A stretch of DNA of 64,000 nucleotides from an uncultured Gammaproteobacteria bacterium (GTDB lineage: Bacteria; Patescibacteriota; Patescibacteriia; Magasanikbacterales; UBA922): contig CAYSXR010000001.1 of assembly GCA_964435035.1 (NCBI GenBank), positions 144,192 to 208,191 of the forward strand, read 5' to 3'. Position 1 is the first letter of the stretch, and the number at the start of each line of letters is the position of its first letter. Below, in pieces: positions 1 through 64,000 of the stretch. The translations under genes and the position numbers were made by a program. Under the pieces are notes generated by a model that was given only the letters and a program-made list of their open reading frames with translations, did not search any database and had not been told where the DNA came from.

Positions 1-113
1 GTCGAAAGTAAAATACGCAACTGGTTGCGTCTAGTATGGTAGGTAGTATATACTAATTTCACCTCAAAATCAACCAGAATAAAGTTTAAAAGACCTAAAA
101 GGTTAAAGTAAGA

Positions 114-219
114 TTTTATCCGTTTCAATCCGTCAAATCCGTGTTATCTGTGTTCTATTGCACAACATTCGCTTAATGGAACACGGATTGAACGGATAAC
201 ACGGATATACACGGATTTT
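114..219. repeat. Inverted array of phased ATCCGT/ACGGAT words (family A, copy 1)
   Basis: Left arm has four ATCCGT/ATCTGT words spaced 9-10 bp. Right arm has four ACGGAT words in the opposite orientation. Shares the exact 14-mer acggattgaacgga with 3958-3998. Lies just upstream of the CDS at 240. Confidence 0.6.
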
Positions 220-239
220 AATCAATGTAAATCAATATT

Positions 240-1604
240 ATGGTTTATCCAAAACACATATTTAAAGCATACGACATTCGTGGGCTTGCAGAATCAGAAC
301 TTTCAGAAGAACTCGCTTGGTCAGTAGGGCACACATTTGCTCATATACTTGAAAAAAACGGAGTAGCATTGTCGGGTCGCTCCATTGTGGTTGGGTATGA
401 CATGAGACCAACAAGTATTCCCTTTGCCAAAAAAGTAATTGAAGGAATCCAGGCGCATGGAGTGTCGGTCGTGGATATTGGGCTTACCTCGACTCCGGTA
501 TTTAATTTTGCGTGTGCACATTACCCAGCTCATGCGGGGGGAATTATGGTGACTGCAAGTCATAATCCTGCAGAATACAATGGATTCAAGTTGACGTATG
601 AAAACGGATTGGCATTGGGTACCGGAAGCGGGATGGAAGAACTCCGTGATTTGATTATTTCCAATTATCGAGAAGAAAAACCAGAAAAAGGAGGGTATAC
701 AACATATGCGGTAGTGGATGAATATGTAGCATATATTTTGAGCTTAGTAGATACCTCAAAAATTAGACCCATGAAAATCGTGGTCGATGCGGGAAATGGA
801 ATGGCAAGTGTCTCAATTCCAAAATTACTCGAAAAACTTCCAGTCACTGTTGAGTATCTATTTCTCGAACCAGATGGGACATTCCCAAATCATGAAGCAA
901 ATCCACTGAAAGAGGAAACATTGAGAGATCTTCAAAAGAAAGTAATAGAAAATAACGCAGATTTTGGATTTGCACTTGATGGTGATGCTGATCGTATTGG
1001 ATTGGTAGATGAAATGGGCGAAGTGGTACCTGCATCATTTGTGGGTGGGCTGGTAGGGCTTGAAATTTTGAAATTACATCCAGGAGCACACATGTTCTAC
1101 GATCTTCGTATGAGTCGAAGTGTCAAAGAAGCATGGGAATCACATGGAGCAACTACTGAGATATGTAAGGTAGGGCATGCCAATATTAAGCGTATGATGA
1201 AAGATAAGAAAGCAATATTTGCGGCTGAGCTATCACTTCATTTGTTCTATCAAGATACGCATGATGTGGAGTCTACTGATTTTTCATTATTACTTGTCTT
1301 ATTGATGCTTTCGGGCACCGATAAAAAATTAAACGAATTGTGGAGGCCATTGCAAAAATATGCACATTCAGGAGAAATTAATTTTCATGTGGAGAATGCC
1401 GATGTGATTATTTCAGAATTAAAAGAAACGTATGCGGATGCAAAAATTAACGAACTTGACGGGGTATTATTTGAATATCCCGAATGTTGGATTAGCGTAC
1501 GCAAGAGTAATACTGAGCCGGTATTAAGGTTGATTATTGAAGCTGAAGACAAAAAGAAAATGGACCAATTGGTCAAAGAGATTTCCGCGAGTATCAGTGC
1601 ATAG
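240..1604 (+). CDS. Phosphomannomutase/phosphoglucomutase (alpha-D-phosphohexomutase family)
   Basis: 454-aa ORF with the active-site Ser loop TASHNPAEYNGFK, metal-binding loop DGDADR and N-terminal FKAYDIRG. Confidence 0.9.
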   Translation: MVYPKHIFKAYDIRGLAESELSEELAWSVGHTFAHILEKNGVALSGRSIVVGYDMRPTSIPFAKKVIEGIQAHGVSVVDIGLTSTPVFNFACAHYPAHAGGIMVTASHNPAEYNGFKLTYENGLALGTGSGMEELRDLIISNYREEKPEKGGYTTYAVVDEYVAYILSLVDTSKIRPMKIVVDAGNGMASVSIPKLLEKLPVTVEYLFLEPDGTFPNHEANPLKEETLRDLQKKVIENNADFGFALDGDADRIGLVDEMGEVVPASFVGGLVGLEILKLHPGAHMFYDLRMSRSVKEAWESHGATTEICKVGHANIKRMMKDKKAIFAAELSLHLFYQDTHDVESTDFSLLLVLLMLSGTDKKLNELWRPLQKYAHSGEINFHVENADVIISELKETYADAKINELDGVLFEYPECWISVRKSNTEPVLRLIIEAEDKKKMDQLVKEISASISA

Positions 1605-1608
1605 AATT

Positions 1609-3060
1609 TTAAGACTTTAATTCCTGCTGTAGTTCAATTAGAATAATTTTTTTGATGTCATCGACTAAACCTTCCTCATCTGTATAAGAGTCTTCAATTT
1701 CTTGCTCAAAGGAATCTTCGGAAATAGTTATGCCAGTACCGGCAAATTGTTCGTGGAAACTTCCAAATACATGAAGATCATTTTTTATCTGAAGAGTTGG
1801 AAATGTTTGGTGTAATTTATGTATGATTGTGTCAGCTAGTAAAATATCCTGCTCTCTGTTTCTTTCGGGTGAAACAAAGCTGTGGTACGTGGGAGTTTTT
1901 GCAGGTTCAACAGATGTATGGTAAACAGAATTATAGGTTTCTCCTATACCGAGATTGATTTTGACGGACTCTGTTGCGTAGGCACTTTTTTCTGGGAATA
2001 CCATTAACACGTCATTCCAAATGGTGATTGCACGTTCTTGTGCCAAAAAGCCTAACTCGAGCATAGCAGCCGTAGTCATTTTACTTTTTCCTAGGAATAT
2101 TTCATTAAATGCCTCTATTTTCCGATGCAAAGAGTAACGTTGTGCGTCTTTTTCAATAAGTTGTGCTTGTATAGTTTCCACTGCTTCTCTGCAGCTAGAG
2201 CGTTTATATGAAAATAAAATTGCCTTCATCTCTTTTTTTTTGGTGCGTCCTACGACATCGCCGACCATATCTTTATCATCGCAGGTTTTTAAAAATTCGA
2301 TAACTTCGTTATATAACAAAATTACCTCTGTTTCGGTAATATATTTATTTTGTAATTTTGTTGCGATTTCATTTTTTTTATAAATGTAATCTCGAATTTG
2401 TTGTTGGGTCCACTTGTCTAAGATCGTATCAATATCAATCATTCCTTCAGTCATCAAATTTTCAATGAGGGTGTGTGTAGGAATTTTCTCTTCGTTGTAG
2501 TGATAACGTGGTGTATATATTTTATTTTTAGGATCGGTAATATTAGTGAGTTCTCCGCGATTTCCAAAATTAGGATAATGAGGTGAAGAGCCATGTACCT
2601 CAATTTGATTGCCTTCAAATAATCCATACTGTCCGTCATATTGACAAGATAGGATAATCAGGTGGGCTGGGCGTATCGAAATAGAAAATTCATTGGGTTC
2701 TTTTTTTTGTCTATCAGACTGTGTTTGGTTGACTTGGGTTGATGGAGATTCAATAAGTCTGATTAATCTTCGTAAAAAGGAGGTAGTCAATTTTTTTTCA
2801 TGAGTAAGATCAACAGAAGTAATCTCATTCGGAGGAATTTTATTAGATAAATCTGGAATCAGTGCAGCTAGTTCTGCATCAATACAGCATGAAGATGTAT
2901 CTTTATCCCAGTCAACATCTTCTTCAAAAGAATCCAATGTTGCGTTTAACCATTGAAGCACGTGTTCACGAACTTCTCGTTTTTTTTCAGTTTCTAGATT
3001 AGGTTTTGTTTCGATTTTATTAAATTCGTCTGGTCTATGGTGAGACTCTGGGTTAGACAT
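1609..3060 (-). CDS. Hypothetical cytoplasmic protein
   Basis: 483-aa uninterrupted ORF with background AT-rich codon usage. No signal peptide, TM segment or recognisable motif. Confidence 0.6.
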   Translation of the reverse strand: MSNPESHHRPDEFNKIETKPNLETEKKREVREHVLQWLNATLDSFEEDVDWDKDTSSCCIDAELAALIPDLSNKIPPNEITSVDLTHEKKLTTSFLRRLIRLIESPSTQVNQTQSDRQKKEPNEFSISIRPAHLIILSCQYDGQYGLFEGNQIEVHGSSPHYPNFGNRGELTNITDPKNKIYTPRYHYNEEKIPTHTLIENLMTEGMIDIDTILDKWTQQQIRDYIYKKNEIATKLQNKYITETEVILLYNEVIEFLKTCDDKDMVGDVVGRTKKKEMKAILFSYKRSSCREAVETIQAQLIEKDAQRYSLHRKIEAFNEIFLGKSKMTTAAMLELGFLAQERAITIWNDVLMVFPEKSAYATESVKINLGIGETYNSVYHTSVEPAKTPTYHSFVSPERNREQDILLADTIIHKLHQTFPTLQIKNDLHVFGSFHEQFAGTGITISEDSFEQEIEDSYTDEEGLVDDIKKIILIELQQELKS

Positions 3061-3070
3061 ATGTATTATC

Positions 3071-3943
3071 TTACATTGTTCTCAGTCTCTTAACTCTTTC
3101 CTCAATCGGTGGGTGAGTAGAAAAAGCATTCGCAAACATTTTGCCTTTAAACGGATTTGAAATGAATAGATGAGCCGTTGCAGAGTTTGCAGTTTTCAAG
3201 GGTACATTTGATTGTTGAATTTTCTCGAGTGCCTTTGCTAGGCCTTCAGGGTATCGGGTCATGAGAGCCCCAGACGCATCAGCTAGATATTCACGTTTGC
3301 GTGAAACTGCAAGCTTGATAAGCTCTGCAATAATCGGGGAGAGGATGAGTAATACAATCCCAACGATTGCGAGAACTCCACCTGCTTTACTATCAGAATC
3401 ACGTTTTCCGCCAAAAAGACCAAATCGGAAAAACATATCAGCGAGAAGCGATACGGTTCCTACTAGTACAATGACAATGGTCATGACGCGAATATCAAAA
3501 TTTTTGACGTGTGATAATTCGTGTGCGAGTACCCCTTCAAGCTCTTCATTTTCAAGTGCATTGATAAGTCCGGTAGTAACGGCAATTGAAGCATGTTCAG
3601 GATCTCGTCCAGTCGCAAATGCATTTAAGGCAGGAGAATCGATAATGTGTACGCGTGGCGTAGACATGCCATTGGCAATTGCGAGGTTTTCTACCATGCG
3701 ATACACATAGGGATTATCTTCTTTTTTAATTTCCTTGGCACCGGTGGATCGGAGTGCAATTGCATCACCTTTGTAATACGAGATAAGAGTCATAACAATC
3801 GAGATGATGAATGCGAGGAAAACAGACTCGTATCCAAGACCAAGATAACTCGCGCCAAGCCAGCCAAGTCCAATGATGAATGCACAAAAAATTGCGATAA
3901 GCATTCTCGTTTTTCGTTTATTACTGTCGATTTGGCTATACAT
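3071..3943 (-). CDS. htpX: Zinc metalloprotease HtpX (peptidase M48)
   Basis: 290 aa with the HELSHV (HExxH) motif, N-terminal and central TM helices, and the typical htpX-lemA pairing. Confidence 0.9.
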   Translation of the reverse strand: MYSQIDSNKRKTRMLIAIFCAFIIGLGWLGASYLGLGYESVFLAFIISIVMTLISYYKGDAIALRSTGAKEIKKEDNPYVYRMVENLAIANGMSTPRVHIIDSPALNAFATGRDPEHASIAVTTGLINALENEELEGVLAHELSHVKNFDIRVMTIVIVLVGTVSLLADMFFRFGLFGGKRDSDSKAGGVLAIVGIVLLILSPIIAELIKLAVSRKREYLADASGALMTRYPEGLAKALEKIQQSNVPLKTANSATAHLFISNPFKGKMFANAFSTHPPIEERVKRLRTM

Positions 3944-3957
3944 ACATTAATAATAGA

Positions 3958-3998
3958 ACACAGATCTAACGGATTGAACGGAATTGAAACGGATTTAA
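3958..3998. repeat. Phased ACAGAT/ACGGAT word array (family A, copy 2)
   Basis: acagatcta-acggattga-acggaattgaa-acggattta. Shares the exact 14-mer with 181-200. Sits in the htpX upstream region. Confidence 0.55.
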
Positions 3999-4057
3999 TT
4001 TCTTAATTTCCAATTTCTCAATTTCGTATTTATTTTATCTGTGGTGAGAGGCTAATC

Positions 4058-4621
4058 CTAGAAAGTAACCTTCACATTTTCCCTCTCCTTCGCATCTTCG
4101 ATTTCGAAGTATTCAAACTTAGTGAATTTCAATTGTCCTGCAATCATGTTGTTTGGGAATGATTCAATTTTGGTATTGAAATCACGAACCATGGTGTTAT
4201 AGAAGCGACGCGATGCTTGTATTTTGTTCTCAGTATCTGATAATTCATCCATCAATTGTGCAACATTCGTATTTGCCTTGAGATCTGGATATGCTTCGAA
4301 AGCGACTTGTAATTTACCAAGACTACTTCCGAGCATGCTTTCAGCTGAGGCAAGAGCCTGAGTGTCGCCACTGCTTTGAGCAGACATTGCTGCTGTTCGG
4401 TATTTGGTTACATTTTCAAGAATTTCACGTTCATGAGTCATGAATCCTTTGACACTAGCGATTAAGTTGGGGATGAGATCATGGCGGCGTTTGAGCTGTA
4501 CATCAATATCACTCCATCCTTCTTGGGTACGGTTGCGAAGCCGGATAAGAGCGTTATAGAGAAAAATAACCCAGAGCACAATTACTCCTACTACTATTAA
4601 TACAATAACAAGTGGGGGCAT
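4058..4621 (-). CDS. lemA: LemA family membrane protein
   Basis: 187 aa with an N-terminal TM helix followed by a LemA-like helical region (YNALIRLRN...WSDIDVQLKRRHDLIPNL). Confidence 0.85.
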   Translation of the reverse strand: MPPLVIVLIVVGVIVLWVIFLYNALIRLRNRTQEGWSDIDVQLKRRHDLIPNLIASVKGFMTHEREILENVTKYRTAAMSAQSSGDTQALASAESMLGSSLGKLQVAFEAYPDLKANTNVAQLMDELSDTENKIQASRRFYNTMVRDFNTKIESFPNNMIAGQLKFTKFEYFEIEDAKERENVKVTF

Positions 4622-4812
4622 AGAGACATGATTAAGATTAACAATTTAAAATGAGTAACTAACAAGTGGTATTATGTTAGCCTTTCGCTGTTTAACGTTG
4701 CTTAAATGAAATTCATTCGGCTATTGAATAAAGGGCCTATGTGTGAAATAATTAGAACCGTACAATTTAATTGTAGAGAAAGTTTAACATTTGGTCAATA
4801 CTAAGCGAATTT

Positions 4813-5982
4813 ATGGTCACTATCCTATTGTTTATTGTTATACTTGGTGTTTTGGTAGTAGTACATGAATGGGGACATTATTACAGTGCAAAAAAATTTG
4901 GTATCAAAGTCCATGAATTTGGTTTTGGCTATCCACCGCGCGCTTTTGGGTGGTATCGTGATCCAAAGACCAAAAAGATCGTCTGGATCTGGGGAAAAGG
5001 TAAAAGTAGTCTCAAAGAGACGGTATCGGGTAATGAACAAAATTCTGAATTTCCTGGAATGCTTTGGAGTATAAATTGGCTTCCACTTGGTGGATTTGTG
5101 CGTATCAAGGGTGAGAATGGCGAACGAGCTAAGGAAGCTGATAGTTTTGGATACCATAAAGCGTGGAAACGAATTACTGTGTTAGCGGCTGGTGTCATTA
5201 TGAATTTTATTCTTGCTGCAGTGGTGCTGGGGTTTGGATTTATGATTGGACTTCCCACAGATCTGTCGGAGGGAATAGATAAACATGCACAAATCGTTGA
5301 AGCTCCAAGTGTTATCGTAGAATCAGTAGAAGAAGGATTGCCCGCTGATGTTGCAGGTATGGTATTTGGGGACAAAATTACTTCAGTCGATGGAGTTCTT
5401 GTAGCTGGGGCGAACGACTTAATTGAATATATCAAGACACATGGAGACAATGAAGTCACGGTGCGTATCATGCGTGGACAAGAAGAGCTTGATATAAAAC
5501 TTACGCCTACCGTGACAGATGGGGAGAGCGCTCCTCGACTTGGAATTTCGATTGCTGAAGCGGGAATCATTAGATACCCATGGTACATAGCAATCTATAA
5601 AGGATTTGCTGCGGCAGGAATTGGTCTTATAACGATATTTGTTTCATTTTATTATCTCATTGGAAGCCTTGTTACTGGGCAGGGTCTCATGTTTGATATC
5701 GCAGGGCCTGTGGGAATTGCGCAGATTGTAGGACAGAGCGCAAAACTTGGTTTCCATTATGTGTTAAATGTCGTCGCCATGCTCTCTCTTAGTCTTGCGG
5801 CGATTAATATTTTACCTATTCCAGCGCTAGATGGGGGACGTATCTTGTTTATCATCATTGAAAAAATTATTGGTCGACCAGTATCCATGAAATACGAGCA
5901 ACTTGCACATACGATTGGATTTCTATTATTAATGGCCCTTGTTGTAGTGGTCACCTGGAGAGATATCGCAAAACTCTTTTAA
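4813..5982 (+). CDS. rseP: RseP-like site-2 protease (peptidase M50) with PDZ domain
   Basis: HEWGHY (HExxH) in the first TM helix, NILPIPALDGG second motif, and a central PDZ-like segment (GLPADVAGMVFGDKITSVDG). Confidence 0.85.
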   Translation: MVTILLFIVILGVLVVVHEWGHYYSAKKFGIKVHEFGFGYPPRAFGWYRDPKTKKIVWIWGKGKSSLKETVSGNEQNSEFPGMLWSINWLPLGGFVRIKGENGERAKEADSFGYHKAWKRITVLAAGVIMNFILAAVVLGFGFMIGLPTDLSEGIDKHAQIVEAPSVIVESVEEGLPADVAGMVFGDKITSVDGVLVAGANDLIEYIKTHGDNEVTVRIMRGQEELDIKLTPTVTDGESAPRLGISIAEAGIIRYPWYIAIYKGFAAAGIGLITIFVSFYYLIGSLVTGQGLMFDIAGPVGIAQIVGQSAKLGFHYVLNVVAMLSLSLAAINILPIPALDGGRILFIIIEKIIGRPVSMKYEQLAHTIGFLLLMALVVVVTWRDIAKLF

Positions 5983-5985
5983 AAC

Positions 5986-6044
5986 ATTGATTTAGACAGA
6001 TTAAAACGGATTACGCAGAAAATATTTATCAGTCTAAATCAATT
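5986..6044. repeat. Inverted repeat with ACAGAT/ACGGAT words (family A-like); possible rseP terminator
   Basis: attgatttagacag ... cagtctaaatcaat are inverted arms with one mismatch. The loop carries acagatt and acggatt words. Confidence 0.45.
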
Positions 6045-6066
6045 GAATCTGTGTAATCAATGTTAT

Positions 6067-7098
6067 ATGATTGAAAAATTAGAAAGTATAAAAAAAGAAG
6101 CAATTACTGAGGTCAAAAAAGTAACGTCACTTATTGACCTTGAAGCTGTGCGTGAACGTTTTTTTTCTCGGAAAACGGGCACCTTTACAGTGCTTGTAAA
6201 AAACATGAAAGGATTGTCAGATGCTGAACGCAAAGCAGTGGGGCAAAAAATAAATGAAGTGAAAGTCGCGATTGAATCTGAATTTGAAAACAAAAAAGGA
6301 GAGTTTGAAAGCCAAGTATGGGATTCAATTGGAAAAACTGAGGTGCTTGATGTAACCCAACCAAAAGTTGAAGGAGTTAGTCGGGGCCATGTTCATCCAA
6401 TGTCTGCTGTCCACACTGAACTTGAGGATTTGTTTACCTCAATGGGATTCATTCTTCTTGATGGTCCTGAGCTTGAGAGTGAATATTATAATTTTGATGC
6501 CTTGAATATTCCAGAGAACCATCCAGCAAGAGATTCACAAGATACTTTTTTTATCAAAGATCATACTGAATGGGTGATGCGCACACACACCAGTCCGGTA
6601 CAGATCCGTGCAATGCAAAAATATGGCGCACCTTTGCGTGCAGTCGTCTCTGGTCGCTGTTTTAGAAATGAGTCAACTGATGCAAGTCACGAACATACAT
6701 TTTATCAAATGGAAGGTATTGTAATTGATAAAAATATTTCAATTGCAAACCTAATCGGGGTTATGAAAGAATTATTAAAAGGTGTACTCCGAAAAGATGT
6801 TGAAGTACGATTGCGCCCTGGATATTTTCCTTTTGTTGAACCGGGATTTGAACTTGATATGAAATGTTTGGTATGTGCGGGGGTAGGATGTGGTGCATGC
6901 AAACATAGTGGTTGGATCGAAACTTTGCCATGCGGTTTAGTTCACCCGAAAGTAATTGAAGCAGGAGGACTTGATCCGAAAGTATGGAGCGGTTTTGCAT
7001 TTGGTCTAGGATCCATGCGTCTCTGTATGCAAAAATATGGAATTGAAGATATTCGCCAATTGCATGGTGGAAATTTAAGTTTTCTTGAACAGTTTTAA
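6067..7098 (+). CDS. pheS: Phenylalanine--tRNA ligase alpha subunit
   Basis: Class II aaRS motifs (HPARDSQDTFF, FRNESTDASHEHTFYQMEG, GFAFGLGSMRL). Start set at ATG 6067, because the ORF-track start at 6043 is a TTG. Confidence 0.9.
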   Translation: MIEKLESIKKEAITEVKKVTSLIDLEAVRERFFSRKTGTFTVLVKNMKGLSDAERKAVGQKINEVKVAIESEFENKKGEFESQVWDSIGKTEVLDVTQPKVEGVSRGHVHPMSAVHTELEDLFTSMGFILLDGPELESEYYNFDALNIPENHPARDSQDTFFIKDHTEWVMRTHTSPVQIRAMQKYGAPLRAVVSGRCFRNESTDASHEHTFYQMEGIVIDKNISIANLIGVMKELLKGVLRKDVEVRLRPGYFPFVEPGFELDMKCLVCAGVGCGACKHSGWIETLPCGLVHPKVIEAGGLDPKVWSGFAFGLGSMRLCMQKYGIEDIRQLHGGNLSFLEQF

Positions 7099-7100
7099 TT

Positions 7101-9566
7101 ATGCTTATTTCATACAAGTGGCTCAAACAATACGTCGATCTTCCAGACTCTCTGTCGCCTGCAGAGCTGGGTTTGGCATTGACTATGTCGACGGTCGAAG
7201 TCGAAGGAGTGGAGTATCAGGGAAAACAATTTGAAAATTTGGTCGTTGGTATCATACAAAAAGTAAAAAAACATGAAAATGCTGACTCGCTCAAAGTGTG
7301 TGATGTAGATGCGGGGAGTGAAATAGTACAAATTGTGTGTGGTGGATCAAATGTACGTGAAGGAATGAAAGTTATTTTAGGAAAAGTTGGTGCACGGGTG
7401 AAATGGCATGGGGAAGGAGAGCTTGTGGAACTTGCTCCAACAAAAATTCGCGGAGTTGAATCATTTGGCATGATTTGCGGGTCAGATGAAGTTGGTCTCC
7501 TTGAAATGTTTCCAAAAAAAGAAGAAAAAGAAATCGCAGACTTATCAAAAGTCAAAGCAAAGGCAGGGACTCCGCTTGCAGAAGCGCTGGAGCTTAATGA
7601 TGTGGTAATTGAGGTGGATAATAAATCAATCAATCATCGTCCAGACCTGTGGGGGCACTATGGAATGGCTCGTGAAGTTGCTGCAAAATACCGAAAGAAA
7701 TGGTCAGTGTACACAGTTCCTGAGATAAAAGAAGGTGGTGAGAAAAAAATTAAAGTCACGATTGAGGATGCGGCGAATTCAATGAAATATACGGCGGTTG
7801 CACTGGATGGGATAACTATTGGTCCATCGCCCGAAAAACTGCAAGCGCGCCTCCGAGCTGTGGGAATTCGTCCGATCAATAATATTGTCGACATTACTAA
7901 CTACGTCATGTGTGATTTGGGTCAGCCAATGCATGCATTCGATAGTTCAAAACTCAAAAGTCAAAAGTCGAAACTAGAGATTTCAGTTAGAAGGGCAAAG
8001 CCTGGAGAGACACTGGTTGGAATTGATGGAAAAGAGCGAAATTTAAATGAAGAGATGCTTGTTATTGCAGATAGTGAAAAGCCAATCGCGCTTGCTGGAA
8101 TTATTGGTGGAAAAGAGACTGAAATTACTGATTCTACTACTTCAATTATTTTTGAGTCGGCTCATTTTAATGCTGCATTGATCAGAAAAACTACCACCAA
8201 ACTTGGACTCCGGACTGATTCAAGTTCTCGATTTGAAAAAAGTTTGGATCCGAATAATTGTATCTATGCACTTAAACGTGCGGTTGAACTCACACTCGAA
8301 GTCTGTTCTGGGGCACGAGTAGTGAGTAATATTGCTGAAAAGGGAAAATCAATTGTGTTCACGGGTCCAATTACTATTACCAAAAAATTTATTGATACAA
8401 AAATAGGAGCGAGTATTCCTACCAAAGAATGTGTACGAATTTTGGAAAATCTAGGATTTGGTGTTGCGGTTAGTGGTAAAAAAGAGGAAGAAACTCTGAA
8501 GATTGAGGTACCAAGCTGGAGAGGGACTAAAGATATCTCAACCCCCGAAGACATGGTTGAAGAAATCGCACGCATGTATGGATATGGAAATGTGGAAACA
8601 ACACTGCCTATGTTTACGATTACTCCACCCGAGCGAAATGAAGTGAAAATGGTGGAAAGAAAAGTTAGAAACACACTTTCGACCATGTTTGGGTTTACTG
8701 AAACTTTGAATTATTCTTTTGTTTCACCGCGATTGCTGCAGTTATTACATCTTGATGTGTCAGAACATATCGAACTTGCAAATCCAATTGCAAGTGACCG
8801 TCCATATCTTCGTCGAAGTTTATTGCCAAATATATTGGAATTAGTAGAAAGAAATTCGCATGAATATGATGAGGTGAAAGTGTATGAAATTGGAAAAACG
8901 TATCTGAGAGAAGAAGCGGGTCCACGTGTATCTGAAAGTGGTGATGATTTATTACCACGACAAGATGTGGTGTTGGGAATTGCCTGTTTGAAAAAAGGGG
9001 AAAACACTCCATTCTTTACTGTTGCAGAAGCAATTCGAGAAATTGGAAAAGTCTCTGGGGTTGAGCTCGTAATTGAACCAATGGTTGCTTCAGCTGACTA
9101 TATACACCCAGGTCGTGTTGCAAGAGTTGCAACAGCATCCGGAGACTATGTGGGTGATATGTTTGAACTTCACCCGAAGATTGCACAGGATTTTGGTTTT
9201 TCTGATCGAGTTGCATATGCAGAATTAAATCTACGTGTACTATCTGAATTCGCTCGTACTCATTCAAATTATAAGGCACTTTCATTATATCCAGTAGTTG
9301 TCCGTGATGTTGCATTTGCTGTACAGACTATGGTATTCCATCGTGATATCCACACAGCACTTGTAGAAGCTCATCCATTAATTACCTCAGTAACACTTTT
9401 TGATGTGTTTGAGGGAAAAAATGTGGGAGAGGGGAAGAAAAGTATGGCATATCGGATTACATATCAATCAAAAGAAAAAACACTGGAGACGTCTGAAATT
9501 GATGAGGCACATAAAACAGTAGAAAAAATTCTCAAAGAAAAATTCAAAGCTGAAATTCGAACCTAA
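7101..9566 (+). CDS. pheT: Phenylalanine--tRNA ligase beta subunit
   Basis: 821 aa starting MLISYKWLKQYV. Has the tRNA-binding, B3/4 and B5 layout and follows pheS after a 2-nt gap. Confidence 0.9.
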   Translation: MLISYKWLKQYVDLPDSLSPAELGLALTMSTVEVEGVEYQGKQFENLVVGIIQKVKKHENADSLKVCDVDAGSEIVQIVCGGSNVREGMKVILGKVGARVKWHGEGELVELAPTKIRGVESFGMICGSDEVGLLEMFPKKEEKEIADLSKVKAKAGTPLAEALELNDVVIEVDNKSINHRPDLWGHYGMAREVAAKYRKKWSVYTVPEIKEGGEKKIKVTIEDAANSMKYTAVALDGITIGPSPEKLQARLRAVGIRPINNIVDITNYVMCDLGQPMHAFDSSKLKSQKSKLEISVRRAKPGETLVGIDGKERNLNEEMLVIADSEKPIALAGIIGGKETEITDSTTSIIFESAHFNAALIRKTTTKLGLRTDSSSRFEKSLDPNNCIYALKRAVELTLEVCSGARVVSNIAEKGKSIVFTGPITITKKFIDTKIGASIPTKECVRILENLGFGVAVSGKKEEETLKIEVPSWRGTKDISTPEDMVEEIARMYGYGNVETTLPMFTITPPERNEVKMVERKVRNTLSTMFGFTETLNYSFVSPRLLQLLHLDVSEHIELANPIASDRPYLRRSLLPNILELVERNSHEYDEVKVYEIGKTYLREEAGPRVSESGDDLLPRQDVVLGIACLKKGENTPFFTVAEAIREIGKVSGVELVIEPMVASADYIHPGRVARVATASGDYVGDMFELHPKIAQDFGFSDRVAYAELNLRVLSEFARTHSNYKALSLYPVVVRDVAFAVQTMVFHRDIHTALVEAHPLITSVTLFDVFEGKNVGEGKKSMAYRITYQSKEKTLETSEIDEAHKTVEKILKEKFKAEIRT

Positions 9567-9580
9567 TTTAGTTAATTTAA

Positions 9581-10822
9581 ATGCCTGTTATGAAAATTAT
9601 TGAGATATTTGTGTGGTCAATTATAGTGACACTTGCTTTTGTCTACGCAGTAATTTTTCAGTGGATAATAAATCCACCCACTGTGCGAATGTCCAAGGTG
9701 GTTGCTCCAACTTCAACACCTGAAAATCAATTAGTAGAAAATGCTGAGAAAAAAGAGGGTATATGGGCTTTGCGATGGAAAGATGGTGAAGGTGAGGTAA
9801 TTCTCACAACATCAACAAATAAGAATGCGTGGTTAGGTTATTATCCAGATTCACTTGTTGTGCACTATAAGAAAGAAAACAAAGATCTTGTAGCTTTTTT
9901 CAAAGAGACCATAAGTCTTAAAGATGACACAAATATAATTTCTCATCAGCTTGTTTTGTTTGATGTGCTTACTAAAAAATCGAGTATTATTTTTGAATTA
10001 GAAAAGAAGGAGGGTGTTGTACCGCAGCAATTGGTATTAATTGGTGATACGGTGTACTTCTCTTTTACACGTGGGGAAGATGTGCTTGATAATAGTGTGA
10101 ATTATATCGATCTTTCAGAAAATAACATTTCGGTAAAAAAAATAATGGCTTCGGGTGCGAATCATTTGATTCAAAGATGGGGATATTATTGGTTAGAGGG
10201 TGGGTATGGGCATGCGGGAGCGTATGATAGTACTATGGTTTTTTTTGACACCGTTTCAAAGAAAACGGGTGAAGTCATTATTAGTGGATATGGGGGTGAG
10301 GAAGGATCGGATCTATTGGGTGTGACAAAGGATGGCATGGTTGTAATAGGATTTAAAAAGGAAGTAGGGGAAGAAGGGGGATGGGATATCACTGTTTATA
10401 ATAAGGTAACTACACATTTATTGAATAATGAAAATAAAAATACTGTAACACTCTTTGACGTAAGCGACATGCCGACGAATGTAGAAGATATTTTTTATAG
10501 AGAGGAAGAAAATGACCTATACTTAGTAGGTGATGAAGTGTGGTTATATGATTTTGATACCAAAAATACGGTAAAGATACGTCTCGATCAAAGTATGGTA
10601 GGTTTACGTATAACAAAATTTTTCGAGGGAGGTAGAAAGGTATGTTTGAGCAGTAGTCGATCCTGGAATGTAGGGGTACGCGCAATATGGAATACAGAAA
10701 ATAATTCAGTAGACTATTCTGATGTTTTATCATGCGAATCAAAAGCAGAAGATGAATCTATCAAAGCTCATTCGTTATTGCGTGAAGAGCTACCATTACA
10801 ATTGGAAGTTGTGGAAATATAG
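9581..10822 (+). CDS. Hypothetical membrane-anchored protein
   Basis: 413 aa with an N-terminal TM helix and then a beta-rich extracytoplasmic region. No recognised motif. Confidence 0.6.
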   Translation: MPVMKIIEIFVWSIIVTLAFVYAVIFQWIINPPTVRMSKVVAPTSTPENQLVENAEKKEGIWALRWKDGEGEVILTTSTNKNAWLGYYPDSLVVHYKKENKDLVAFFKETISLKDDTNIISHQLVLFDVLTKKSSIIFELEKKEGVVPQQLVLIGDTVYFSFTRGEDVLDNSVNYIDLSENNISVKKIMASGANHLIQRWGYYWLEGGYGHAGAYDSTMVFFDTVSKKTGEVIISGYGGEEGSDLLGVTKDGMVVIGFKKEVGEEGGWDITVYNKVTTHLLNNENKNTVTLFDVSDMPTNVEDIFYREEENDLYLVGDEVWLYDFDTKNTVKIRLDQSMVGLRITKFFEGGRKVCLSSSRSWNVGVRAIWNTENNSVDYSDVLSCESKAEDESIKAHSLLREELPLQLEVVEI

Positions 10823-10884
10823 TGATCATAAAAAATGAGTATCTTAGAACCGGGATGATTTGATAATGTGAAATAAGTACTTAT

Positions 10885-10915
10885 ACACACCTGAATTCAG
10901 GTGTGTTTATTTTTG
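10885..10915 (+). terminator. Rho-independent terminator
   Basis: Perfect 22-bp palindrome acacacctgaattcaggtgtgt followed by a T-run. Confidence 0.8.
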
Positions 10916-10963
10916 ATCAACAAATTATGGTATACTGTATTTATTAACTTTGTATGCCTGTCT

Positions 10964-11290
10964 ATGTTTGAAACTAGCCGCGACTTATTATATGTAGTGC
11001 TCTCACTCGCCATCATCTGGTTTACGGTATTTTTGTGCTGGCTCATGTATCAGGCAGGTAGAACACTTCGAAATGTAAATAGAATTGTAGAAACTGCGCT
11101 TGAAAAGATGGAATTGATATCTACCGCAGTAGAATTTATACGAAAAAAAGTAGATAATATGTCGAGTCACCTCGGAGCAGTGTCAGGAATTGCATCAGGG
11201 TTATTTGAAAAGTTCGTGGTAAGTAAGTTGTCTGACAAACTGGATGAAAAACTTTCAGGAAAGAAAGGAAAATCTAGAAAAGAAGATTAA
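10964..11290 (+). CDS. Small membrane protein, hypothetical
   Basis: The ORF-track start at 10901 (GTG) lies inside the upstream terminator. ATG 10964 follows an extended -10 (tggtatact). One TM helix plus an amphipathic tail. Confidence 0.55.
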   Translation: MFETSRDLLYVVLSLAIIWFTVFLCWLMYQAGRTLRNVNRIVETALEKMELISTAVEFIRKKVDNMSSHLGAVSGIASGLFEKFVVSKLSDKLDEKLSGKKGKSRKED

Positions 11291-11328
11291 TTTACCCGCC
11301 TGTTTAGGGAGGGATTAAAAAAATTTAT

Positions 11329-11895
11329 ATGAGGAGGGGAGCAGCAATCTTTATTTTAATTGGATTGTTTTTTGTGTTTGTAATTAGTGGAGTGGTGTAT
11401 TTTTTGAGTCTCGAAAATACGCGCACTTCTGAAACAACGGACGTCCCAGTTGTCTCGGGAGTTCTTCCACAAGGTGTGCGTATTATCGAAAAAGAAGGTA
11501 ATAGAATATTGAAGGACGAACGAGCGGGTTATGAGATGGAGTTACCAGAAGAAATTAGTGCCGTTGTTGGTAAAGATAATACAGTCTTATTTTATTCCGA
11601 TAGCAGTATTCCCGACTATGGGACAGTACTTGGAGGTATCGGTATTTTTGATAGGGATAATTTATCTCTCGAAGATTGGGTTGCGCGGTTGCACAAAGAA
11701 ACGTTTTTGGTCTTCTTTGAAGAAAGAGAAAGAATTGACAAGGGTGATTTAGAAATTATAAAAATTAAGATGGATGGACCAGGTGAACCTTATGACTATT
11801 TTTTTCTGCATAAGGATAAAATTATTAACGTATCGTGGGTCACAGGGGATTACCTGGATACCTATATTCAAAATATAGTTTTTATGAACTTATAA
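11329..11895 (+). CDS. Hypothetical membrane-anchored protein
   Basis: 188 aa with an N-terminal TM helix and an SD-like gaggagggg just upstream. Confidence 0.6.
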   Translation: MRRGAAIFILIGLFFVFVISGVVYFLSLENTRTSETTDVPVVSGVLPQGVRIIEKEGNRILKDERAGYEMELPEEISAVVGKDNTVLFYSDSSIPDYGTVLGGIGIFDRDNLSLEDWVARLHKETFLVFFEERERIDKGDLEIIKIKMDGPGEPYDYFFLHKDKIINVSWVTGDYLDTYIQNIVFMNL

Positions 11896-11899
11896 TTAT

Positions 11900-14800
11900 A
11901 TGAATAAAAGGAGGGGGAAGAAAACACAATTCTTAAGTTATTTTTTATTCTGCTTATTCATTTCTATTATTTTTGGAAAAAATGCGTTCGCTAGTCAGGA
12001 GATACAAAGGTTTCTTATCTTACCTTTTTCTAGTGAAATAAGGTTATTGCAGGGCTGGGAATATACTATGCTAGTTCGAGGTAATAAGATACATGGAGGG
12101 ATTGATTATGATTGTAATTTAGGAGATCCGATTTATGCATCATATGATGGTGAAGCAATGACATCGGTTCAAGTTGAAAAAAAGTCTGGAGCTGGTTATG
12201 GAAATTTTGTTTTTATAAAACACCATAATGGATATGCAACATTGTATGGACACTTAAACAAAGTTGCAGAACATATTACTTTGTATCCTTCTGGGCTACG
12301 AAGTAATACTAATTATGTTGAATGGACGTCAGTTCTGAAAGGAGATTATATTGGTGACTGCGGGACTTCTGGAACCGACAATGTGCATCTGCATTTTGAA
12401 GTGACTACGGGAAAATATTCAACAGGTAGAATAGATAGCTATGATCTATACAAGACCAAACAATTTTATCCACCGAATGCGTCATACACTACCATGGGGG
12501 AAAAACATTTGTGGATGAGCGATCCTCCCCAATATCTAGAAGCAAAACATGTCGAGAATCAAAAAGGTAGGGCAACTGAAGAAAATAAAAATATTTGGGA
12601 GACAATAAAAGATTGGTTTGCGTCAAAAGAATCTAAGTCAGTTGGTGTGGTGTTAGGTGGAGAAAAAGAGTTACCAGAGAAAAAGGAAGAATTAGGGTTA
12701 TCTTTTGTTGATAGAAAAATTTTTGTATCGTCCACCGCCACCACTGAGGATATCTCAGTGGTGGTACAAGCAAAAAATACTGGTTCAAAAATTTGGAAAA
12801 AACAGGAAATCTCGCTTAATGTAATTGGAGGACGTGAAGCAAATGCGCCATTTAGGCATGCCTCATGGATTACCGATCTGCGTCCTGCGCTTCTCGATAA
12901 TACAGATATAAAACCAGGAGAAACAGGTTCGTTTAGTTTTAGTATTAAAAGTTTGCCTGAAGGTCTACATACAATAAAATTAATGGTAGTAGAAGTGGGG
13001 ACATGGAAACAAATAGGGAGTGAATATGTTGAGATTGAAATATTGGTTGCTAAACCAGTTAAAGAGCTGACTGAAGAGAGCAGAGAAGAGGGAATAGCTG
13101 AAGGAGTTATTCATGGAATAAAAGAATTTGCTGAAACAGTGGTGGACAAGGTGGTCGATGTAATCAAATCAGTACCAAAAATTTTTAGAGGTGGAGGAGG
13201 GAGTGGTGGTTCTCGACAATCGAATGAGAGTGTTGATACTATCACCGAAAGTCCTACTGAAGAAGTGATCCTGATAGAAGAAGATAATATAGTAGATGAA
13301 GATAGTGAAATCGAAAGTGTTTCTGACATGAGTAGAGAAATCATATTCAATGAAATTGCATGGTCCGGGTCAAGTTCGGTCTGCACTGATCGAGAATGGA
13401 TTGAAATATATAATGCATCGAGTACAGTCCTCTCACTTGAAAATTGGAAATTAGATATTTCTACTGCAGAGTCTACAAGTAGTATTGCGTTAGTCGGATC
13501 AATTGAAGCATATGGATATTATCTCATCTCACACGCAAATATATTTTCTTCGTTTATTACAACAGATGCGATATTACCTCAGCAGATACAAATTCCAGAT
13601 AGTGGTGCGAGATTGGTATTAAAAAATCAAGATGGTGAAAACATTGATGAGATAGACCAAACCAATGGGTGGCTTGGTGGAGATATGGGGCAATTCCCAC
13701 ATACGCTTGAGCGTGTTGCATCAAGTACATGGGGCACTAGTAACTCAGTGCGATATGGGGCACAATCAGGCAATTGTGGACAAATCACTGGTAGTCCTCG
13801 AATGGAAAATGATGGATATGCATTTATTTCAGATGCCACGTTGGGCTTTTATTCAAGGAATGTAGAAGGAAATATAATACTTACTCAAGAGGAAAATCCG
13901 TATTTATTTTCTAGTGTTACGATACCAGAAGATGAGGTGGTCGAAATTGGTTCAGGTGTGGTTTTTGTAGGCACTAATCCAGAGTCAAGAATGGTGGTGC
14001 AAGGTGAATTGGTCTTGAAGGGGGAAGAAAATGATCCAGTTGTAGTTACTTCGAGACACGATCATGAAGTTGTGACAACAAGTGCGTTATTTTCTAGTAT
14101 CTTTACCGGAGACTTCGCACAAGCAGGAGATTGGCAAAATATTGAAGTTTTGGAAAGTGGAAAATTAAAGATTGATCACAGTGTGTTGAAATATGGGGGA
14201 AATAAATTTGGTGTGAGTGCATTCTGTCAGGGTTGTAGTCGTTCACAAGTAATTACTAATATTGGTGGTGAGGTTGTATTACAAAATGTTGAAATTGGAA
14301 ATGGATTTGAATTAGGAAGTGGCGCGGGTCCAGATGTACTAGTCTATTCAAACAATGGAACTCTTAACTTACAAAATGTACAACTCCATAATGGAAAACG
14401 GGCGCTGCATAGTGAGGGAAATACAGAAGTTTTAGCGAGGTCTGTAGATGTGCATAATTTTGATTTGTCAGATAAGGTAATATATGTTGAACAGAAAATG
14501 CCTGCTGTATGGGAAGATGTAGATTTTTTAGAAAATACACCCTCGTATGCGTATAGTCCTGCATTAGTTGTAACTAGTTCGTACACACTTTCACCTGATC
14601 ATGCGTTTGAGTTTGGTATGGTATCCATAGAATCAGGTGGAGAGCTTGTGCTCGACGGGGGAAATTTGTATGCGCGTGAAATTACCGTACAAGGAAACTT
14701 GCGTTCTGGTGAAAATGAACACATGAGTGAAATAGCAGGTGGTGTATCACCTTCATCAACATTTTCTCGAATATTATTTTCAGTTGGATCATTGGGTAAT

Positions 14801-15238
14801 CTTGAGAATATAAAAATTCGAGGCGGGGGATATTTTCAAAGTACTTCGGGTTATCCATTTTCTTCACCTCGTCCCTATATGATATGGGTTGATGGGGCGA
14901 CGGTCTCAATTTCGCATTCTCAGTTGATTGATTCAAGACGTCCTGGCGGAATAATGGTAGTTCGAAATGGAAAAGTAGATATACAGGACACGGAGATAGG
15001 ATGGAATAGTGGGTATAATAAATTAAACAGTTTCGTAGAATATGGAATGGTATTGAATACTCAATCAGTTGGTCATATTGAAAATGTAAACTTCAGAAAA
15101 ATGGATTATGTGGTCGAATTGAATCAAGGGTCAACTGTAACCTTTGATCGGATGAGTAAAGCAAATTTGATTGATTTGTATCCTGCATTTTTTCCGAGCA
15201 AAAATTGGTTCCCGACAAGTATATTTCCATTTCAATAG
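11900..15238 (+). CDS. Secreted M23 peptidase fused to a lamin-tail (LTD) domain and a beta-helix region
   Basis: Signal peptide. M23 motifs HGGIDYD (HxxxD) and HLHFEV (HxH). LTD-like segment IIFNEIAWSGSS...EWIEIYNAS...LENWKL. Long C-terminal repetitive beta-rich region. Confidence 0.8.
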   Translation: MNKRRGKKTQFLSYFLFCLFISIIFGKNAFASQEIQRFLILPFSSEIRLLQGWEYTMLVRGNKIHGGIDYDCNLGDPIYASYDGEAMTSVQVEKKSGAGYGNFVFIKHHNGYATLYGHLNKVAEHITLYPSGLRSNTNYVEWTSVLKGDYIGDCGTSGTDNVHLHFEVTTGKYSTGRIDSYDLYKTKQFYPPNASYTTMGEKHLWMSDPPQYLEAKHVENQKGRATEENKNIWETIKDWFASKESKSVGVVLGGEKELPEKKEELGLSFVDRKIFVSSTATTEDISVVVQAKNTGSKIWKKQEISLNVIGGREANAPFRHASWITDLRPALLDNTDIKPGETGSFSFSIKSLPEGLHTIKLMVVEVGTWKQIGSEYVEIEILVAKPVKELTEESREEGIAEGVIHGIKEFAETVVDKVVDVIKSVPKIFRGGGGSGGSRQSNESVDTITESPTEEVILIEEDNIVDEDSEIESVSDMSREIIFNEIAWSGSSSVCTDREWIEIYNASSTVLSLENWKLDISTAESTSSIALVGSIEAYGYYLISHANIFSSFITTDAILPQQIQIPDSGARLVLKNQDGENIDEIDQTNGWLGGDMGQFPHTLERVASSTWGTSNSVRYGAQSGNCGQITGSPRMENDGYAFISDATLGFYSRNVEGNIILTQEENPYLFSSVTIPEDEVVEIGSGVVFVGTNPESRMVVQGELVLKGEENDPVVVTSRHDHEVVTTSALFSSIFTGDFAQAGDWQNIEVLESGKLKIDHSVLKYGGNKFGVSAFCQGCSRSQVITNIGGEVVLQNVEIGNGFELGSGAGPDVLVYSNNGTLNLQNVQLHNGKRALHSEGNTEVLARSVDVHNFDLSDKVIYVEQKMPAVWEDVDFLENTPSYAYSPALVVTSSYTLSPDHAFEFGMVSIESGGELVLDGGNLYAREITVQGNLRSGENEHMSEIAGGVSPSSTFSRILFSVGSLGNLENIKIRGGGYFQSTSGYPFSSPRPYMIWVDGATVSISHSQLIDSRRPGGIMVVRNGKVDIQDTEIGWNSGYNKLNSFVEYGMVLNTQSVGHIENVNFRKMDYVVELNQGSTVTFDRMSKANLIDLYPAFFPSKNWFPTSIFPFQ

Positions 15239-15324
15239 TAGTCGTTGAGGATTTGTTAAGGGGTATTTTGTATATAGAAATGCATTTTTTTGGCTTATTT
15301 TAGGGAAATTATAGTACAAAAGTA

Positions 15325-15353
15325 TTGACAAATTGTCTCACGTGTGATACTAT
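15325..15353 (+). promoter_or_regulatory. Sigma70-type promoter (TTGACA-17-TACTAT)
   Basis: ttgaca at 15325-15330, a 17-nt spacer, then tactat at 15348-15353. Located 78 nt upstream of the GC-rich CDS at 15431. Confidence 0.6.
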
Positions 15354-15430
15354 TTTACATTCCAAGTGAAGAGGCGTCTGCCTTTTTACCTCTGGGATAT
15401 AACAAGATCCTTAGGTTATAGGTGTAACTC

Positions 15431-15772
15431 ATGGCTCGTTTGATCGACATGTACTTCACTGCCCCCGTGGTCAACCACTGGACTACCTTCTACGAGAAGG
15501 CGTTCATGGGGGAGCTGATCATGGTTTACATCCATGGGGTGGGACGTCGCTGGGTACTTCTCCAGGACTTTCGCAGTAACGAGGAGGCTAAGAAACTTGA
15601 GTTCAGGGTACAGATTGTGCCGGAGCCGGGTAAAAAAAACCGGGACTCGATACCAAACAGCTGGTTTACTGGCACCTACTCCTGGGAGACCAACGATGGT
15701 TACCTCAAACTGCCGTCGGTTATGCGGCCATTGCCGTCGGTTATCCTCTCAAGCTGGATCAACCACGCCTGA
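15431..15772 (+). CDS. Hypothetical protein, GC-rich islet gene 1
   Basis: 113-aa ORF with GC-biased codons unlike its neighbours. Own promoter and downstream terminator. No recognised motif. Confidence 0.55.
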   Translation: MARLIDMYFTAPVVNHWTTFYEKAFMGELIMVYIHGVGRRWVLLQDFRSNEEAKKLEFRVQIVPEPGKKNRDSIPNSWFTGTYSWETNDGYLKLPSVMRPLPSVILSSWINHA

Positions 15773-15784
15773 GGCAATAGCACA

Positions 15785-15841
15785 CCCGACGCGTGCACAA
15801 GATTTGTTCCCACATGGGCACAAAATCGCGCACGCGTCGGG
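15785..15841. repeat. Nested GC-rich inverted repeat (cruciform/hairpin)
   Basis: Perfect 12-bp arms cccgacgcgtgc / gcacgcgtcggg enclose an inner hairpin tttgttccca-ca-tgggcacaaa. Confidence 0.7.
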
Positions 15842-15849
15842 AACAATCT

Positions 15850-15880
15850 ACCCTATACCATGATTGGTATGGGGTTTTTG
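15850..15880 (+). terminator. Rho-independent terminator
   Basis: accctatacca-tga-ttggtatggggt hairpin followed by ttttt. Confidence 0.65.
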
Positions 15881-15975
15881 TTTACAAAAATATTTTTTAC
15901 ACGTAAAATATCTCACGTTGATTCTGCAATACATAGTGCAGAAATGGCTCCATCGAAAAAGAGGGGGTTCGCAAA

Positions 15976-16392
15976 ATGGTCTACGATAAAAAATACTCGG
16001 TCGTGCACGAATGGCTGAGACGATTCAATCTGCATGAGGTGGAAGGTCTCCTGGAGCTCTACGTTGAGAAGCCCGCTCATACCTCTATGGATATCAAAAA
16101 AGCACACCCGAAGACGTACGGCACTATCTATGGAAGGACCCCGCTGTCCCAGTGGTGGTACCGGTGCTTCGAGTGCGATCCGAATCTCAGGTACGAGATG
16201 GATCTGTACCTCTCGTCTGGAGGAGACACTGCAGTACTCGTCTACTTCGAGGGGGTCGGTGGTGGAAATCCTCCAGCACATCGGATGATCACCTTCACCT
16301 TCGAGGGTCTCCTGATCAAGAGTACGAAGACTGAAGATGTGGACGATCATAGTTCACACATTCGTGGTGCAATCAACCCACGAGCCAACTGA
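15976..16392 (+). CDS. NTF2/SnoaL-like fold protein (tentative), GC-rich islet gene 2
   Basis: 138 aa. The N-terminus EWLRRFNLHEVEGLLELYVEKP resembles the SnoaL/NTF2-like helix pattern. SD agaggggg and a tttaca-17-taaaat promoter lie upstream. Preferred over the antisense ORF 15913-16350. Confidence 0.5.
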   Translation: MVYDKKYSVVHEWLRRFNLHEVEGLLELYVEKPAHTSMDIKKAHPKTYGTIYGRTPLSQWWYRCFECDPNLRYEMDLYLSSGGDTAVLVYFEGVGGGNPPAHRMITFTFEGLLIKSTKTEDVDDHSSHIRGAINPRAN

Positions 16393-16533
16393 GTCTCACG
16401 GGGGGCACACTGACAAAAATAGCCCCCCAACCTGTACATATTGGTATATAGCAAGTATCTACAGGTTGGGAGGGAAAATGGGCTATGTTGTGATGCATGT
16501 AGTGCTACCCGATGCGTATCGTATTGATTAGAT

Positions 16534-16569
16534 ACAATAAAACTCTGAGTAATTTCAGAGTTTTATTGT
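16534..16569. terminator. Hairpin terminator between GC-rich islet and tRNA-Lys
   Basis: acaataaaactctga-gtaatt-tcagagttttattgt, with a T-run on the plus strand. Confidence 0.6.
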
Positions 16570-16574
16570 TTTTG

Positions 16575-16647
16575 TGACCCCGGTGGGGATCGAACCCACG
16601 ACCATTGGCTTAAAAGGCCACTGCTCTACCAGCTGAGCTACAGGGTC
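16575..16647 (-). tRNA. tRNA-Lys (anticodon UUU)
   Basis: The reverse complement folds as a cloverleaf: GACCCUG acceptor, GCUCAGCUGGUAGAGC D-arm, anticodon loop CUUUUAA, GGUUCGAUCC T-arm. CCA is not encoded. Confidence 0.9.
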
Positions 16648-16650
16648 TTA

Positions 16651-16736
16651 AATTAGTTCATAGCTAATAGCAAGAAAGTTCATAGGAAAATACAAATTCG
16701 TATTTCCATTGGCTATCCATCTATTGGCTATGAACT
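16651..16736. repeat. Palindromic intergenic repeat (family B, copy 1)
   Basis: agttcatagc ... gctatgaact are 10-bp arms. Shares aattagttcatag, agcaagaaag and ctattggctatga with the reverse complement of 34224-34297. Confidence 0.65.
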
Positions 16737-16794
16737 ACGAGAGACGCGAATATGATATACTAAGTAAACATAAAAGTCAAGTAAACTTTATCTC

Positions 16795-19470
16795 ATGAAA
16801 AAACAAGATTTTCATTCATTAAGTATCGCACATTCGCTCGATATTTTAAAGAGCAGTAAACAAGGCATCACTCATGAGGAGGCACGCCGACGACTGCAGG
16901 TCAACGGTAAAAATGAAATTCCCTCGGGAGATCGGGATGTTACTGGTTGGAAAATCTTTGGTGAGCAATTTGCAAGTCCACTTATTATTATTCTGATTGT
17001 TGCAACAGCAATCAGTTTTTTGCTCGGCGAATGGGTCGATGTAATGGTGATCGGTATAACTATCGGAGTAAATGTATTGGTTGGGTTTATTCAAGAATAT
17101 CAGGCAAATGCAGCACTTAAAAAACTGAAAAACATGGTGACGTATAATGCGACTGTAATTCGAAAAGGAGAATCAATGCGCATACCAAGTCGGGAAATAG
17201 TAGTAGGGGATATCATGATTATTCTTGCTGGGGACAAAATTCAAGCTGATGGTCGAGTAATTGAAGTGTCTGAATGCGAAGTAAATGAGTCTGTTCTCAC
17301 TGGTGAAGTAGAACCACAGAAAAAAATAAGCAATACGGTTCTCAAGAAACATATTCCCATAGCAGATCGAATGAATATGGTGTACCGTGGTACAGTCGTT
17401 ACTCGCGGGCGTGCACAGGTGGTAGTGACTGCAATTGGTGGGTCTACTGAAATTGGAAAAATCGCTGAGATGGTTGGAAGTATGGATGAGGAGTCTACTC
17501 CGTTGCAAAAACAAATTTCAAAATTAGGGAAAACATTAGGTGTATTGGTGGTAGTTATGTGCACAGGCATTCTCATGCTGGGATTTTTTTTACAATCTGA
17601 ACATAGTGAAAAAGGAATTGAATTATTTAAGACAGCGGTCGCAGTTGCAGTGGCTGCTATTCCTGAAGGATTGGCAATTTCAATGACTATTATTCTTGCA
17701 ATCGGAATGAAAAATATTCTCAAAAGAAAAGCGTTGGTCCGGAAATTACTTGCCGCAGAAACACTAGGTTCGGTTTCGGTGATTTGTACAGATAAAACAG
17801 GTACCTTGACTGAAGGAAATATGTCAGTCGTAAAAATAGTCACATCCCGTGCAGTATTTGGTGCATCAGATTTTATTGGTAAAGAGATAGGCGATGATTC
17901 TCTGGAACATGACGCGAGATATGCACTCAAGCTAGGAATACTCTGTAATGATGGGATGATTGAAAATTATACTAAGCCAGAAAGCGAATGGACAGTATCT
18001 GGAAATCTTACTGATTCCGCACTCATACGTTATGGTGCAAAAATAGGGTTATATAAGACTGAACTCGATCATGTATACGAACGCTTATCTGATATTCCGT
18101 TTGATAGTAAGAAGAAATACATGGGGGTATTAACTAATGAAAGCACTTCTCGGCTGGTGATTATGAAGGGTGCCCCTGAAAAAATGTATTCACGTGTGCG
18201 TTCGTATCAAGCTGAAGGAAAAGTATATGCGTGGGGTAAAAAAATTGAAGAGTATATTAAAGAAAAAGAAAGAGCACTTACAGGGGAAGGACTGCGAGTC
18301 ATCGGGGTGGCGTATAAAGAAACATATTCAGGAAAAAGAGTAGTAACTGAACATGATTTTTCTGACTTGGTATTTGTAGGATTGATTGCGTTTGCAGATC
18401 CACTACGGTCAGACGTACCGAAGACTGTTCAGGCTGCAAAGAAAGCTGGAATTCGGGTTATTATGATGACCGGAGATCATGCAGTGACTGCACATACGAT
18501 TGCGCAAAGTGCGGGAATAGGCGGACGTTTAGAGCGAGTTTGTGAGGGGGTTGAATTAGATCTATTATCTGATCGTGAATTGGAAGAAAAAATTAAAAAT
18601 ACTTCAGTATTTGCACGGGTTGAACCAAAACATAAAATGAGAGTAATCCAGACACTTCAATCAGAGGGGCATGTAGTCGCTATGACGGGGGACGGAGTAA
18701 ATGATGCTCCAGCACTTAAAGCTGCTGATATTGGGGTTGCAGTAGGGTCAGGAACTGATGTGGCAAAAGAAATTGCTGATGTAATTTTATTAGATAATTC
18801 ATTTACGACGATTGTGTCATCAGTCGAAGAAGGAAGGGGGATTTATCAGAACATTAAAAAAGTGGTGTTATATTTACTTTCCAGTAGTTTTTCCGAAGTA
18901 TTGTTGATTGCTTCAAGTATTATCGCGGGCATGCCACTACCAGTACTTCCAGTGCAGATTTTGTGGGTCAATTTGATCCAAGATACCTTTCCGGTAATTG
19001 CACTTGCCTTTGACCGTGGGAGTACACAGGTTATGGAAGAGCGTCCGCGCAAAAGAAATGCACCTATTATTGATCCTGAAATCAGGACCATTATTATTGC
19101 AAAAACAATTTTTGCGAATATTCTTTTATTTGGAATGTTTTTCTATTTTCATACCACAAGTGACGATATCGCACATACTCGCACCATCATGTTCCTCGCG
19201 TTTGCAGTGAATTCGCTGTTCTATATTTATGCAATTAGGGATTTAAGAAAACCAATGATTAAAATGCGATGGTTTGATAATCACTATCTCACGGCTGCGG
19301 TAATTTTTGGGTGGACGATGTTACTTCTTGCTACCTACGTCGCGCCATTCCAGAAAATTTTACACACGGTCCCACTGGGTGTGAATGAGTGGATCATATT
19401 GCTCGGATTCGGTGTAGCAAATTTGTTATTTATAGAAATACTCAAAGTAGTGATGAATAGAAAAAAGTAA
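16795..19470 (+). CDS. Cation-transporting P-type ATPase (P2, Ca2+/Mg2+-type)
   Basis: 891 aa with the phosphorylation motif ICTDKTGTLT, TGE loop, MTGDGVNDAPALKAADIGVAVG hinge and about 10 TM helices. Confidence 0.9.
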   Translation: MKKQDFHSLSIAHSLDILKSSKQGITHEEARRRLQVNGKNEIPSGDRDVTGWKIFGEQFASPLIIILIVATAISFLLGEWVDVMVIGITIGVNVLVGFIQEYQANAALKKLKNMVTYNATVIRKGESMRIPSREIVVGDIMIILAGDKIQADGRVIEVSECEVNESVLTGEVEPQKKISNTVLKKHIPIADRMNMVYRGTVVTRGRAQVVVTAIGGSTEIGKIAEMVGSMDEESTPLQKQISKLGKTLGVLVVVMCTGILMLGFFLQSEHSEKGIELFKTAVAVAVAAIPEGLAISMTIILAIGMKNILKRKALVRKLLAAETLGSVSVICTDKTGTLTEGNMSVVKIVTSRAVFGASDFIGKEIGDDSLEHDARYALKLGILCNDGMIENYTKPESEWTVSGNLTDSALIRYGAKIGLYKTELDHVYERLSDIPFDSKKKYMGVLTNESTSRLVIMKGAPEKMYSRVRSYQAEGKVYAWGKKIEEYIKEKERALTGEGLRVIGVAYKETYSGKRVVTEHDFSDLVFVGLIAFADPLRSDVPKTVQAAKKAGIRVIMMTGDHAVTAHTIAQSAGIGGRLERVCEGVELDLLSDRELEEKIKNTSVFARVEPKHKMRVIQTLQSEGHVVAMTGDGVNDAPALKAADIGVAVGSGTDVAKEIADVILLDNSFTTIVSSVEEGRGIYQNIKKVVLYLLSSSFSEVLLIASSIIAGMPLPVLPVQILWVNLIQDTFPVIALAFDRGSTQVMEERPRKRNAPIIDPEIRTIIIAKTIFANILLFGMFFYFHTTSDDIAHTRTIMFLAFAVNSLFYIYAIRDLRKPMIKMRWFDNHYLTAAVIFGWTMLLLATYVAPFQKILHTVPLGVNEWIILLGFGVANLLFIEILKVVMNRKK

Positions 19471-19477
19471 TAATACA

Positions 19478-19549
19478 AAACACCACCTACATCCTCCCTT
19501 TGCTGCTTCAAAATATTTTGGAGCAATAAAGGGTATGCAGGTGGTGTTT
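19478..19549. terminator. Long bidirectional hairpin between convergent genes
   Basis: aaacaccacctacat ... atgcaggtggtgttt arms (one mismatch), with inner cccttt/aaaggg pairing and the palindrome ttcaaaatattttgga. Confidence 0.6.
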
Positions 19550-19582
19550 GAAAACATCCTCCTCATACCTTGTAAAGACTAG

Positions 19583-19783
19583 TCACTCTACGGACTCTCC
19601 TTCGGTAGTGGCTTTCTCCGACTCTGAGTCGGGGTTGGTATCCTGCGGGCGCGCACGAGCGATCGTATCACTCATGGGACGCCGGATACATTTTCCATTT
19701 TTATCGTAGATCCACACTTTGCCGACGCCATTCTCGATCTCAAGGCGCATTGTCTTGCCGTCGGGTCTAGGAAAAAGTCCCAT
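19583..19783 (-). CDS. Small hypothetical protein, GC-rich islet gene 3
   Basis: 66-aa ORF that is GC-richer than its flanks. Strong SD gaggtga sits 6 nt before the ATG, with an AT-rich tttaca...tatact promoter upstream on the minus strand. Confidence 0.45.
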   Translation of the reverse strand: MGLFPRPDGKTMRLEIENGVGKVWIYDKNGKCIRRPMSDTIARARPQDTNPDSESEKATTEGESVE

Positions 19784-19914
19784 AGCTCACCTCGTTGTTG
19801 TGTCGTAGAAAGGACCTATCTCAGACAGTATACTAAAGTAAATAAACTGTAAATAGTATCGTATTGCCCCTTTTCTTCTTTCACGATACACTATGTTCAT
19901 CCTAATTTTTATAT

Positions 19915-21360
19915 ATGTCTAAAAGAATAAAACAAACAAAAATCGTTGCAACCATTGGTCCAGCATGTGAAAGTATCGAAATTCTTGAGCGCATGGTACA
20001 TGCAGGTATGAATGTTGCTCGATTGAATTTTTCCCACGGTACTCATGAAAATCATGCGATGCTTATCAAAAATATTCGTGAAGTGGAAAAGCGCACGGGA
20101 GAGCCAGTGGCAATTCTACAGGATTTGCAAGGGCCAAAATTACGACTAGGGGAATTGCCGCCTGAGGGTATTGAAATAGAAAAAGGCACAGAAATTGTGT
20201 TTGCATATAATCCCGAAACATCGGTGGAAATTCCAATTGGTTTTAAAGAATTGTGTGAATTTATGAAACCAGGAGAGCGTATTTTACTCGATGATGGGAA
20301 ATGCGAAGCACGTGTCTTCCGAATTGAAAAAGAAAAAATTATCACCACTGTAGTGGTGGGTGGAAAGCTCACGTCACACAAGGGAATCAATGTGCCTGAT
20401 ACTGATTTGAAAACACTTAAAGTGTTAACTGAAAAAGATAAAGAAGATTTGAAATTTGGTGTAGAACACGGAGTTGATTTGGTCGCATTGTCTTTTGTGA
20501 TGGACGCACAAGATATTCTTGACGTGAAGTTTTTTATTACTGAAATCGAGCAATCAACAAAAAAAGTGGGAAATAATCCAATTCGTATTATTGCAAAAAT
20601 AGAAAAACACGAAGCAGTACAGAAAATTGAAAAAATTATTGATGTTGCTGATGGAATCATGGTGGCACGTGGAGATTTGGGTATTGAAATACCTGCAGAG
20701 GAAGTGCCGCTTATTCAGAAAAGAATTATTGATTTGGCGCGTGAGGGAGCAAAGCCTGTGATTGTAGCAACTCAAATGCTTGATTCTATGCAACATAACC
20801 CTCGTCCGACGCGTGCAGAGGTGTCAGATGTGTCAAATGCGGTAATCGATCATACTGATGCAGTAATGCTTTCAAATGAGACGGCGACAGGAGAATATCC
20901 AGTTGAGACCATTGAAACTATGGCTTCAATCATCCGATCTGCAGAAGAATCAGATTATGATGATGTGAGTGTGGCTACAAGCTCTAGTTCAAAACGAAAA
21001 AATATTGATACGACGATTAGTGGATTATCAAAATTAGTTGCCGAAGAAGTGGGTGCAACATTGATTTTGGCAGCATCACTTTCCGGGGACACAGGTCGTC
21101 TGATCTCAAAATATCGTCCAGAGCTCCCCATTGCTGTTGCTGCAAGCTCGGATCGGGTACTTCGTCAGCTCAATCTTTCATGGGGCGTGAGACCATTTAT
21201 TCTCGAGGAATGCAAAACTATCGAAGAGCTGATTGAACGCTCAATTCTGATACTCAAAGATAGAAAAATGGTAGAAAAAGAAGATCGGATTATTATCGTT
21301 GCTGGGGAGCCAGTTGGGCAAGCAGGACATGTAAATTTACTGGAAGTTCGTGAGGTATAG
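19915..21360 (+). CDS. pyk: Pyruvate kinase
   Basis: 481 aa with TKIVATIGPA...GMNVARLNFSHG, MVARGDLGIEIP and the ATQMLDSM motif. Confidence 0.9.
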   Translation: MSKRIKQTKIVATIGPACESIEILERMVHAGMNVARLNFSHGTHENHAMLIKNIREVEKRTGEPVAILQDLQGPKLRLGELPPEGIEIEKGTEIVFAYNPETSVEIPIGFKELCEFMKPGERILLDDGKCEARVFRIEKEKIITTVVVGGKLTSHKGINVPDTDLKTLKVLTEKDKEDLKFGVEHGVDLVALSFVMDAQDILDVKFFITEIEQSTKKVGNNPIRIIAKIEKHEAVQKIEKIIDVADGIMVARGDLGIEIPAEEVPLIQKRIIDLAREGAKPVIVATQMLDSMQHNPRPTRAEVSDVSNAVIDHTDAVMLSNETATGEYPVETIETMASIIRSAEESDYDDVSVATSSSSKRKNIDTTISGLSKLVAEEVGATLILAASLSGDTGRLISKYRPELPIAVAASSDRVLRQLNLSWGVRPFILEECKTIEELIERSILILKDRKMVEKEDRIIIVAGEPVGQAGHVNLLEVREV

Positions 21361-21472
21361 TTTTTATAAGAATATAAAAAGACCCTGTAAAAGGGGCTTT
21401 TTTTATACACAAAATTGTTTAAAAATAACTGAAAAAGAGGTATACTATATCTGTGTTTGAAAACTATGACAC

Positions 21473-24400
21473 ATGACTAGATTAACATTTTATCGAAGAC
21501 TTTCAATTGTCTCAGGTTTAGTATTGGTATTACTAAACCATTTTGCGTTTGGTTTTTTGGGATTTTTTATTCCAGTCGCAAAGGCCGATGCGATAACATG
21601 GGTAGGTCCATCAACGGGTTATTGGGATAATCCAACAAATTGGAGTAGTGGCACTATACCAACTGCTTCAGATGAGGTGATAATCTCAGGGGACGACATG
21701 TTTATATTAGCAACATCAACTATTAATTTTGCTTCGCTTACTCTTGCGGGTCCTGATGTGCGTTTCAGTCTGTTGGGGGGTATTGGAACTGGAGGTGACC
21801 TTACGATCTCTGAGAGTTTGTTTATACAATCCACGTCAACACGTCAGACGATCAGTGGGACTTTAACAATTAATGATGGGGTGATGCAGCATCTACAAAA
21901 CACTTCAACAACGTTATATAAGCTTGATTTTGTGGCGGAAAATATTGTTATCGAGCCGGGCGGACATGTACGAGTGGATAATGAGGGTTCACCGGGAGGT
22001 GAAATAGGAGAAGACGGGTATGGAAATGGAGGGGGTGATGGAGATTCAAATATAAGTGCTGGTGCAGGTGGAAGCAATGCTGGGACCGGAGGATCGAGTA
22101 GTTCAGGAAACTATGGAGGGTTTTCAACCTGTACTTTTTCTGATGTTGGACCATCCTATGGCGGAAGTGGGGGAGGCGGAAGTGCTACCTCTACTGGAGG
22201 GGATGGGGGAGGATTTGTGCGTCTTGAAGCAAATAATACATTTACGATAAATGGACGTATTACCGCAGACGCTGATCATACTTCGGGGCAGACTGCAGGC
22301 GAAGGTGCGGGGGGTGGATCTGGAGGAACTATTTATCTAGTCGCTGATACGATTAGCGGAGTTCCAGAAGCTCCAATTTCTGCTCGTGGGGGAAATAGTT
22401 TTGATGCAAATGGAGGAGCTGGAGGTGGTGGGTGTGTCCGCTTACAATATACCACAACAAGTACCATCGATGGTGCAAATATTATTGTTGATGGTGGAGT
22501 TGGTTTTGAAAACGGTGGTGCTGGAGTTGCACTGGTAGAAAAAGAAGATCAGTCAATTCGAAAAATGTATGTAACTGCAACAACAACACTTAATTATGGA
22601 GTTGGACAGCTTTATAGCACTGCTGGTACAAATTTTATTTCCTTATCCGGCGCTGAGGAACTCACGACCTTGTCAGTCTCAACTTCTTCTGTATATATCA
22701 TTGGAGATTTTTTAGGTGCAAGTGAACTCACACTTACGGGGGCTACTCCATTTCAAGGCAGTAGTCCATCAGGTACCGTACGAATTCAGGGTGACGTAAA
22801 ATTAAAGCTGTCTTCAGGGGCAAGTATTGAGGATGTAACTCTGGAACTGTATCACGAAGATGTGTCTCGGCGTGCGCGTCTCGTAGATCGTGCTACAGAC
22901 GAATCAGCTACTCTTGATATTGTAATTGGTGACCAAGGGACGCTTCTTTTAAATAATTTCAATTCCACAACTCCCTTGATGGTTGAGACATTTACTGTTG
23001 CAGCCGGTGGAGTCGTGACTCATGAACAAAATAGTATCTCACCGGAACAAAGAGAAATGGTGAATATACAGGCTGAAAATATTACCATTGAGAGTGGTGG
23101 ATCTATTAATGTAGCTGGAAAAGGATACAGTGGGGGTAGAGGTTTAGGAGGTAGTGGCGATGGGCTTGGTGGTGGAGCCTATACGTCGAATGTAGGTGTA
23201 GGTGCGGGACATGGTGGAGATGGTACAGCAAATAATCTTGATGGCTCGTCTGCTGGAGCTGGTGGCACATCATATTGTGATGTTTCTAATCCTTCTACTA
23301 TTGGTTCAGGGGGAAGCTCAGGGTTGTTTAGTGGGAGCTTAGGGCGTAGAGGTGGAAATGGTGGGGGGATGGTATGGCTCGTAGCGACAAATACAATTAC
23401 GCTTGCAGGAGATATTTTTGCAGATGGCGAAAATGGGTCGTTTGACTCGTATGCAGGTGAAGAAACTTTTGAATCTATTTCCGGTGCAGGTTCAGGGGGG
23501 AGTGTAAAATTATTTGCTCCCACTATTGGAGGAGCAGGAGAAATTTTTGTAAGAGGTGGAAATAATGGGGTTGATCCAAGTCCGGCTCCTTCAGAATATG
23601 GCGGAGGCGGAGGCGGATGTGTATTGATAAACTATACGTATGACAATTCAGTTGTCACATCAAGTATATATATTACTGGAGGTGGACTTGATGCTGGGGT
23701 CGCAGAAGATGGACAATTGAGTATTGTGGAAGAAAATGAAGTTCCTGAGTTGTTTTTGAATTTTCATAAACCGGAATTTGTAGCTCGAGTTACAAGTACT
23801 ATTATTGATGGAGCTGGTGACCTGGCAGTTTCGGGCGATTATGCATATGTGGGAGGATTGATGGGTTCGAGTTTTGCGATTATCAATATCTCTAGTACTA
23901 CCAATCCGGCCGTAGTAGGAACCATAGAAACTACATCTGATTTGGCAGGTATATATGGAGTCGAGGTTTCGGGTAATTATGCGTATGTTGTTAATAGTTT
24001 TGACAATAGTTTTCGAGTGATCGATATTTCTAGTAGTACCAACCCGACTATTGTTGCAGGGATAGAGTTCGATACACCGATTCCAGAATTAATGAGCATT
24101 GCAGTATTAGGGAATTATGCTTATGTGATAGTAGGAGAAGATGGATACAGTTCACTCCGTGTGATAAATATTTCAAATCCGCTTTCTCCAACAGTAGTCG
24201 GGAGTATCATTAATGATTCTGACTTAGATTTTCTGAGTGATATTGTAGTTTCTGGAAGTTATGCATATGTTTCAACATTAGCAGCACAGTTTTCAATTAT
24301 TAATATCTCAAATCCAAGTTCGCCTGCCGTGGTAGGAAGTGTGCATGATACAACAATCCTTGATAATTCATTTGGTGTCGCAGTATCAGGAAATTACGCG

Positions 24401-27400
24401 TATGTAACTTCAGATGATAATAGTTCTGTTGCAGTTATTGATATTTCTGATCCAGAGAATCCGGATATAGTGAAAGTGGTGACTGGTGGTGAGTCGATAG
24501 TTGATAGTCTTCGGATGATTGTGATTGAGGGAGATTATGCGTATGTGGGAATGATTAGCCCTAATCCAGGAATTGGGATAATTGATATTACAAATCCACT
24601 CACTGCTAATTTTGTAGGGTATATTTTAGATCCAGATTTACTCACTACGCCAGCTAGAATGCAGGTAGCAGAGGGGGTGGTGTATATGACAGATTTTTCT
24701 GAGGATTCATTGAATATATTTAATGTATCACTGCCTTATTCGGTAAATCCTATTGTTCCATTTGATATTTCAGATGGTGATCGAGAAACACTCTCGGTGA
24801 AGGCAGAGTTTGTTCCTGGATCATGCGCGTACAGTGGTACGACATATGCAACGTTTGTTACCTCGACCGCAACATCAACCTATGGGGTTGCAATAGATAA
24901 TTCTGCAGTTGATAATCGAAGAATTAAAGATATTATCATTGACCCAGTTTCTGATTTTCCAATTACACAAGTAACCACCACATGGCACACCTCAGTAGAT
25001 ATTCCCGGTGATGAAGGGGAATATTGTATGTTTATGACTCCTTATGACGGTGAAGATGAAGGAATACGTGTAGCGGGTACGCTATTTGTCGATGATCCAT
25101 TACTCGCCCCAAACGCCCCTTCTCTCTCTGCCACCAAAACTCAAACCTCGATTACGCTTTCTTGGCCTGTGGCAAATGGGGCTAATCATTATGTGATTGT
25201 ATCAAGTATTTCGGGTATTCCTACAGAAACAGATGAAACTTCGGTGACTTACGCGGGTTTGGTAGCAGGGAATGAATATACTTTTCAGGTTAAATCGGTG
25301 GATAATTATGGTAATGAAAGTGCGTATTCAGAAGTATTTCCTGTTACTACTGTTGCACTAGGATCCTCTCCTCAACCCAGTGCACCCCCTCCTCCGTCAG
25401 ACACCACTCCTTCATCAACGACGACTTCAACGGTCTCGAATCCTTCTAGTCTCATTGTTATTAATAGTGGAGCATACTATACCAAATCACGAGAAGTGAA
25501 CGTGTTATTTAATACTGATTTTACGTCGGCGTATATGCTCGCAGACACTTTTGATTTTTCAGGAAAGATATACAAACCAATCGTTTCCTCAACAACCTAC
25601 ATACTCACTCCAGGAGACGGGGAAAAAAGAATTTATGCTCGTTTTAGTAATAATTATGGTATTTATGATGCGTATGATGTGATTGTGCTTGATACCGTGC
25701 CACCGAGCCAACCTACTATTAATGCAATTAGTTCTCCTGATTTTGTTCTAAAAACTGAAGGAGTGTATGGGCGAAAGAATACGAGTAGTACTGTGCGCAT
25801 CAAACCAACACTTGGAGGTACTGCTGAGCCAGGAAAACGAATTATGATCACTGTCTCCTATGGAGGAACAAATATGGTGATGATGATGTTAGCTGCAGTA
25901 GAAACATACTACACCACTGCAGACAGTAATGGAAATTGGTCGTTTACGTTTCCGAACGAACTTCAAAATACGTATTATACTATTTCGGTACAAACACAAG
26001 ATGAAGCAGAAAATAACTCAAGTGCAGTAGAAATAGAGCTTGACTTACGTAGTCTGGAGACTCTTCCTTGTACTATAAATTGTGAACCATTAGACGAACC
26101 TCCTCTAGAGGAGCCCCCTGAAGATCTGCTGCCAGTCGAAGAGCCATTAGACGAACTTCCTCCTATTGAAACAGCTGAAGAGATTCCTTCCTGTACGATT
26201 GATTGTGGGGGAGAAGAATCTTCACCTGTAGATACGGGAGGAGAGAGTTCAGGTACTGAAGAAGAAAATACAACTGATGCTACGAGTGGAGGTGATACAG
26301 AGGGTAATGTAGACAATAGTTCAAATGAACCAATAGGCGAGCAAGTTATTTCGAGTATTACTGATTCAGTGTCTATTATTTCAGATACAATTGAAACTTT
26401 TTTTACTGAAGTTGGTAACTTATTACAAGAGATACCTATGGTGCGGGGGATAGTAGAAACTGCATCAGTTGCAGTTGAAAAAACGAGAGAAGTTATTGAT
26501 AATCCAACAATTGAAAAAAGTAATGAAGTAATTGCTGCCCCTATAATCGCTGTAGCTGCAGCAGCAAACGTCGCAGTTGGCGGGGCAGGTCTTCTATCAC
26601 AAGCCATGTTGTATCTTCGTCTTATTTTCTCTCAGCCACTACTTTTACTTAAATTGAGAAAGCGTAAAAGGTGGGGTGTGGTATTCAATGCATACACCAA
26701 ATTACCACTTGATTTAGCAACGGTTCGTCTAGTAAATGGAAAAAGTGATTCAATTATAAGAACACAAGTGACTGATGCAAAAGGTAGATATTTTATGGTT
26801 GCTGAAAATGGTGTATATCGACTTGAAGCAAAAAAGGATGGGTTTGGAACTAATGTTAACGTGACTACGGAGGATTCAGCGTTTCCAAATGTGTACCATG
26901 GAGAAGAGTTGGAATTAGCAGAGGAATCGAATAATCTTAATTACAATATCCCACTCGAACCTATCGTAGAAGAAAAATCAAATACGCACGTGCTCCGAGA
27001 ATATGCGAGGAAAGCTACTCATAAAACGGTTAGTTTGATCGGAGCGGTGGCAACCATTGTTTCGCTGATTATTTCTCCGAAGCCATGGATCACTGCATTG
27101 CTTGTATTCCATATTGTCCTGTATAGCCTCATGAGGCGCCTTGCTCATAAAAAGATCAAAGGAACCTTTGGTTTAGTTACTGATAAAAAAACAGGTAAAG
27201 AGATTGGTAAAGTGGTAATCCGTGTTTTTGATGCAGCGTACAATAAGCTAGTTGAAACCGGAGTTACAGATTCAAAAGGTAGGTATGCAATTCTGGTAGG
27301 TCCAAGTATCTACTATATTACTGCAGAAAAAGAAGGTTTTATTACCTATCAATCACCAACGATAGATTTTTCAAGTGAGAAGACGGATGGTCTCGGAGGT

Positions 27401-27466
27401 GTAATTTCTGAGTCATGTAGTTTAAAACCCATTGATTTTCATGAGAAAAATGGCGACACGCTTTGA
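21473..27466 (+). CDS. Giant surface protein: Gly-rich beta-helix, LVIVD repeats, FN3, C-terminal multi-pass anchor
   Basis: 1997 aa with a signal peptide. Gly-rich repeats at about 21.96-23.7 kb. At least 7 LVIVD-type repeats (GNYAYV...IDIS.P..P) at about 23.8-24.7 kb. FN3 at about 25.1-25.35 kb. Acidic Pro-rich linker. TM helices alternate with two CarboxypepD_reg-like segments (TDAKGRY..., TDSKGRY...). Confidence 0.85.
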   Translation: MTRLTFYRRLSIVSGLVLVLLNHFAFGFLGFFIPVAKADAITWVGPSTGYWDNPTNWSSGTIPTASDEVIISGDDMFILATSTINFASLTLAGPDVRFSLLGGIGTGGDLTISESLFIQSTSTRQTISGTLTINDGVMQHLQNTSTTLYKLDFVAENIVIEPGGHVRVDNEGSPGGEIGEDGYGNGGGDGDSNISAGAGGSNAGTGGSSSSGNYGGFSTCTFSDVGPSYGGSGGGGSATSTGGDGGGFVRLEANNTFTINGRITADADHTSGQTAGEGAGGGSGGTIYLVADTISGVPEAPISARGGNSFDANGGAGGGGCVRLQYTTTSTIDGANIIVDGGVGFENGGAGVALVEKEDQSIRKMYVTATTTLNYGVGQLYSTAGTNFISLSGAEELTTLSVSTSSVYIIGDFLGASELTLTGATPFQGSSPSGTVRIQGDVKLKLSSGASIEDVTLELYHEDVSRRARLVDRATDESATLDIVIGDQGTLLLNNFNSTTPLMVETFTVAAGGVVTHEQNSISPEQREMVNIQAENITIESGGSINVAGKGYSGGRGLGGSGDGLGGGAYTSNVGVGAGHGGDGTANNLDGSSAGAGGTSYCDVSNPSTIGSGGSSGLFSGSLGRRGGNGGGMVWLVATNTITLAGDIFADGENGSFDSYAGEETFESISGAGSGGSVKLFAPTIGGAGEIFVRGGNNGVDPSPAPSEYGGGGGGCVLINYTYDNSVVTSSIYITGGGLDAGVAEDGQLSIVEENEVPELFLNFHKPEFVARVTSTIIDGAGDLAVSGDYAYVGGLMGSSFAIINISSTTNPAVVGTIETTSDLAGIYGVEVSGNYAYVVNSFDNSFRVIDISSSTNPTIVAGIEFDTPIPELMSIAVLGNYAYVIVGEDGYSSLRVINISNPLSPTVVGSIINDSDLDFLSDIVVSGSYAYVSTLAAQFSIINISNPSSPAVVGSVHDTTILDNSFGVAVSGNYAYVTSDDNSSVAVIDISDPENPDIVKVVTGGESIVDSLRMIVIEGDYAYVGMISPNPGIGIIDITNPLTANFVGYILDPDLLTTPARMQVAEGVVYMTDFSEDSLNIFNVSLPYSVNPIVPFDISDGDRETLSVKAEFVPGSCAYSGTTYATFVTSTATSTYGVAIDNSAVDNRRIKDIIIDPVSDFPITQVTTTWHTSVDIPGDEGEYCMFMTPYDGEDEGIRVAGTLFVDDPLLAPNAPSLSATKTQTSITLSWPVANGANHYVIVSSISGIPTETDETSVTYAGLVAGNEYTFQVKSVDNYGNESAYSEVFPVTTVALGSSPQPSAPPPPSDTTPSSTTTSTVSNPSSLIVINSGAYYTKSREVNVLFNTDFTSAYMLADTFDFSGKIYKPIVSSTTYILTPGDGEKRIYARFSNNYGIYDAYDVIVLDTVPPSQPTINAISSPDFVLKTEGVYGRKNTSSTVRIKPTLGGTAEPGKRIMITVSYGGTNMVMMMLAAVETYYTTADSNGNWSFTFPNELQNTYYTISVQTQDEAENNSSAVEIELDLRSLETLPCTINCEPLDEPPLEEPPEDLLPVEEPLDELPPIETAEEIPSCTIDCGGEESSPVDTGGESSGTEEENTTDATSGGDTEGNVDNSSNEPIGEQVISSITDSVSIISDTIETFFTEVGNLLQEIPMVRGIVETASVAVEKTREVIDNPTIEKSNEVIAAPIIAVAAAANVAVGGAGLLSQAMLYLRLIFSQPLLLLKLRKRKRWGVVFNAYTKLPLDLATVRLVNGKSDSIIRTQVTDAKGRYFMVAENGVYRLEAKKDGFGTNVNVTTEDSAFPNVYHGEELELAEESNNLNYNIPLEPIVEEKSNTHVLREYARKATHKTVSLIGAVATIVSLIISPKPWITALLVFHIVLYSLMRRLAHKKIKGTFGLVTDKKTGKEIGKVVIRVFDAAYNKLVETGVTDSKGRYAILVGPSIYYITAEKEGFITYQSPTIDFSSEKTDGLGGVISESCSLKPIDFHEKNGDTL

Positions 27467-27627
27467 ATATAATTACCGAAGAAGTAGAAAAGATTGTGTG
27501 ATGTAGTTAGTATGGTCTATTCACAAGAATATATGGGAAGTATTGATTAGTAGCTGGTGTGAATGTTTAAAAGTCGATTTATTAGTAGAATAAACGTATA
27601 CTTATTAGGGTAATCTATTATTACAAC

Positions 27628-29610
27628 ATGAGTAGTTTGATTAAAAAAATAATTTTCGCAGCTTTTCTTCTGTGGCTTGTGCCTTCAGTAATTTTTGCTT
27701 CAGATAGTAATGGTACAATCAATACAAGTCATAAATATGGATGGGGAGAAAACTTGGGTTGGATTAATTTTGCCCCAACTGATGGGTCGAGTAATTATCA
27801 CGGGCTTACCATTACTGATTCTGCTGTTACTGGCTATGCATGGTCAGAAGCCTATGGCTGGATTAATTTTGCTCCAAGTAATGGCGGAGTAACTAATAGC
27901 TGTACCGGACAACTTGGTGGTTGGGCATGGTCTACACAATTGGGCTGGATTTCCATGAGCGGAGTAACAATTGGATCGACCGGAGAATTTAATGGTGTAT
28001 CAGGTGGAACAACGCTTCCTTCGGGTAGAATTACCTTTGATTGTGATAATTGTGATGTGCGTACTGATTGGATTCCTTGCGCTGAGCGTGAAGAAGAAGG
28101 TGGTGGAGGCCCTCCGCCCACCTGTTCCAATGGCGCGTCAGATTATCCAACCTGTACACCACCCACTCCACCAACCTGTTCTAATGGTGCTTCGGATTAT
28201 CCTACCTGCACACCTCCTCCAGATCCCACCTGTTCCAATGGCGCATCAGATTATCCAACCTGTACACCACCCACTCCACCTCCAGATCCAGTCTGCTCTA
28301 ATGGCGCATCAGACTACCCAACTTGTACGCAGCCACCAGATCCCACCTGTTCCAATGGTGCATCAGACTACCCAGCTTGTACTGCCTCTACCGATGGGGG
28401 TGATGGAGGTACCGGAGAGGGTGATGGAGGTGCTAGTGATGGGGGAGAAAGTGAAGGGGCGGGGAGTAGTGGAGGCGGAGGTGGTGGTGTTGCCACAGAA
28501 ATAATTTCAAATATTACTGATTCAGTTGGGGTAGTGGCTGATGCAACAGTAGCTGTTTTGCAAGATGTAGCAGAAGTGCTGGTTACTATTCCCGGAGTAC
28601 AAACTGTAGTTAATGCGGCCCAAGTTGCTATAGAAAGAACAGAAAAAGTTATTAATAATCCTACGGTTGAAAAAATAGATGAAGCAGTTTCAACTCCAGT
28701 GCTCACAGCAACAGCTGTAGTAAACGTAGTAGTAGGTGGTGCAACATTATTTTCGCAGATTTTAATATTTCTCCGTTTATTGTTTTTGCAGCCCTTACTA
28801 TTATTATTCAAACGTCATAAACAAAAAACATGGGGAACGGTTTTCAATAGTCATACAAAGCAACCTCTTGATTTGGCAATGGTGCGTCTGGTGCATGGAG
28901 AAAATGACACAATTGTACGCACCCAGGTGACTGATGCCCAGGGTCGTTATTTTATGGCTGCAGGAAGTGGTACGTATATTTTGAAGACTACTAAAGAAGG
29001 TTTTGGTCCACATAGTGGAACGCAAGCTGAAGATTCGGTATATCCAAATTTGTATCGTGGAGAAAAATTGGAATTAGTGGACAGAGAAAGTGAACTTAAT
29101 TACAACATCCCGCTTGAACCAGTGTATGAGGCAAAGAGTACTGCTGATATAATCAAAGAATATTCGAGAAAAACATTCCAAAAAACGTTGAGTTTGATTG
29201 GTGCAATTGCAACGGTGGCATCACTGATTATTTCTCCAAACATTTGGATGGCTGCTCTTTTGGTAGTACATCTGCTTATCTATGTGGTCATGAAACGGTT
29301 TGCACAAAAAAAAGTAAAAGGTGATCGTGGAATAGTAGTGGATAGTAAAACTAAAAAACCAATGAAGAAGGTGGTGATCCGTGTGTTTGATAATGCATAC
29401 AATAAATTGGTGGACACTGCAATTACTGATAACAATGGGTGTTATGCGGTTCTAGTGGGTCCTAGTACTTATTATATTACTGCAGAAAAAGAAGGGTATG
29501 CTCCATATCAGTCTGATACGATTGATCTAACGAGTAAAAAGACTAATGGAATTGGAGGTGTTATTACAGAAAACTTCTCTTTGATGTCAGTTGATGAAAA
29601 GAAAAAGTAA
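27628..29610 (+). CDS. Surface protein with GW-type repeats, Cys/Pro tandem repeats and the same C-terminal anchor module
   Basis: 660 aa with a signal peptide and 3x YGWxxxLGWINFAP repeats. The tandem-repeat and anchor-module evidence is given under 28123..28383 and in the findings. Confidence 0.8.
   Translation: MSSLIKKIIFAAFLLWLVPSVIFASDSNGTINTSHKYGWGENLGWINFAPTDGSSNYHGLTITDSAVTGYAWSEAYGWINFAPSNGGVTNSCTGQLGGWAWSTQLGWISMSGVTIGSTGEFNGVSGGTTLPSGRITFDCDNCDVRTDWIPCAEREEEGGGGPPPTCSNGASDYPTCTPPTPPTCSNGASDYPTCTPPPDPTCSNGASDYPTCTPPTPPPDPVCSNGASDYPTCTQPPDPTCSNGASDYPACTASTDGGDGGTGEGDGGASDGGESEGAGSSGGGGGGVATEIISNITDSVGVVADATVAVLQDVAEVLVTIPGVQTVVNAAQVAIERTEKVINNPTVEKIDEAVSTPVLTATAVVNVVVGGATLFSQILIFLRLLFLQPLLLLFKRHKQKTWGTVFNSHTKQPLDLAMVRLVHGENDTIVRTQVTDAQGRYFMAAGSGTYILKTTKEGFGPHSGTQAEDSVYPNLYRGEKLELVDRESELNYNIPLEPVYEAKSTADIIKEYSRKTFQKTLSLIGAIATVASLIISPNIWMAALLVVHLLIYVVMKRFAQKKVKGDRGIVVDSKTKKPMKKVVIRVFDNAYNKLVDTAITDNNGCYAVLVGPSTYYITAEKEGYAPYQSDTIDLTSKKTNGIGGVITENFSLMSVDEKKK
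28123..28383 (+). repeat. Five in-frame tandem repeats encoding CSNGASDYPTCT + Pro-rich spacer
   Basis: tgttccaatggcgc(r)tcagattatccaacctgtaca recurs five times with 51-60 bp periods, mostly synonymous variation and variable PPxP spacers. Confidence 0.85.
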
Positions 29611-29664
29611 TAAACAGGTATATATTTTTGAAAAAAACTGAAATATGATATACTACTTGCATCT

Positions 29665-32600
29665 ATGAAATTGAGTATAAAAAAAGGTAAAAATAAAAAA
29701 AATAGTGCACGAGAATCCGCACATATTTTGTGGTTTGAAGAAATTGGAATTACTGATATTCCATTGGTTGGTGGAAAAAATGCGTCATTGGGGGAAATGT
29801 ATACTGGACTCAGATCAAAAAATATTGCAGTTCCGAATGGTTTTGCAATTACCGCAAAAGCGTATTGGGATTTTTTCGAAGCTCATGGATTAAATAAGAT
29901 AATCAAGAAAGAAATTAAAGGATTGAATGTACTTAAAATTAAAGATTTGAATCGAGTGGGAAAAAAGATACGATCACTCATTATTAACGCAAAATTTCCT
30001 GACGATTTACAAAAAGAAATTATTGAAGCGTACGAATCACTTAAAAAACAAGAAGGAGTAACTCATCTTTCAGTAGCGGTGCGATCGAGTGCAACTGCAG
30101 AAGATTTACCTGATGCAAGCTTTGCGGGTCAGCAAGAAACATATTTGAATATCGAAGGCCATGATGAATTATTGATTGCGGTAAAAAAATGTATTGCATC
30201 TCTATTCACTGATCGTGCGATTTCTTATCGTGAAACCAAAGGATTTGATCACATGGCAGTTGCTCTCTCGGTGACCGTGCAGACTATGGTTCGGTCAGAT
30301 GTGGGAGTCTCAGGAGTAATGTTCACGATTGATACTGAATCTGGTTTCCCTGGAGTAGTGCTTATTAATGCGTCATACGGGTTGGGTGAATATGTAGTCA
30401 AAGGTCAGGTAACTCCGGATCAGTTTTATGTGTTTAAAGAAGGTGTAAGAAAAGGGAAATCAGCAATTATCAGTAGAATCTTTGGTTCAAAAGAAGTGAA
30501 GTTGGTATATGGAAAACGCCTCACTACTCAAAATATTGTTCCGGCTGCTGATCGTCATAGATTGTGTATTTCAGATGAAGATGTGCTCACTCTTGCAAAA
30601 TGGGGGATGGAGATTGAGAAATTTTATAATAAAGCCCAAGATATTGAATGGGCAAAAGATGGTGTTACTGGGAAATTATATATCGTTCAGGCACGACCTG
30701 AAACAGTTCAGTCCCAAGCAAATCATGCGGTTATTGAGTCGTACGAGCTGAAAGAAAAAGGAAAATTAATTGCTCGCGGTATCTCAATTGGACAAAAAAT
30801 TGGGGCAGGTGTCGCGCGTATTATCAATGATCCTCGAGACATGAAGCTGTTTAAAAAAGGTGAAGTATTGGTAACCCGTATCACTGATCCTGATTGGGAG
30901 CCGATTATGCGTCTTGCGAGTGCAATTGTAACTGAACAAGGAGGAAAAACAAGTCATGCAGCAATTGTATCTCGTGAATTGGGAGTCCCTTGTGTAGTGG
31001 GTACCAAACAAGCACGTGCACTGATCAAAACAGGAGTAAAAGTAACGGTTTCGTGTGCTGAAAGCGAAGAGGGGCATGTGTATAAAGGCATGCTTCCGTT
31101 TGAAGTAAAAAAAACCACAATTACTGATATTGCAAAGACCAAGACTAAAATCATGATGAATGTGGGAGATCCGGATCATGCATTTGCATTATCATATTTA
31201 CCAAACGATGGAGTAGGACTTGCGCGCGAAGAATTTATATTTTCTAATTTTATTAGAATTCATCCACAAGCTCTCCTTAATTTTGACAAACTTAAAGATA
31301 AAAAAGCAAAAAAGAAAATTTCTGAATTAACTGTCGGGTACAAAGATAAACGCCAGTACGGAGTGGATAAACTCGCCGATGGTATTGCACGTATTGCTGC
31401 TGCATTCTACCCTCGCGATGTCATTGTACGTCTGTCTGATTTCAAAACCAATGAATACGCCACCTTGATTGGGGGGCTCGAATTTGAACCTAAAGAAGAA
31501 AATCCAATGATTGGTTGGCGTGGAGCTTCTCGGTATTATTCAGAGGAATATAAGACTGCATTTGGTATCGAGTGTGAAGCATTGAAAAAAGTTCGAAGCG
31601 ATTGGGGACTCAATAATGTAATTGTCATGGTGCCATTTTGTCGTACTCCAGAAGAAGGGAAGAATGTATTGAAAACCATGGCGGATTTTGGACTCAAACA
31701 AGGTGAAGATAAATTACAGGTCTATGTCATGTGTGAAATCCCATCAAACGTCATACTTGCAGAAGAATTCGCGAAAATTTTTGATGGATTCAGTATCGGA
31801 TCTAATGATTTAACGCAGTTGACGCTTGGGGTAGATCGTGATTCTGCATTAGTAAGCCATGTGTATGATGAGAAGAATAGTGCGGTAATGACACTGATCA
31901 AGCAGGTGATCAGAGTAGCTCATAAACATAAACGAAAAATTGGAATTTGTGGCCAAGCGCCAAGTGATTATCCAGAGTTTGCTGAATTTCTTGTGCGTGA
32001 AGGAATCGATAGCATCTCACTCAATCCAGATACGGTATTAGCAACACGCGCACGCATTGCAAAGACAGAAAAGAAAGTAGGTATGCGTGGCGGTACCACG
32101 AATCATAAATTTTTGACACTAGTATTTCTACTTGGGGTTTGCTCAGCAAGTATGATACTTCTTGGTGGTGGTTGCGGTGCAATCAAATCTGACAATTCGG
32201 TAAATACAATTACAACAGAATTAAGTCCGGCGCAAGTGAGAGCACAGTTTGAAGCGCGTGCATTGAGTGAGGCAGAAGAGCGTATTGAATCGAAACGAAG
32301 CACAATGACTATCTCCTCGCTAGGGTCATTTAAAGTTTCGTATCCACAAACGTGGGCAGTTGAAGAGCTTTCGAGTGTGCCAGGATATATGTTTTCAAAA
32401 CCTGAATCAAAAGCGCAGGTCGTAGTGGTAAAACAGAAAAAGTCTTCGACTACTGTGTCAGATGGTACTTCCTCCGTAGAGACTGCCGATACAGGTTTGT
32501 CTGCTGGAACAGTTGATAAGAATACTGCAAGCTCATACATCATAGTTGGTGAAAATACGCTAGAAGTCGAATATCGAAAAACTGAAGAGGGAACTGTTCT

Positions 32601-32802
32601 TACTGCAGTACATATTCCTCTTGATGAGGAAGAAGAATTATTTGTGTATGGGACACCAGGAAATGAATTTAATGACATTGTAGAAAGTCTTACGTTCACT
32701 GATCCTGAGGTGGCACCACCTCAAATATTACCAGATGCAGGAGAAGCTTGTATCCATGTAACACCTGATTCGGGTGGAAGTGATGCTGTTAGTTGTTACT
32801 AA
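29665..32802 (+). CDS. ppsA: Phosphoenolpyruvate synthase with in-frame C-terminal signal-peptide/lipobox extension
   Basis: VGGKNASLGEM, phospho-His TSHAAIVSRELGVPCVVG and CGQAPSDYPEF. The PpsA-like part ends near aa 806 (..SLNPDTVLATRARIAKTEKK). The frame then continues MRGGTTNHKFLTLVFLLGVCSASMILLGGGCG... for a further 239 aa. Confidence 0.85.
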   Translation: MKLSIKKGKNKKNSARESAHILWFEEIGITDIPLVGGKNASLGEMYTGLRSKNIAVPNGFAITAKAYWDFFEAHGLNKIIKKEIKGLNVLKIKDLNRVGKKIRSLIINAKFPDDLQKEIIEAYESLKKQEGVTHLSVAVRSSATAEDLPDASFAGQQETYLNIEGHDELLIAVKKCIASLFTDRAISYRETKGFDHMAVALSVTVQTMVRSDVGVSGVMFTIDTESGFPGVVLINASYGLGEYVVKGQVTPDQFYVFKEGVRKGKSAIISRIFGSKEVKLVYGKRLTTQNIVPAADRHRLCISDEDVLTLAKWGMEIEKFYNKAQDIEWAKDGVTGKLYIVQARPETVQSQANHAVIESYELKEKGKLIARGISIGQKIGAGVARIINDPRDMKLFKKGEVLVTRITDPDWEPIMRLASAIVTEQGGKTSHAAIVSRELGVPCVVGTKQARALIKTGVKVTVSCAESEEGHVYKGMLPFEVKKTTITDIAKTKTKIMMNVGDPDHAFALSYLPNDGVGLAREEFIFSNFIRIHPQALLNFDKLKDKKAKKKISELTVGYKDKRQYGVDKLADGIARIAAAFYPRDVIVRLSDFKTNEYATLIGGLEFEPKEENPMIGWRGASRYYSEEYKTAFGIECEALKKVRSDWGLNNVIVMVPFCRTPEEGKNVLKTMADFGLKQGEDKLQVYVMCEIPSNVILAEEFAKIFDGFSIGSNDLTQLTLGVDRDSALVSHVYDEKNSAVMTLIKQVIRVAHKHKRKIGICGQAPSDYPEFAEFLVREGIDSISLNPDTVLATRARIAKTEKKVGMRGGTTNHKFLTLVFLLGVCSASMILLGGGCGAIKSDNSVNTITTELSPAQVRAQFEARALSEAEERIESKRSTMTISSLGSFKVSYPQTWAVEELSSVPGYMFSKPESKAQVVVVKQKKSSTTVSDGTSSVETADTGLSAGTVDKNTASSYIIVGENTLEVEYRKTEEGTVLTAVHIPLDEEEELFVYGTPGNEFNDIVESLTFTDPEVAPPQILPDAGEACIHVTPDSGGSDAVSCY

Positions 32803-32898
32803 AAAATAAATCAAACACCTCCTTGTGGGGTGTTTTTGTAATACTTTGTTCTCATTGAATAAAACATAAAAAATTGGTATTCTAAGAATACTAATTCT

Positions 32899-34224
32899 AT
32901 GAAAAAATGGTCCCAAAAAATAACTTGCATTCTCATGCTTTTTAGCATGTCTATTGTGGTTTTTTTTGGTAGACCTGTGTATAGTTCAATCGAAGAACAG
33001 AAAGAGTTACAACAGGAGCTCAAAAATATCGAAGCAGAGATTGGGAAGCTTGAACAAGAAATTACAACTACAAAAGGCGAAAAGAAAACACTTGCAAGTA
33101 AGATTCAACAACTTAAACAAGAACAAAATAAAATTAAGCTTCAGATACAGGCAACTGCCCTGCACATTAAAGACCTGGAAAATAAAATTGATGTCACTCT
33201 TGATGAAATACAAAAGAATGAAGAAAAAAGTGAGGAGCTTAAAAATAATTTAGGCGTATTACTTCGTCTCTTGTACCAGAGAAATCAGGAAGCGCGGGCG
33301 TTTCGATTAATATTGCAGGGAAAGCTTAGTGATGCGATTGTTGAAGTAAGAAATTTGGAACGGTTGTCTGATTCAATCGGGGAGTTACTGGATGATGCAA
33401 AAAAAGTACGGAAAGATCTTGAAGTGCAGAAAGAGAAGTATGCGACTGACCAGGAAGACGCAAGTGAACTTTTGAAGCTTGTAGAAGCGGAGGGTGGTTC
33501 ACTTACGGGTAAGCTGCAGGAACAAGCAAAATTATTGAAGAGTACACAAGGCAAAGAAGAAAATTATCAGAGTCAGCTTCAGGATAATAAAAAACGCGCA
33601 GCAGAAATCAAGAGTCGAATTTATGAGCTTCTTGATGTGGGTACGCAAATTACCTTTGGTGAAGCGGTAACCATTTCTGAATGGGTGAGTGGACAGATTG
33701 GTGTGCCAGCTTCGCTTCAGCTCGCAATTCTGACCCAAGAATCAAATCTAGGTAAAAATGTAGGAACCTGTAATCGTCTGGGCGACCCCCCTGAAAAAAG
33801 CTGGAAAGTGATTATGAAGCCTGAACGGGACCAAGAGCCGTTCAAAAAAATTACCGAAGAATTGGGAAAAGATCCGGATATTACACCGGTGTCTTGTCCT
33901 ATGCGGAATAAAGATGGTAGTCAGCTCGGATGGGGAGGTGCTATGGGTCCAGCACAATTTATTCCTTCGACATGGGTGGGGTATAAGGCTAAAGTTTCAG
34001 CAATTACGGGTAAAACTCCAGCAGACCCTTGGGATATTCGAGATGCATTTCTCGCCTCTGCCTTGCTTCTCAAGGCAAATGGAGCTGATGGTACTCGTGA
34101 CGGGAATTGGAAAGCCGCAATGCGCTATTTTTCAGGTGGAATCAATCCAAAATATAGTTTTTATGGGGATAATGTGATAGCTCTTTCGGATAAGTACGAG
34201 GAAGATATTAAAGCGTTGAAATAG
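32899..34224 (+). CDS. Coiled-coil protein with C-terminal lytic transglycosylase (MltB/SLT_2-like) domain
   Basis: Signal/TM, then about 230 aa of heptad coiled coil resembling the EnvC/PcsB N-terminal region, then LAILTQESNLG...GAMGPAQFIPSTW. Confidence 0.75.
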   Translation: MKKWSQKITCILMLFSMSIVVFFGRPVYSSIEEQKELQQELKNIEAEIGKLEQEITTTKGEKKTLASKIQQLKQEQNKIKLQIQATALHIKDLENKIDVTLDEIQKNEEKSEELKNNLGVLLRLLYQRNQEARAFRLILQGKLSDAIVEVRNLERLSDSIGELLDDAKKVRKDLEVQKEKYATDQEDASELLKLVEAEGGSLTGKLQEQAKLLKSTQGKEENYQSQLQDNKKRAAEIKSRIYELLDVGTQITFGEAVTISEWVSGQIGVPASLQLAILTQESNLGKNVGTCNRLGDPPEKSWKVIMKPERDQEPFKKITEELGKDPDITPVSCPMRNKDGSQLGWGGAMGPAQFIPSTWVGYKAKVSAITGKTPADPWDIRDAFLASALLLKANGADGTRDGNWKAAMRYFSGGINPKYSFYGDNVIALSDKYEEDIKALK

Positions 34225-34297
34225 CTCATAGCCAATAGGAGGAAAATGCGAATCGGTACTCTTAATTGGCTTTCTTGCTTTCTCTCTATGAACTAAT
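34224..34297. repeat. Intergenic repeat (family B, copy 2, inverted orientation)
   Basis: Its reverse complement shares aattagttcatag, agcaagaaag and ctattggctatga with 16651-16736. It fills the gap between convergent hydrolase genes. Confidence 0.6.
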
Positions 34298-34866
34298 TAA
34301 AATTGTTTCATTATCCACATCACCTCGTCAGGGTAGGATGGGATCACGGTGCCATTGTAGTAGTATAATTTTCTTTTGACCGAAGGAGTCGAATACCATC
34401 GAGCAGTTCTCGGATTATCTCCACACAAATTTTTGCCTACTTCCTGTATTGCTTCATCAATATTTTTGAAAGGAATTTGGGCTCCTCCCCAACCAAAAGG
34501 ATTATTATACTGCATCCGCTTTCCACCAGTGGATTCGCGTACTGCAATTGCAGGAAGCAATCGCCAATCCAGTCCGCAGCTATCAGCAACTGCAATAAAA
34601 CTTTTACCATATCCAGCAAGCGGCATGTTATATTTTTCAAAATACGCATCAATCCTGTCTGCTCGCTCGTCGGCAATTGTTGGCTCTGTATATATGCGTG
34701 CAATAATATATATTGTAAGTCCTCCGAGTATACTCAAGATAAGAATTGTGCTCATGAGGTGTCTGCGATAACGAAGAAAAAGTACGGGGAATACTGGCTG
34801 TTTTTTGATGCGACGGTTTTTTTTCTGTTGAATAGAAAGAGTACTTCGTTTTTTTGTACGGGGCAT
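34297..34866 (-). CDS. Membrane-anchored lysozyme-like protein (GH73 glucosaminidase-like, tentative)
   Basis: 189 aa with a basic N-terminus plus TM helix. AIAVRESTGGK...NNPFGWG resembles the ..ES.WG...NN.FG pattern of glucosaminidase domains. Confidence 0.6.
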   Translation of the reverse strand: MPRTKKRSTLSIQQKKNRRIKKQPVFPVLFLRYRRHLMSTILILSILGGLTIYIIARIYTEPTIADERADRIDAYFEKYNMPLAGYGKSFIAVADSCGLDWRLLPAIAVRESTGGKRMQYNNPFGWGGAQIPFKNIDEAIQEVGKNLCGDNPRTARWYSTPSVKRKLYYYNGTVIPSYPDEVMWIMKQF

Positions 34867-34941
34867 ACAAATATGTTATTGCACTAGTATACCATAACAT
34901 ACCCCGTGGGTGGGGTATGTTATGGTAGGTGTAGGGTGTGA

Positions 34942-36417
34942 TTAGAGTTTTCCCAAATTTAATTCTTCAGTGATACGAATTTGTTCGACAAAATCTGGCA
35001 TATGAGATACGAGGATGATTGTTCCTTCATATTCATTGATAGCTTCTGCAATCACCGGGATGTGTCTGAAATTGATATGGTTGGTAGGCTCATCAAGAAT
35101 GAGAAGTCCAGGTTTTTGCAATACAAATCGGGCATAGCAGAGTAATCCTTTTTGTCCTTCTGAGAGTGACCCGACCGTATTTTTCATAATGTCAGAAGTC
35201 AGAAGAAATTGTGCACCTGTCGCATATATTTCCTGATTATCAGGCACGTCCATCATCTGAGCAAGAGAATCATACACCGTAGCTTCAAAATCAAGCCCAG
35301 AGAAGTCTTGTCGGTAATAACCAATCTTTATTCCCGGAGCAATAGTCGCGTGATCAGCAGGTTCAAGTGCAAGTTCTTTCAAAAGCGTGCTTTTCCCAAC
35401 GCCATTAGGTCCGACAATTTGTAGTCTGTTTCCTTTCCACAGTTTAATGTCCACTTTTTTACTGATGCGTTTATGATTAATAATAGCGCCCACATTTGAA
35501 ATAGTCACAACCACTTCAGACCATGATTGCGCAGGAATTGTAAATGGGCGGATGGTTTTGTCATCACGTTTTACCTCAACCATGTTATCTTCATCCTCTT
35601 CAACTTGGTCTTTGAGTTTGCTTGCGAGTTTTCGCATCTTACCTCCTTTGTGTGCAAAGAAGTTTACTTTATCTTTTTTGTCTTGGATATTTTTTCGGAG
35701 TTGTGCATTTTTTCGTTCTTCACGTTCAATTTGCGCTTTAATTTCCTCGATCACATCGAAATAGTTTCCCACATATTGCTCAACTTTTTTGGTATGAAAG
35801 TCTACGTTCAAAACTCCATCAGTAAATGAATTCAAAAATGCTGCATCATGGGAAATAACAATAACCGTTCCTTCATACATCACGAGGAAGGCAGTGAGAT
35901 GTGCAATACCATCAGCATCAAGATTATTGGTAGGTTCATCAAGTAGAAGAATGTCAGGTTTCTGTATGAGTGCATATGCCAAGAGCAGGCGCGCGTGTTG
36001 TCCACCTGAGAGTTCTTTTACTTTCTTTTCAAGTGGAATGCTGAGGTCAACTACTGAAAGTACATCAGTAACCAGTTTTTCAAGGTTATACAGATGTTCA
36101 GAAAATGCAGTCGCAAAATATTCAAGAATAGTTAAATCAAAAAATTCTTTGGGCATGACCTGGAGCCCGATCGCAATAGTTGCGTTGTCTGTAATATGTA
36201 TATTACCTGAATTTGGTTTGAGGATGTCAGGTTTGGTAGAGCCAGAAGCACCGAGAATAAGCTTGAATATCGTACTTTTTCCTACACCATTTTGTCCCAT
36301 GATGGTAATTTTTGCATTTTCACGAACCGAAAAAGAAGCCCCATCAAGGATTTGTTTATCATCGGTATAGGCGAATGATACGTTATCAAAACGCACAATA
36401 ACATTGCCGTGGCTCAT
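34942..36417 (-). CDS. ABC-F family ATPase (two fused ABC domains, no TM)
   Basis: Two Walker A motifs (GQNGVGKST, GPNGVGKST), two signature motifs (LSGGQ, LSEGQ), two Walker B motifs (LLLDEPTN, LILDEPTN) and a charged linker. Confidence 0.9.
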   Translation of the reverse strand: MSHGNVIVRFDNVSFAYTDDKQILDGASFSVRENAKITIMGQNGVGKSTIFKLILGASGSTKPDILKPNSGNIHITDNATIAIGLQVMPKEFFDLTILEYFATAFSEHLYNLEKLVTDVLSVVDLSIPLEKKVKELSGGQHARLLLAYALIQKPDILLLDEPTNNLDADGIAHLTAFLVMYEGTVIVISHDAAFLNSFTDGVLNVDFHTKKVEQYVGNYFDVIEEIKAQIEREERKNAQLRKNIQDKKDKVNFFAHKGGKMRKLASKLKDQVEEDEDNMVEVKRDDKTIRPFTIPAQSWSEVVVTISNVGAIINHKRISKKVDIKLWKGNRLQIVGPNGVGKSTLLKELALEPADHATIAPGIKIGYYRQDFSGLDFEATVYDSLAQMMDVPDNQEIYATGAQFLLTSDIMKNTVGSLSEGQKGLLCYARFVLQKPGLLILDEPTNHINFRHIPVIAEAINEYEGTIILVSHMPDFVEQIRITEELNLGKL

Positions 36418-36492
36418 AGTGAAATAGTTCTAAAATAAATAACTCGCACGTAGGAGTTATTCTGGTGGACAGGTTTTTAGTAAAACAATAAG

Positions 36493-36566
36493 CGGGCTGG
36501 ACGGGACTCGAACCCGCAACTTCTGCCGTGACAGGGCAGTGCTCTAACCAGTTGAACTACCAGCCC
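36493..36566 (-). tRNA. tRNA-Asp (anticodon GUC)
   Basis: The reverse complement is GGGCUGGUAGUUCAACUGGUUAGAGCACUGCCCUGUCACGGCAGAAGUUGCGGGUUCGAGUCCCGUCCAGCCCG. Loop is CUGUCAC, discriminator is G, and CCA is not encoded. Confidence 0.9.
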
Positions 36567-36607
36567 GCTTATTGTTTTACACATGTAAGGAAAAGGCCTT
36601 GGATGAC

Positions 36608-36727
36608 TTATTTCTGTGCGGTTGCAGCAGCCTTACGTACGCGCTTCAACTTTTTTTTGTCGCGTGTAACTTTGTCCACTTTCCATTGTGCCTTCATTTT
36701 ATTTCTCATTTTTTTGCGCATTCCCAT
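36608..36727 (-). CDS. 39-aa highly basic protein (possible small ribosomal-type protein; absent from ORF track)
   Basis: Manual translation gives MGMRKKMRNKMKAQWKVDKVTRDKKKLKRVRKAAATAQK*. It has its own TTGACA-17-TATTAT promoter and lies next to the infC-rpmI-rplT operon and tRNA-Asp. Confidence 0.5.
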   Translation of the reverse strand: MGMRKKMRNKMKAQWKVDKVTRDKKKLKRVRKAAATAQK

Positions 36728-36771
36728 ATGAGGTAAAGATAACCAATTAAATATCTGTGTGAATGAAATAT

Positions 36772-36800
36772 ATAATACGTTTTTTTTACACGTTTGTCAA
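36772..36800 (-). promoter_or_regulatory. Sigma70-type promoter for the 39-aa ORF
   Basis: On the minus strand: ttgaca, a 17-nt spacer (aacgtgtaaaaaaaacg), then tattat. Confidence 0.6.
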
Positions 36801-36819
36801 TATGTAGAGGGTCGTCTAC

Positions 36820-36917
36820 AAAACAAAAGACCCTTAGTGTGTCCGGCGCGGCAAGGGAGCGAAGGAGGGGGCGCTCCCGCCATCGCCAAACACACTAAGA
36901 GTCTTTAAGTGTTAGTA
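36820..36917 (-). ncRNA. Candidate small RNA: GC-rich long hairpin with C-rich apical loop
   Basis: Minus-strand TTGACA (36948-36953) with an 18-nt spacer to TACTAT (36924-36929). Then a hairpin of about 67-80 nt (10-bp cuuagugugu/acacacuaag base, gggagcg/cgcuccc top, loop CCCCCUCCUU), followed by UCUUUUGUUUU. Confidence 0.4.
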
Positions 36918-37093
36918 TACAAAATAGTACCATCCCAGAATAAGACGTGTCAAGGGTAATTAAGCGAAAAAAATTCTTATTTTTAGGGGATTGTAAACTG
37001 TATACTAATTAGATAGTAAAAAATTTTTAAGTATTAGTTTATGTAATAATTTCACCGGGAATATTACGTATGAAGTGTTGCTGTGTATAAAAT

Positions 37094-37114
37094 AATCCCC
37101 CAGAATGGGGGATT
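37094..37114 (-). terminator. Rho-independent terminator of infC-rpmI-rplT
   Basis: aatccccc-agaat-gggggatt hairpin, followed on the minus strand by auuuuau. Confidence 0.7.
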
Positions 37115-37151
37115 AGATACTGTTGAGGAATTTTGTACTGCTTGTAAGTGT

Positions 37152-37496
37152 TTAGGAAACTGATTTTACTATTGCAGCAAATACTTTTGGATGTTTTTCA
37201 GCAATCTGTGAGAGTACTTTGCGGTCAAATACCATATCATTCTTTTTCAATGCTCCCATGAATTTACTATAAGACATTCCGTGCTTGCGGATTTCAGCAT
37301 TGATCTTTACCTGCCATAGATTTCGTGTCGTACGTTTTTTTACTCGACGATCACGATATGCGTGTGCTCCAGCTTTAGTATCTGCAGTTTTTGCAAGTTT
37401 CAATAATTTTTTGCGACCACCTTCAAATCCTTTCACCCGTTTGAGAATGTTTGAACGTCTTTTGGCATGTCGCATTCCTCGTTTTACTCGTGGCAT
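37152..37496 (-). CDS. rplT: 50S ribosomal protein L20
   Basis: 114 aa beginning MPRVKRGMRHAKRRSNILKRVKGFEGGRKK, as expected for L20. Confidence 0.92.
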   Translation of the reverse strand: MPRVKRGMRHAKRRSNILKRVKGFEGGRKKLLKLAKTADTKAGAHAYRDRRVKKRTTRNLWQVKINAEIRKHGMSYSKFMGALKKNDMVFDRKVLSQIAEKHPKVFAAIVKSVS

Positions 37497-37523
37497 ACTA
37501 TCTTAAATAAGTCTTTTAATGGG

Positions 37524-37742
37524 TTAGTTTGAAGCAGCGTAGGGGAGTGCTTTCAATACGGTGCGCTGCAACGGGGTAGAAGTACTTCGATCCCGGCGTT
37601 TGTTTCTGCGTACGCTTCCTGATTCACGGGAATTAAAATGGTCCTGTCCGTCAGTGCGTTTGAGGACTTTTAATCCGTTCTTTCGTGATTTCTTTACTTG
37701 AAATCTTTTTGCGGTTGCTTTATGAGTTTTGAGTTTAGGCAT
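37524..37742 (-). CDS. rpmI: 50S ribosomal protein L35
   Basis: 72 aa starting MPKLKTHKATAKRF. Confidence 0.9.
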   Translation of the reverse strand: MPKLKTHKATAKRFQVKKSRKNGLKVLKRTDGQDHFNSRESGSVRRNKRRDRSTSTPLQRTVLKALPYAASN

Positions 37743-37797
37743 ACAAATTCATTATGTGCGGGCTAGTATATAGTATTTTGTGTCAGGAGTCAAGAGC

Positions 37798-38346
37798 TTA
37801 TTTCCGCACCACGACTGCAGTCACTTTCTTGCCCTGTCTCGTGATTTCTTGCTCAAATTTTACGGGGACCTTTGGTTCGAGCTTTTTGACCATGGTATCG
37901 ATGATTTCGTTCGCCAAATCACCTCTTGCATTCTCTCGTCCTTTGAGTACGACTTCAAGTCGTACCTTGTCCCCACGTAAGAGGAATTTCTCAGCCTGAT
38001 CAGCTTTGATCGTGAGATCATGATCGCTAATGCGGATAGAGAGACGGATTCCCTTGATTTCACTCACATGTGAATGAGCTTTTTGTTTGCGAGCTTCTTT
38101 TTCTTTTTGATACTTAAATTCAGTAAAATCAATCAGTTTTACGACGGGAGGAGTGCTTTTAGGGTTGATTTCAACTAGATCCAGTTCTTTCTCTTCTGCA
38201 AGAGCAAGTGCTTCTTTCGCAGTCATGACATTGATTCGTTTACCTTCTTCATCAAGAACCATAACTTCAGGAGAGTCAATTTCCTGATTTTTTCGATAGT
38301 GTGCAATGAGCGGCTTATCTGGTCTTTTTTTACGGGAAATTCGCAT
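37798..38346 (-). CDS. infC: Translation initiation factor IF-3
   Basis: 182 aa with NQEIDSPEVMVLDEEG.., the C-domain KGIRLSIRISDHDL, and conserved infC-rpmI-rplT order. The true start codon is uncertain. Confidence 0.88.
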   Translation of the reverse strand: MRISRKKRPDKPLIAHYRKNQEIDSPEVMVLDEEGKRINVMTAKEALALAEEKELDLVEINPKSTPPVVKLIDFTEFKYQKEKEARKQKAHSHVSEIKGIRLSIRISDHDLTIKADQAEKFLLRGDKVRLEVVLKGRENARGDLANEIIDTMVKKLEPKVPVKFEQEITRQGKKVTAVVVRK

Positions 38347-38374
38347 AGTTTAAAGTGAAAGGTAAATTTAAGTT

Positions 38375-38647
38375 CTACAAAGTTGAGTTATTTTCTAGAT
38401 AATATCTTAATTGTTTTTTTAAAAACTTCCATCCTGATCCACTTTTAAGAAATTTTTCTCTTCCGGTAGCATCTTTTTTGTTTAGATACAGTTCTGCATA
38501 AATTAATTTCCATGGCATGTGTTTTTTTGTTGATATCGTTGAACCTTGATTATGTTGAATTATTCTACGTTTAATATCCGTAGTCCAGCCGATATAATGC
38601 CGATTTGGGTCTTTAATTGATTCAATAAAATAAACTACATAATACAT
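38375..38647 (-). CDS. GIY-YIG nuclease family protein (small, stand-alone)
   Basis: 90 aa: YYVVYFIES...HYIGWTTDIKRRIIQHNQG supplies the GIY/YIG/Arg/His-Asn motif order. Confidence 0.8.
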   Translation of the reverse strand: MYYVVYFIESIKDPNRHYIGWTTDIKRRIIQHNQGSTISTKKHMPWKLIYAELYLNKKDATGREKFLKSGSGWKFLKKQLRYYLENNSTL

Positions 38648-38747
38648 ACTTCCTCCTTAAAAAAGTTGTATTGGCAGTGCCACGAGGGCGCGCTGTGCTT
38701 AGTAATGTTGCTGCCACGTAAAGTCGCTACGCTCCTACGTGGCACTC

Positions 38748-38774
38748 AAAGGCGCTCTGAGAATCGCGCCTTTT
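38748..38774. terminator. Bidirectional hairpin terminator 3' of tmRNA
   Basis: aaaggcgc-tctgagaatc-gcgcctttt. Confidence 0.65.
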
Positions 38775-38776
38775 CG

Positions 38777-39173
38777 TGGAGATGCCGGGAGTCGAACCCG
38801 GGTCTAGACGGGTTACCCCGATACTCTACATGTGTATCGATGTTTGGTGTTTCGCATACGAATATGAAACATCGAAAAATATCGCATGCTATCGCATGAA
38901 TGGTTTCAACTAACTTCCATACGAACAAAGTTAGTCTACGCTCGAACTAGGGTTGGCACCGTGGATCCACCATCGAGTATCGTGGGTACGATGGTCGTAG
39001 TGATTTAGGCTACAACAGAAGCAAAGCTAGGCATACTGAAAGCTTTCGCTACAGTGTTTTTAGCTCGCTCGAACAAGTTTGCACTTGTGGAATTGCCTAT
39101 TTGTTACAGAGACAGGCACTCTGACATGCATATACAAGATAACAGAATCCATCTATCGAAGCCTGTCATCCCC
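38777..39173 (-). ncRNA. ssrA: tmRNA (SsrA)
   Basis: 5' GGGGAUGACAGGCUUCGAUAG pairs with 3' ..GGGUUCGACUCCCGGCAUCUCCA, giving an acceptor stem with a G3:U pair and a T-arm. An internal tag frame ends ..PSFASVVA-UAA (stop at 39005-39007). It is adjacent to smpB. Confidence 0.9.
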
Positions 39174-39198
39174 GTTGGTCTTTTGTAAAGGACGCTCA

Positions 39199-39651
39199 TT
39201 AGTCGTCTCTTCCGTGCTTCAATATTCGTTGGAGCGATCGTTTGCTCTCTCGTTCTTTTATCGTACGGCGCTTGTCATGGGTTTTTTTACCTTTGGCAAT
39301 ACCGATCTCAAGTTTGATTAAAGTTCCCTTAGTATAGAGGGAAAGTGGCACGATTGTCAAGCCTTTTTCCTCGGTTTTTCCGCGTAAATAATTGATTTCT
39401 TTGGTACTCAAAAGTAATTTTCTGGTGGCATCGGGGACATAATGGGGATTGGTCGCGTACCGATAGGCTCCAATATGCATGTTTACGATTGTCGCACTTC
39501 GGCCTCTCACCATCACAAAACTCCCGTCTAATTTGGCACTGCCATTGCGGATAGATTTTACCTCGGCTCCAGTCAATACCAAACCTGCCTCGAGACTCTC
39601 AAGGATTTCATAGTCGAATCGTACTTTTTTATGAGTGGCGAGTGTAGGCAT
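39199..39651 (-). CDS. smpB: SsrA-binding protein SmpB
   Basis: ATHKKVRFDYEILESLEAGLVLTGAEVKSIRNG. Start moved to ATG 39651 because a ttgcaa-16-tatact promoter lies inside the longer ORF. Confidence 0.88.
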   Translation of the reverse strand: MPTLATHKKVRFDYEILESLEAGLVLTGAEVKSIRNGSAKLDGSFVMVRGRSATIVNMHIGAYRYATNPHYVPDATRKLLLSTKEINYLRGKTEEKGLTIVPLSLYTKGTLIKLEIGIAKGKKTHDKRRTIKERESKRSLQRILKHGRDD

Positions 39652-39746
39652 AATCAGTGCCAAGTATAGCGTATTTTTGCTATTTTGCAAGATAGAGGGG
39701 AAAAGTGTATACTTACCGTTACTTTATCGTATACCTAATCGTTTAT

Positions 39747-40187
39747 ATGGACACTGAATTCTCATCAACCAGAAAAATACCAGTCGTTATGTGGATTGTT
39801 TTAGGAGTAGTATTGGTCTCCGCCATTGCATTGGGAATATGGGCATTCCGTCATAAGGGTGAGATTTTGCCAGGTGGATTTGGTGGTACGAATGATTCAG
39901 GAAGTGCAACTACCCCTGTTCTCACGGAAAAAGAAATTAAAGATCGGTATGTGGCGTCACTTACTGCGATCGCGACCGAAGTTCAGACAATGAATGTTAC
40001 AAGTCAGGCTGAACTAGTAGAAAAAGTAGAAGAGAAACTGATGGAAGTTCGGGTACCAGGTGAGCGGAGAGATCTGTTTATACACACATTTTTAGCAATT
40101 GGAAAATTACGAGAGACAGGAGAGAATAGTGATGTGCTCAAAACAAAAATTCTGCAATTAATTAACTCATTGCGTACATCAACATAA
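39747..40187 (+). CDS. Hypothetical membrane-anchored protein
   Basis: One TM helix (VVMWIVLGVVLVSAIALGIWAF) followed by a helical domain. Start taken at the internal ATG 39747. Confidence 0.55.
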   Translation: MDTEFSSTRKIPVVMWIVLGVVLVSAIALGIWAFRHKGEILPGGFGGTNDSGSATTPVLTEKEIKDRYVASLTAIATEVQTMNVTSQAELVEKVEEKLMEVRVPGERRDLFIHTFLAIGKLRETGENSDVLKTKILQLINSLRTST

Positions 40188-40212
40188 GTTCTTGGTTGAT
40201 TGAGAAGTAGCT

Positions 40213-40968
40213 ATGAATAAAACGTTTACTATCAAAATAATTTCATGGCTTCTGCCATCGGTGGTACTTCTTGTTATTTTATTATTTCCCGATCTTTTTG
40301 TTGCACTCCTTGCGAGTGCAGTATGGTTTGGGTACATGGCGTATGTAGCAATCGTGTACCGGAGCCAGATTTATGAGCTACTTACCCAAGTCTTCACCAT
40401 GTTTTCACTGTTGTGGCTTCTGTTTCTGGTAGAGTCGTTGACCCTTCGGTGGTTTTTGGTCGGCATCTCACTTCCATTTTTCTTCTTTTTGATCTGGATG
40501 AGCTCAGAGCTTACGGGGATGCTCGTGCATATACAGGAGAAGCCGCTTCGCCGTATACGCATGATGATTCATGTGTTCAATATGTATGCAGGATGTCTTG
40601 CGTTATTTGCGGTAAATATTTTTTTTCCAGGAATTCCGTTTGTGGCTGTTGCAGTGATTGGAGGAATGTATGCGGCAATCATCTCATTACTTATTTGGAA
40701 ATTATATTTCAAAGTACCCATTCGTGAATTTGCCTTGCCTCTTCTTGCAGTATCAGTCGGTGTGACCGAACTTATGTGGGCATTGCATTTGATGCCATTT
40801 GGATATCTCGCACAAGGGCTGCTCGTGGTATGGGTATGGTATATATTACAGCTCTTAGTTCGTTTTCATCGAAGTCCTCGGGGAATTGTGTGGAAAGAAC
40901 AGGCTATTTTTTTGGGTATCAACGCTGTATTATTTATGTCAGTACTTGCATTTATTCGCTGGGTTTGA
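40213..40968 (+). CDS. Polytopic integral membrane protein, hypothetical
   Basis: 251 aa with about 7-8 hydrophobic helices and no recognised motif. Confidence 0.6.
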   Translation: MNKTFTIKIISWLLPSVVLLVILLFPDLFVALLASAVWFGYMAYVAIVYRSQIYELLTQVFTMFSLLWLLFLVESLTLRWFLVGISLPFFFFLIWMSSELTGMLVHIQEKPLRRIRMMIHVFNMYAGCLALFAVNIFFPGIPFVAVAVIGGMYAAIISLLIWKLYFKVPIREFALPLLAVSVGVTELMWALHLMPFGYLAQGLLVVWVWYILQLLVRFHRSPRGIVWKEQAIFLGINAVLFMSVLAFIRWV

Positions 40969-41016
40969 GAAGTTTAGAGTAGTTTAGGTTAATTAGAATA
41001 ATTTGTATTAATTTGT

Positions 41017-42069
41017 ATGTCCCATCCTCCACATCTACCACTTCCTGAAAAAGATTCTTCAATACAGGTGCAACAGCAGAGGATGTTTGTCATACTGGTA
41101 AATGTGGTATTATCTCTTGGTGCAGGGATAGTTGGGGCACTGAGTGTATTCGCGTGGATTATTCCTGGCGGGTATATAGATGGTGGAGTATTAGTTTCTA
41201 GAGGACAATCTGGATTCAATACTGCTGTATATAATGAGCCAGAAATTTCAGTAATACGAAAAGTGAAAAATGTTACTGCTGATGTATTTCAGAAAAGTCA
41301 GATTCTTCCGAATGGGTATTATGGAAGTGAGGCGCAAGTTGGTAGTGGTGTGATGCTTACCTCTAATGGGTGGGGGGTAGTGTATGCTCCACAATTAGTG
41401 AGTGCAGGAACAATTCCCGCACTCACCGTGCGAGATGCTCAGGGTGTGTGGTACACACCAGACATGGTAGTTGCAGATAAAGAAAATGGACTCGTGTATT
41501 TCAAACTCACGGGAAACGAATTTTATGTAACGACTTTTCCTGATTGGCGGACCCTTGCAACGGGAGGCGAAGTTTGGACTTTTACCGGACGTGAATGGAG
41601 AGGTCGAGTCTTAGGAGAAATGGAGCCTGTTTCAGATGAGATGGTGTTTGCTGCGGTAGACGAACACACTCGATTTAGGTTGTCTCCGGTGAGTACGATA
41701 AATACGGGCACCGTTATTTCAGATGCAGGAGATTTTATTGGATTTAGTGATGCAAATGGAGTATTGCATGATGCATGGATTATTGAATATTCAATTCCAA
41801 AATTACTCGAGTTGGGTGTAATCGAAAAAGCAGAGATAGAGTGGAAAGGTTCGATAGTCGAAGCAATGGAAGAGGGAAAATTAGTCAAAGGATTTTTGGT
41901 TGATCAACCAGGGAAAACAACGGTGAATGGGCTCAAGCGGGGGGATATTGTACGTGCAGTTAATGGGACTCCTGTTACTGAAATGAATCTCTATCGTCTA
42001 GTGAGGGAAACACCACTAAACGCGACGATATGGAGAGATGGGCAAGTTTTTGATATACTAGTACCGTAA
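41017..42069 (+). CDS. Membrane-anchored PDZ-domain protein with degenerate trypsin/HtrA-like region (tentative)
   Basis: TM helix, then GSGVMLTSNGWGV resembling the HtrA N-lobe. C-terminal PDZ-like LKRGDIVRAVNGTPVTEMNLYRLV. No clear GNSGGP catalytic Ser motif. Confidence 0.5.
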   Translation: MSHPPHLPLPEKDSSIQVQQQRMFVILVNVVLSLGAGIVGALSVFAWIIPGGYIDGGVLVSRGQSGFNTAVYNEPEISVIRKVKNVTADVFQKSQILPNGYYGSEAQVGSGVMLTSNGWGVVYAPQLVSAGTIPALTVRDAQGVWYTPDMVVADKENGLVYFKLTGNEFYVTTFPDWRTLATGGEVWTFTGREWRGRVLGEMEPVSDEMVFAAVDEHTRFRLSPVSTINTGTVISDAGDFIGFSDANGVLHDAWIIEYSIPKLLELGVIEKAEIEWKGSIVEAMEEGKLVKGFLVDQPGKTTVNGLKRGDIVRAVNGTPVTEMNLYRLVRETPLNATIWRDGQVFDILVP

Positions 42070-42070
42070 G

Positions 42071-42183
42071 TAAATTCAAAACTTAAATCTCAAAATTCAA
42101 AACTGGAATTCAAAATTCCGGGAGATGAAAGTTTTAAGATTTAAGTTATAGTTTTGAACTTTGAGTTTTACATTTTGAATTTA
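42071..42183. repeat. A/T-word intergenic repeat (family C, copy 1)
   Basis: Built from aaattcaaaac / cttaaa / gttttgaac words. Shares the exact 20-mer gttttgaactttgagtttta with 61816-61835 and the 16-mer aaattcaaaacttaaa with 51673-51688. Confidence 0.6.
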
Positions 42184-42220
42184 ATATATTATTTCCATCA
42201 CTATTTAAACTTAGTCTACT

Positions 42221-42832
42221 ATGGACCTCCCCATGACTCATTCACCAATGAAACGCCTCGCCAGATCAAAAAAATTGCTTATTGCGGTCGGAATACTCTG
42301 TGGATTGATTGCGGGAGGGGCAACATTAGCATTTCCACTCAAATATCGGGCAGACGCACAGGTTTATATTCTTTCTCAGGCACGTTTTGGAGTTGATCCC
42401 TATACGGTTGCAAAATCAGGAGAACGAATTGCCGAGAATTTGGCACAGATCATGAAGACCGAAGATTTTTATGAAAAAACAAAATCAGAAACCAGCTACG
42501 CAGTAGACTGGAGTTATTTTGAAAACAAGACGCTAAGAGATCGAAAAAAAATGTGGGAGAAAACAATTGATCCAGCGGTAGTGTATGGATCAAGCGTGCT
42601 CACGGTAAGCGCGTATCACGAAGAACCTGCACAGGCAATCGCAATTGCAGGTGCAGCAGCGACTGCTCTCGTCACCAAGACAAGTGAGTACGTAGGTGGT
42701 GATGTATCGATTCGATTGGTGAGTCGCCCTATCGCGACACAGTTTCCGGTAAAACCAAATCCACTCGTGAATGCATTTCTGGGAGCCGGAGTGGGAATAC
42801 TTTTTGCGGCTCTGCTATTACTTAGAAAATAG
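42221..42832 (+). CDS. Wzz-like polysaccharide chain-length determinant (PCP) protein
   Basis: 203 aa with an N-terminal TM after KRLARSKK. The C-terminal proline motif PVKPNPLVNAFLGAGVGILFAALLLL is typical of PCP TM2. Confidence 0.7.
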   Translation: MDLPMTHSPMKRLARSKKLLIAVGILCGLIAGGATLAFPLKYRADAQVYILSQARFGVDPYTVAKSGERIAENLAQIMKTEDFYEKTKSETSYAVDWSYFENKTLRDRKKMWEKTIDPAVVYGSSVLTVSAYHEEPAQAIAIAGAAATALVTKTSEYVGGDVSIRLVSRPIATQFPVKPNPLVNAFLGAGVGILFAALLLLRK

Positions 42833-42848
42833 ATATTAATTTTTTTCT

Positions 42849-43172
42849 ATGCCTGGTCCGCTTTATTTTACTGATGAATATATTCGGAAACTGTTGGTAG
42901 AAGAATCGATTACATTTTCAGAAGCTGAAAGCAGGGTGTATATCCCGCGTTTTGTTGCACTGATAGAAGAAAAACTGGGTGGCGTACTCATGGAAAAACT
43001 CACTGATGCTCAACTTACTGAATTCGAAAAGCTATTTTCAGATGCACAGACTACTGGAGAACAGTGGAAAATATTTTGGAACAAAAGTATTCCGAATTTT
43101 TCTCTGTTTGTGGAGGAATACTTGCATAGCTGCACCGGAGAACTCAAAGGGCTTTTGAAAAATAATGTATAG
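42849..43172 (+). CDS. Hypothetical protein
   Basis: 107 aa, helical, first gene of a tightly packed three-gene unit. Confidence 0.55.
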   Translation: MPGPLYFTDEYIRKLLVEESITFSEAESRVYIPRFVALIEEKLGGVLMEKLTDAQLTEFEKLFSDAQTTGEQWKIFWNKSIPNFSLFVEEYLHSCTGELKGLLKNNV

Positions 43173-43377
43173 AGGTATGTCGCAGATGAAAGATTTTGGT
43201 GTACAAAAATCAACCCTGCATGAAGCGGATGTGCTTCTTGGTGAGTACGAAGAATTAATGGTAGAAATTAGGGATTTGAAAAAGAAAGCGATGCGTCTAT
43301 ACTCGGAGGTAGAGAAAGACCAGAATAAATCAGAAGTCGTACAAGCTCTTGGAAAAATTTTAGAAATTCCTGAATAA
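43165..43377 (+). CDS. Hypothetical small coiled-coil protein
   Basis: 70 aa. Its start overlaps the upstream stop by 8 nt (ATGTATAG), suggesting translational coupling. Confidence 0.5.
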   Translation: MYRGMSQMKDFGVQKSTLHEADVLLGEYEELMVEIRDLKKKAMRLYSEVEKDQNKSEVVQALGKILEIPE

Positions 43378-43399
43378 ATTATTTTTTAAATCTGTGTGT

Positions 43400-46240
43400 A
43401 TGGTAGCGATATCCCCCGAACAATCAGTACCGCAAGAATCACGAAAGAAAAAAACACCTGATACGGTAAAAATAGAGAAATATAGTGAGGTGTGGGAGCA
43501 TGCAAAAAATCTGGAGGGTAAAATAAAAAAACTCAAAGAACATGCAATCGATGCGGATGAAATCGGAGAAATAGAAGGTATTCTCAAAGATGCAAAAGGA
43601 TATTTTTCTAGATTTGGAGAGAAAAAAGATAAAGGCAGAAGTGTTGCTCAGCTTGAAGAGAGGCGTAAGGCTGCAGTAGAAAAACTTACTGACCTTAATC
43701 GGCGCATGGTGTCGATGCTTGAAAAATTAGGACAACCAATTCCTAATACTCTTTTGTCGTACAAAGACAGTGGATTTGTTGATATTGTAAAAGAATCTAA
43801 TAAAGAAGGGTTGTCTGAAGAAAAAAAAGAAGAAGTGTCTGAAGTTGTGGGTGCTCATATAATTCAGCCCCCTGAAAATTATTCTAAAGAGTCATTGGGT
43901 GATTCAGAAATTGGTGGTGTGAATAGTATCGAGGCGCCAGAGAAGAAGGAAGAAGTGTTGGTTTCTGCCGAAGAGTCGCCTGTAAATGTACGAGAGGAAT
44001 CATCCTCACCTGAAACACCAATAGAAGATGTTATCAAGATTTCTTCAGGAGGAAAAACATATGAATTCGGCTGGCACGAACAGGTGGTTTACACTACTGC
44101 AAAGGGTAAGCAGCTTGAGTGTATTGTGCTTGGAAAATCAAATGATGAGAATAAGCCGGGGCTTATTTTGAAAGATCTTGAAAAAGGAAAAGTATTTGCT
44201 CTTGGTGCAGATGCGGTTGCAAAACGGGTACATGTTTCTGATGGTGAAATAGTTTCTCCACGTGTAGAAAATAATAAGGCCGATTCTGGTCAATCTGCTG
44301 AAGGTGAAGATATTGATAGAGAAGAAAAAGCTGCTCTTGAAAAAATGAAAAAAGACCAGAGGGAAGTAGAAGAGAAAAAAGCTCAAGAATTAAGTGAATT
44401 ATTAGCACAAGCTGGAAAGTCTGCCGAAGATGACACTTCATTTGTACACACAAGCACAGATGAGAGGGGAAGTTTCGATCAGAAGATGGTTGATAAACTT
44501 GTAGCTGATGGATCGATTGAAAAAATTAACACGTTATTGAAAAATAAATCCGAGGTGTGGGTACAGGAAGATGGTAAATGGTATCAGGGTGTAGTGCAAG
44601 ATATTACCGGAGCACAGGTGGGTGTTACTGTAGGAGAGGAGGGTCGAGAGAAAAAATATTTCTATGTGGATGCTGAAGAATTTTTGGGCATGCAGGATCG
44701 AGCGAAAAAATTGTTGAAATACAAAAAAGAATTAGAGCTTCCCTCGGTGGTGGTGGACACCGAATTCCTCGCTCGTCCAGATACGATCACCAAAGGTGAA
44801 ATTTTTACTCCTCCGACCGAGAGAAAGACCGTACCTGACGTGCCTCTAGTGAGTATTGATACTCCATTGCCGGTACGAGAACGAAAAACCTACCCAGAAG
44901 TTTCAGAAAAAAAAGCAATACAGATGATTCAATCAGTCGCTGAAGAATTTGAAAAAACATGGAAAGGAATGCGCATGATGACGACAGAAAAACAAAAGAC
45001 CGGATGGCTCCAGAGTAAGGAAGTTGAACGAGAGATGACGGTGACAGAAAAAAAGGAGCAATTAGAAGCGTGGCTTGATATGGTGGAGCAGGCATTTGAT
45101 TCACTCGACAAGCAAAAAGATGGGACACACATGGAAAAACCAGTACTCATGTGGCATCAGGCACAGGCATTAATTCGCGCATTAGAAAATGAACTTCGGT
45201 ATACAGAAGAAACGAATAAAAGTGAAGAGTGGGATCACGCACTTGAGGCTTTTAGTAGTATAATTAATGAAAGAAGCACACGTCTCAAGGAAAAAAAGAA
45301 AGGGTCATTGATTGCACCGTGGGCCATGAAAACGACACTTGCTGCCTTGGGTGCTTTTGCAATCGGAAATGCAACAAACAATCGAATAGAAGATGTGGCT
45401 GCAGTGAGTGAACGATATATGGAAGCAGGTGAAAAAAAATATGAATTACCCAGAGAAGAACATACGGGTGATGCACAGAGAAATATGCTAGATTTTGTAA
45501 TTAATATGAATCGGATGATAAACGAGCCCACACTTTCGATAACACCCGTTGCAATTGATGCTCGACTTACTCCACAGATCAAGGATAAAATATCAGGGAA
45601 AGTTCCGGGTTTGGCTGGTGCAGAAATAGCATCTGATGGAAAATCAGTTACATTGACTTTTGATAATAACCAAACAGTTGAAAGTCGTCCTGAAAAAATA
45701 CAAAAGTCGGGTCGCGATAGTTGGAAACTGAAGACAGCTGAGAAAAAGGGTCCGGAGTATGGCGAACAAATGTTGAGAGAATTAAGGAAAGTATTGGGTG
45801 AAGTAAAGCAAGAGTTTCCTGATATGTTTCGTGGACCAGAATCATCTTCCAAGCAAAAGAGAGTAGTAAGAACAGTAGTACAGGCCGAAAAGAAATTACG
45901 AGAAGCAGAGGTAGTAATACCGAGAAGTGGTGAGGCGAGAAGACAGTTGGAACAAGTAAAACAGGTGTTGGAACAAGTAAAACCAGGACTCGAATCTATT
46001 TCAAAAGAGATTGTAGATGAGATTAAGGCAGAGGATCTCGAATTGCCACAGGATGTATTTGTGCGTTTTAGTCGAGAGGTTACGTTTGATCCAAAGGCAG
46101 ATGCTCTATTTGAGGAATGGGGAAATGCACGAAATTCTCTCAAAGCAGCACAGGAAGCAGGAGATCAAGAGGGGGTAAAGAAAAGTAACGAGGAGTTGCG
46201 TAAGGTTATTGAAAAAATAACGAAAGAGTATAGTAAATAA
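43400..46240 (+). CDS. Large charged hypothetical protein with two SH3/Tudor-like beta segments
   Basis: About 946 aa, rich in Lys/Glu coiled-coil-like stretches, with one central hydrophobic segment (TTLAALGAFAIGNA). ATG 43400 preferred over GTG 43394. Confidence 0.6.
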   Translation: MVAISPEQSVPQESRKKKTPDTVKIEKYSEVWEHAKNLEGKIKKLKEHAIDADEIGEIEGILKDAKGYFSRFGEKKDKGRSVAQLEERRKAAVEKLTDLNRRMVSMLEKLGQPIPNTLLSYKDSGFVDIVKESNKEGLSEEKKEEVSEVVGAHIIQPPENYSKESLGDSEIGGVNSIEAPEKKEEVLVSAEESPVNVREESSSPETPIEDVIKISSGGKTYEFGWHEQVVYTTAKGKQLECIVLGKSNDENKPGLILKDLEKGKVFALGADAVAKRVHVSDGEIVSPRVENNKADSGQSAEGEDIDREEKAALEKMKKDQREVEEKKAQELSELLAQAGKSAEDDTSFVHTSTDERGSFDQKMVDKLVADGSIEKINTLLKNKSEVWVQEDGKWYQGVVQDITGAQVGVTVGEEGREKKYFYVDAEEFLGMQDRAKKLLKYKKELELPSVVVDTEFLARPDTITKGEIFTPPTERKTVPDVPLVSIDTPLPVRERKTYPEVSEKKAIQMIQSVAEEFEKTWKGMRMMTTEKQKTGWLQSKEVEREMTVTEKKEQLEAWLDMVEQAFDSLDKQKDGTHMEKPVLMWHQAQALIRALENELRYTEETNKSEEWDHALEAFSSIINERSTRLKEKKKGSLIAPWAMKTTLAALGAFAIGNATNNRIEDVAAVSERYMEAGEKKYELPREEHTGDAQRNMLDFVINMNRMINEPTLSITPVAIDARLTPQIKDKISGKVPGLAGAEIASDGKSVTLTFDNNQTVESRPEKIQKSGRDSWKLKTAEKKGPEYGEQMLRELRKVLGEVKQEFPDMFRGPESSSKQKRVVRTVVQAEKKLREAEVVIPRSGEARRQLEQVKQVLEQVKPGLESISKEIVDEIKAEDLELPQDVFVRFSREVTFDPKADALFEEWGNARNSLKAAQEAGDQEGVKKSNEELRKVIEKITKEYSK

Positions 46241-46261
46241 CATTTTGATATAGAGAAGAAA

Positions 46262-46297
46262 AATCACTGATAGCAGTCGGTGATTTTTTGTTTTTTT
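46262..46297 (+). terminator. Rho-independent terminator
   Basis: aatcactga-tagcag-tcggtgatt hairpin, then ttttttgttttttt. Confidence 0.75.
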
Positions 46298-46416
46298 AAG
46301 GTGTTTGGGCTAGAAATGTGCTAAAAAGTATGAGAGTAGTCAAAAGGGGCTACACCCTTTACTTTTTGTCAAAATTTGCATAAAGTACGTTAATGCTTAT
46401 TGTGGCAGGGGTATAC

Positions 46417-46445
46417 TTGACAAAAAGGTATAAATATGCTATAGT
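46417..46445 (+). promoter_or_regulatory. Consensus sigma70-type promoter (TTGACA-17-TATAGT) driving the GC-rich island
   Basis: acTTGACAaaaaggtataaatatgcTATAGTac is near-identical in layout to the promoter at 63780-63808. Confidence 0.7.
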
Positions 46446-46655
46446 ACTGCGTTATTTCAAAAGCCCTACATAGGTCTTCGAAATAGCAATCCAGGGGCCC
46501 CATCAGAGAGGATATGTGTCCCTTCTGATGGAGTCCCTGGTCTAGGAGCTCCCACTGTGGCCCGTTCGGGCAATAGTGAGAGCCTTAGGCTCATTACAAT
46601 CGAAGAAGCTAGAACACGTGCCCCTATGAAAGGGGTGTAAACGAGGAGATCAGAA
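46446..46655 (+). promoter_or_regulatory. Structured 5' leader of about 200 nt
   Basis: Nested helices ccaggg[ccatcaga...tctgatgg]ccctgg, gcccg-tt-cgggc, gagcc-tta-ggctc, and cccct-atgaa-agggg just before SD gaggag. No known riboswitch recognised. Confidence 0.45.
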
Positions 46656-48104
46656 ATGATTGACCGCAACAAGAAGAGCAACAAGAAGAGCACGCCCGTG
46701 AAGGGCGGCGCTGCGGCGAACCCGCAGGCGATGGCAACCGTGGCGTCTCACAAGGACGACACGGCTCAGATCGATGTGGTGGTCGAGACCAATCCCGAGG
46801 CCGACAAGGTCGAGGGTGAGGTCAAGGCCGATGAAGAGGCGAAGGTCGAAGAGACCGTCGCCACCGCCCCGACCGAGAACGTCGAGAAGAGCGAGGAGCC
46901 GGCCGTTGTGGTCGACCCCGAGCCCGAGCTCGAGCAGAAGCGGAACTTCCGTAAGGAAGACCTCCGCCTCCGGTACAACGACAACCCGCAGGTGCTGCTC
47001 ACCTCCGCGGATCTCAGCGAAGAGGACAAGGTCCTCATCGGCGAGATCGCGAGCGAGCAGAACCAGGTCGTCCGCGACTATGCCGCGCTGGCACAGGAGC
47101 TGACCGACGAGAAGGACCAGCTCGAGCAGAAGCTCGACGCGACCAACTCCAAGCTGGGGAACGTCACCAACCTCATCGCGACCACGGTCAAGGAGACCGT
47201 GGGACAGGTGGACAAGGAGACGTCGGCCTTGATCGAAGGTCTGAAGATCGAGATCGAGGGCGTCATCGGCAAGGGTAACGGCGTGAAGAACGCCGTCACG
47301 AAGATCGGGGACGATGTCAACAAGGACATCGGCTCGCTCAAGGGTCAGGTCAACGCCAACGCCAAGTCGGTCAACGACAAGGTCGATGGGATGGCCGCGA
47401 TGCTCGGGAAGATCGACGAGAAGATCTCCGAGATCAAGTCCCCGCCGCCCCCGCAGCAGCCGCCGGCTCAGTCCAGCACCACCCCGTCCTCCGGATCCTC
47501 CGGGTGGCCGTGGGTCGTGGCCGTGGGCATCTTGCTCGCGGCCGTGATCGCGGTCTTCCTCCTGAACAAGGATGTGAAGATCGAGGTCCAGGTGCAGCAG
47601 CCGGCGGTGAACACCGTGAAGGGTGTGGTGCCGCCGGTGGTGGACAACGCTCTCGGGGTGACCTCGCAGCAGGTGACCCCGGGTGGACCGGGGAATCCGA
47701 TCGTGCCCACGGTGGTCGGTGCCACGTCCGAGGATCCCTGCAAGGGGAAGGTCGGTGGGGAGCTCGGGTCGTGTGTCCTTCAGCTGGAGAAGTTCCGGCC
47801 GAAGGGGTTCACTGATGCGCACTGGAACACGGTCGTCGAGACCTTCCAGAACGTCATCATGGTCCCCTTGAGCGTTCCGTTCAAGGACATCAAGCACCAC
47901 GACAAGGCCATCGAGCACAACATGAGGAAAGACGCGGCACTGCAGGCGTGCGTCGACGCATACGTCTTGAAGACGGATGATGTCGAGTCGAACGTCCGGT
48001 GTCAGCGGGCGGTCGATTGTCTGTTCACTTCGGTGGACGAGGCAGCACAGTGCTACATGACGCATACGCGCTCGATCACGGGCGTTTTGGTCACTGTCAA
48101 CTGA
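46656..48104 (+). CDS. Bitopic membrane protein: acidic coiled-coil N-domain, Pro-rich linker, TM, Cys-containing C-domain (island gene a)
   Basis: 482 aa with an SD upstream. TM helix WPWVVAVGILLAAVIAVFLL. Seven Cys residues, all C-terminal to the TM. Extreme GC3 codon usage (AAG/GAG/GAC/AAC/ATC). Confidence 0.75.
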   Translation: MIDRNKKSNKKSTPVKGGAAANPQAMATVASHKDDTAQIDVVVETNPEADKVEGEVKADEEAKVEETVATAPTENVEKSEEPAVVVDPEPELEQKRNFRKEDLRLRYNDNPQVLLTSADLSEEDKVLIGEIASEQNQVVRDYAALAQELTDEKDQLEQKLDATNSKLGNVTNLIATTVKETVGQVDKETSALIEGLKIEIEGVIGKGNGVKNAVTKIGDDVNKDIGSLKGQVNANAKSVNDKVDGMAAMLGKIDEKISEIKSPPPPQQPPAQSSTTPSSGSSGWPWVVAVGILLAAVIAVFLLNKDVKIEVQVQQPAVNTVKGVVPPVVDNALGVTSQQVTPGGPGNPIVPTVVGATSEDPCKGKVGGELGSCVLQLEKFRPKGFTDAHWNTVVETFQNVIMVPLSVPFKDIKHHDKAIEHNMRKDAALQACVDAYVLKTDDVESNVRCQRAVDCLFTSVDEAAQCYMTHTRSITGVLVTVN

Positions 48105-48119
48105 ACCTCAACCCAACTA

Positions 48120-48145
48120 GTCCGACCTCCCTCGGGAGGTCGGAC
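48120..48145 (+). other. Intercistronic GC hairpin
   Basis: gtccgacctcc-ctcg-ggaggtcggac forms a perfect 11-bp stem between island genes a and b. No T-run, so probably not a full terminator. Confidence 0.5.
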
Positions 48146-48159
48146 ACAGGAGAACAGAC

Positions 48160-49095
48160 ATGAAGCAGCTCGTCGCGAAGATCGTGGTTTATTACATCGT
48201 ACTTCTCTCGGCGTCGGCCTTCGGCTCGACGCCGAACCCCGGTGACCAGTTCGACCTGATCCAGGGAGGGATCCCGGCGAAGGTCGAGGTCACGCAGCAG
48301 GAGATCAAGGCGATGGACACGTCCATCGACCAGCTCCTGAAGCGCACCGGCGGTCTCCTCAAGAAGGACGCCGAGCTCAAGAAGGAGCTCGAGGACCTCA
48401 AGAAGGAGCTCGAGGACCTCAAGAGCAAGCTCGACAAGGTGGTGAAGCCGGGTGATCTCACGGTCATCCGAGTGGATCTGGGAAGGTTGTGGACGCAAGT
48501 CAACAACCATGGACAGCGCCTCACCGAGCTCGAGCAGGACGTCGAAGATCTGAAGAGGAGCGACAAGGCTCAGGACGATCGACTCGGTGATCACGACCAG
48601 AAAATCGAGGACATCAACAAGCGCCTCGATCGAGGTCTCGGAGTGAAGTTCGGCATCGGAGCCTATGGCGTCTACGGGACGCAAGGCTCGATCAACGGTG
48701 GAGCTTCGGCTCGGCTGAGGATCCCGCTGTCCGGTGGATGGCAAGCGATCGTCAATGGCGGAGTCGGCGGCAACCATCAGGGAGCTTCAGGATTCGCCGA
48801 TCTGTCGGTCGGCTACCAGTTCGCGAGCGGCATCTACCTGGGGGCAACCCTCGGTATCGACGCCAACTGCGACGGTATGTGCACCAGGCTCCTCACGGAG
48901 ATCTGGGGCGCAGGTCCCGACATCGGCTACCTGTCCGACGATGGACTCTTCATCCGGGCTCGTGTGCTCTTCGGGAGCGAGTGGATCAAGGGTCCGACGA
49001 TGCAGATCGAGTACCCGGATCGTACGGTCTTCAAGACCGACGAGTCCCGGGAGTTCGGCATCTCGGCTTTGATCCAGCTCGGTCACGAGTTCTAG
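48160..49095 (+). CDS. Signal-peptide protein with coiled coil and C-terminal OMP-like beta-barrel ending in Phe (island gene b)
   Basis: 311 aa with signal peptide ..LLSASAFG and heptads ELKKELEDLKKELEDLKSKLD. The last 150 aa or so have alternating Gly/aromatic beta-strand patterns and end ..ALIQLGHEF. Confidence 0.7.
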   Translation: MKQLVAKIVVYYIVLLSASAFGSTPNPGDQFDLIQGGIPAKVEVTQQEIKAMDTSIDQLLKRTGGLLKKDAELKKELEDLKKELEDLKSKLDKVVKPGDLTVIRVDLGRLWTQVNNHGQRLTELEQDVEDLKRSDKAQDDRLGDHDQKIEDINKRLDRGLGVKFGIGAYGVYGTQGSINGGASARLRIPLSGGWQAIVNGGVGGNHQGASGFADLSVGYQFASGIYLGATLGIDANCDGMCTRLLTEIWGAGPDIGYLSDDGLFIRARVLFGSEWIKGPTMQIEYPDRTVFKTDESREFGISALIQLGHEF

Positions 49096-49346
49096 ACTTC
49101 AAGATTCGGGGAGTGTCTCTACTCCCCGGACCCCTCACCTCGCCGACTTCAAGGCAGAAGGGATAAGACAATGAGACAAACACTCGAGTAAACGGCGTGG
49201 TCGCACAACGCGGCCCCCAATACTGGAGCATGGGCGATATTTCGAAAGAAATGTCGCCCCTCGCACAGCGTATATCAGTCTCTGGTATGCGATGACGAGA
49301 AAAGCATCTCACGTAAATCCCGACTAAATCGGGACACGTGACAAGC

Positions 49347-49375
49347 TTGACAAACGAGAGTATTTATGCTATACT
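49347..49375 (+). promoter_or_regulatory. Consensus sigma70-type promoter (TTGACA-17-TATACT)
   Basis: gcTTGACAaacgagagtatttatgcTATACTaag, located inside an AT-rich spacer of the GC-rich island. Confidence 0.7.
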
Positions 49376-49498
49376 AAGCTGTTACAAAATAAAGAAGTGC
49401 CATGGGAAATCTCGATGTAGTCGGGGTATCTATGGTAGATCGTCATGCACTGCATGGTGGTCCATTGAACCTTACAATATATGCGAAATGTATAAAAA

Positions 49499-49543
49499 GC
49501 TTGAAAGGCTAGAAAGGCCGGAAAGGCTTGAAATGCTAGAGAA
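49499..49543 (+). repeat. Five tandem 9-nt repeats (GCYNGAAAG) in a 5' leader
   Basis: gcttgaaag gctagaaag gccggaaag gcttgaaat gctagagaa. Confidence 0.75.
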
Positions 49544-49551
49544 CGTATCTT

Positions 49552-49677
49552 GTGACGTGAAGAAAGAAATTTTCAATAAGAATTTTTTCTTAGCGTCACG
49601 AGGAGTTCTCAGGCGTGAAAACTTCTCGTGTGGTACACGAGGAAGCAACAACAAAACCCCGATTGAATCGGGGAGGA
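49552..49677 (+). promoter_or_regulatory. Leader with mutually exclusive hairpins and a hairpin abutting the SD
   Basis: gtgacg...cgtcac hairpin. cttctcgtg (49622-30) can pair with cacgaggag (49597-605) or with cacgaggaag (49636-45). ccccga-ttgaa-tcgggg overlaps the 5' edge of SD ggaggag. Confidence 0.45.
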
Positions 49678-49685
49678 GAAGAGTC

Positions 49686-51452
49686 ATGAAGAAGTTCAAC
49701 AAGTTCCTGTTCGTCGTCATGTTCATCTCGTTCGTCGCGGCCATCACGGGCTGCGCCGATCACGGTGGCGAGACGGTCGTCGTCAAGGGTGACGATGGGG
49801 AGAGCGTCAAGCTCTGCCCCGAGGAGCATCAGTGCTCCTCGGCCGAGTTCTGCAACTCGCAGGGTCTCTGCGTCATCCCCGGTGCCAACGGCACCAACGG
49901 CGAGGACTTCGAGCGATGCTCGAATAGTCGTGGTGACTGTGTCGGTAACGAGCTCTGCAACTCGCAGGGCGTGTGTGTGCTCGAAGGTCCGCAAGGGCCG
50001 GCGGGGGAGTCCTGTACCGTGTCGACGAAGGTCGACGGGTGCTTCTTCCTCTACTGTGGCGCAAGCGTCACGGAGATCTGCGACGGCGAGGACGGTGTGT
50101 CCTGCACGGTCGCAGGGCAGCCGGACGGCAGCGCTCAGGTCGAGTGCTCGGACGGTTCGTTCGCGACCATCCTCCCCGGACAAGACGGCGAGGACGGTCT
50201 CAACGGCACGAGCTGCACGGCCTCGACGGTCAAAGGTTGCCTCGTGGTGACCTGCGGAACGCAGTCGACGGAGATCTGCCCGGAGGATCTTCCGGATCCC
50301 GAGCCGGTCGACGGCTGCCAGAAGGACTCGGACTGCACGGACGGCAGCGAGTGCACCAACGACATCTGCGATCTCAACACCGGCACCTGCCGGTACGTGT
50401 CGCAGGTGTGTGATGACGGCGTCGCCTGCACCAACGACTGGTGTGACACGAACGGCTACTGCCGTTCGACCGCGGACAATGATCAGTGCAGCGGCGGCGA
50501 CTTCTGCTTGCCGACCGGTTACTGGTTTTGGTCCTCGGCGGTGGGTTCTGAGGAACTCGCTGACGGAGGCTGTTACGAGTGCCGCTGGGACTCTGATTGT
50601 GCCGACGGCGACGCGTGTACGGTCGACACCTGCGACGCGGGTGTTTGCAAGAAGGAAACGCGCGAGTGCCCCACGGGTGCGACGTGCGTCGAGTACTCGA
50701 GCAACTACTACGACGACTCGGAGTGGAACTACGTGTGCCAGGACAATCCGTCGTGCAGCAACAACAGCCAGTGCGACGACGGCAAGTACTGGACGACGGA
50801 TGCGTGCGTGGCCGGGGAGTGTGTCTACACCCAGGTGTCGTGCAACGACAACAACGCATGCACCGTGGACACGGTGAACTCGAGTGGGCAGTGCACCTAC
50901 GCCCAGATCTCGTGCGACGATGGCAAATCCGCCACGGTCGACACGTGCTCTGCGAATACGGGGTGCGTACACACGCCGGTGAACACCGGCTGCGAGCACG
51001 ATCTCGATTGCGATGACGTCGACGGTACGACCACGGACCTGTGCGAGGACAACGGGAGCTGTACACATACTCCCAATGCCCAGTGCAAGTCCCTGACGGT
51101 CAAGGTCGGCTGGGCCATCCTGTGGTCGCGCGGTCCCGAGATCGGAACCACCAATGTCCCGATGGGCAACTGGCGTAGCTGCGAGGAAGACGAGGCGGAG
51201 AACTGCCGTACCATGTCGTGGTGCGGTGACGACATCGTGGAGTTCAATGTTCAGCAGATGCCGAACGTGGCAGGTGCCGACTGGCTCGTGAAGAACGAGA
51301 AAGGCGACAGCCCTTGCACGTCGAACGCAGATGCGACCTTGAACTACACGCCCGCTGATCTCTTCGTCGGGGCGACGCCGGTGCAGAAGGGCTGTTCGCT
51401 CTTCTGCGACCCGAACGGGTACACCAACTACACCTGCGATTCCGCGGAGTAG
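49686..51452 (+). CDS. Cys-rich repeat lipoprotein (island gene c)
   Basis: Start MKKFNKFLFVVMFISFVAAITGC (lipobox) follows SD ggggaggag. Repeats of the form C.(D/N)D.C....G.C, resembling Dictyostelium-CTDC-type units. The ORF-track start at 49338 was rejected. Confidence 0.75.
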   Translation: MKKFNKFLFVVMFISFVAAITGCADHGGETVVVKGDDGESVKLCPEEHQCSSAEFCNSQGLCVIPGANGTNGEDFERCSNSRGDCVGNELCNSQGVCVLEGPQGPAGESCTVSTKVDGCFFLYCGASVTEICDGEDGVSCTVAGQPDGSAQVECSDGSFATILPGQDGEDGLNGTSCTASTVKGCLVVTCGTQSTEICPEDLPDPEPVDGCQKDSDCTDGSECTNDICDLNTGTCRYVSQVCDDGVACTNDWCDTNGYCRSTADNDQCSGGDFCLPTGYWFWSSAVGSEELADGGCYECRWDSDCADGDACTVDTCDAGVCKKETRECPTGATCVEYSSNYYDDSEWNYVCQDNPSCSNNSQCDDGKYWTTDACVAGECVYTQVSCNDNNACTVDTVNSSGQCTYAQISCDDGKSATVDTCSANTGCVHTPVNTGCEHDLDCDDVDGTTTDLCEDNGSCTHTPNAQCKSLTVKVGWAILWSRGPEIGTTNVPMGNWRSCEEDEAENCRTMSWCGDDIVEFNVQQMPNVAGADWLVKNEKGDSPCTSNADATLNYTPADLFVGATPVQKGCSLFCDPNGYTNYTCDSAE

Positions 51453-51669
51453 TCGTACCCACAAACATTTCGTGTAAAAGCTTTGAGTAGCCTAGCTACC
51501 AGACTCAAAGTTCAATCAACGTAGCGGGAGGGGGCACAAGCGTTCATCTGAATTGCGCAAGCGATTCAGTGACGAGTGCCTCCCTCCCATTCCAACATAT
51601 CTTTATCAAAATTCAGAACTCAGATTACAGTGAGAGACTAGTGAGTATTGGTAGAGAGATGTGGGGATG

Positions 51670-51727
51670 GAAAATTCAAAACTTAAAACTTAAAACTCAA
51701 AATTTAGATTTAAGTTGTGAGTTATTA
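51670..51727. repeat. A/T-word intergenic repeat (family C, copy 2) inside the GC-rich island
   Basis: gaaaattcaaaacttaaaacttaaaactcaaaatttagatttaagttgtgag. Confidence 0.55.
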
Positions 51728-51795
51728 CAAACCCTTTCCATCATTATGATGGTTTCAATTCCCCTCAACCGCGACGACAGAAATGTCACGCGCGG

Positions 51796-51821
51796 AAAAA
51801 ACCCGCGCATGCGGGTTTTTT
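51796..51821. terminator. Strong bidirectional terminator
   Basis: aaaaaacccgc-gcat-gcgggtttttt. Confidence 0.85.
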
Positions 51822-51913
51822 AAATTCCATTACCTCGGGTATATCGTATAATGATGGTATATCTATGGTAGAGGAATTCTACACGCCAGTTCACAAAAAC
51901 CAGGAGGGGACAC

Positions 51914-52651
51914 ATGTTGGGTATGACGTTTCGTTTGTTTGTTTTCTGTCTCACCGTGTTCACCGCCGCATGCATCGAGGATATGCGGCGGGAGGAAGCG
52001 TCCATGGTCCAGGTCGATACGTCGACTGGCATCATGGATATGGTGGAGGAAGTCAAAGACGTACCAGATTCACGGGTCCGTGATCGGTATGATATCGAAT
52101 TTCCTCCTACAGCCGACGAGTGTGTCGTCGATGAATTCATCGCAGAGGGAAGCCCTTGCGATGATGGCGATGCATGCACGATCGATGTCTGTATCCAGGG
52201 CATGTGTCGTAATCGAGCTATCGACTGCGACGACGGAAATCCCTGGACGGATGACGAGTGCATCGTCGACACTGGGGCGTGCTCCAGTGTACATCGGGTG
52301 ACTCATTTCACCGTTCGCGCGGAGCGTCCGGGAAAGGTGAAGCTTTGGTATGGGAATCACACCGAGCCAGAGACCTATCCCATGAACTCGAGCTTCGAGA
52401 TCCAGAAGATGGATCTCTGCGTCGAGAACCGTGTGCTCACGCTCGCGGTAGAGGACGAAGAGTTCCCGGGAACCTACTGGGGTTGTAACCCTGGCCTTCC
52501 TTCGAAGAGGGAACTCGCAGTCGAGATCGACGGGGTGGACACGCCCGGTTATTTCGCTGCGGATCTCGGATGGGAGGTGCCCAACTCTGCGTGTGGTGGG
52601 AAGGGAGAGGGTGACCTCTACTTCTTGCGGGCGCAACTCGCATGTGACTGA
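51914..52651 (+). CDS. Small Cys-rich lipoprotein sharing the C-terminal domain of gene e (island gene d)
   Basis: SD aggagggg upstream. Signal peptide ..LTVFTAAC. Two Cys-rich units (CDDGDACTIDVC, CDDGNPWTDDEC). The C-domain motif CNPGLPSKRELAVEIDGV matches CNPGFPSKSTLTVMVNGV in gene e. Confidence 0.7.
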   Translation: MLGMTFRLFVFCLTVFTAACIEDMRREEASMVQVDTSTGIMDMVEEVKDVPDSRVRDRYDIEFPPTADECVVDEFIAEGSPCDDGDACTIDVCIQGMCRNRAIDCDDGNPWTDDECIVDTGACSSVHRVTHFTVRAERPGKVKLWYGNHTEPETYPMNSSFEIQKMDLCVENRVLTLAVEDEEFPGTYWGCNPGLPSKRELAVEIDGVDTPGYFAADLGWEVPNSACGGKGEGDLYFLRAQLACD

Positions 52652-52739
52652 TGACCGGGTGTCTCGCGAAGGATAGGATGGCGTATACGCTATGCTGTCC
52701 ACCTTCGCGAGCACCACTAATTCAACAAATAGAATTATA

Positions 52740-52768
52740 TTGACAAAATACTCTTTTCCTGATATGTT
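52740..52768 (+). promoter_or_regulatory. Putative promoter (TTGACA-17-TATGTT)
   Basis: The -35 is consensus and the -10 is weak. A leader of about 220 nt follows, with the long hairpin ctagagg..ccctctag (52881-52946). Confidence 0.45.
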
Positions 52769-52998
52769 GATACGATTGTATCTACGCATATCGGATATCT
52801 AGAGAGGTATCTGGTATGCGCCACTGGAGAATCATTCTCAAGTGTGTATGTTCATTATAATCACATAAGTTTTTTGTTCAGCTAGAGGATGGGTGCAGAT
52901 AGAGGTATATGTAACATATCTTGTATCGATAGCCACCCTCTAGCTGAGACACAGTGTCACTGCTGGAGTTCAACGGCCTCACAACGGAGGAAGGCCAA

Positions 52999-55041
52999 AT
53001 GCGTCTGAAGAACAACAACAACCGGATGTTCATCATCACGGTTGCCCTCGCCATGGGGTTCATGGCGGCGTGCACGGAACACGGCGGCGACGAGCCGATC
53101 GTGGTCGTGATGAAGGCGGACCTCGACCTCGACGAGGTCCCCAACAACGTCGACAACTGCCCGGGGGACAACAACCCCGATCAGTTGGACACCGACGGCG
53201 ACGGCATGGGCGATGCGTGCGACAACGACGTCGACGGCGACGGGGTCTTGAACCCCGCCGACAACTGCCCCGACAACTTCAACCCCGACCAGGCGAACCT
53301 CGACAAGGTCCTGGCCGACAGCGGCAACGTCACCGTGGTCGCGGATCTCTTCGGAGACGTCTGCGACAACGACGACGACGGCGACGTGGTCTGCGACCCC
53401 TGGCTCGGCGTGGACGGGTGGGAAGAATTCCATCCCGGTCAGGGCGAGACGTGTCAGGGCGAGGACAACTGTCCCGACGTCGCCAACGCCGACCAGGCGA
53501 ACCTCGACAAGGACTTCGAGGGCGACGTCTGCGACAACGACGTCGACGGCGACGGCGACCTCAACGGCGCAGACAACTGCCCGCTCGTGACCAACGCCGA
53601 CCAGGCAAACCTGGATCGGGACGACTGGGGCGACGCCTGCGACACCGACGACGACAACGACAGCTTCTGCGACGAAGCTGCCCCCGTCTCGATGCCGCGA
53701 AATGCGCCCGCGATGCCCCTCTGCGAGGGCGAGGACAACTGCCCCCGCTTCAAGAACGCGGGACAGGAAGACATGGACGAGGACGGCATGGGCGACGTCT
53801 GCGACGACGACTGCGACGGGGACCTCTACCCCGAAGCGTCGCCCTGGGATTTCCCCAACCTGTCGTGCTTCGTGTATTGCAATCCGGAAGGTCCGGGAAC
53901 CGAGTGCGACGACGCGAACACGTGCACCACGGACACCTGCAACGGGCAGGGCGTTTGCGAGTACGTGTTCACGCAGTCCGAGACGTGCGAATGCGTCTTG
54001 GACTCCGACTGCGAGCCGACCGACGCCTGCGTCACCGAGATGGCGTGCGTGGAAAACACGTGCGTCGAGACCGGATGGAAGGTCCTGACCGACGGGGACA
54101 ACTGCACCATCGACACCTGTGATCCCTCGACCGGCGTGGTCACCCACGTCGAGAAGGACTGTGGTGGGGACCTCTGCGGAGGAGGCCTCTCGTGTAACCG
54201 CATGACCGGAGAGTGCAGCACACCCGTGCCGCAAATTCCGATCAACGACAGCAACGCCTGCACCACCGACGCGTGCGATCCCGAGACCGGCGTGGTCACC
54301 CACGTCGCGATCGTCTGCGACGATGGGAACGCATGCAACGGCACCGAGACGTGCAACCCGGCTTCCGGGTGCGTCGCGGGTACGCCGCTCACGTGCGATG
54401 ACGGAAGCGTCTGCACGATCGACAGTTGTTCGGCAAACACCTGCCAACACGTGGCGGTGACGACGAACGACAACAACATGTGCACCACCGACACCTGCGA
54501 TCCCGAGATGGGGGTGCAGCACACGGCGGTGGTGTGCAACGACGTGAACTCCAACACCACCGACACCTGCGATCCGGCGACGGGTTGCGTGCACACGCCG
54601 ACGGGGAACTGCACGGTCAACGCGGATTGCAACGACAGCAATCCCCTGACCTACGACACCTGCGTCGCGCTCGTCTGCCAACATGTGGAAGGTGTCCGCG
54701 TGCAGGTCTCGTCGACCGACACGTCGGAGACCTGGCAGGTCAATTTCTACTACAACGGTACGACGATCTCCGGCAACCTGCCCTTCGACGGGACCTTGCC
54801 GAAGACGCTCGCATGCAGCTGGGGCGCCGACATCGCCGTCAACCGTCCGAGCACGAACTTGTTCTTGGACTGCAACCCGGGGTTCCCCTCGAAGTCCACC
54901 CTGACCGTCATGGTCAATGGTGTCACGAAGGCGAACGACTTCCAGGTTCGTTCGCAGGCATGCGACGGCGCTCCGCCGGGCAACCTGTGGCTCTCCGACG
55001 AGAGCGGTGACAACGACCTGGGATGCCCCGCGGCACCCTAG
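52999..55041 (+). CDS. Lipoprotein with thrombospondin-type-3-like Ca-binding repeats and Cys-rich repeats (island gene e)
   Basis: SD ggaggaagg, then MRLKNNNNRMFIITVALAMGFMAAC. Repeated DNCPxxxNxDQxDxDxDGxGDxCDxDxDGD units, then repeated CxxDxCDPxTGxxH units. The mature N-terminus CTEHGGDE resembles CADHGGE of gene c. Confidence 0.75.
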   Translation: MRLKNNNNRMFIITVALAMGFMAACTEHGGDEPIVVVMKADLDLDEVPNNVDNCPGDNNPDQLDTDGDGMGDACDNDVDGDGVLNPADNCPDNFNPDQANLDKVLADSGNVTVVADLFGDVCDNDDDGDVVCDPWLGVDGWEEFHPGQGETCQGEDNCPDVANADQANLDKDFEGDVCDNDVDGDGDLNGADNCPLVTNADQANLDRDDWGDACDTDDDNDSFCDEAAPVSMPRNAPAMPLCEGEDNCPRFKNAGQEDMDEDGMGDVCDDDCDGDLYPEASPWDFPNLSCFVYCNPEGPGTECDDANTCTTDTCNGQGVCEYVFTQSETCECVLDSDCEPTDACVTEMACVENTCVETGWKVLTDGDNCTIDTCDPSTGVVTHVEKDCGGDLCGGGLSCNRMTGECSTPVPQIPINDSNACTTDACDPETGVVTHVAIVCDDGNACNGTETCNPASGCVAGTPLTCDDGSVCTIDSCSANTCQHVAVTTNDNNMCTTDTCDPEMGVQHTAVVCNDVNSNTTDTCDPATGCVHTPTGNCTVNADCNDSNPLTYDTCVALVCQHVEGVRVQVSSTDTSETWQVNFYYNGTTISGNLPFDGTLPKTLACSWGADIAVNRPSTNLFLDCNPGFPSKSTLTVMVNGVTKANDFQVRSQACDGAPPGNLWLSDESGDNDLGCPAAP

Positions 55042-55226
55042 AACTTCTCCTGCGACGACTGCAGGAGCATCTCGAAGTGAACGTGTGATTCGCTTCTGTA
55101 GGTGAATGTTCGAAGACAATCACACAAACCGGGGGAAGTGCGCTCGCTACTACAGCGACCGCTTCCTCCCCTCTACTCTGAATTCAAGTACGATCTTGAG
55201 AATAGAGTAGAAGGGCACGCTAGAAT

Positions 55227-55248
55227 AACCGCACTATGCGGTTTTTTT
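55227..55248 (+). terminator. Rho-independent terminator at right edge of island
   Basis: aaccgca-cta-tgcggtt followed by ttttt. Confidence 0.8.
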
Positions 55249-55253
55249 GTTAT

Positions 55254-55355
55254 GTCATTCCGAGCGAGTGCACCCGAGCCGAGGAATCTTTCCTGTATAA
55301 GACCATGTAAGAAAGATTCCTCGACTCCCTCGGAGACTCGGTCGCTCGGAATGAC
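55254..55355. repeat. Palindromic MITE-like element (family D, solo copy)
   Basis: Perfect 14-bp termini gtcattccgagcga / tcgctcggaatgac and inner 13-bp inverted repeat cgaggaatctttc / gaaagattcctcg. Its arms match the arms of the copies at 61107 and 61583. Confidence 0.75.
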
Positions 55356-55416
55356 TATCGTCACTTTTTCTTTTTTTAATTTCCCCCTTGCTTGTGATAT
55401 ACTTATCTAGAATTTT

Positions 55417-56493
55417 ATGAAACAAATCCATGTCGTGCATATCATTCCCAAGCTTGGTTTCGGTGGAGCCGAGCGTTTTGTGGTTGAACTTGCCAAGCAT
55501 ATGCCATCCAAGAATATCCGCCAGTCAATTATTACCCTGTGGGATGATCGTCCGCTGATGAAGGAATTACCTGATTCAGTTTCGTGCACCGTGTTTCCTT
55601 TTGATCGTATCGGATATATACATCGGATTCCAAAGCTTACAAAAATGCTTCGAGAAATGCAGGCTGATATAGTGCATACACATCTTTTTAGTGCAGATCT
55701 ATGGGGGAGGCTTGCAGCAAAGTCACTGGGGATTCCGGTAGTTACGACTGAACATAATATCAATGTAGGAGAATCGTGGCTCTGGGGAAGAATCAAACGT
55801 GCAATGAAAAAATATTCTCGCGTGTACACCGCACCATCAAGTGCTGTTCGAGAGTATATGAAAACGGCGTATGGGATTGCAGTTGAAAATACTCGAGTGA
55901 TTATGCATGGTATCGAATTAGAACATTTTATCAAAATAAAACCTGCAGCTTTTGCCCCACCATACAAGCTACTCATGATGGGAAGAATGGTAGAACAAAA
56001 AGGGCATTCAATTGCGCTTGATGCATTACAAAAAATTAGAGATATTTCGTGTACGCTTACGATGGTGGGTGATGGAGAAAAAAAAGAATCGCTCATGCAC
56101 TATGCAAAAGAATTAGGAGTAAGTGATCGAGTGATATGGAAATCAGCCACCGAGAATGTGTCGAGAGAATATGCAACAGCAGACATCGTACTCGTTCCAT
56201 CACGATGGGAAGGATTGGGAATTGTGGTATTTGAAGCGCTCGCAAGTGAGAGATTGGTAATCGGATCTCGGGTCGGAGGAATTCCTGAAATTATTATTGA
56301 TGGAGAAAATGGTCGATTGATTCCCGTAGAAAATAGCGACGCACTTGCAGATGCAATTCGGGCAAGTGTGAAAAATCAATTAGCTTCAAAAAAAATTGCA
56401 AAGCAGGGTCGTGTCTGGGTAAAAGAACAAGGAAGTGTTGCACGTATGACTGAAGCATATGAGGCACTGTATCAGGAAGTAGTAAAAAAATAA
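55417..56493 (+). CDS. Glycosyltransferase family 4 (GT-B)
   Basis: 358 aa with N-terminal GGAERFV and a C-terminal EGLGIVVFEALASERLVIGSRVGGIPEII (E-x7-E region). Confidence 0.85.
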   Translation: MKQIHVVHIIPKLGFGGAERFVVELAKHMPSKNIRQSIITLWDDRPLMKELPDSVSCTVFPFDRIGYIHRIPKLTKMLREMQADIVHTHLFSADLWGRLAAKSLGIPVVTTEHNINVGESWLWGRIKRAMKKYSRVYTAPSSAVREYMKTAYGIAVENTRVIMHGIELEHFIKIKPAAFAPPYKLLMMGRMVEQKGHSIALDALQKIRDISCTLTMVGDGEKKESLMHYAKELGVSDRVIWKSATENVSREYATADIVLVPSRWEGLGIVVFEALASERLVIGSRVGGIPEIIIDGENGRLIPVENSDALADAIRASVKNQLASKKIAKQGRVWVKEQGSVARMTEAYEALYQEVVKK

Positions 56494-56500
56494 TCTACGT

Positions 56501-57976
56501 ATGGCTGAAGCGACGACTTCAAAATTTACCTGGTTTCTCGGTGTTTCCACACTTATGGTGGCACTTATTTTTGCTATCATGTTGAAGGGGAATATAGTGG
56601 TTGCAGCCATCCTTGGGTTTTTGATAATTTTATTTTTTTCCTATCATTTGGAAATTGGTCTGTATGTATTACTCATTCTCTATCCACTCATCGGATGGGA
56701 ATTCCATGCAAATATGTTTCGGGGACTACTCGGTTCGAGTTCTACGGTGCTTGAATTCTATGCGCCGATGGTCGATGTGTGGGCACTTCTTATGGTTGGT
56801 GCATATGTCTTTTATCTAATTCGCAAGTGGCTGTATGGCGAGAAGCATCGGATTTACCTGCCCGAATTTGGATGGTATTCATTATTTATTATCTCAGCAG
56901 TACTGTCTCTGATAAATGTTGCAGGGTGGGAATTACAGACAAGTGTTTCGTATATTGTCCGTTTCCTCTTGTTTGTGTATCTAGCATATGTAGTACTTGG
57001 TACAAATATTATGCGTACCAAAAAAATATTACATCGTGCACTTGAAGTCGTCGTATGGATTAGTGTGCTTGGTGCACTATTAGGACTTCTCTCGTTTGCG
57101 ATTGGTCCGGGGCGTGGAGTGATGCGTGCAGTTCCTATTCCTGTATTTGGATGGCAACCATTCAATTATGATATGGTGAGTGGACATATCCTTCTAGCAG
57201 AAGTGCTTGTAGTGGCATTCCCAATCGCCATATATCTCGCATTGAGGGCGAAAACTGATGCACAAAAAATTGCATATACCATTGCGAGTGCGATATGTGG
57301 AATAACTGCATTTCTTACCTTTTCTCGCGCGAGCTGGCTCACACTTATGGTGCAGGGAATGTTGGCACTCTATATATTTCGTTCGCAGATCAAATGGACA
57401 AAAATCAGAGGATATTTTTTTACCTCACTCCTATTCTTGATTCCGGCAGGAGCGTATATGGCACTGCTTCTACAGAGTGCAGTGGTATCGTCATCCAATA
57501 GTACGCGTATTACTCTAACTGAAGTTGCATGGAGTTTTTTTCTCGAACATCCTCTCGTAGGACAGGGTGCAGGAACATTTGTAGAGAGATTGCGTGATAT
57601 ACATTATTTTACGTATGAATTTGGCGCTCCGATTGATGCGCATAGTATTCTTATGAAAATTCTTGCTGAGCAGGGAATACTCGGGATCGTCACCTTTGGG
57701 TTGTTTATCGGATTATTATTATTTTCAATATATAAGCGAACAATTGCCAAAGAATATAGCGCTGAAGCTCGTGGAGTGGCACAGCTGTGTTTGTTTTTAA
57801 TCATTGTGCCCTTATTTTTTCAGATGTTTAATACACAATATTATTCGGCGCGTATGTGGGTACCATTCATGCTCGCGATTGCGGCACATCTCCTGTATCG
57901 CCACGAGCATGAAGGGGACGCATTCTATACGCACTTCCGTCCGAATAAATACAAGATTGATACTGACGTTACCTAA
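56501..57976 (+). CDS. O-antigen ligase/polymerase-like (Wzy_C) membrane protein
   Basis: 491 aa with more than 10 TM helices and a central FSRASWLTLMV-type loop. Confidence 0.75.
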   Translation: MAEATTSKFTWFLGVSTLMVALIFAIMLKGNIVVAAILGFLIILFFSYHLEIGLYVLLILYPLIGWEFHANMFRGLLGSSSTVLEFYAPMVDVWALLMVGAYVFYLIRKWLYGEKHRIYLPEFGWYSLFIISAVLSLINVAGWELQTSVSYIVRFLLFVYLAYVVLGTNIMRTKKILHRALEVVVWISVLGALLGLLSFAIGPGRGVMRAVPIPVFGWQPFNYDMVSGHILLAEVLVVAFPIAIYLALRAKTDAQKIAYTIASAICGITAFLTFSRASWLTLMVQGMLALYIFRSQIKWTKIRGYFFTSLLFLIPAGAYMALLLQSAVVSSSNSTRITLTEVAWSFFLEHPLVGQGAGTFVERLRDIHYFTYEFGAPIDAHSILMKILAEQGILGIVTFGLFIGLLLFSIYKRTIAKEYSAEARGVAQLCLFLIIVPLFFQMFNTQYYSARMWVPFMLAIAAHLLYRHEHEGDAFYTHFRPNKYKIDTDVT

Positions 57977-57981
57977 ACTTT

Positions 57982-59061
57982 ATGATGACTATTGTGCAGA
58001 TTATTCCCCGATTGTATCCTGGTGGTGCTGAGCGCCTGGTCTTGCAATATGCAGAAGAATTCAGCTCTCGCGATTGTTCGGTCCATGTGATGAGTAGTGT
58101 GGGTGATGGCGCACTTCGTCCGTTGTTTGAGAGTACAAACGCAGAACTTATTGTAGGTAGTCGTGAAAAACACGGGGGACGATGGGGTGTATGGAAATTT
58201 TTAAAAAAAGAATTGCAGCGGATTCAGCCAGATATTGTGCATACGCATTTGATGGGCGGAGACATGATTGGATATCTCTGGAAACGTATATCACCTCAAA
58301 CGATCTGGATTTCGACTGCGCATAATGTGGAATTTCATACACTTTGGATCAAACGATTTGCATGGAAAATATTTTTGAAAAAAGTTGATGTAGTAATTGC
58401 CGTGTCTGACGCGGTAGCATCGTACTCCCATGAAGAGTTTGGTGTTCCAAAAGAAAAAATTCAGACGATTTATAATGGCGTAGAAATAGGGAAGTGGAAA
58501 AAAATTCCAACAAAAAAAATTGACCCGCGTACACCGGTGTTTGCAACTATTGGACGATTGGAAGAGCAAAAAGGACATATATTCGCGCTTCGAGCGCTTG
58601 CAGAATTGCAATCGCTGCCATGGATCTATCATGTGTATGGAGATGGAAGTTTGCTTAGCATGTTACAATATACTGCTCAGGCATTGGGGATTGCCAATCG
58701 TATTGTTTGGCATGGGAATCAGAGTGATATGGCGAGTGCTTTGAAAGAGATTGATGTAGTGGTACAGCCGTCGCTGTGGGAAGGGATGAGTCTGGTGGTG
58801 CTTGAATCAATGGCAGCAGGACGCACGGTGATTGCAAGTACTGCAGCAGGCGCAGGAATTATTGAACATGGGCGTACGGGATTTTTATTTGAAACAGGTA
58901 ATACGAAAGAATTAGTACGCACATTCAAAGATGTGTTGGAAAATCCAACAGATGTTACACGTATTGCAAAACAAGCGCGCACTTATGCAGAAAAAAATTT
59001 TGATATGAAACATCATTATCGTGCAGTGAAAAATCTTTATTCATCTCTTGTGTCATCATAA
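57982..59061 (+). CDS. Glycosyltransferase family 4 (GT-B)
   Basis: 359 aa with GGAERLV and EGMSLVVLESMAAGRTVIASTAAGAGIIE. Confidence 0.85.
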   Translation: MMTIVQIIPRLYPGGAERLVLQYAEEFSSRDCSVHVMSSVGDGALRPLFESTNAELIVGSREKHGGRWGVWKFLKKELQRIQPDIVHTHLMGGDMIGYLWKRISPQTIWISTAHNVEFHTLWIKRFAWKIFLKKVDVVIAVSDAVASYSHEEFGVPKEKIQTIYNGVEIGKWKKIPTKKIDPRTPVFATIGRLEEQKGHIFALRALAELQSLPWIYHVYGDGSLLSMLQYTAQALGIANRIVWHGNQSDMASALKEIDVVVQPSLWEGMSLVVLESMAAGRTVIASTAAGAGIIEHGRTGFLFETGNTKELVRTFKDVLENPTDVTRIAKQARTYAEKNFDMKHHYRAVKNLYSSLVSS

Positions 59062-59064
59062 GGT

Positions 59065-61074
59065 ATGGTGCCTGTCCGTCGGCTACAATACATGGTGTAT
59101 ACGCTGCTCGTGGTTTTTTGTAGCACCTTTTTTCAGATACCGGTACACGCGAATACTGCTCCAAAAAAAGCAAATTATTTTTTGAAATGGAGTATTACTG
59201 ATTTTGAAATGCAAGAATTAGCAAAATGGGATTTGCTTATTCTTGATATGGAAAATCAAATAACTAATCCATCAAAATTAAAAAAAATCAGAGAATTAAA
59301 TCCGGATATTATGATACTTGCCTATATTACATCGCAAGAAATTCGTGTGGATGCACGCGGGGGTCCGGGTGTAATGCGAGACCGTCTAGCGCGGGGAATT
59401 CCTGATGCGTGGTATCTCACCAATAGTAAAAATGTACCGTTCAGTTTTTGGCCAGGTACACACATGCTCAATGTTACTAATTATGCACCAGTCGTTGAAG
59501 GAAGAAGATTCAATGAATATTTAGCTGATTTTGTGGCTTCAGAAGTAATTTCAAGTGGTCTGTGGGACGGAGTTTTTTATGATAATGCGTGGAAAGATGT
59601 ATCATGGTTCACCGGCACCGATGTGGATTATGATCGAAGTAATTCTCCTGATGGAAGTGTGGATGCAAAATGGTATGAGGGGATGGTTGCGTTATATGGG
59701 CACACTAGAGCAAAGGTGGCGAGTAATATTATTATTGTAGGAAATGGACACACTGAAGGGTATGTCGAAGCACTCAACGGGAAGATGATAGAAAATTTTG
59801 AAAAACATCGGTGGAAGGATATTATGCAGACGTACGCCTTGAATCAAAGCGCAAAACATCAGCCCAACGTAAATATTATCAATTCAAATACGGGAAATGT
59901 GGAGAATTCTTACAATTATCGAGCAATGCGTTTTGGACTCACGAGCGCTTTATTAGAAGATGGATATTATTCATTTGATTATGGTGACGAGGATCATGCA
60001 CGTACCTGGTATTATGATGAATACGATGTCTCTTTGGGTAATGCACTAGGTAAATCAAGTTCACGAAGTGGTGCTGCTGACTATACTGAAGATATATGGT
60101 CACGAAATTTTGAAAATGGGATTGCGGTCGTCAATAGTACTAATGAAGTAAGGACCGTTTCATTGAATGGTGAATATGAAAAAATTCATGGTGTACAAGA
60201 TTCGGCGGTGAATGATGGATCGATTGTATCAGAAGTCACACTTGCACCAAAAGATGGTCTCATACTTCTGAAAACGTTTGAAACATTGAAGAAAGTAGTA
60301 TTTACCAATGGTTTTTTTGCTCGCTTTTTCAAGCCTACGGGAGAGCGTGCACGAAATGGTATGTTTGTATTCGAAGAAGGTCAGGAAGGTGGCGCGCAAA
60401 TTGCACATCTTGATCTTGATTTTAATAATAAAGAAGAATTGATTATCGTAGATAATAACAAAATTTTGGCCTGGAGAGATGATGAGCAGCCATTATTCAA
60501 AATATATCCGTATGGAGCGAATTACACAGGCTCACTGCAGGTTGCAGTAGGCGACTTGAATAACGATGGTTTTTATGAGATCTATGTGGCGCCGAGTGCG
60601 GGATTCAAAGAACCAATTCGTGCGTACAATCGTCATGGAGATGTGGTGGTATCTGATTTTTTTCCGTTTGGAAAAAACTACAAGGGTGGATATCATATAG
60701 CTCTCACCAAAGCAGTCGAAAAAGTTCCTTCACGTCTGATTATTGGATCAGGGACAGGAGTCGCCCCAACGATTACGTTATTTGAATACAGATTCAAAAA
60801 ATTAAAAAGTTTTACTGCGTTTGAATCAGGATTCCGTGGTGGTGTGAGTGTGGCTGCAGGAGACCTCGATGGAGATGGAGTCCAAGAAATCATTGCTGGA
60901 AAAGGGCAGGGAGGTAGTCCGACTGTGCGAGTGTTCTCCTTAGATGGAAAAGAAAAGTATAAATCATTCAATGCGTACACTACACTGTTCAAACCAGGAA
61001 TAGATGTCCGAGCACTTGATATTGATTTTGATGGGGTAGATGAGATTATGACATTGAGTGAAAGTGCGCTATAA
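59065..61074 (+). CDS. Secreted putative glycoside-hydrolase-like TIM-barrel protein with C-terminal FG-GAP/VCBS repeats
   Basis: Signal peptide. The N-terminal region (WDLLILDMENQ...PDIMILAYITSQE) resembles the GH114/GHL type. The C-terminus has VGDLNNDGFYEIYV, AGDLDGDGVQEIIAG and LDIDFDGVDEI. Confidence 0.6.
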   Translation: MVPVRRLQYMVYTLLVVFCSTFFQIPVHANTAPKKANYFLKWSITDFEMQELAKWDLLILDMENQITNPSKLKKIRELNPDIMILAYITSQEIRVDARGGPGVMRDRLARGIPDAWYLTNSKNVPFSFWPGTHMLNVTNYAPVVEGRRFNEYLADFVASEVISSGLWDGVFYDNAWKDVSWFTGTDVDYDRSNSPDGSVDAKWYEGMVALYGHTRAKVASNIIIVGNGHTEGYVEALNGKMIENFEKHRWKDIMQTYALNQSAKHQPNVNIINSNTGNVENSYNYRAMRFGLTSALLEDGYYSFDYGDEDHARTWYYDEYDVSLGNALGKSSSRSGAADYTEDIWSRNFENGIAVVNSTNEVRTVSLNGEYEKIHGVQDSAVNDGSIVSEVTLAPKDGLILLKTFETLKKVVFTNGFFARFFKPTGERARNGMFVFEEGQEGGAQIAHLDLDFNNKEELIIVDNNKILAWRDDEQPLFKIYPYGANYTGSLQVAVGDLNNDGFYEIYVAPSAGFKEPIRAYNRHGDVVVSDFFPFGKNYKGGYHIALTKAVEKVPSRLIIGSGTGVAPTITLFEYRFKKLKSFTAFESGFRGGVSVAAGDLDGDGVQEIIAGKGQGGSPTVRVFSLDGKEKYKSFNAYTTLFKPGIDVRALDIDFDGVDEIMTLSESAL

Positions 61075-61106
61075 AGTAAAAGCTTAAAACGCAAAAGTAT
61101 TAATGT

Positions 61107-61244
61107 GTCATCCCGAGGGAGGAGTGCATCCGACGATTCGAGGGATCTTTCCTGCATAAGGCTGATTAGGAAAAATGTATTTAAAGCTTAGTAAGGACTT
61201 GGTAGGAAAGATTCCTCGACTCGGGTGCACTCGCTCGGAATGAC
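61107..61244. repeat. Palindromic MITE-like element (family D, copy 2)
   Basis: gtcatcccgaggga...tcgctcggaatgac. The right arm matches the reverse complement of the left arm of 55254-55355 with one mismatch. Flanks extend the inverted repeat (taatgt/acatta). Confidence 0.75.
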
Positions 61245-61287
61245 ACATTAAGTAATTGTATTGGGTGGTAAAAAGTAAGGGGGTAGT

Positions 61288-61566
61288 ATGAAAACATACT
61301 ATGTGTATATTATGTCGAGCATTAATCAAACACTCTATGTCGGTATAACCAATAATTTATTCCGTAGAGTTTTTGAACATAGGATGAAACTCAATGAAGG
61401 TTTTACAGAAAAATATCAGATATATAAATTAGTATATGCTGAATACTATACAAATGTGCAGGAGGCAATACGTCGTGAAAAACAAATCAAAAAGTGGCGT
61501 CGAGAGAAGAAAATCAAATTGATTGAAAAAGATAATCCCGATTGGGTGGATCTCGCAAGGAATTAA
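61288..61566 (+). CDS. GIY-YIG nuclease family protein (small, stand-alone)
   Basis: 92 aa: YYVYIMSS..QTLYVGITNNLFRRVFEHRMK...E...REKQIKKW. Confidence 0.8.
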   Translation: MKTYYVYIMSSINQTLYVGITNNLFRRVFEHRMKLNEGFTEKYQIYKLVYAEYYTNVQEAIRREKQIKKWRREKKIKLIEKDNPDWVDLARN

Positions 61567-61582
61567 TGGTGTGATTGGTATT

Positions 61583-61719
61583 GTCATTCCGAGCGACCGA
61601 GTCTTCGAGGGAGTCGAGGAATCTTTCCTGTATAGTATTCTGTAAAAAAATGTAACTATAGTTTGGTAAATACTTTGCAGGAAAGATTTCTCGACTCGGG
61701 TGCACTCACTCGAAATGAC
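61583..61719. repeat. Palindromic MITE-like element (family D, copy 3)
   Basis: gtcattccgagcgaccgagtcttcgagggagtcgaggaatctttcctg ... caggaaagatttctcgactcgggtgcactcactcgaaatgac. It has the same two arm types as the 55254 copy, in inverted order. Confidence 0.75.
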
Positions 61720-61794
61720 AGTGAATAGCTCGGAATCAGGTCACAGAAGTTGCAAATATGCTTGGATCAAGTATCATTACCTTGAAGAATAAGA

Positions 61795-61843
61795 AGTTTT
61801 AAATTTTTAGTTTCAGTTTTGAACTTTGAGTTTTAAGTTTTGA
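61795..61843. repeat. A/T-word intergenic repeat (family C, copy 3)
   Basis: Contains the exact 20-mer gttttgaactttgagtttta (61816-61835) also found at 42151-42170. Confidence 0.55.
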
Positions 61844-61854
61844 GATAGATATCT

Positions 61855-63705
61855 ATGAAATACGTTGAGAATCATCTAACCAAACATCACCTCCTCCACG
61901 CTCCTCATCGATGGTTCTTCGCATTTCTCGCATCCCCAATTCATTTTGCTGAGATGCACTATAAAAATCGATATCATCTACAGTTTTCTCACGCTCGGAA
62001 ACTGTTCTTATTCGACATTTCTTTAGTTGCAACACTCCTCGTCATTCTCGGAGCATTTCTCGGATGGAGTGTGTATAATCCTACCGTAACTGATCTGGTG
62101 TATGTATCAGTCACTCCGTCAAAAGATCGAATATTGAGTGGTGAATATGTAGGCTATACGATTGGGTATATCAACGAAAGTACAGTTCGACTCACTGATG
62201 CAGTGCTCTCACTTGAATTACCCGAGGGTTATATTGTAGATGCGACGACACCCAAAGACACGTATAATTCTGAATCAAACGAGTTTGTGCTTGAGAATAT
62301 TTCTCCAGGTGATGAGGGTAAAGTATCAGTCTCAGGCTGGTTTTATGGTACACCAAATATTGAAGATAGTATTCATGCAAGCATTACGTATCGCCAAGAT
62401 GGAAAAACACGTATCGAAGAAAAGACTAGTCCGCATATTATCTTTTTGCGCGGATCACTCCTTACTTCATCGGTTGAACTCCGGGAACAGGTGGTCGAGG
62501 GTTCGCGAGTACCTATAAAAATCAAGCTTACTAATGAGGGTGATGAACCACTGCAAAATATTTCATTTTCTTTTGATCCACTGATGGTAATTGGTGTGGT
62601 AGAAGATATGTCTGCAACTATCGGATCAGCAACCGAACACACATGGTCTGTTCCTGAGCTTACCCCTGGCCAGTCAGGAGAATTTACGGGAATCGTACAT
62701 GTTTTAGATACTCTTGGGCAATCAGAATATCTGCTCGAACTTGCTCCAGCATTGATAGTACGCGGTAAAGCTATTCCACAATCAATTATAAAAAAGAACA
62801 TACGTATAGCACAACCAAAAGTGCAAGTTGGTGCGGAGTGGGATGGGGGAGTTGCGGCTTTTAAACCTGGAGAAACAGGTAGGCTTATAGTTTCTATTAG
62901 AAATACTGGAAATGTTGAAATAGTTGATGGAATCGTAGAAGTTCCATTGCCAAGAGGTGTAGTAAATATGTCAGAGGCTGCACGAGCAAATACAGGATCG
63001 ATTAGTCAGAGTACGCTTGTATTGAATGCTGGAAAGCATAGTGGTTTACGTTCAATACAACCAGGAGAATCTCGTGTGATTGCAGTATTACTTCCTGTTA
63101 TTTCTACTTCAGATGCTGGAACAAATGTGGTATTACAACCAACGGTTCGATTCAAAGGTGTGGTCGAGGTTGCAAAAGAGGTGATGGTTGAAGATGTATC
63201 TACTGCGGGGTCTGTAAAAATAGGGACTGATCTTCAGCTAGAGGGTGAGGTGAGATATTATACCGCAGAAGGTGATCAACTCGGACGAGGACCATTACCT
63301 CCTGAGGTTGGAAAAGAGACCAAATATGCAGCATTATTCACCATTAGAAATACAACAAGTAATGTAGTTGGAGGGGTCTTTACCGCACGTCTTGCTCCGG
63401 GTGCGGTATGGACGGGGAAAACGAGTGTTACTCAAGGTTCGGCTCCTGTATATAGTCCTTCTACACGAACGGTTCGTTGGAGTTTGGGGACTATTCCCGC
63501 ACATGCTAATGCAGGGCTATTTTTTGAACTTAGCTTGACTCCGACAGAGGTAGATAGAGGTACTACACCAGCCATGATTATGGGTGCAGAAATCACTGGA
63601 TCTGACTCATATGTAGGGTATTCAATGGTTAAAACGAGTGGTTTTTTGGATAGTTCGTTGAGAACTGATGCTAAAGGTAGTCAAAAGGGTAGTATTGTTC
63701 AGTAG
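61855..63705 (+). CDS. Membrane-anchored surface protein with repeated Ig-like (CARDB/DUF11-like) segments (tentative)
   Basis: 616 aa with a TM helix near aa 60. Repeated motifs of the type ..(L/I)(T/R)N(E/T)G(D/N).. (LTNEGDEPLQNISF, IRNTGNVEIVDG, IRNTTSNVVGG). Confidence 0.6.
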   Translation: MKYVENHLTKHHLLHAPHRWFFAFLASPIHFAEMHYKNRYHLQFSHARKLFLFDISLVATLLVILGAFLGWSVYNPTVTDLVYVSVTPSKDRILSGEYVGYTIGYINESTVRLTDAVLSLELPEGYIVDATTPKDTYNSESNEFVLENISPGDEGKVSVSGWFYGTPNIEDSIHASITYRQDGKTRIEEKTSPHIIFLRGSLLTSSVELREQVVEGSRVPIKIKLTNEGDEPLQNISFSFDPLMVIGVVEDMSATIGSATEHTWSVPELTPGQSGEFTGIVHVLDTLGQSEYLLELAPALIVRGKAIPQSIIKKNIRIAQPKVQVGAEWDGGVAAFKPGETGRLIVSIRNTGNVEIVDGIVEVPLPRGVVNMSEAARANTGSISQSTLVLNAGKHSGLRSIQPGESRVIAVLLPVISTSDAGTNVVLQPTVRFKGVVEVAKEVMVEDVSTAGSVKIGTDLQLEGEVRYYTAEGDQLGRGPLPPEVGKETKYAALFTIRNTTSNVVGGVFTARLAPGAVWTGKTSVTQGSAPVYSPSTRTVRWSLGTIPAHANAGLFFELSLTPTEVDRGTTPAMIMGAEITGSDSYVGYSMVKTSGFLDSSLRTDAKGSQKGSIVQ

Positions 63706-63726
63706 ATATAACATGCTTGAAAGTGC

Positions 63727-63754
63727 AAAAAAACGCTTATTTTAGCGTTTTTTT
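63727..63754 (+). terminator. Rho-independent terminator
   Basis: aaaaaaacgct-tatttt-agcgttttttt. Confidence 0.75.
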
Positions 63755-63779
63755 GTTTTAAGTTACATGGATTGAACAC

Positions 63780-63808
63780 TTGACAAAAGTATATAGATGT
63801 GGTATAGT
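63780..63808 (+). promoter_or_regulatory. Consensus sigma70-type promoter (TTGACA-17-TATAGT, TGn-extended)
   Basis: acTTGACAaaagtatatagatgtggTATAGTac, 43 nt upstream of ATG 63851. Confidence 0.7.
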
Positions 63809-63850
63809 ACGTTGTTCGTAATAATAATTTTACACACCCTAACCAATAGT

Positions 63851-64000
63851 ATGCGTATAGCCATGATTGGACAAAAAGGTATCCCTGCAATCTATGGTGG
63901 CGTCGAAAGACACGTTCATGATCTTTCGGTACGCCTGGTTCAGCGTGGACATAATGTAGTGGTATATTCCCGAAAATGGTATACCACTGAGAATGGAATG
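63851..64000 (+). CDS. Glycosyltransferase (GT4/DUF1972-type N-terminus), truncated by window end
   Basis: Manual translation gives MRIAMIGQKGIPAIYGGVERHVHDLSVRLVQRGHNVVVYSRKWYTTENGM. Only 50 codons are present. Confidence 0.7.
   Translation, partial: MRIAMIGQKGIPAIYGGVERHVHDLSVRLVQRGHNVVVYSRKWYTTENGM

What the first reader, a model, noticed from the sequence alone, without database searches (positions are those of the whole stretch)
42221..55417. Island and an unknown three-gene operon split a Wzz-like gene from the rest of the surface-polysaccharide cluster
The Wzz/PCP-like gene (42221-42832) would normally sit next to Wzy-type polymerase and glycosyltransferase genes. Here those genes start at 55417 (GT4, Wzy/O-antigen-ligase-like, GT4, GH-like/FG-GAP, then another GT at 63851). 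The intervening 12.6 kb holds a tightly coupled operon of unknown function (42849-46240; the second gene overlaps the first by 8 nt; the third encodes about 946 aa with SH3/Tudor-like segments) plus the GC-rich island. Both may therefore be insertions into an envelope-biogenesis locus. That would be a logical place for acquired surface or adhesion functions.
Basis: inference. Interest (0 to 1): 0.4.

Follow-up and report, generated by a model that had tools for sequence, protein, structure and literature searches.

The report
Conserved GC-rich surface-protein genes, not insertions
In this small AT-rich candidate-phyla bacterium (Magasanikbacteria-like), the genes between the Wzz-like gene and the sugar-polymer genes are not recent insertions: they keep the same place across the whole lineage, and they include five surface-protein genes that stay extremely GC-rich at silent codon positions, which ordinary horizontal transfer does not explain.

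Summary
The 203-aa protein has the PCP/Wzz fold. GT4, Wzy, GT4 and GHL15/FG-GAP genes start at 55417. The 12.6 kb in between holds three tightly packed genes and a GC-rich block.

The "insertion" reading fails. In 87 related Magasanikbacteria-like loci the Wzz gene travels with an upstream membrane protein and a PDZ-like protein. Downstream, DUF5663 was detected in 36 loci and a variable giant protein in those examined. Where enough sequence is available, a GC-rich block usually follows at the same place.

The block is five + strand genes: a TM protein, an OmpW/OmpA-like 8-stranded beta-barrel with a coiled coil, and three Cys-rich lipoproteins with TSP3 and Dicty repeats. Their GC3 is 0.65-0.89, against 0.26-0.38 for 23 host genes. 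The spacers between them are only 42-46% GC (one 55-nt spacer is 60%) and carry near-consensus promoters.

The giant gene and the first three block genes are hypervariable. A near-conspecific has flanks 92-99% identical but these genes only 40-57%, and its two recovered block genes are also GC3-rich. In a distant relative, GC3-rich and AT-rich genes alternate gene by gene.

Best reading: an ancestral, recombining surface-protein cassette whose GC-rich codons are actively maintained. The cause is unresolved.

The parts
40213..40968 (+). p251: polytopic membrane protein (about 9 TM helices), a conserved upstream partner of the Wzz-like gene
   Evidence: The hydropathy scan is. tblastn finds it upstream of Wzz in 62 of 87 related loci. 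It has no Pfam or PADLOC hit.
41017..42069 (+). 350-aa membrane-anchored protein with a weak C-terminal PDZ match; a conserved upstream partner
   Evidence: The PDZ match is weak (E 4e-3). It has one N-terminal TM helix. It is present next to Wzz in 67 of 87 loci.
42221..42832 (+). Short Wzz/PCP-fold protein (203 aa; TM1, alpha/beta base domain, TM2; no long helical hairpin and no kinase domain)
   Evidence: Pfam Wzz scores 27.6 bits against a cut-off of 25.5. There are 57 homologues, all about 200 aa, from Magasanikbacteria or Patescibacteria. The AF2 model has pLDDT 87. Foldseek matches Wzc and KpsE.
42849..43172 (+). DUF5663-like 107-aa cytoplasmic protein
   Evidence: Pfam DUF5663 scores 21.6 bits against a cut-off of 23.7. 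The same family is called in relatives directly after Wzz.
43177..43377 (+). 66-aa protein (an alternative ATG at 43165 would give the 8-nt overlap)
   Evidence: Relatives carry a 66-69 aa ORF here, 71% identical in rel1.
43394..46240 (+). Variable giant cytoplasmic protein (946-948 aa here; 932-2831 aa in relatives); AT-rich but hypervariable
   Evidence: It has no Pfam, PDB or PADLOC hit and no TM helix. It is 52-57% identical to the allele in near-conspecific L102 and 67% to that in the more distant rel1. Its GC3 is 0.31.
46258..46289 (+). Terminator-like hairpin with a T-run after the giant gene
46417..46445 (+). Near-consensus promoter-like site (TTGACA-17-TATAGT, with TG extension) upstream of the first GC-rich gene
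   Evidence: 11 of 12 positions match.
46656..48104 (+). i482: single-pass TM protein with a coiled-coil N-terminal part and a Cys-containing C-terminal domain; GC3 0.88; hypervariable
   Evidence: Identity is 46% to L102, 38% (C-terminal part) to rel1 and 28% to L101. Gene callers called the opposite strand here.
48160..49095 (+). i311: signal peptide, coiled coil, then an 8-stranded OMP-like beta-barrel ending in ...HEF; GC3 0.81
49347..49375 (+). Near-consensus promoter-like site (TTGACA-17-TATACT, with TG extension), about 310 nt upstream of i588
49686..51452 (+). i588: Cys-rich lipoprotein (lipobox ITGC) with Dicty_CTDC-type repeats; GC3 0.84
   Evidence: Its C-terminal domain is 39% identical to rel1 r_335.
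51914..52651 (+). i245: small Cys-containing lipoprotein (lipobox TAAC); GC3 0.65
   Evidence: It is 78% identical to the rel1 orthologue. Its C-terminal domain is shared with i680 and with L042 proteins.
52740..52768 (+). Promoter-like site (TTGACA-17-TATGTT, with TG extension) upstream of i680
52999..55041 (+). i680: lipoprotein (lipobox MAAC) with thrombospondin type-3 and Dicty_CTDC repeats plus a C-terminal domain; GC3 0.89
   Evidence: Pfam gives TSP_3 3.6e-22 and Dicty_CTDC 7.6e-28. NCBIfam MtsC-like scores 114 bits, below its cut-off. It is 81% identical to rel1, with dS 0.19 and dN/dS 0.58.
55227..55243 (+). Terminator-like hairpin after i680
55254..55355 (.). Palindromic repeat element (GTCATTCCGAGCGA...TCGCTCGGAATGAC); independent assemblies break here
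   Evidence: Three copies lie in the window.
55417..61074 (+). AT-rich glycan genes: GT4 (55417-56493), Wzy_C/O-antigen-ligase-like (56501-57976), GT4 (57982-59061), GHL15+FG-GAP (59065-61074)
   Evidence: Pfam hits are. GC3 is 0.31-0.38. Orthologues in the same order in rel1 are 69-73% identical. In L042, Wzy and GT4 follow the GC-rich genes.
61855..63705 (+). DUF11-repeat surface protein, AT-rich

Best explanation
**What the region is.** The stretch from about 40.2 to 63.7 kb is one ancestral cell-surface locus of a Magasanikbacteria-like (CPR/Patescibacteria) lineage. It is not a Wzz gene cut off from its cluster by insertions.

**Conserved backbone.**
- A polytopic membrane protein, a PDZ-like protein and a short PCP/Wzz-fold protein.
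- DUF5663 and a 66-aa protein.
- Further downstream, GT4, Wzy, GT4 and GHL15.

**Variable cassette between them.**
- A giant cytoplasmic protein.
- A module of exported proteins: a TM-anchored coiled-coil protein, an OmpW/OmpA-like beta-barrel with a coiled coil, and Cys-rich TSP3/Dicty-repeat lipoproteins.
- Each exported-protein gene, or pair of genes, has its own near-consensus promoter, a Shine-Dalgarno sequence and a long AT-rich leader.

**How the cassette evolves.** It behaves like a surface-antigen locus. Very divergent alleles sit at a fixed site and are swapped between lineages by homologous recombination. I infer that diversifying selection from hosts or phages drives this.

**The GC-rich codons.** The exported-protein genes, and only they, keep GC-ending codons throughout the clade. 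Three facts argue against a regional mutation bias or a leftover donor composition:
- The bias starts at the start codon and ends at the stop codon.
- It skips spacers and interleaved AT-rich genes.
- It persists in lineages whose flanking genes are saturated at silent sites.

I therefore infer that it is held by selection acting on the coding sequence or mRNA of these particular genes. Possible targets are translation rate, mRNA stability, or avoidance of AT-rich motifs.

**Shown:** the anatomy, the conservation, the hypervariability, the recombination and the codon pattern.

**Inferred:** that selection is the cause, what the proteins do (adhesion or contact with a host cell envelope), and that Wzz works with the distal Wzy/GT genes.
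For: **Conservation**
- Relatives with Wzz identity of 99, 88, 75, 63, 49 and 46% keep Wzz-DUF5663-66aa-giant gene, followed by a GC-rich block.
- The relative at 92% Wzz identity (L101) has a permuted order, with DUF5663 after the giant gene, and the GC-rich block still follows.
- The whole order through GT4-Wzy-GT4-GHL15-DUF11 recurs in GCA_052033375.1.
- The p251-PDZ-Wzz triad is found in 62-67 of 87 loci.
- 19 of 43 loci with at least 6 kb downstream carry + ORFs whose GC3 exceeds the host's by more than 0.30. Host GC3 is 0.22-0.40 and block GC3 is 0.60-0.96, median 0.82.
- The architecture (TM protein, barrel ending in F or W, TSP3/Cys-rich lipoprotein) recurs in distant loci.

**Codon-level, gene-specific bias**
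- GC3 is 0.65-0.89 against 0.26-0.38 in host genes. GC2 is host-like in two of the genes.
- Synonymous preferences are inverted, given as island/host percentages: AAG 94/20, ATC 97/20, TTC 93/19. ATA, TTA, CTA and AGA are at 0%.
- Spacers are 42-46% GC, apart from one 55-nt spacer at 60%.
- GC3 is already 0.70-0.93 in the first 30 codons.
- L042 alternates GC3 of 0.87, 0.86, 0.23, 0.71, 0.27 and 0.22 gene by gene.
- Other large surface proteins in the window are AT-rich.
- The hypervariable giant gene is AT-rich (GC3 0.31). Hypervariability or recombination alone therefore does not produce GC-richness.

**Persistence**
- Flank dS between the window and rel1 is 0.94-2.4, near saturation. Both genomes nevertheless keep the bias.

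**Hypervariability and exchange**
- L102 flanks are 92-99% aa identical, but the giant gene is 52-57%, gene 1 is 46% and the barrel is 40%.
- The window's giant gene is closer to rel1 than to L102.
- The right part of the block, including its AT-rich spacer, is 88-93% identical to rel1 while the flanks are about 71%.

**Expression signals**
- The three best sigma-70-like sites in 42-56 kb lie in block spacers.
- All five genes have GGAGG-type SD sequences.

**No donor found**
- Protein searches of 5.8 billion sequences found full-length relatives only on unnamed Logan, JGI and NCBI contigs. The two whose context was examined (rel1, L102) are Magasanikbacteria-like.
Against: - Selection on silent sites is inferred by exclusion. 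No polarised substitution or polymorphism data were available.
- The codon usage looks like that of an ordinary 65% GC bacterium, which is what a foreign origin would give.
- The block spacers (42-46% GC) are somewhat richer than typical host spacers (23-35%). This hints at some regional or historical GC input.
- The right part of the block has clearly moved between lineages more recently than the flanks diverged. The age of any given allele in an AT-rich genome is therefore unknown.
- Some members of the same clade are GC-rich overall (L061 host GC3 0.74, L090 0.61) and could be a reservoir.
- Seven assessable loci lack the block directly after the giant gene.
- Gene callers often pick the wrong strand in the block. 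Protein-database searches for donors or relatives are therefore weakened for CPR genomes, though not for properly called GC-rich genomes.
- No physiological reason for GC-rich codons was demonstrated.
Confidence: 0.5

Rival explanations
1. Recurrent import. The cassette is a recombination hotspot. New alleles of the surface genes are repeatedly brought in from GC-rich donors, either GC-rich members of the same clade or GC-rich host bacteria. The GC-rich codons would then simply be donor composition that has not yet decayed. Rare foreign alleles would be favoured by frequency-dependent selection.
For: - Codon usage is typical of a roughly 65% GC bacterium.
- The protein types (OMP-like barrel, TSP3/Dicty Cys-rich lipoproteins) are common in diderm GC-rich groups such as Myxococcota.
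- Inter-lineage transfer of part of the block has been shown.
- Allele trees are incongruent.
- GC-rich genomes exist within the Wzz-defined clade (L061, L090, L094).
- Block spacers are slightly GC-enriched.
Against: - No full-length homologue of i245 or i311 was found on a contig attributable to a GC-rich organism among 5.8 billion proteins. The matches to named GC-rich groups were short Dicty-repeat matches.
- The AT-rich spacers travel with the genes and are as conserved as the genes, or more so (93%). The unit being exchanged already has AT-rich non-coding DNA, which is not how a GC-rich genome looks.
- Every allele seen in every AT-rich lineage is GC3-rich. That would need one-way flow and essentially no old resident alleles.
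- The co-exchanged giant gene is AT-rich.
- phmmer of window block proteins against GC-rich ORFs of L061 and L094 found nothing.
Confidence: 0.28
2. A local GC-biasing process. This could be GC-biased gene conversion from very frequent recombination, or a targeted AT-to-GC mutator acting on these genes. Either would raise GC at unconstrained sites and also speed up protein divergence.
For: - The block is a recombination hotspot with very fast protein divergence (dN/dS 0.58 for i680; 22-46% identity for other genes).
- Spacers inside the block are about 10 points richer in GC than other spacers.
Against: - The bias switches at start and stop codons, not at recombination tracts.
- A co-transferred spacer stays at 43% GC.
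- An AT-rich gene (GC3 0.23) sits between GC3-rich genes in L042.
- The equally hypervariable and exchanged giant gene has GC3 0.31.
- From general knowledge (not checked here), reported bacterial gBGC effects are a few GC3 points, not 50.
- No reverse transcriptase or template/variable repeat pair was seen.
Confidence: 0.1
3. The three-gene operon and the GC-rich island are separate, fairly recent insertions that split Wzz from its Wzy/GT partners in this genome.
For: - The block has strongly atypical composition.
- Wzz and Wzy are 13.7 kb apart.
- In L042, Wzz and Wzy are closer and the operon is missing. The operon is therefore dispensable for the arrangement.
Against: - The same order, or in L101 a permuted one, is found in relatives from 99% down to 46% Wzz identity. 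DUF5663 follows Wzz in at least 36 loci.
- The block is at the same site in 19 lineage samples.
- There is no integrase, tRNA or direct repeat at the borders.
- Even L042 has the GC-rich genes between Wzz and Wzy.
Confidence: 0.04
4. Artefact. The GC-rich block is a chimeric join of a GC-rich organism's contig into a CPR contig.
For: - Unitig assemblies break at 49044-49096 and inside the palindrome at 55254-55355.
Against: - The left junction is crossed in two independent Logan assemblies.
- The same structure appears in more than 15 independent assemblies from NCBI, ENA, JGI and Logan, some with both flanks on one contig.
- The AT-rich spacers carry host-type promoters and SD sequences.
- The right-hand break coincides with a multi-copy palindromic repeat.
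Confidence: 0.01

Closest known systems
O-antigen / capsule gene clusters of Enterobacteria (hypervariable surface-structure loci at a fixed chromosomal site, e.g. between galF and gnd, with atypical base composition) - comparison from general knowledge
   Same: - It sits at a fixed site between conserved flanks.
- Its alleles are far more divergent than the flanks.
- Alleles are exchanged by recombination, which gives incongruent phylogenies.
- All alleles share a base composition that departs from the genome's.
- It is physically associated with Wzz/Wzy/GT genes.
   Different: - The variable genes encode proteins (a barrel and lipoproteins), not sugar-pathway enzymes. The GT/Wzy genes here are part of the conserved, normally composed backbone.
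- The deviation is towards high GC in an AT-rich genome and is much larger (GC3 +0.5).
- It is gene-by-gene, sparing spacers and interleaved genes.
- It persists across lineages whose Wzz proteins are only 42-56% identical to this one.
PCP (polysaccharide co-polymerase) family: Wzz (PCP-1), Wzc (PCP-2a), KpsE (PCP-3), and the short CapA/CpsC-type PCP-2b of monoderms
   Same: - It has the two-TM topology and the alpha/beta base-domain fold.
- It has a Pfam Wzz match and a Pro/Gly-rich segment before TM2.
- A Wzy-like gene lies in the same locus.
   Different: - It is only 203 aa, with no long helical hairpin.
- Pfam or NCBIfam scans of about 35 of the window's ORFs, including all genes from 39.7 to 63.7 kb, found no BY-kinase domain and no Wzx/flippase match.
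- Its constant neighbours are an unknown 9-TM protein, a PDZ-like protein, DUF5663 and a giant cytoplasmic protein, not Wzy or GT genes.
Small 8-stranded outer-membrane beta-barrels (OmpW, NspA, OmpA/OprF N-domain, OmpX/Ail)
   Same: - It has a signal peptide and eight long amphipathic antiparallel strands.
- It ends in a C-terminal aromatic residue.
   Different: - It matches no sequence family.
- It is fused to a roughly 140-aa N-terminal coiled coil.
- It is encoded in a CPR bacterium, a group generally regarded as lacking an outer membrane. The membrane it inserts into is therefore unknown.
Large G+C-rich (lgr) genes of Protochlamydia amoebophila (PMC2216083)
   Same: A family of genes named for being G+C-rich in that bacterium's chromosome, encoding repeat proteins (LRR) thought to act in host interaction.
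   Different: - The abstract describes the lgr genes as recent paralogues in one genome.
- Here the genes are a syntenic, clade-wide, hypervariable cassette of exported proteins, with a documented silent-site bias and AT-rich spacers.
Myxococcus MtsC-type TSP3-repeat cell-cohesion proteins and 'slime-mold repeat' Cys-rich lipoproteins
   Same: i680 shares TSP3 repeats (NCBIfam MtsC model, 114 bits) and Dicty_CTDC repeats. It also has a lipoprotein signal.
   Different: - The score is below the family cut-off of 350 bits.
- There is no MYXO-CTERM signal.
- The similarity is confined to the repeats.
- The C-terminal domain is shared only with i245-type proteins of this lineage.

Membership tests
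PCP / Wzz family | N- and C-terminal TM helices flanking an extracytoplasmic domain | tested here: met
   TM segments lie at 13-31 and 180-198. The AF2 model shows helices 17-35 and 181-202.
PCP / Wzz family | Match to the Wzz domain profile (PF02706) above the curated threshold | tested here: met
   It scores 27.6 bits against 25.5, which is marginal. Many homologues carry the precomputed PF02706 hit. An NCBIfam chain-length-determinant model gave only 14 bits.
PCP / Wzz family | PCP alpha/beta base-domain fold | tested here: met
   Foldseek PDB matches are Wzc 7nhr (E 8.7e-7) and KpsE 8tsi (TM-score 0.64-0.66), both with probability 1.00.
PCP / Wzz family | Pro/Gly-rich motif preceding TM2 (PX2PX4SPKX11GX3G) | tested here: inconclusive
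   P176, P179, N180, N184, G188 and G192 are invariant or nearly so. The profile aligns to the Wzc TM2 region at E 0.31. The SPK core is absent.
PCP / Wzz family | Long periplasmic alpha-helical hairpin forming the oligomeric bell | tested here: not met
   The model has only short helices between the TM segments and the protein is 203 aa. From general knowledge, this is typical of the short monoderm PCP-2b type.
PCP / Wzz family | Functional partners encoded nearby (Wzy polymerase, Wzx, BY-kinase) | tested here: inconclusive
   A Wzy_C gene lies 13.7 kb downstream here and in rel1, and 6.3 kb downstream in L042. Pfam or NCBIfam scans of about 35 of the window's ORFs, including all genes from 39.7 to 63.7 kb, found no kinase or Wzx.
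Recently acquired genomic island | Atypical base composition and codon usage | tested here: met
Recently acquired genomic island | Absent from the same site in close relatives | tested here: not met
   It is present at the same site in L008, L009, L011, L019, L020, L101, L102 and many metagenome loci.
Recently acquired genomic island | Mobility hallmarks (integrase or transposase, tRNA target, flanking direct repeats) | tested here: not met
   No Pfam hit of that kind was found. The tRNAs are at 16.6 and 36.5 kb only. No flanking direct repeats were found. Two viral-collection scans found nothing.
Recently acquired genomic island | Identifiable donor lineage | tested here: not met
   Full-length homologues were found only on unnamed Logan, JGI and NCBI contigs. 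The two whose context was examined (rel1, L102) are Magasanikbacteria-like. The repeat-only hits were uninformative.
8-stranded OMP beta-barrel (OmpW/OmpA/OmpX-like) | Cleavable signal peptide plus eight amphipathic antiparallel strands closing a barrel | tested here: met
8-stranded OMP beta-barrel (OmpW/OmpA/OmpX-like) | C-terminal aromatic residue (beta-signal) | tested here: met
   The window protein ends in ...GHEF. Homologues end in F or W in L009, L024, L040, L042 and L045, but in L in P0068 and L019.
8-stranded OMP beta-barrel (OmpW/OmpA/OmpX-like) | Sequence-profile membership in a known OMP family | tested here: not met
   Pfam and NCBIfam gave only coiled-coil noise.
8-stranded OMP beta-barrel (OmpW/OmpA/OmpX-like) | Organism has an outer membrane and BAM machinery | not testable with these tools
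   Only 64 kb of the genome is available. From general knowledge, CPR bacteria are regarded as lacking an outer membrane.
Hypervariable surface-antigen locus (O-antigen/capsule-like) | Fixed site, with alleles far more divergent than the flanks | tested here: met
   In L102 the flanks are 92-99% aa identical and the cassette genes 40-57%.
Hypervariable surface-antigen locus (O-antigen/capsule-like) | Evidence of allelic exchange (incongruent relationships, mosaic divergence) | tested here: met
Hypervariable surface-antigen locus (O-antigen/capsule-like) | Variable genes are glycan-synthesis genes | tested here: not met
   The variable genes encode a giant cytoplasmic protein and exported proteins. 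The GT and Wzy genes are conserved at 69-73% like other flanks.

The most novel reading that the evidence does not exclude
A whole CPR clade keeps one set of exported proteins in 'GC-rich code' inside AT-rich genomes. The set comprises an OMP-type beta-barrel with a coiled-coil stalk, plus Cys-rich Ca-binding lipoproteins. In this reading the composition is maintained by selection and is tied to what these proteins do at the symbiont-host interface. For example, the proteins might be made for insertion into, or mimicry of, a GC-rich diderm host's outer membrane. The codon bias might then gate their translation or stabilise their mRNAs. If so, gene-specific silent-site composition would be a heritable, functional trait of a host-interaction module. 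It would also mark a family of CPR surface proteins that current gene callers largely miss.
Probability: 0.25. Interest if true: 0.85.

Novelty: new variant of a known kind. Interest (0 to 1): 0.62.

Why it matters
- **For the finding as posed.** The Wzz gene is not orphaned by insertions. Its real, conserved partners are unknown proteins. That is a caution against reading Wzz here as a classical chain-length regulator.
- **The larger point.** A stable, gene-by-gene inversion of codon composition (GC3 about 0.8-0.9 against 0.3) in a hypervariable surface cassette runs across lineages whose Wzz proteins are only 42-56% identical to this one. Standard amelioration theory predicts that such a contrast should fade. 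Its persistence implies selection on silent sites or a process not yet described.
- **Biology of the organism.** The cassette contains an OMP-type barrel in an organism thought to have no outer membrane. It is a concrete candidate for the unknown host-attachment machinery of CPR bacteria.
- **Practical consequence.** Prodigal-type callers pick the wrong strand in these genes. The proteins are therefore under-represented in protein databases, and compositional filters could remove such regions from MAGs as contamination.

Tried and rejected
- **Assembly chimera.** Rejected. Independent assemblies cross the junctions, and the structure recurs in many projects.
- **Amino-acid composition as the cause of GC-richness.** Rejected. 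The excess is at third positions, and synonymous preferences are inverted.
- **Minus-strand ORFs called by the pipelines (471 aa, 226 aa, 720 aa).** Rejected as real genes. The high-GC position falls on their first codon position. The + frames carry signal peptides, lipoboxes, Pfam domains and conserved orthologues.
- **Low dS of i680 as a sign of silent-site constraint.** Rejected for that gene. The adjacent AT-rich spacer is even more conserved (93%), so the low dS reflects recent exchange.
- **Prophage or mobile element.** Two viral-collection scans, PADLOC, and a search for integrase or direct repeats found nothing.
- **DGR-type diversification.** No reverse transcriptase and no template/variable repeat pair were found. 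The repeats in the block are the degenerate Cys-rich and TSP3 units.
- **Donor search with i680 against 1.84 billion representatives.** It returned only giant repeat proteins (Peribacteria, a Mesostigma assembly), which was uninformative.
- **Metagenome scan with the barrel alignment.** It found nothing. The second scan, with the Wzz alignment, gave the 80 loci that were used.
- **SH3/Tudor-like segments in the giant protein.** No Pfam support.
- **Polarising silent substitutions with a third close genome (L101).** Its contig ends 1.4 kb into the block, so this could not be done.
- **Literature searches.** Searches on Magasanikbacteria, CPR GC-rich islands and CPR beta-barrels found no description of this pattern.

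Full report

The window is about 40% GC. Between roughly 46.6 and 55.1 kb the GC content rises to 52-65%.

The ORF at 42221-42832 passes the Pfam Wzz threshold narrowly (27.6 bits against 25.5) and has a weak GNVR match. It has TM helices at both ends. An AlphaFold model built on 22 homologues (pLDDT 87) finds the PCP proteins Wzc and KpsE as its best PDB matches (Foldseek E 9e-7 to 1e-5, probability 1.00). It is therefore a short PCP-fold protein. It lacks the long helical hairpin, and no kinase is encoded nearby.

The three following genes are present:
- 42849-43172, which is DUF5663-like.
- A 66-aa ORF that most probably starts at 43177 rather than 43165. The '8-nt overlap' is therefore probably a 4-nt gap.
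- 43394/43400-46240.

GT4, Wzy_C, GT4, GHL15+FG-GAP and DUF11 follow from 55417. The 'SH3/Tudor-like' remark about the large protein found no support.

**2. What the GC-rich block is.**

It holds five + strand genes:

| Gene | Coordinates | Product |
|---|---|---|
| i482 | 46656-48104 | Single-pass TM protein with a coiled coil and a Cys-containing C-terminal domain |
| i311 | 48160-49095 | Signal peptide, coiled coil and a C-terminal beta domain |
| i588 | 49686-51452 | Cys-rich lipoprotein |
| i245 | 51914-52651 | Small lipoprotein |
| i680 | 52999-55041 | Lipoprotein with thrombospondin type-3 and Dicty_CTDC repeats |

The GC excess is at silent sites. GC3 is 0.88, 0.81, 0.84, 0.65 and 0.89, against 0.26-0.38 in all 23 other genes tested. 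Synonymous choices are inverted, given as island/host percentages: Lys AAG 94/20, Ile ATC 97/20, Phe TTC 93/19, Asn AAC 87/14. ATA, TTA, CTA and AGA are never used.

The bias is already present in the first 30 codons (GC3 0.70-0.93). The long spacers between the genes are only 42-46% GC; one 55-nt spacer is 60%.

Those spacers contain the three best sigma-70-like sites of the whole 42-56 kb stretch, all with an extended -10 TG (46417, 49347, 52740). Each gene has a GGAGG-type Shine-Dalgarno sequence. Terminator-like hairpins bracket the block (46258, 55227).

Automatic gene callers chose the opposite strand for several of these genes. This explains why protein-database searches return so few relatives.

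**3. Relatives: the order is conserved, and so is the anomaly.**

Homologues of the Wzz-like protein are all about 200 aa. Where they are named, they come from Candidatus Magasanikbacteria or Patescibacteria.

Contigs encoding homologues at 88, 75, 63, 49 and 46% identity all show the same arrangement. SmpB lies upstream on the opposite strand. Then come the 251-aa membrane protein, the about-350-aa PDZ-like protein, Wzz, DUF5663, a 66-69 aa ORF and a giant protein of 1144-2831 aa. In every one, the GC content jumps to 58-68% right after the giant gene.

For GCA_052033375.1 I joined two overlapping loci. This recovered the complete order Wzz-107-66-1144aa-[GC-rich genes]-GT4-Wzy-GT4-GHL15-DUF11.

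A metagenome scan with the Wzz alignment gave 80 more loci:
- The 251-aa/PDZ-like/Wzz triad is detectable in 62-67 of 87 loci.
- DUF5663 is detectable after Wzz in 36 loci.
- Of 43 loci with at least 6 kb downstream, 19 carry + strand ORFs of at least 150 aa whose GC3 exceeds the host genes' GC3 by more than 0.30. Host GC3 is 0.22-0.40. Block ORF GC3 is 0.60-0.96, median 0.82.
- Most negatives are loci where the giant ORF fills the available flank. In a few, synteny breaks.

The proteins in these distant blocks have the same architectures: a TM protein, a signal peptide plus barrel ending in F or W, and TSP3/Cys-rich lipoproteins.

L042 is especially telling. Wzz is followed by six genes with GC3 as follows:

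| Gene in L042 | GC3 |
|---|---|
| Barrel gene | 0.87 |
| Cys-rich lipoprotein | 0.86 |
| AT-rich secreted protein | 0.23 |
| i245-like lipoprotein | 0.71 |
| Wzy | 0.27 |
| GT4 | 0.22 |

The composition is therefore a property of particular genes, not of a region.

**4. Evolutionary dynamics.**

*Window against GCA_052033375.1.* Flank proteins are 66-86% identical. Their silent sites are near saturation: dS is 0.94-2.4, and 4-fold identity is 0.33-0.57 against about 0.28 expected by chance.

Within the block:
- i245 and i680 are 78% and 81% identical.
- i482, i311 and i588 match their positional counterparts at only 38% (C-terminal part), 22% and 39% (C-terminal part).
- i680 has dS of only 0.19 and dN/dS of 0.58.
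- The AT-rich spacer upstream of i680 is 93% identical, and the region after it is 90-97% identical.

This right-hand part was therefore exchanged between the lineages after they split, spacers included.

*Window against L102.* This near-conspecific has flanks 92-99% identical in protein and 87.5% in DNA. Its giant protein is only 52-57% identical, its gene 1 is 46% and its barrel is 40%. Both recovered block genes (GC3 0.85 and 0.74) are GC3-rich.

The window's giant protein is closer to the distant relative (67%) than to L102 (52%).

The stretch from the giant gene to i588 thus behaves like a hypervariable, recombining antigen-type locus. Importantly, the giant gene shares that behaviour yet has host-like GC3 (0.31). 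Other large surface proteins in the window also have GC3 of about 0.27.

**5. Interpretation.**

The 'two insertions' idea is contradicted by synteny. It is also undermined by the lack of any mobility hallmark.

The Wzz-like gene's constant companions are unknown proteins, not Wzy/GT genes. The Wzy/GT genes do recur downstream of the cassette in the three lineages where that could be seen (window, GCA_052033375.1, L042).

For the GC-rich codons I weighed four causes:
1. **Regional mutation bias or biased gene conversion.** This fits poorly. The bias respects start and stop codons, spares co-transferred spacers, and skips an interleaved gene and the equally recombining giant gene.
2. **Leftover donor composition after one old transfer.** This is incompatible with saturated silent sites in the flanks across lineages that all retain the bias.
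3. **Repeated import from GC-rich donors.** This remains possible. Exchange is demonstrated, some clade members are GC-rich, and the codon usage looks like that of a normal GC-rich bacterium. Against it, no donor homologue was found, and the exchanged unit already has AT-rich non-coding DNA.
4. **Selection on the coding sequence or mRNA of these genes.** This accounts for all the patterns, but it is inferred by exclusion, and I cannot say what is selected.

I commit to (4) layered on an ancestral, recombining cassette, at moderate confidence. I rank (3) as the main rival.

**6. Comparison with known systems.**
- The nearest analogue in behaviour is the O-antigen/capsule type of hypervariable locus with atypical composition (comparison from general knowledge). 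Here the variable genes encode proteins, the deviation is GC-ward, it is gene-specific, and it is far larger.
- The Protochlamydia 'large GC-rich genes' (PMC2216083) are a looser parallel.
- The Wzz-like protein meets the topology, profile and fold criteria of PCPs. It does not have the helical-hairpin or kinase-partner features.
- i311 meets the structural criteria of small OMP barrels. It belongs to no sequence family, and it sits in a lineage regarded as lacking an outer membrane.
- Literature searches found no prior description of this pattern.

**7. Verdict.**

The finding as posed is ordinary. What lies underneath is unusual and testable: a clade-wide, gene-specific, persistent GC3 inversion in a hypervariable exported-protein cassette that includes an OMP-like barrel.

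Noticed in passing
window 55254-55355, 61107-61244, 61583-61719: There are three copies of a palindromic element about 100-137 nt long (GTCATTCCGAGCGA ... TCGCTCGGAATGAC) in intergenic regions around the glycan genes. That gives 6 half-site matches against 0.33 expected by chance. Unitig assemblies break inside the first copy. It looks like a REP/MITE-type repeat.
   Followed up: partly
window 46650-48065 (-), 48097-48777 (-), 52957-55119 (-); L008 14977-15714, 16921-17991, 19380-20582: Automatic gene callers (in Logan and NCBI records) call long antisense ORFs instead of the real + strand genes in the GC-rich block. As a result, these proteins are largely missing from protein databases. The i245 search found one full-length relative besides the query itself, and i311 found four.
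   Followed up: yes
window 49044-49096; L102 end (about 470 nt after the barrel gene): Independent assemblies from several samples end at or just after the 3' end of the barrel gene. This suggests strain-level variants of the downstream cassette genes within the populations.
   Followed up: no
window 38375-38647 (-): A 90-aa GIY-YIG-domain ORF lies between infC (IF3) and the tmRNA gene. It is present here and in L020 but absent from L008, L009, L011 and L019. It is likely a small mobile homing-endonuclease-type gene.
   Followed up: no
rel1 (L013 part), about 31.0-32.9 kb of the merged GCA_052033375.1 locus, - strand: There are further Cys-rich lipoprotein genes (lipobox, Dicty-type repeats) with raised GC3 (0.53-0.75), about 2 kb beyond the DUF11 and GT genes. 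The GC-rich gene class is therefore not confined to one block. The corresponding place lies beyond the end of this window.
   Followed up: partly
L031 17410-18420 and 19065-20075: An identical tandem duplicate of a GC3-rich (0.85) 336-aa gene encodes a TM protein with collagen-like Gly-X-Y repeats, at the cassette position of a distant relative.
   Followed up: no
L061, L090, L094, L083 (metagenome loci): Some members of the same Wzz-defined clade are GC-rich throughout (host-gene GC3 0.53-0.74). Base composition therefore varies widely within the clade. Such lineages could act as a reservoir of GC-rich alleles.
   Followed up: partly
L101 10625-16386 (GCA_020049755.1): In a relative with 92% Wzz identity the order is permuted: Wzz, 66 aa, a 1745-aa giant protein with a GT2 domain, then DUF5663. 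The giant gene and its small partners therefore rearrange even between close relatives.
   Followed up: no
window 21473-27466 and 11900-15238: Two other very large predicted surface proteins have ordinary AT-rich codon usage (GC3 about 0.27). One is 1997 aa with LVIVD, Big_13 and fn3 domains. The other is 1112 aa with M23 peptidase and a lamin-tail domain. They served as an internal control.
   Followed up: partly

What the first reader, a model, noticed from the sequence alone, without database searches (positions are those of the whole stretch)
46415..46447. Near-identical promoter cassette reused in front of GC-rich island genes and ordinary genes
acTTGACAaaaaggtataaatatgcTATAGTac (46415) and acTTGACAaaagtatatagatgtggTATAGTac (63778) share the extended -35 context acttgacaaaa and the -10 context tatagtac. 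gcTTGACAaacgagagtatttatgcTATACTaag (49345) shares tatgctata with the first. ttgaca-17-tactat (15325) and ttgaca-17-tatgtt (52740) fit the same frame. So the foreign-looking CDSs are driven by what looks like the resident strong-promoter consensus. This suggests either long residence with selective amelioration of non-coding DNA only, or capture of promoterless CDSs behind resident promoters.
Basis: seen in the sequence. Interest (0 to 1): 0.5.

Follow-up and report, generated by a model that had tools for sequence, protein, structure and literature searches.

The report
Native strong promoters drive GC-rich island
The flagged sites are real, ordinary bacterial promoters of the host's own type, but they belong to conserved non-coding modules flanking fast-evolving surface-protein genes whose GC-rich codon usage has been kept for a long time inside an AT-rich genome.

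Summary
All five sites exist as written, and the motif TTGACAAA-N12-TGnTAnnnT occurs five times against 0.00 in shuffles. They match the promoter pattern also seen upstream of tmRNA, tRNA-Asp, rpmI-rplT and a small-RNA candidate in this window.

"Cassette reuse" is not supported. Similarity between 46417 and 63780 stops at the roughly 32-nt core promoter.

The island (46.6-55.0 kb, five + strand genes, GC3 0.65-0.89 against 0.26-0.42 elsewhere) is not recently foreign. It sits at the same locus in at least three related Candidatus Magasanikbacteria-like lineages. Island pieces were recovered from about seven lineages, and every island gene scored there has GC3 0.74-0.90.

Four-fold sites have turned over (36% differ between the window and L005) but mostly G<->C. 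Variable non-coding island sites are only about 45% GC, so the GC-ending codon usage is confined to coding sequence and maintained.

Promoters P1 and P2, a roughly 150-nt structured 5' leader (no Rfam match) and a 3' trailer are far better conserved than the proteins (dN/dS 0.5-0.75, mosaic differences between strains). Genes 1 and 2 have no homologues outside these islands.

Verdict: ordinary promoters in an unusual locus. What maintains the codon usage is unknown.

The parts
46351..46414 (+). Conserved box upstream of P1 (ACCCTTTACTTTT...AAATTTGCATA...GGGGTATAC). Possibly a UP-element or activator site.
   Evidence: 69-77% identical in L005, L007 and L008, while the adjacent intergenic DNA (46241-46350) is about 40% identical. 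It is also present in the distant L016.
46417..46445 (+). Promoter P1: -35 TTGACA, 17-nt spacer, TATGC extended -10 (TRTGn), -10 TATAGT.
   Evidence: The orthologous sites in L005, L006, L007/L011/L014, L008, L010 and L016 keep the -35, the spacing, the TG and TATAnT.
46451..46599 (+). Core of the structured 5' leader. Helix 1 is 46451-46458 paired with 46480-46487. Hairpin 2 is 46492-46539. Hairpin 3 is 46540-46590. The conserved AUUACAA follows.
   Evidence: Nearly invariant in 7 loci, with variation and insertions concentrated in loops. MFE -87.8 kcal/mol, z = -6.5 against shuffles. No Rfam match. No conserved ORF.
46600..46655 (+). Variable tail of the leader, with hairpin 46620-46636 and Shine-Dalgarno GAGGAG at 46643-46648.
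46656..48104 (+). Island gene 1 (482 aa): coiled coil, one transmembrane helix and a Cys-containing C-terminal domain. GC3 0.88. Its 5' half is hypervariable between strains.
   Evidence: An exhaustive profile search found only 7 proteins with E <= 0.001 (3 of them members of the query alignment) among 1.84 billion representatives.
48160..49095 (+). Island gene 2 (311 aa): signal peptide, coiled coil and a predicted 8-stranded beta-barrel. GC3 0.81.
   Evidence: Structure model has pLDDT 80-92 for residues 163-310. Best PDB matches are OpcA, NspA, Ail, OmpW and the OmpA transmembrane domain.
49097..49312 (+). Conserved 3' trailer (also the region upstream of P2) with several hairpins and no U-tract terminator.
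   Evidence: 97% identical in L006, 93% in L007 and 81% in L008, against 58-60% for gene 2 in L007 and L008. No Rfam match. No ORF conserved across loci.
49347..49375 (+). Promoter P2: TTGACA-17-TATACT with TATGC extended -10.
   Evidence: Identical in L015, where gene 2 is only 55-57% identical at the protein level. One to a few changes in L006, L011 and L010.
49376..49685 (+). Leader 2 (about 310 nt), with a conserved 5' part and a long hairpin at about 49536-49613.
49686..51452 (+). Island gene 3 (588 aa): lipoprotein with Cys-rich CTDC-like repeats. GC3 0.84.
51466..51824 (+). Partly conserved trailer after gene 3, including a bidirectional terminator hairpin at about 51787-51821.
   Evidence: 76-89% identical to L011. 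Terminator seen.
51914..52651 (+). Island gene 4 (245 aa): lipoprotein. GC3 0.65. Preceded by a perfect TATAAT at 51847-51852 with a poor -35.
52740..52768 (+). Promoter P3: TTGACAAA-...-TGa-TATGTT.
52999..55041 (+). Island gene 5 (680 aa): lipoprotein with thrombospondin type 3 and CTDC repeats. GC3 0.89.
63780..63808 (+). Ordinary resident promoter of the same class, 42 nt upstream of a GT4 glycosyltransferase gene (ATG 63851, GC3 0.35).
15325..15353 (+). Promoter of the same class upstream of a second, small GC3-elevated pair of ORFs: 15431-15772 (GC3 0.72) and 15976-16392 (GC3 0.61).

Best explanation
The five sites are genuine housekeeping (sigma-70/sigma-A type) promoters written in this organism's own pattern: -35 TTGACA(AA), a 17-nt spacer, a Gram-positive-style TRTGn extended -10, and -10 TATAnT. 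The RNA polymerase holoenzyme would bind them directly. On consensus match they rank with the strongest promoters in the window.

In the GC-rich island they are not reused cassettes. Each is one element of a long, lineage-conserved non-coding module. For P1 the module is an upstream box, the promoter, and a roughly 150-nt three-helix leader whose first helix starts at the predicted 5' end of the transcript. For P2 it is a conserved 3' trailer, the promoter, and a roughly 310-nt leader.

These modules bracket five surface or secreted protein genes that evolve fast and exchange segments between strains. The island is an old, vertically inherited locus of a Candidatus Magasanikbacteria-like (Patescibacteria) clade.

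Its GC-ending codon usage is confined to coding sequence and is held at equilibrium. The most likely cause is selection acting on the coding mRNA or its translation. It is neither a fading relic of foreign DNA nor a regional mutation bias.

Inferred, not shown:
- The 5'-terminal helix and the 3' hairpins protect or regulate these transcripts.
- The atypical codons set or gate their translation.
- The conserved non-coding blocks also serve as anchors for the homologous recombination that shuffles the coding segments.
For: Promoter reality:
- The motif counts are 3 and 5 against 0.00 in shuffles.
- The local sites are the top-ranked promoter-like hits.
- The same pattern lies upstream of tmRNA, tRNA-Asp, rpmI-rplT and a small-RNA candidate.
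- The -35, spacing, TG and TATAnT are kept in orthologues from 6-7 lineages, and the only -10 variation is at position 5.

Old native locus:
- Synteny with L005 and L014.
- Resident dS is 0.7-1.65 with dN/dS 0.03-0.28.
- The island is present in GTDB genomes DAORJA01, CAZMEW01 and CAYUTO01 and in independent Logan and JGI contigs.

Maintained, coding-restricted GC3:
- GC3 is 0.81-0.89 (0.65 for gene 4) against 0.26-0.42 for resident genes, while GC1 and GC2 barely shift.
- Codon choice is inverted: ATC 97% against 21%, AAG 94% against 20%.
- GC3 is high from the first 15 codons to the last.
- Four-fold sites differ at 36% between the window and L005, mostly G<->C. Resident four-fold sites differ at 48%, mostly involving A/T.
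- Variable non-coding columns inside the island are 0.44-0.46 GC.

No donor:
- Genes 1 and 2 each have 4 homologues among 5.8 billion proteins. All six whose contigs were fetched come from these islands, and one gene 2 hit was not traced.
- The exhaustive profile search returned 7 proteins. Three are alignment members and one other (P0131) was traced to an island contig.

Fast, mosaic coding sequences:
- dN/dS is 0.5-0.75.
- Window against L006 shows 0 differences across 45601-46553, then 25-40% differences across 46554-47300, then near identity.

Leader:
-.
Against: - No transcription start site or expression data are available.
- Compensatory covariation in the leader is almost absent (1-2 pairs) because the sequence is too conserved. 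The conservation could therefore reflect DNA-level or protein-binding constraints rather than RNA structure.
- Non-coding island DNA is somewhat GC-elevated (0.42-0.53 against 0.21-0.35 for most resident intergenic regions). A regional GC-biased process may contribute.
- Only 64 kb of this genome and 8-11 kb pieces of its relatives were available. The genome-wide promoter consensus, the tRNA set and the number of such GC3-rich loci are unknown.
- The selective agent for G/C-ending codons is not identified.
- Taxonomy rests on one NCBI record name. Two related GTDB records are titled 'uncultured Gammaproteobacteria'.
Confidence: 0.72

Rival explanations
1. Recent horizontal acquisition from a GC-rich donor (for example a host bacterium), with promoterless coding sequences captured behind resident promoters.
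For: Codon usage resembles that of a 65-70% GC genome. TSP3 and CTDC repeat proteins are widespread in other phyla. Known Patescibacteria hosts are GC-rich (bioRxiv 10.64898/2026.06.21.733656).
Against: The same locus, gene order and promoter-leader units occur in lineages whose flanking genes have dS 0.7-1.65. Four-fold sites have turned over. Genes 1 and 2 have no homologue outside the islands. Gene 5 matches other proteins only through its repeats, covering at most 53% of its length. No integrase or other mobility gene was seen among the island ORFs.
Confidence: 0.05
2. Ancient acquisition followed by amelioration of the spacers only. The coding sequences are simply slow to ameliorate.
For: The island is old. 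The spacers are much less GC-rich than the coding sequences.
Against: Island four-fold sites differ at 36% between the window and L005 yet stay G/C, and GC3 is the same (0.85-0.90) in every lineage. That describes an equilibrium, not a decay curve. The spacers are conserved under constraint rather than drifting to resident composition.
Confidence: 0.08
3. A recombination hotspot with GC-biased gene conversion, or another regional GC-biased process, drives the composition. Codon-level selection is not needed.
For: Divergence between strains with identical flanks is mosaic. Non-coding island DNA is GC-elevated compared with resident intergenic regions. Biased gene conversion has been proposed for bacteria (Lassalle et al., held as 10.1101/011023, listed but not read). 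From my own knowledge, the Borrelia vls locus is GC-rich in an AT-rich genome.
Against: The compositional step coincides with start and stop codons. Variable non-coding columns inside the island are 0.44-0.46 GC, against about 0.9 at third positions. As I recall, the size of the shift (GC3 0.3 to 0.9) far exceeds reported bacterial biased-conversion effects. No donor cassettes were found in the window.
Confidence: 0.15
4. The promoters are copies of one duplicated cassette moved around the genome, which is the literal 'reuse'.
For: 46417 and 63780 share 16 of 27 non-consensus positions. P1 and P2 share TATGCTATA. The P1 profile ranks P2 and 63780 as its next-best hits.
Against: Similarity ends at the roughly 32-nt core. 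The leader and trailer each occur once per island and nowhere else in the window. P1 orthologues vary in exactly the spacer positions that 46417 shares with 63780. The shared features (A-tract after the -35, TRTGn, TATAnTA) are consensus elements.
Confidence: 0.05
5. The matches are chance hits in AT-rich DNA, or the island is an assembly chimera.
For: Weak (9 of 12) promoter-like hits are no more common than in shuffles in the two windows covering 1-40 kb, and only moderately enriched in 44-64 kb (36 against 24.2).
Against: The strong class has an expectation of 0.00. Junctions between GC-rich genes and AT-rich spacers recur in Logan, JGI and NCBI assemblies from different samples, and two Logan contigs match the window at 100%.
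Confidence: 0.01

Closest known systems
Sigma-70/sigma-A promoters with an extended -10 ('-16 region' TRTGn) as described for Bacillus subtilis and other Gram-positive bacteria (Voskuil and Chambliss 1998, cited from memory)
   Same: TTGACA, a 17-nt spacer, T-R-T-G-n immediately upstream of TATAnT, and an A-rich stretch after the -35. Found upstream of tRNA, tmRNA and ribosomal-protein genes.
   Different: Nothing structural differs. The only unusual points are that whole promoters including part of the spacer are conserved across lineages, and that they are followed by 210-310-nt leaders.
Horizontally acquired genomic islands and the amelioration model (Lawrence and Ochman 1997, cited from memory)
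   Same: A sharp compositional anomaly and atypical codon usage in a block of accessory surface-protein genes.
   Different: The island is syntenic in all relatives recovered. It has no mobility genes and no donor homologues for genes 1 and 2. The spacers are AT-richer than the genes, and GC3 is not decaying despite saturated synonymous divergence of the flanks.
Hypervariable surface-antigen loci of AT-rich bacteria, such as the Borrelia burgdorferi vls locus (GC-rich relative to its genome, varied by gene conversion; cited from memory), and loci replaced by recombination between conserved flanks
   Same: Surface proteins, high dN/dS, mosaic differences between strains with identical flanks, and higher GC than the rest of the genome.
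   Different: No silent cassette array was found in 64 kb. The GC excess is confined to third codon positions. The conserved anchors are non-coding RNA-like modules, not flanking genes.
5'-terminal stem-loop mRNA stabilisers and long regulatory leaders (E. coli ompA 5' UTR, B. subtilis aprE leader; cited from memory)
   Same: A helix starts within about 0-3 nt of the predicted transcript 5' end. The long structured leader precedes genes for abundant envelope proteins.
   Different: There is no sequence or Rfam relationship. Function is untested. The element is much larger (three helices, about 150 nt) and nearly invariant across lineages.
Codon-usage complementarity between Patescibacteria parasites and GC-rich hosts (bioRxiv 10.64898/2026.06.21.733656)
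   Same: The resident genes of this genome show the AT-ending usage described for the phylum.
   Different: That preprint describes a genome-wide property. This locus is the reverse, a few genes with host-like G/C-ending codons inside such a genome. The passages I searched (terms 'GC-rich' and 'codon usage') do not mention this.

Membership tests
Sigma-70-type promoter with extended -10 | -35 hexamer close to TTGACA and -10 hexamer close to TATAAT (A2 and T6 present), 16-18 nt apart | tested here: met
   All five sites have exact TTGACA, a 17-nt spacer and 4-5 of 6 in the -10.
Sigma-70-type promoter with extended -10 | TG at -15/-14 (TRTGn) | tested here: met
   TATGC at 46417 and 49347, TGTGG at 63780, TGTGA at 15325, and TG only at 52740.
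Sigma-70-type promoter with extended -10 | More frequent than chance, and placed in intergenic DNA facing a gene | tested here: met
   Expectation is 0.00 in shuffles. All five are intergenic, 42-310 nt upstream of an ATG.
Sigma-70-type promoter with extended -10 | Conserved at orthologous positions | tested here: met
   P1 is conserved in 6 further loci and P2 in 5. No orthologues of 63780, 15325 or 52740 could be fetched from other species.
Sigma-70-type promoter with extended -10 | Transcription actually starts 6-8 nt downstream of the -10 | not testable with these tools
   No transcriptome data are available.
Horizontally acquired genomic island | Atypical base composition and codon usage | tested here: met
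   GC3 0.65-0.89 against 0.26-0.42.
Horizontally acquired genomic island | Patchy presence among relatives, or insertion at a tRNA or att site with mobility genes | tested here: not met
   The locus is the same in the window, L005 and L014. No integrase or transposase domain was found in the island ORFs. The only feature at an edge is a MITE-like repeat at 55254-55355.
Horizontally acquired genomic island | Homologues in a plausible donor lineage | tested here: not met
   Genes 1 and 2 have homologues only in these islands. Gene 5 matches others only through TSP3 and CTDC repeats.
Horizontally acquired genomic island | Composition drifting towards that of the recipient | tested here: not met
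   GC3 is 0.85-0.90 for gene 1 in every lineage, and four-fold changes are mostly G<->C.
Known RNA family (Rfam 15) for the leader or trailer | Covariance-model match at or near the gathering score | tested here: not met
   No hit at the gathering score. The best E-values in the leader and trailer are 1.8-7 for unrelated families, and the miRNA hits in leader 2 only reflect a long hairpin.
Structured cis-regulatory RNA (generic) | Thermodynamic stability above shuffles, with variation confined to loops | tested here: met
   z = -6.5. Loop substitutions and a loop insertion in L016 leave the stems intact.
Structured cis-regulatory RNA (generic) | Compensatory covariation in helices | tested here: inconclusive
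   Only 1-2 pairs have changes on both sides, and most pairs are invariant.
Gene-conversion antigenic variation locus (vls-like) | An array of silent donor cassettes homologous to the variable segment | tested here: not met
   The hypervariable segment 46554-47300 matches only itself in the 64-kb window. The rest of the genome was not available.
Diversity-generating retroelement | A template repeat paired with the variable region | tested here: not met
   There is no second copy of the variable segment. Island repeats are intragenic protein repeats. Differences between strains include indels and all base classes. A reverse transcriptase was not searched for across the whole window.
Integron gene cassettes | attC sites at cassette 3' ends, an integrase, and promoterless cassettes | tested here: not met
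   Three of the four predicted transcription units start at a strong promoter, and gene 4 has only a perfect -10. The trailers are unique sequences, not a repeated attC-like family. No integrase domain was found in the island ORFs.

The most novel reading that the evidence does not exclude
The G/C-ending, host-like codon usage of this conserved surface-protein operon is an adaptation to the parasitic lifestyle of Patescibacteria. Strong constitutive promoters and protective leaders and trailers would keep the mRNAs present. Their translation would be throttled or gated by the supply of decoders for G/C-ending codons. One possibility is tRNAs or RNA taken up from a GC-rich host, as RNA uptake is reported for the phylum in bioRxiv 10.64898/2026.06.21.733656. 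More radically, the genes might be meant to be decoded by host machinery. The predicted OmpA/OmpX-like beta-barrel of gene 2, in a lineage generally thought to lack an outer membrane, would fit a protein destined for a host envelope.
Probability: 0.08. Interest if true: 0.9.

Novelty: new variant of a known kind. Interest (0 to 1): 0.6.

Why it matters
The promoters themselves are textbook. What they reveal is less ordinary.

Compositional 'foreignness' is routinely read as recent horizontal transfer. Here a block with GC3 near 0.9 in a genome with GC3 near 0.3 is old and syntenic, and has no detectable donor. Its spacers carry native promoters and conserved RNA-like modules. Composition-based island callers would therefore mislabel it.

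The locus also gives a clean natural case for asking what can hold synonymous sites at the opposite extreme from the rest of a genome. It does so in a phylum where codon usage has just been proposed to matter for host-parasite biology.

It further yields two candidate structured RNA elements absent from Rfam. And it provides a first sketch of the promoter pattern of a Candidatus Magasanikbacteria-like organism.

Tried and rejected
- Rfam at gathering score over the whole window, and sensitive scans of the leader, the trailer plus leader 2, and 36.4-37.8 kb. Only tmRNA and two tRNAs were found.
- Coding potential of the leader and trailer. There is no ORF conserved across loci. A minus-strand ORF across the trailer is broken by frameshifts and stops in L007 and L008.
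- Extra copies of the leader, trailer or upstream box in the window. None were found.
- Homology upstream of 46417 and 63780. The local alignment score of 19 compares with a shuffle mean of 12.8 and maximum of 22. The shared 13-mer GTAGTCAAAAGGG is not conserved in other lineages.
- Metagenome scans (two patterns) and a viral scan for the leader. All gave zero matches.
- Donor search for gene 5. It returned only repeat-level hits.
- Silent cassettes or a template repeat for the hypervariable segment. None were found in the window.
- Literature searches for GC3-rich or codon-inverted genes in Patescibacteria or Magasanikbacteria. Nothing was directly relevant except the host-RNA preprint.
- The tRNA complement could not be assessed, because the window holds only tRNA-Lys(UUU) and tRNA-Asp(GUC).
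Full report
**1. The observation**

The window is about 40% GC, with a 46.6-55.1 kb block at 52-65% GC. The five quoted sites are present exactly as written. A mechanical scan of 44-64 kb ranks 46417, 49347, 63780 and 52740 as its four best sigma-70-like hits, all with TG before the -10.

TTGACA-N14-TGnTATAnT occurs 3 times, against 0.00 in 100 dinucleotide-preserving shuffles.

**2. Is it the resident consensus?**

Listing every site with at least 10 of 12 matches and at most one mismatch to TTGACA adds the following on the minus strand:
- -39360 lies inside the 3' end of smpB, 150 nt upstream of tmRNA, and is identical in L005.
- -36800 precedes a 39-codon basic ORF plus tRNA-Asp.
- -36953 precedes a roughly 95-nt hairpin small-RNA candidate that ends in a terminator.
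- -37793 (TTGACT) precedes rpmI-rplT.
- -16780 (TTGACT) precedes tRNA-Lys.

The island promoters therefore use the same pattern as the organism's housekeeping and stable-RNA promoters: TTGACA(A), 17-18 nt, often T-R-T-G-n, then TATAnT. From memory, this is the classic extended -10 or '-16 region' promoter of Gram-positive bacteria.

**3. Cassette reuse?**

The pair 46417 and 63780 shares 16 of 27 non-consensus positions, against 6-13 for the other pairs. No similarity continues upstream or downstream. A profile built from P1 orthologues finds P2 (E = 0.006) and 63780 (E = 0.04) as its next-best hits, but only across the 32-nt core. P1 orthologues differ from one another in the distal spacer, where 46417 resembles 63780. 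This is a shared extended consensus, not a mobile or duplicated cassette.

**4. What the promoters belong to**

The island holds five + strand genes:
- Gene 1 is a coiled-coil protein with one transmembrane helix.
- Gene 2 has a signal peptide, a coiled coil and a predicted 8-stranded beta-barrel. The model has pLDDT 80-92 over residues 163-310, and its best PDB matches are OpcA, NspA, Ail, OmpW and the OmpA transmembrane domain.
- Genes 3, 4 and 5 are lipoproteins with Cys-rich CTDC-like repeats, and gene 5 also has thrombospondin type 3 repeats.

Their GC3 is 0.88, 0.81, 0.84, 0.65 and 0.89, against 0.26-0.42 for 30 resident genes. GC1 and GC2 barely move. Codon choice is inverted: Ile ATC 97% against 21%, Lys AAG 94% against 20%, Phe TTC 93% against 20%. 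GC3 is high from the first 15 codons to the last, so the compositional step sits at the boundaries of the coding sequences.

**5. Related loci**

Exact-protein look-ups and a 21-mer from the leader recovered island copies from several independent sources:
- Logan contigs 100% identical to the window (L003, L004).
- A second strain of the same species (L006).
- Other lineages: L005/L009 (NCBI 'Candidatus Magasanikbacteria bacterium'), L007/L011/L014, L008, L010, L015 and the distant L016.

L005 and L014 carry the same left flank as the window: infC, smpB, several small genes, then the roughly 930-1200-aa gene, then the island. Every copy has GC3 of 0.74-0.90 in its coding sequences, AT-richer spacers and the same promoters. 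The assembly is therefore not chimeric, and the island predates the split of these lineages.

**6. Age versus composition**

Between the window and L005, resident genes show dS 0.7-1.65 and dN/dS 0.03-0.28. Gene 1 shows dS 0.48 and dN/dS 0.51, and across all lineages dN/dS is 0.5-0.75.

| Four-fold sites, window vs L005 | Sites compared | Sites that differ | G<->C | G/C<->A/T | A<->T |
|---|---|---|---|---|---|
| Island gene 1 | 122 | 44 (36%) | 27 | 15 | 2 |
| Resident genes | 613 | 296 (48%) | 25 | 205 | 66 |

The synonymous sites of the island are therefore not frozen. They turn over while staying G or C. With GC3 equal in all lineages, this is a maintained equilibrium and not slow amelioration.

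Variable non-coding columns inside the island are only 0.44-0.46 GC. A purely regional mutation or conversion bias does not explain third positions at about 0.9, although the spacers are somewhat GC-elevated compared with resident intergenic regions at 0.21-0.35.

**7. No donor**

Gene 1 and gene 2 each have four homologues among 5.8 billion proteins. The six whose contigs were fetched all come from these islands. An exhaustive HMMER profile search of 1.84 billion representatives with the gene 1 alignment found 7 proteins. Three are alignment members, and one of the two short relatives of the C-terminal domain (L016) is again an island copy with the same promoter and leader. Gene 5 matches other proteins only through its repeats.

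**8. Conserved non-coding modules**

Identity to the window, by segment:

| Segment | L005 | L007 | L008 |
|---|---|---|---|
| Intergenic DNA left of the upstream box | 43% | 40% | 39% |
| Upstream box 46351-46414 | 70% | 77% | 69% |
| P1 | 82% | 97% | 97% |
| Leader | 84% | 81% | 85% |
| Gene 1 | 75% | 68% | 67% |
| Gene 2 | not covered | 58% | 60% |
| 3' trailer 49097-49312 | not covered | 93% | 81% |

P2 is identical in L015, although gene 2 is only 55-57% identical there at the protein level.

The leader core (46451-46599) is nearly invariant in seven loci. Substitutions and one insertion fall in hairpin loops. It folds at -87.8 kcal/mol, z = -6.5. Its first helix begins at the predicted 5' end of the transcript. 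It has no Rfam match and no conserved ORF. Compensatory covariation is almost absent because there is so little variation, so RNA structure is likely but not proven.

Each module occurs once per island and nowhere else in the window.

**9. Strain-level mosaic**

Window and L006 are identical from 45601 to 46553. They then differ at 25-40% of positions through the 5' half of gene 1 (46554-47300), are nearly identical again to 48100, and differ in patches in gene 2. The breakpoint lies inside the conserved leader. This is the signature of allelic exchange by homologous recombination at a locus under diversifying or relaxed selection. No silent cassettes or template repeat were found in the window.

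**10. Predicted transcription units (inferred)**

- A terminator at 46258-46289 ends the upstream gene.
- P1 drives the leader, gene 1 and gene 2, with no terminator before P2.
- P2 drives leader 2 and gene 3, ending at the hairpin plus T-run near 51800-51821.
- A perfect TATAAT at 51847 precedes gene 4.
- P3 drives gene 5, ending at the terminator at 55227-55243.

**11. Interpretation**

Shown:
- The promoters are real by every sequence criterion available, and they are of the resident type.
- The island is old, syntenic and without a detectable donor.
- Its G/C-ending codon usage is confined to coding sequence and maintained.
- Its non-coding modules are under stronger constraint than its proteins.

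Inferred:
- Selection on the coding mRNA or its decoding maintains the codon usage.
- The leader and trailer stabilise or regulate the transcripts.
- The conserved blocks double as recombination anchors.

Biased gene conversion at a recombination hotspot remains a partial rival. A recent preprint reports that Patescibacteria take up host RNA and have codon usage complementary to their GC-rich hosts. That makes host-like codon usage in a few surface-protein genes worth testing. Any link is speculation.

**12. Verdict**

The promoters are ordinary. The locus they mark is an unusual variant of a hypervariable surface-protein locus.

Noticed in passing
window 55254-55355, 61107-61244, 61583-61719: There are three copies of a roughly 100-140-nt palindromic MITE-like element (GTCATTCCGAGCGA...TCGCTCGGAATGAC; 6 terminal matches against 0.33 expected). 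One sits at the right edge of the GC-rich island, and two flank a GIY-YIG nuclease ORF (61288-61566). The Logan contigs L001-L004 end inside these elements.
   Followed up: partly
window 15325-16392: A second, small GC3-elevated locus lies behind the 15325 promoter. It holds ORF 15431-15772 (113 aa, GC3 0.72, no Pfam match) and ORF 15976-16392 (138 aa, GC3 0.61, weak SnoaL_2 match). Four of the five strongest TTGACAAA...TGn promoters thus precede GC3-rich genes.
   Followed up: partly
window 36825-36953 (- strand): Promoter TTGACA-18-TACTAT with TG is followed by a roughly 95-nt long-hairpin transcript that ends in a stem plus U-tract. This is a candidate small RNA with no Rfam match.
   Followed up: partly
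window 36610-36800 (- strand): A strong promoter (-36800) drives a 39-codon, very basic ORF (MGMRKKMRNKMKAQWKVDKVTRDKKKLKRVRKAAATAQK) directly upstream of tRNA-Asp.
   Followed up: no
window 39331-39360 (- strand); L005 1913-1942: The tmRNA promoter lies inside the 3' end of the smpB coding sequence, about 150 nt upstream of the mature tmRNA. It is identical, spacer included, in L005.
   Followed up: partly
window 48160-49095 (gene 2): The C-terminal 150 residues are predicted to form an 8-stranded OmpA/OmpX/Ail-like beta-barrel on a coiled-coil stalk. That is unexpected for a Patescibacteria lineage, which is generally regarded as lacking an outer membrane.
   Followed up: partly
L010 (CAZMEW010000013.1) and L011 (CAYUTO010000002.1): Two GTDB genome records that carry the same island and leader are titled 'uncultured Gammaproteobacteria bacterium'. 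Their sequence is syntenic with a Candidatus Magasanikbacteria record, so the titles look like mislabels.
   Followed up: no
L014 8467-9987: The public gene call over island gene 1 is a 506-aa ORF on the opposite strand. Long antisense ORFs in the GC-rich genes (also seen in the window) mislead gene callers, which may be why two look-ups of window proteins found no record.
   Followed up: no
window 49480-49535: Leader 2 contains a short tandem motif (GAAAGGCT/GAAAGGCC, repeated about 4 times) that is absent from the L007 orthologue.
   Followed up: no
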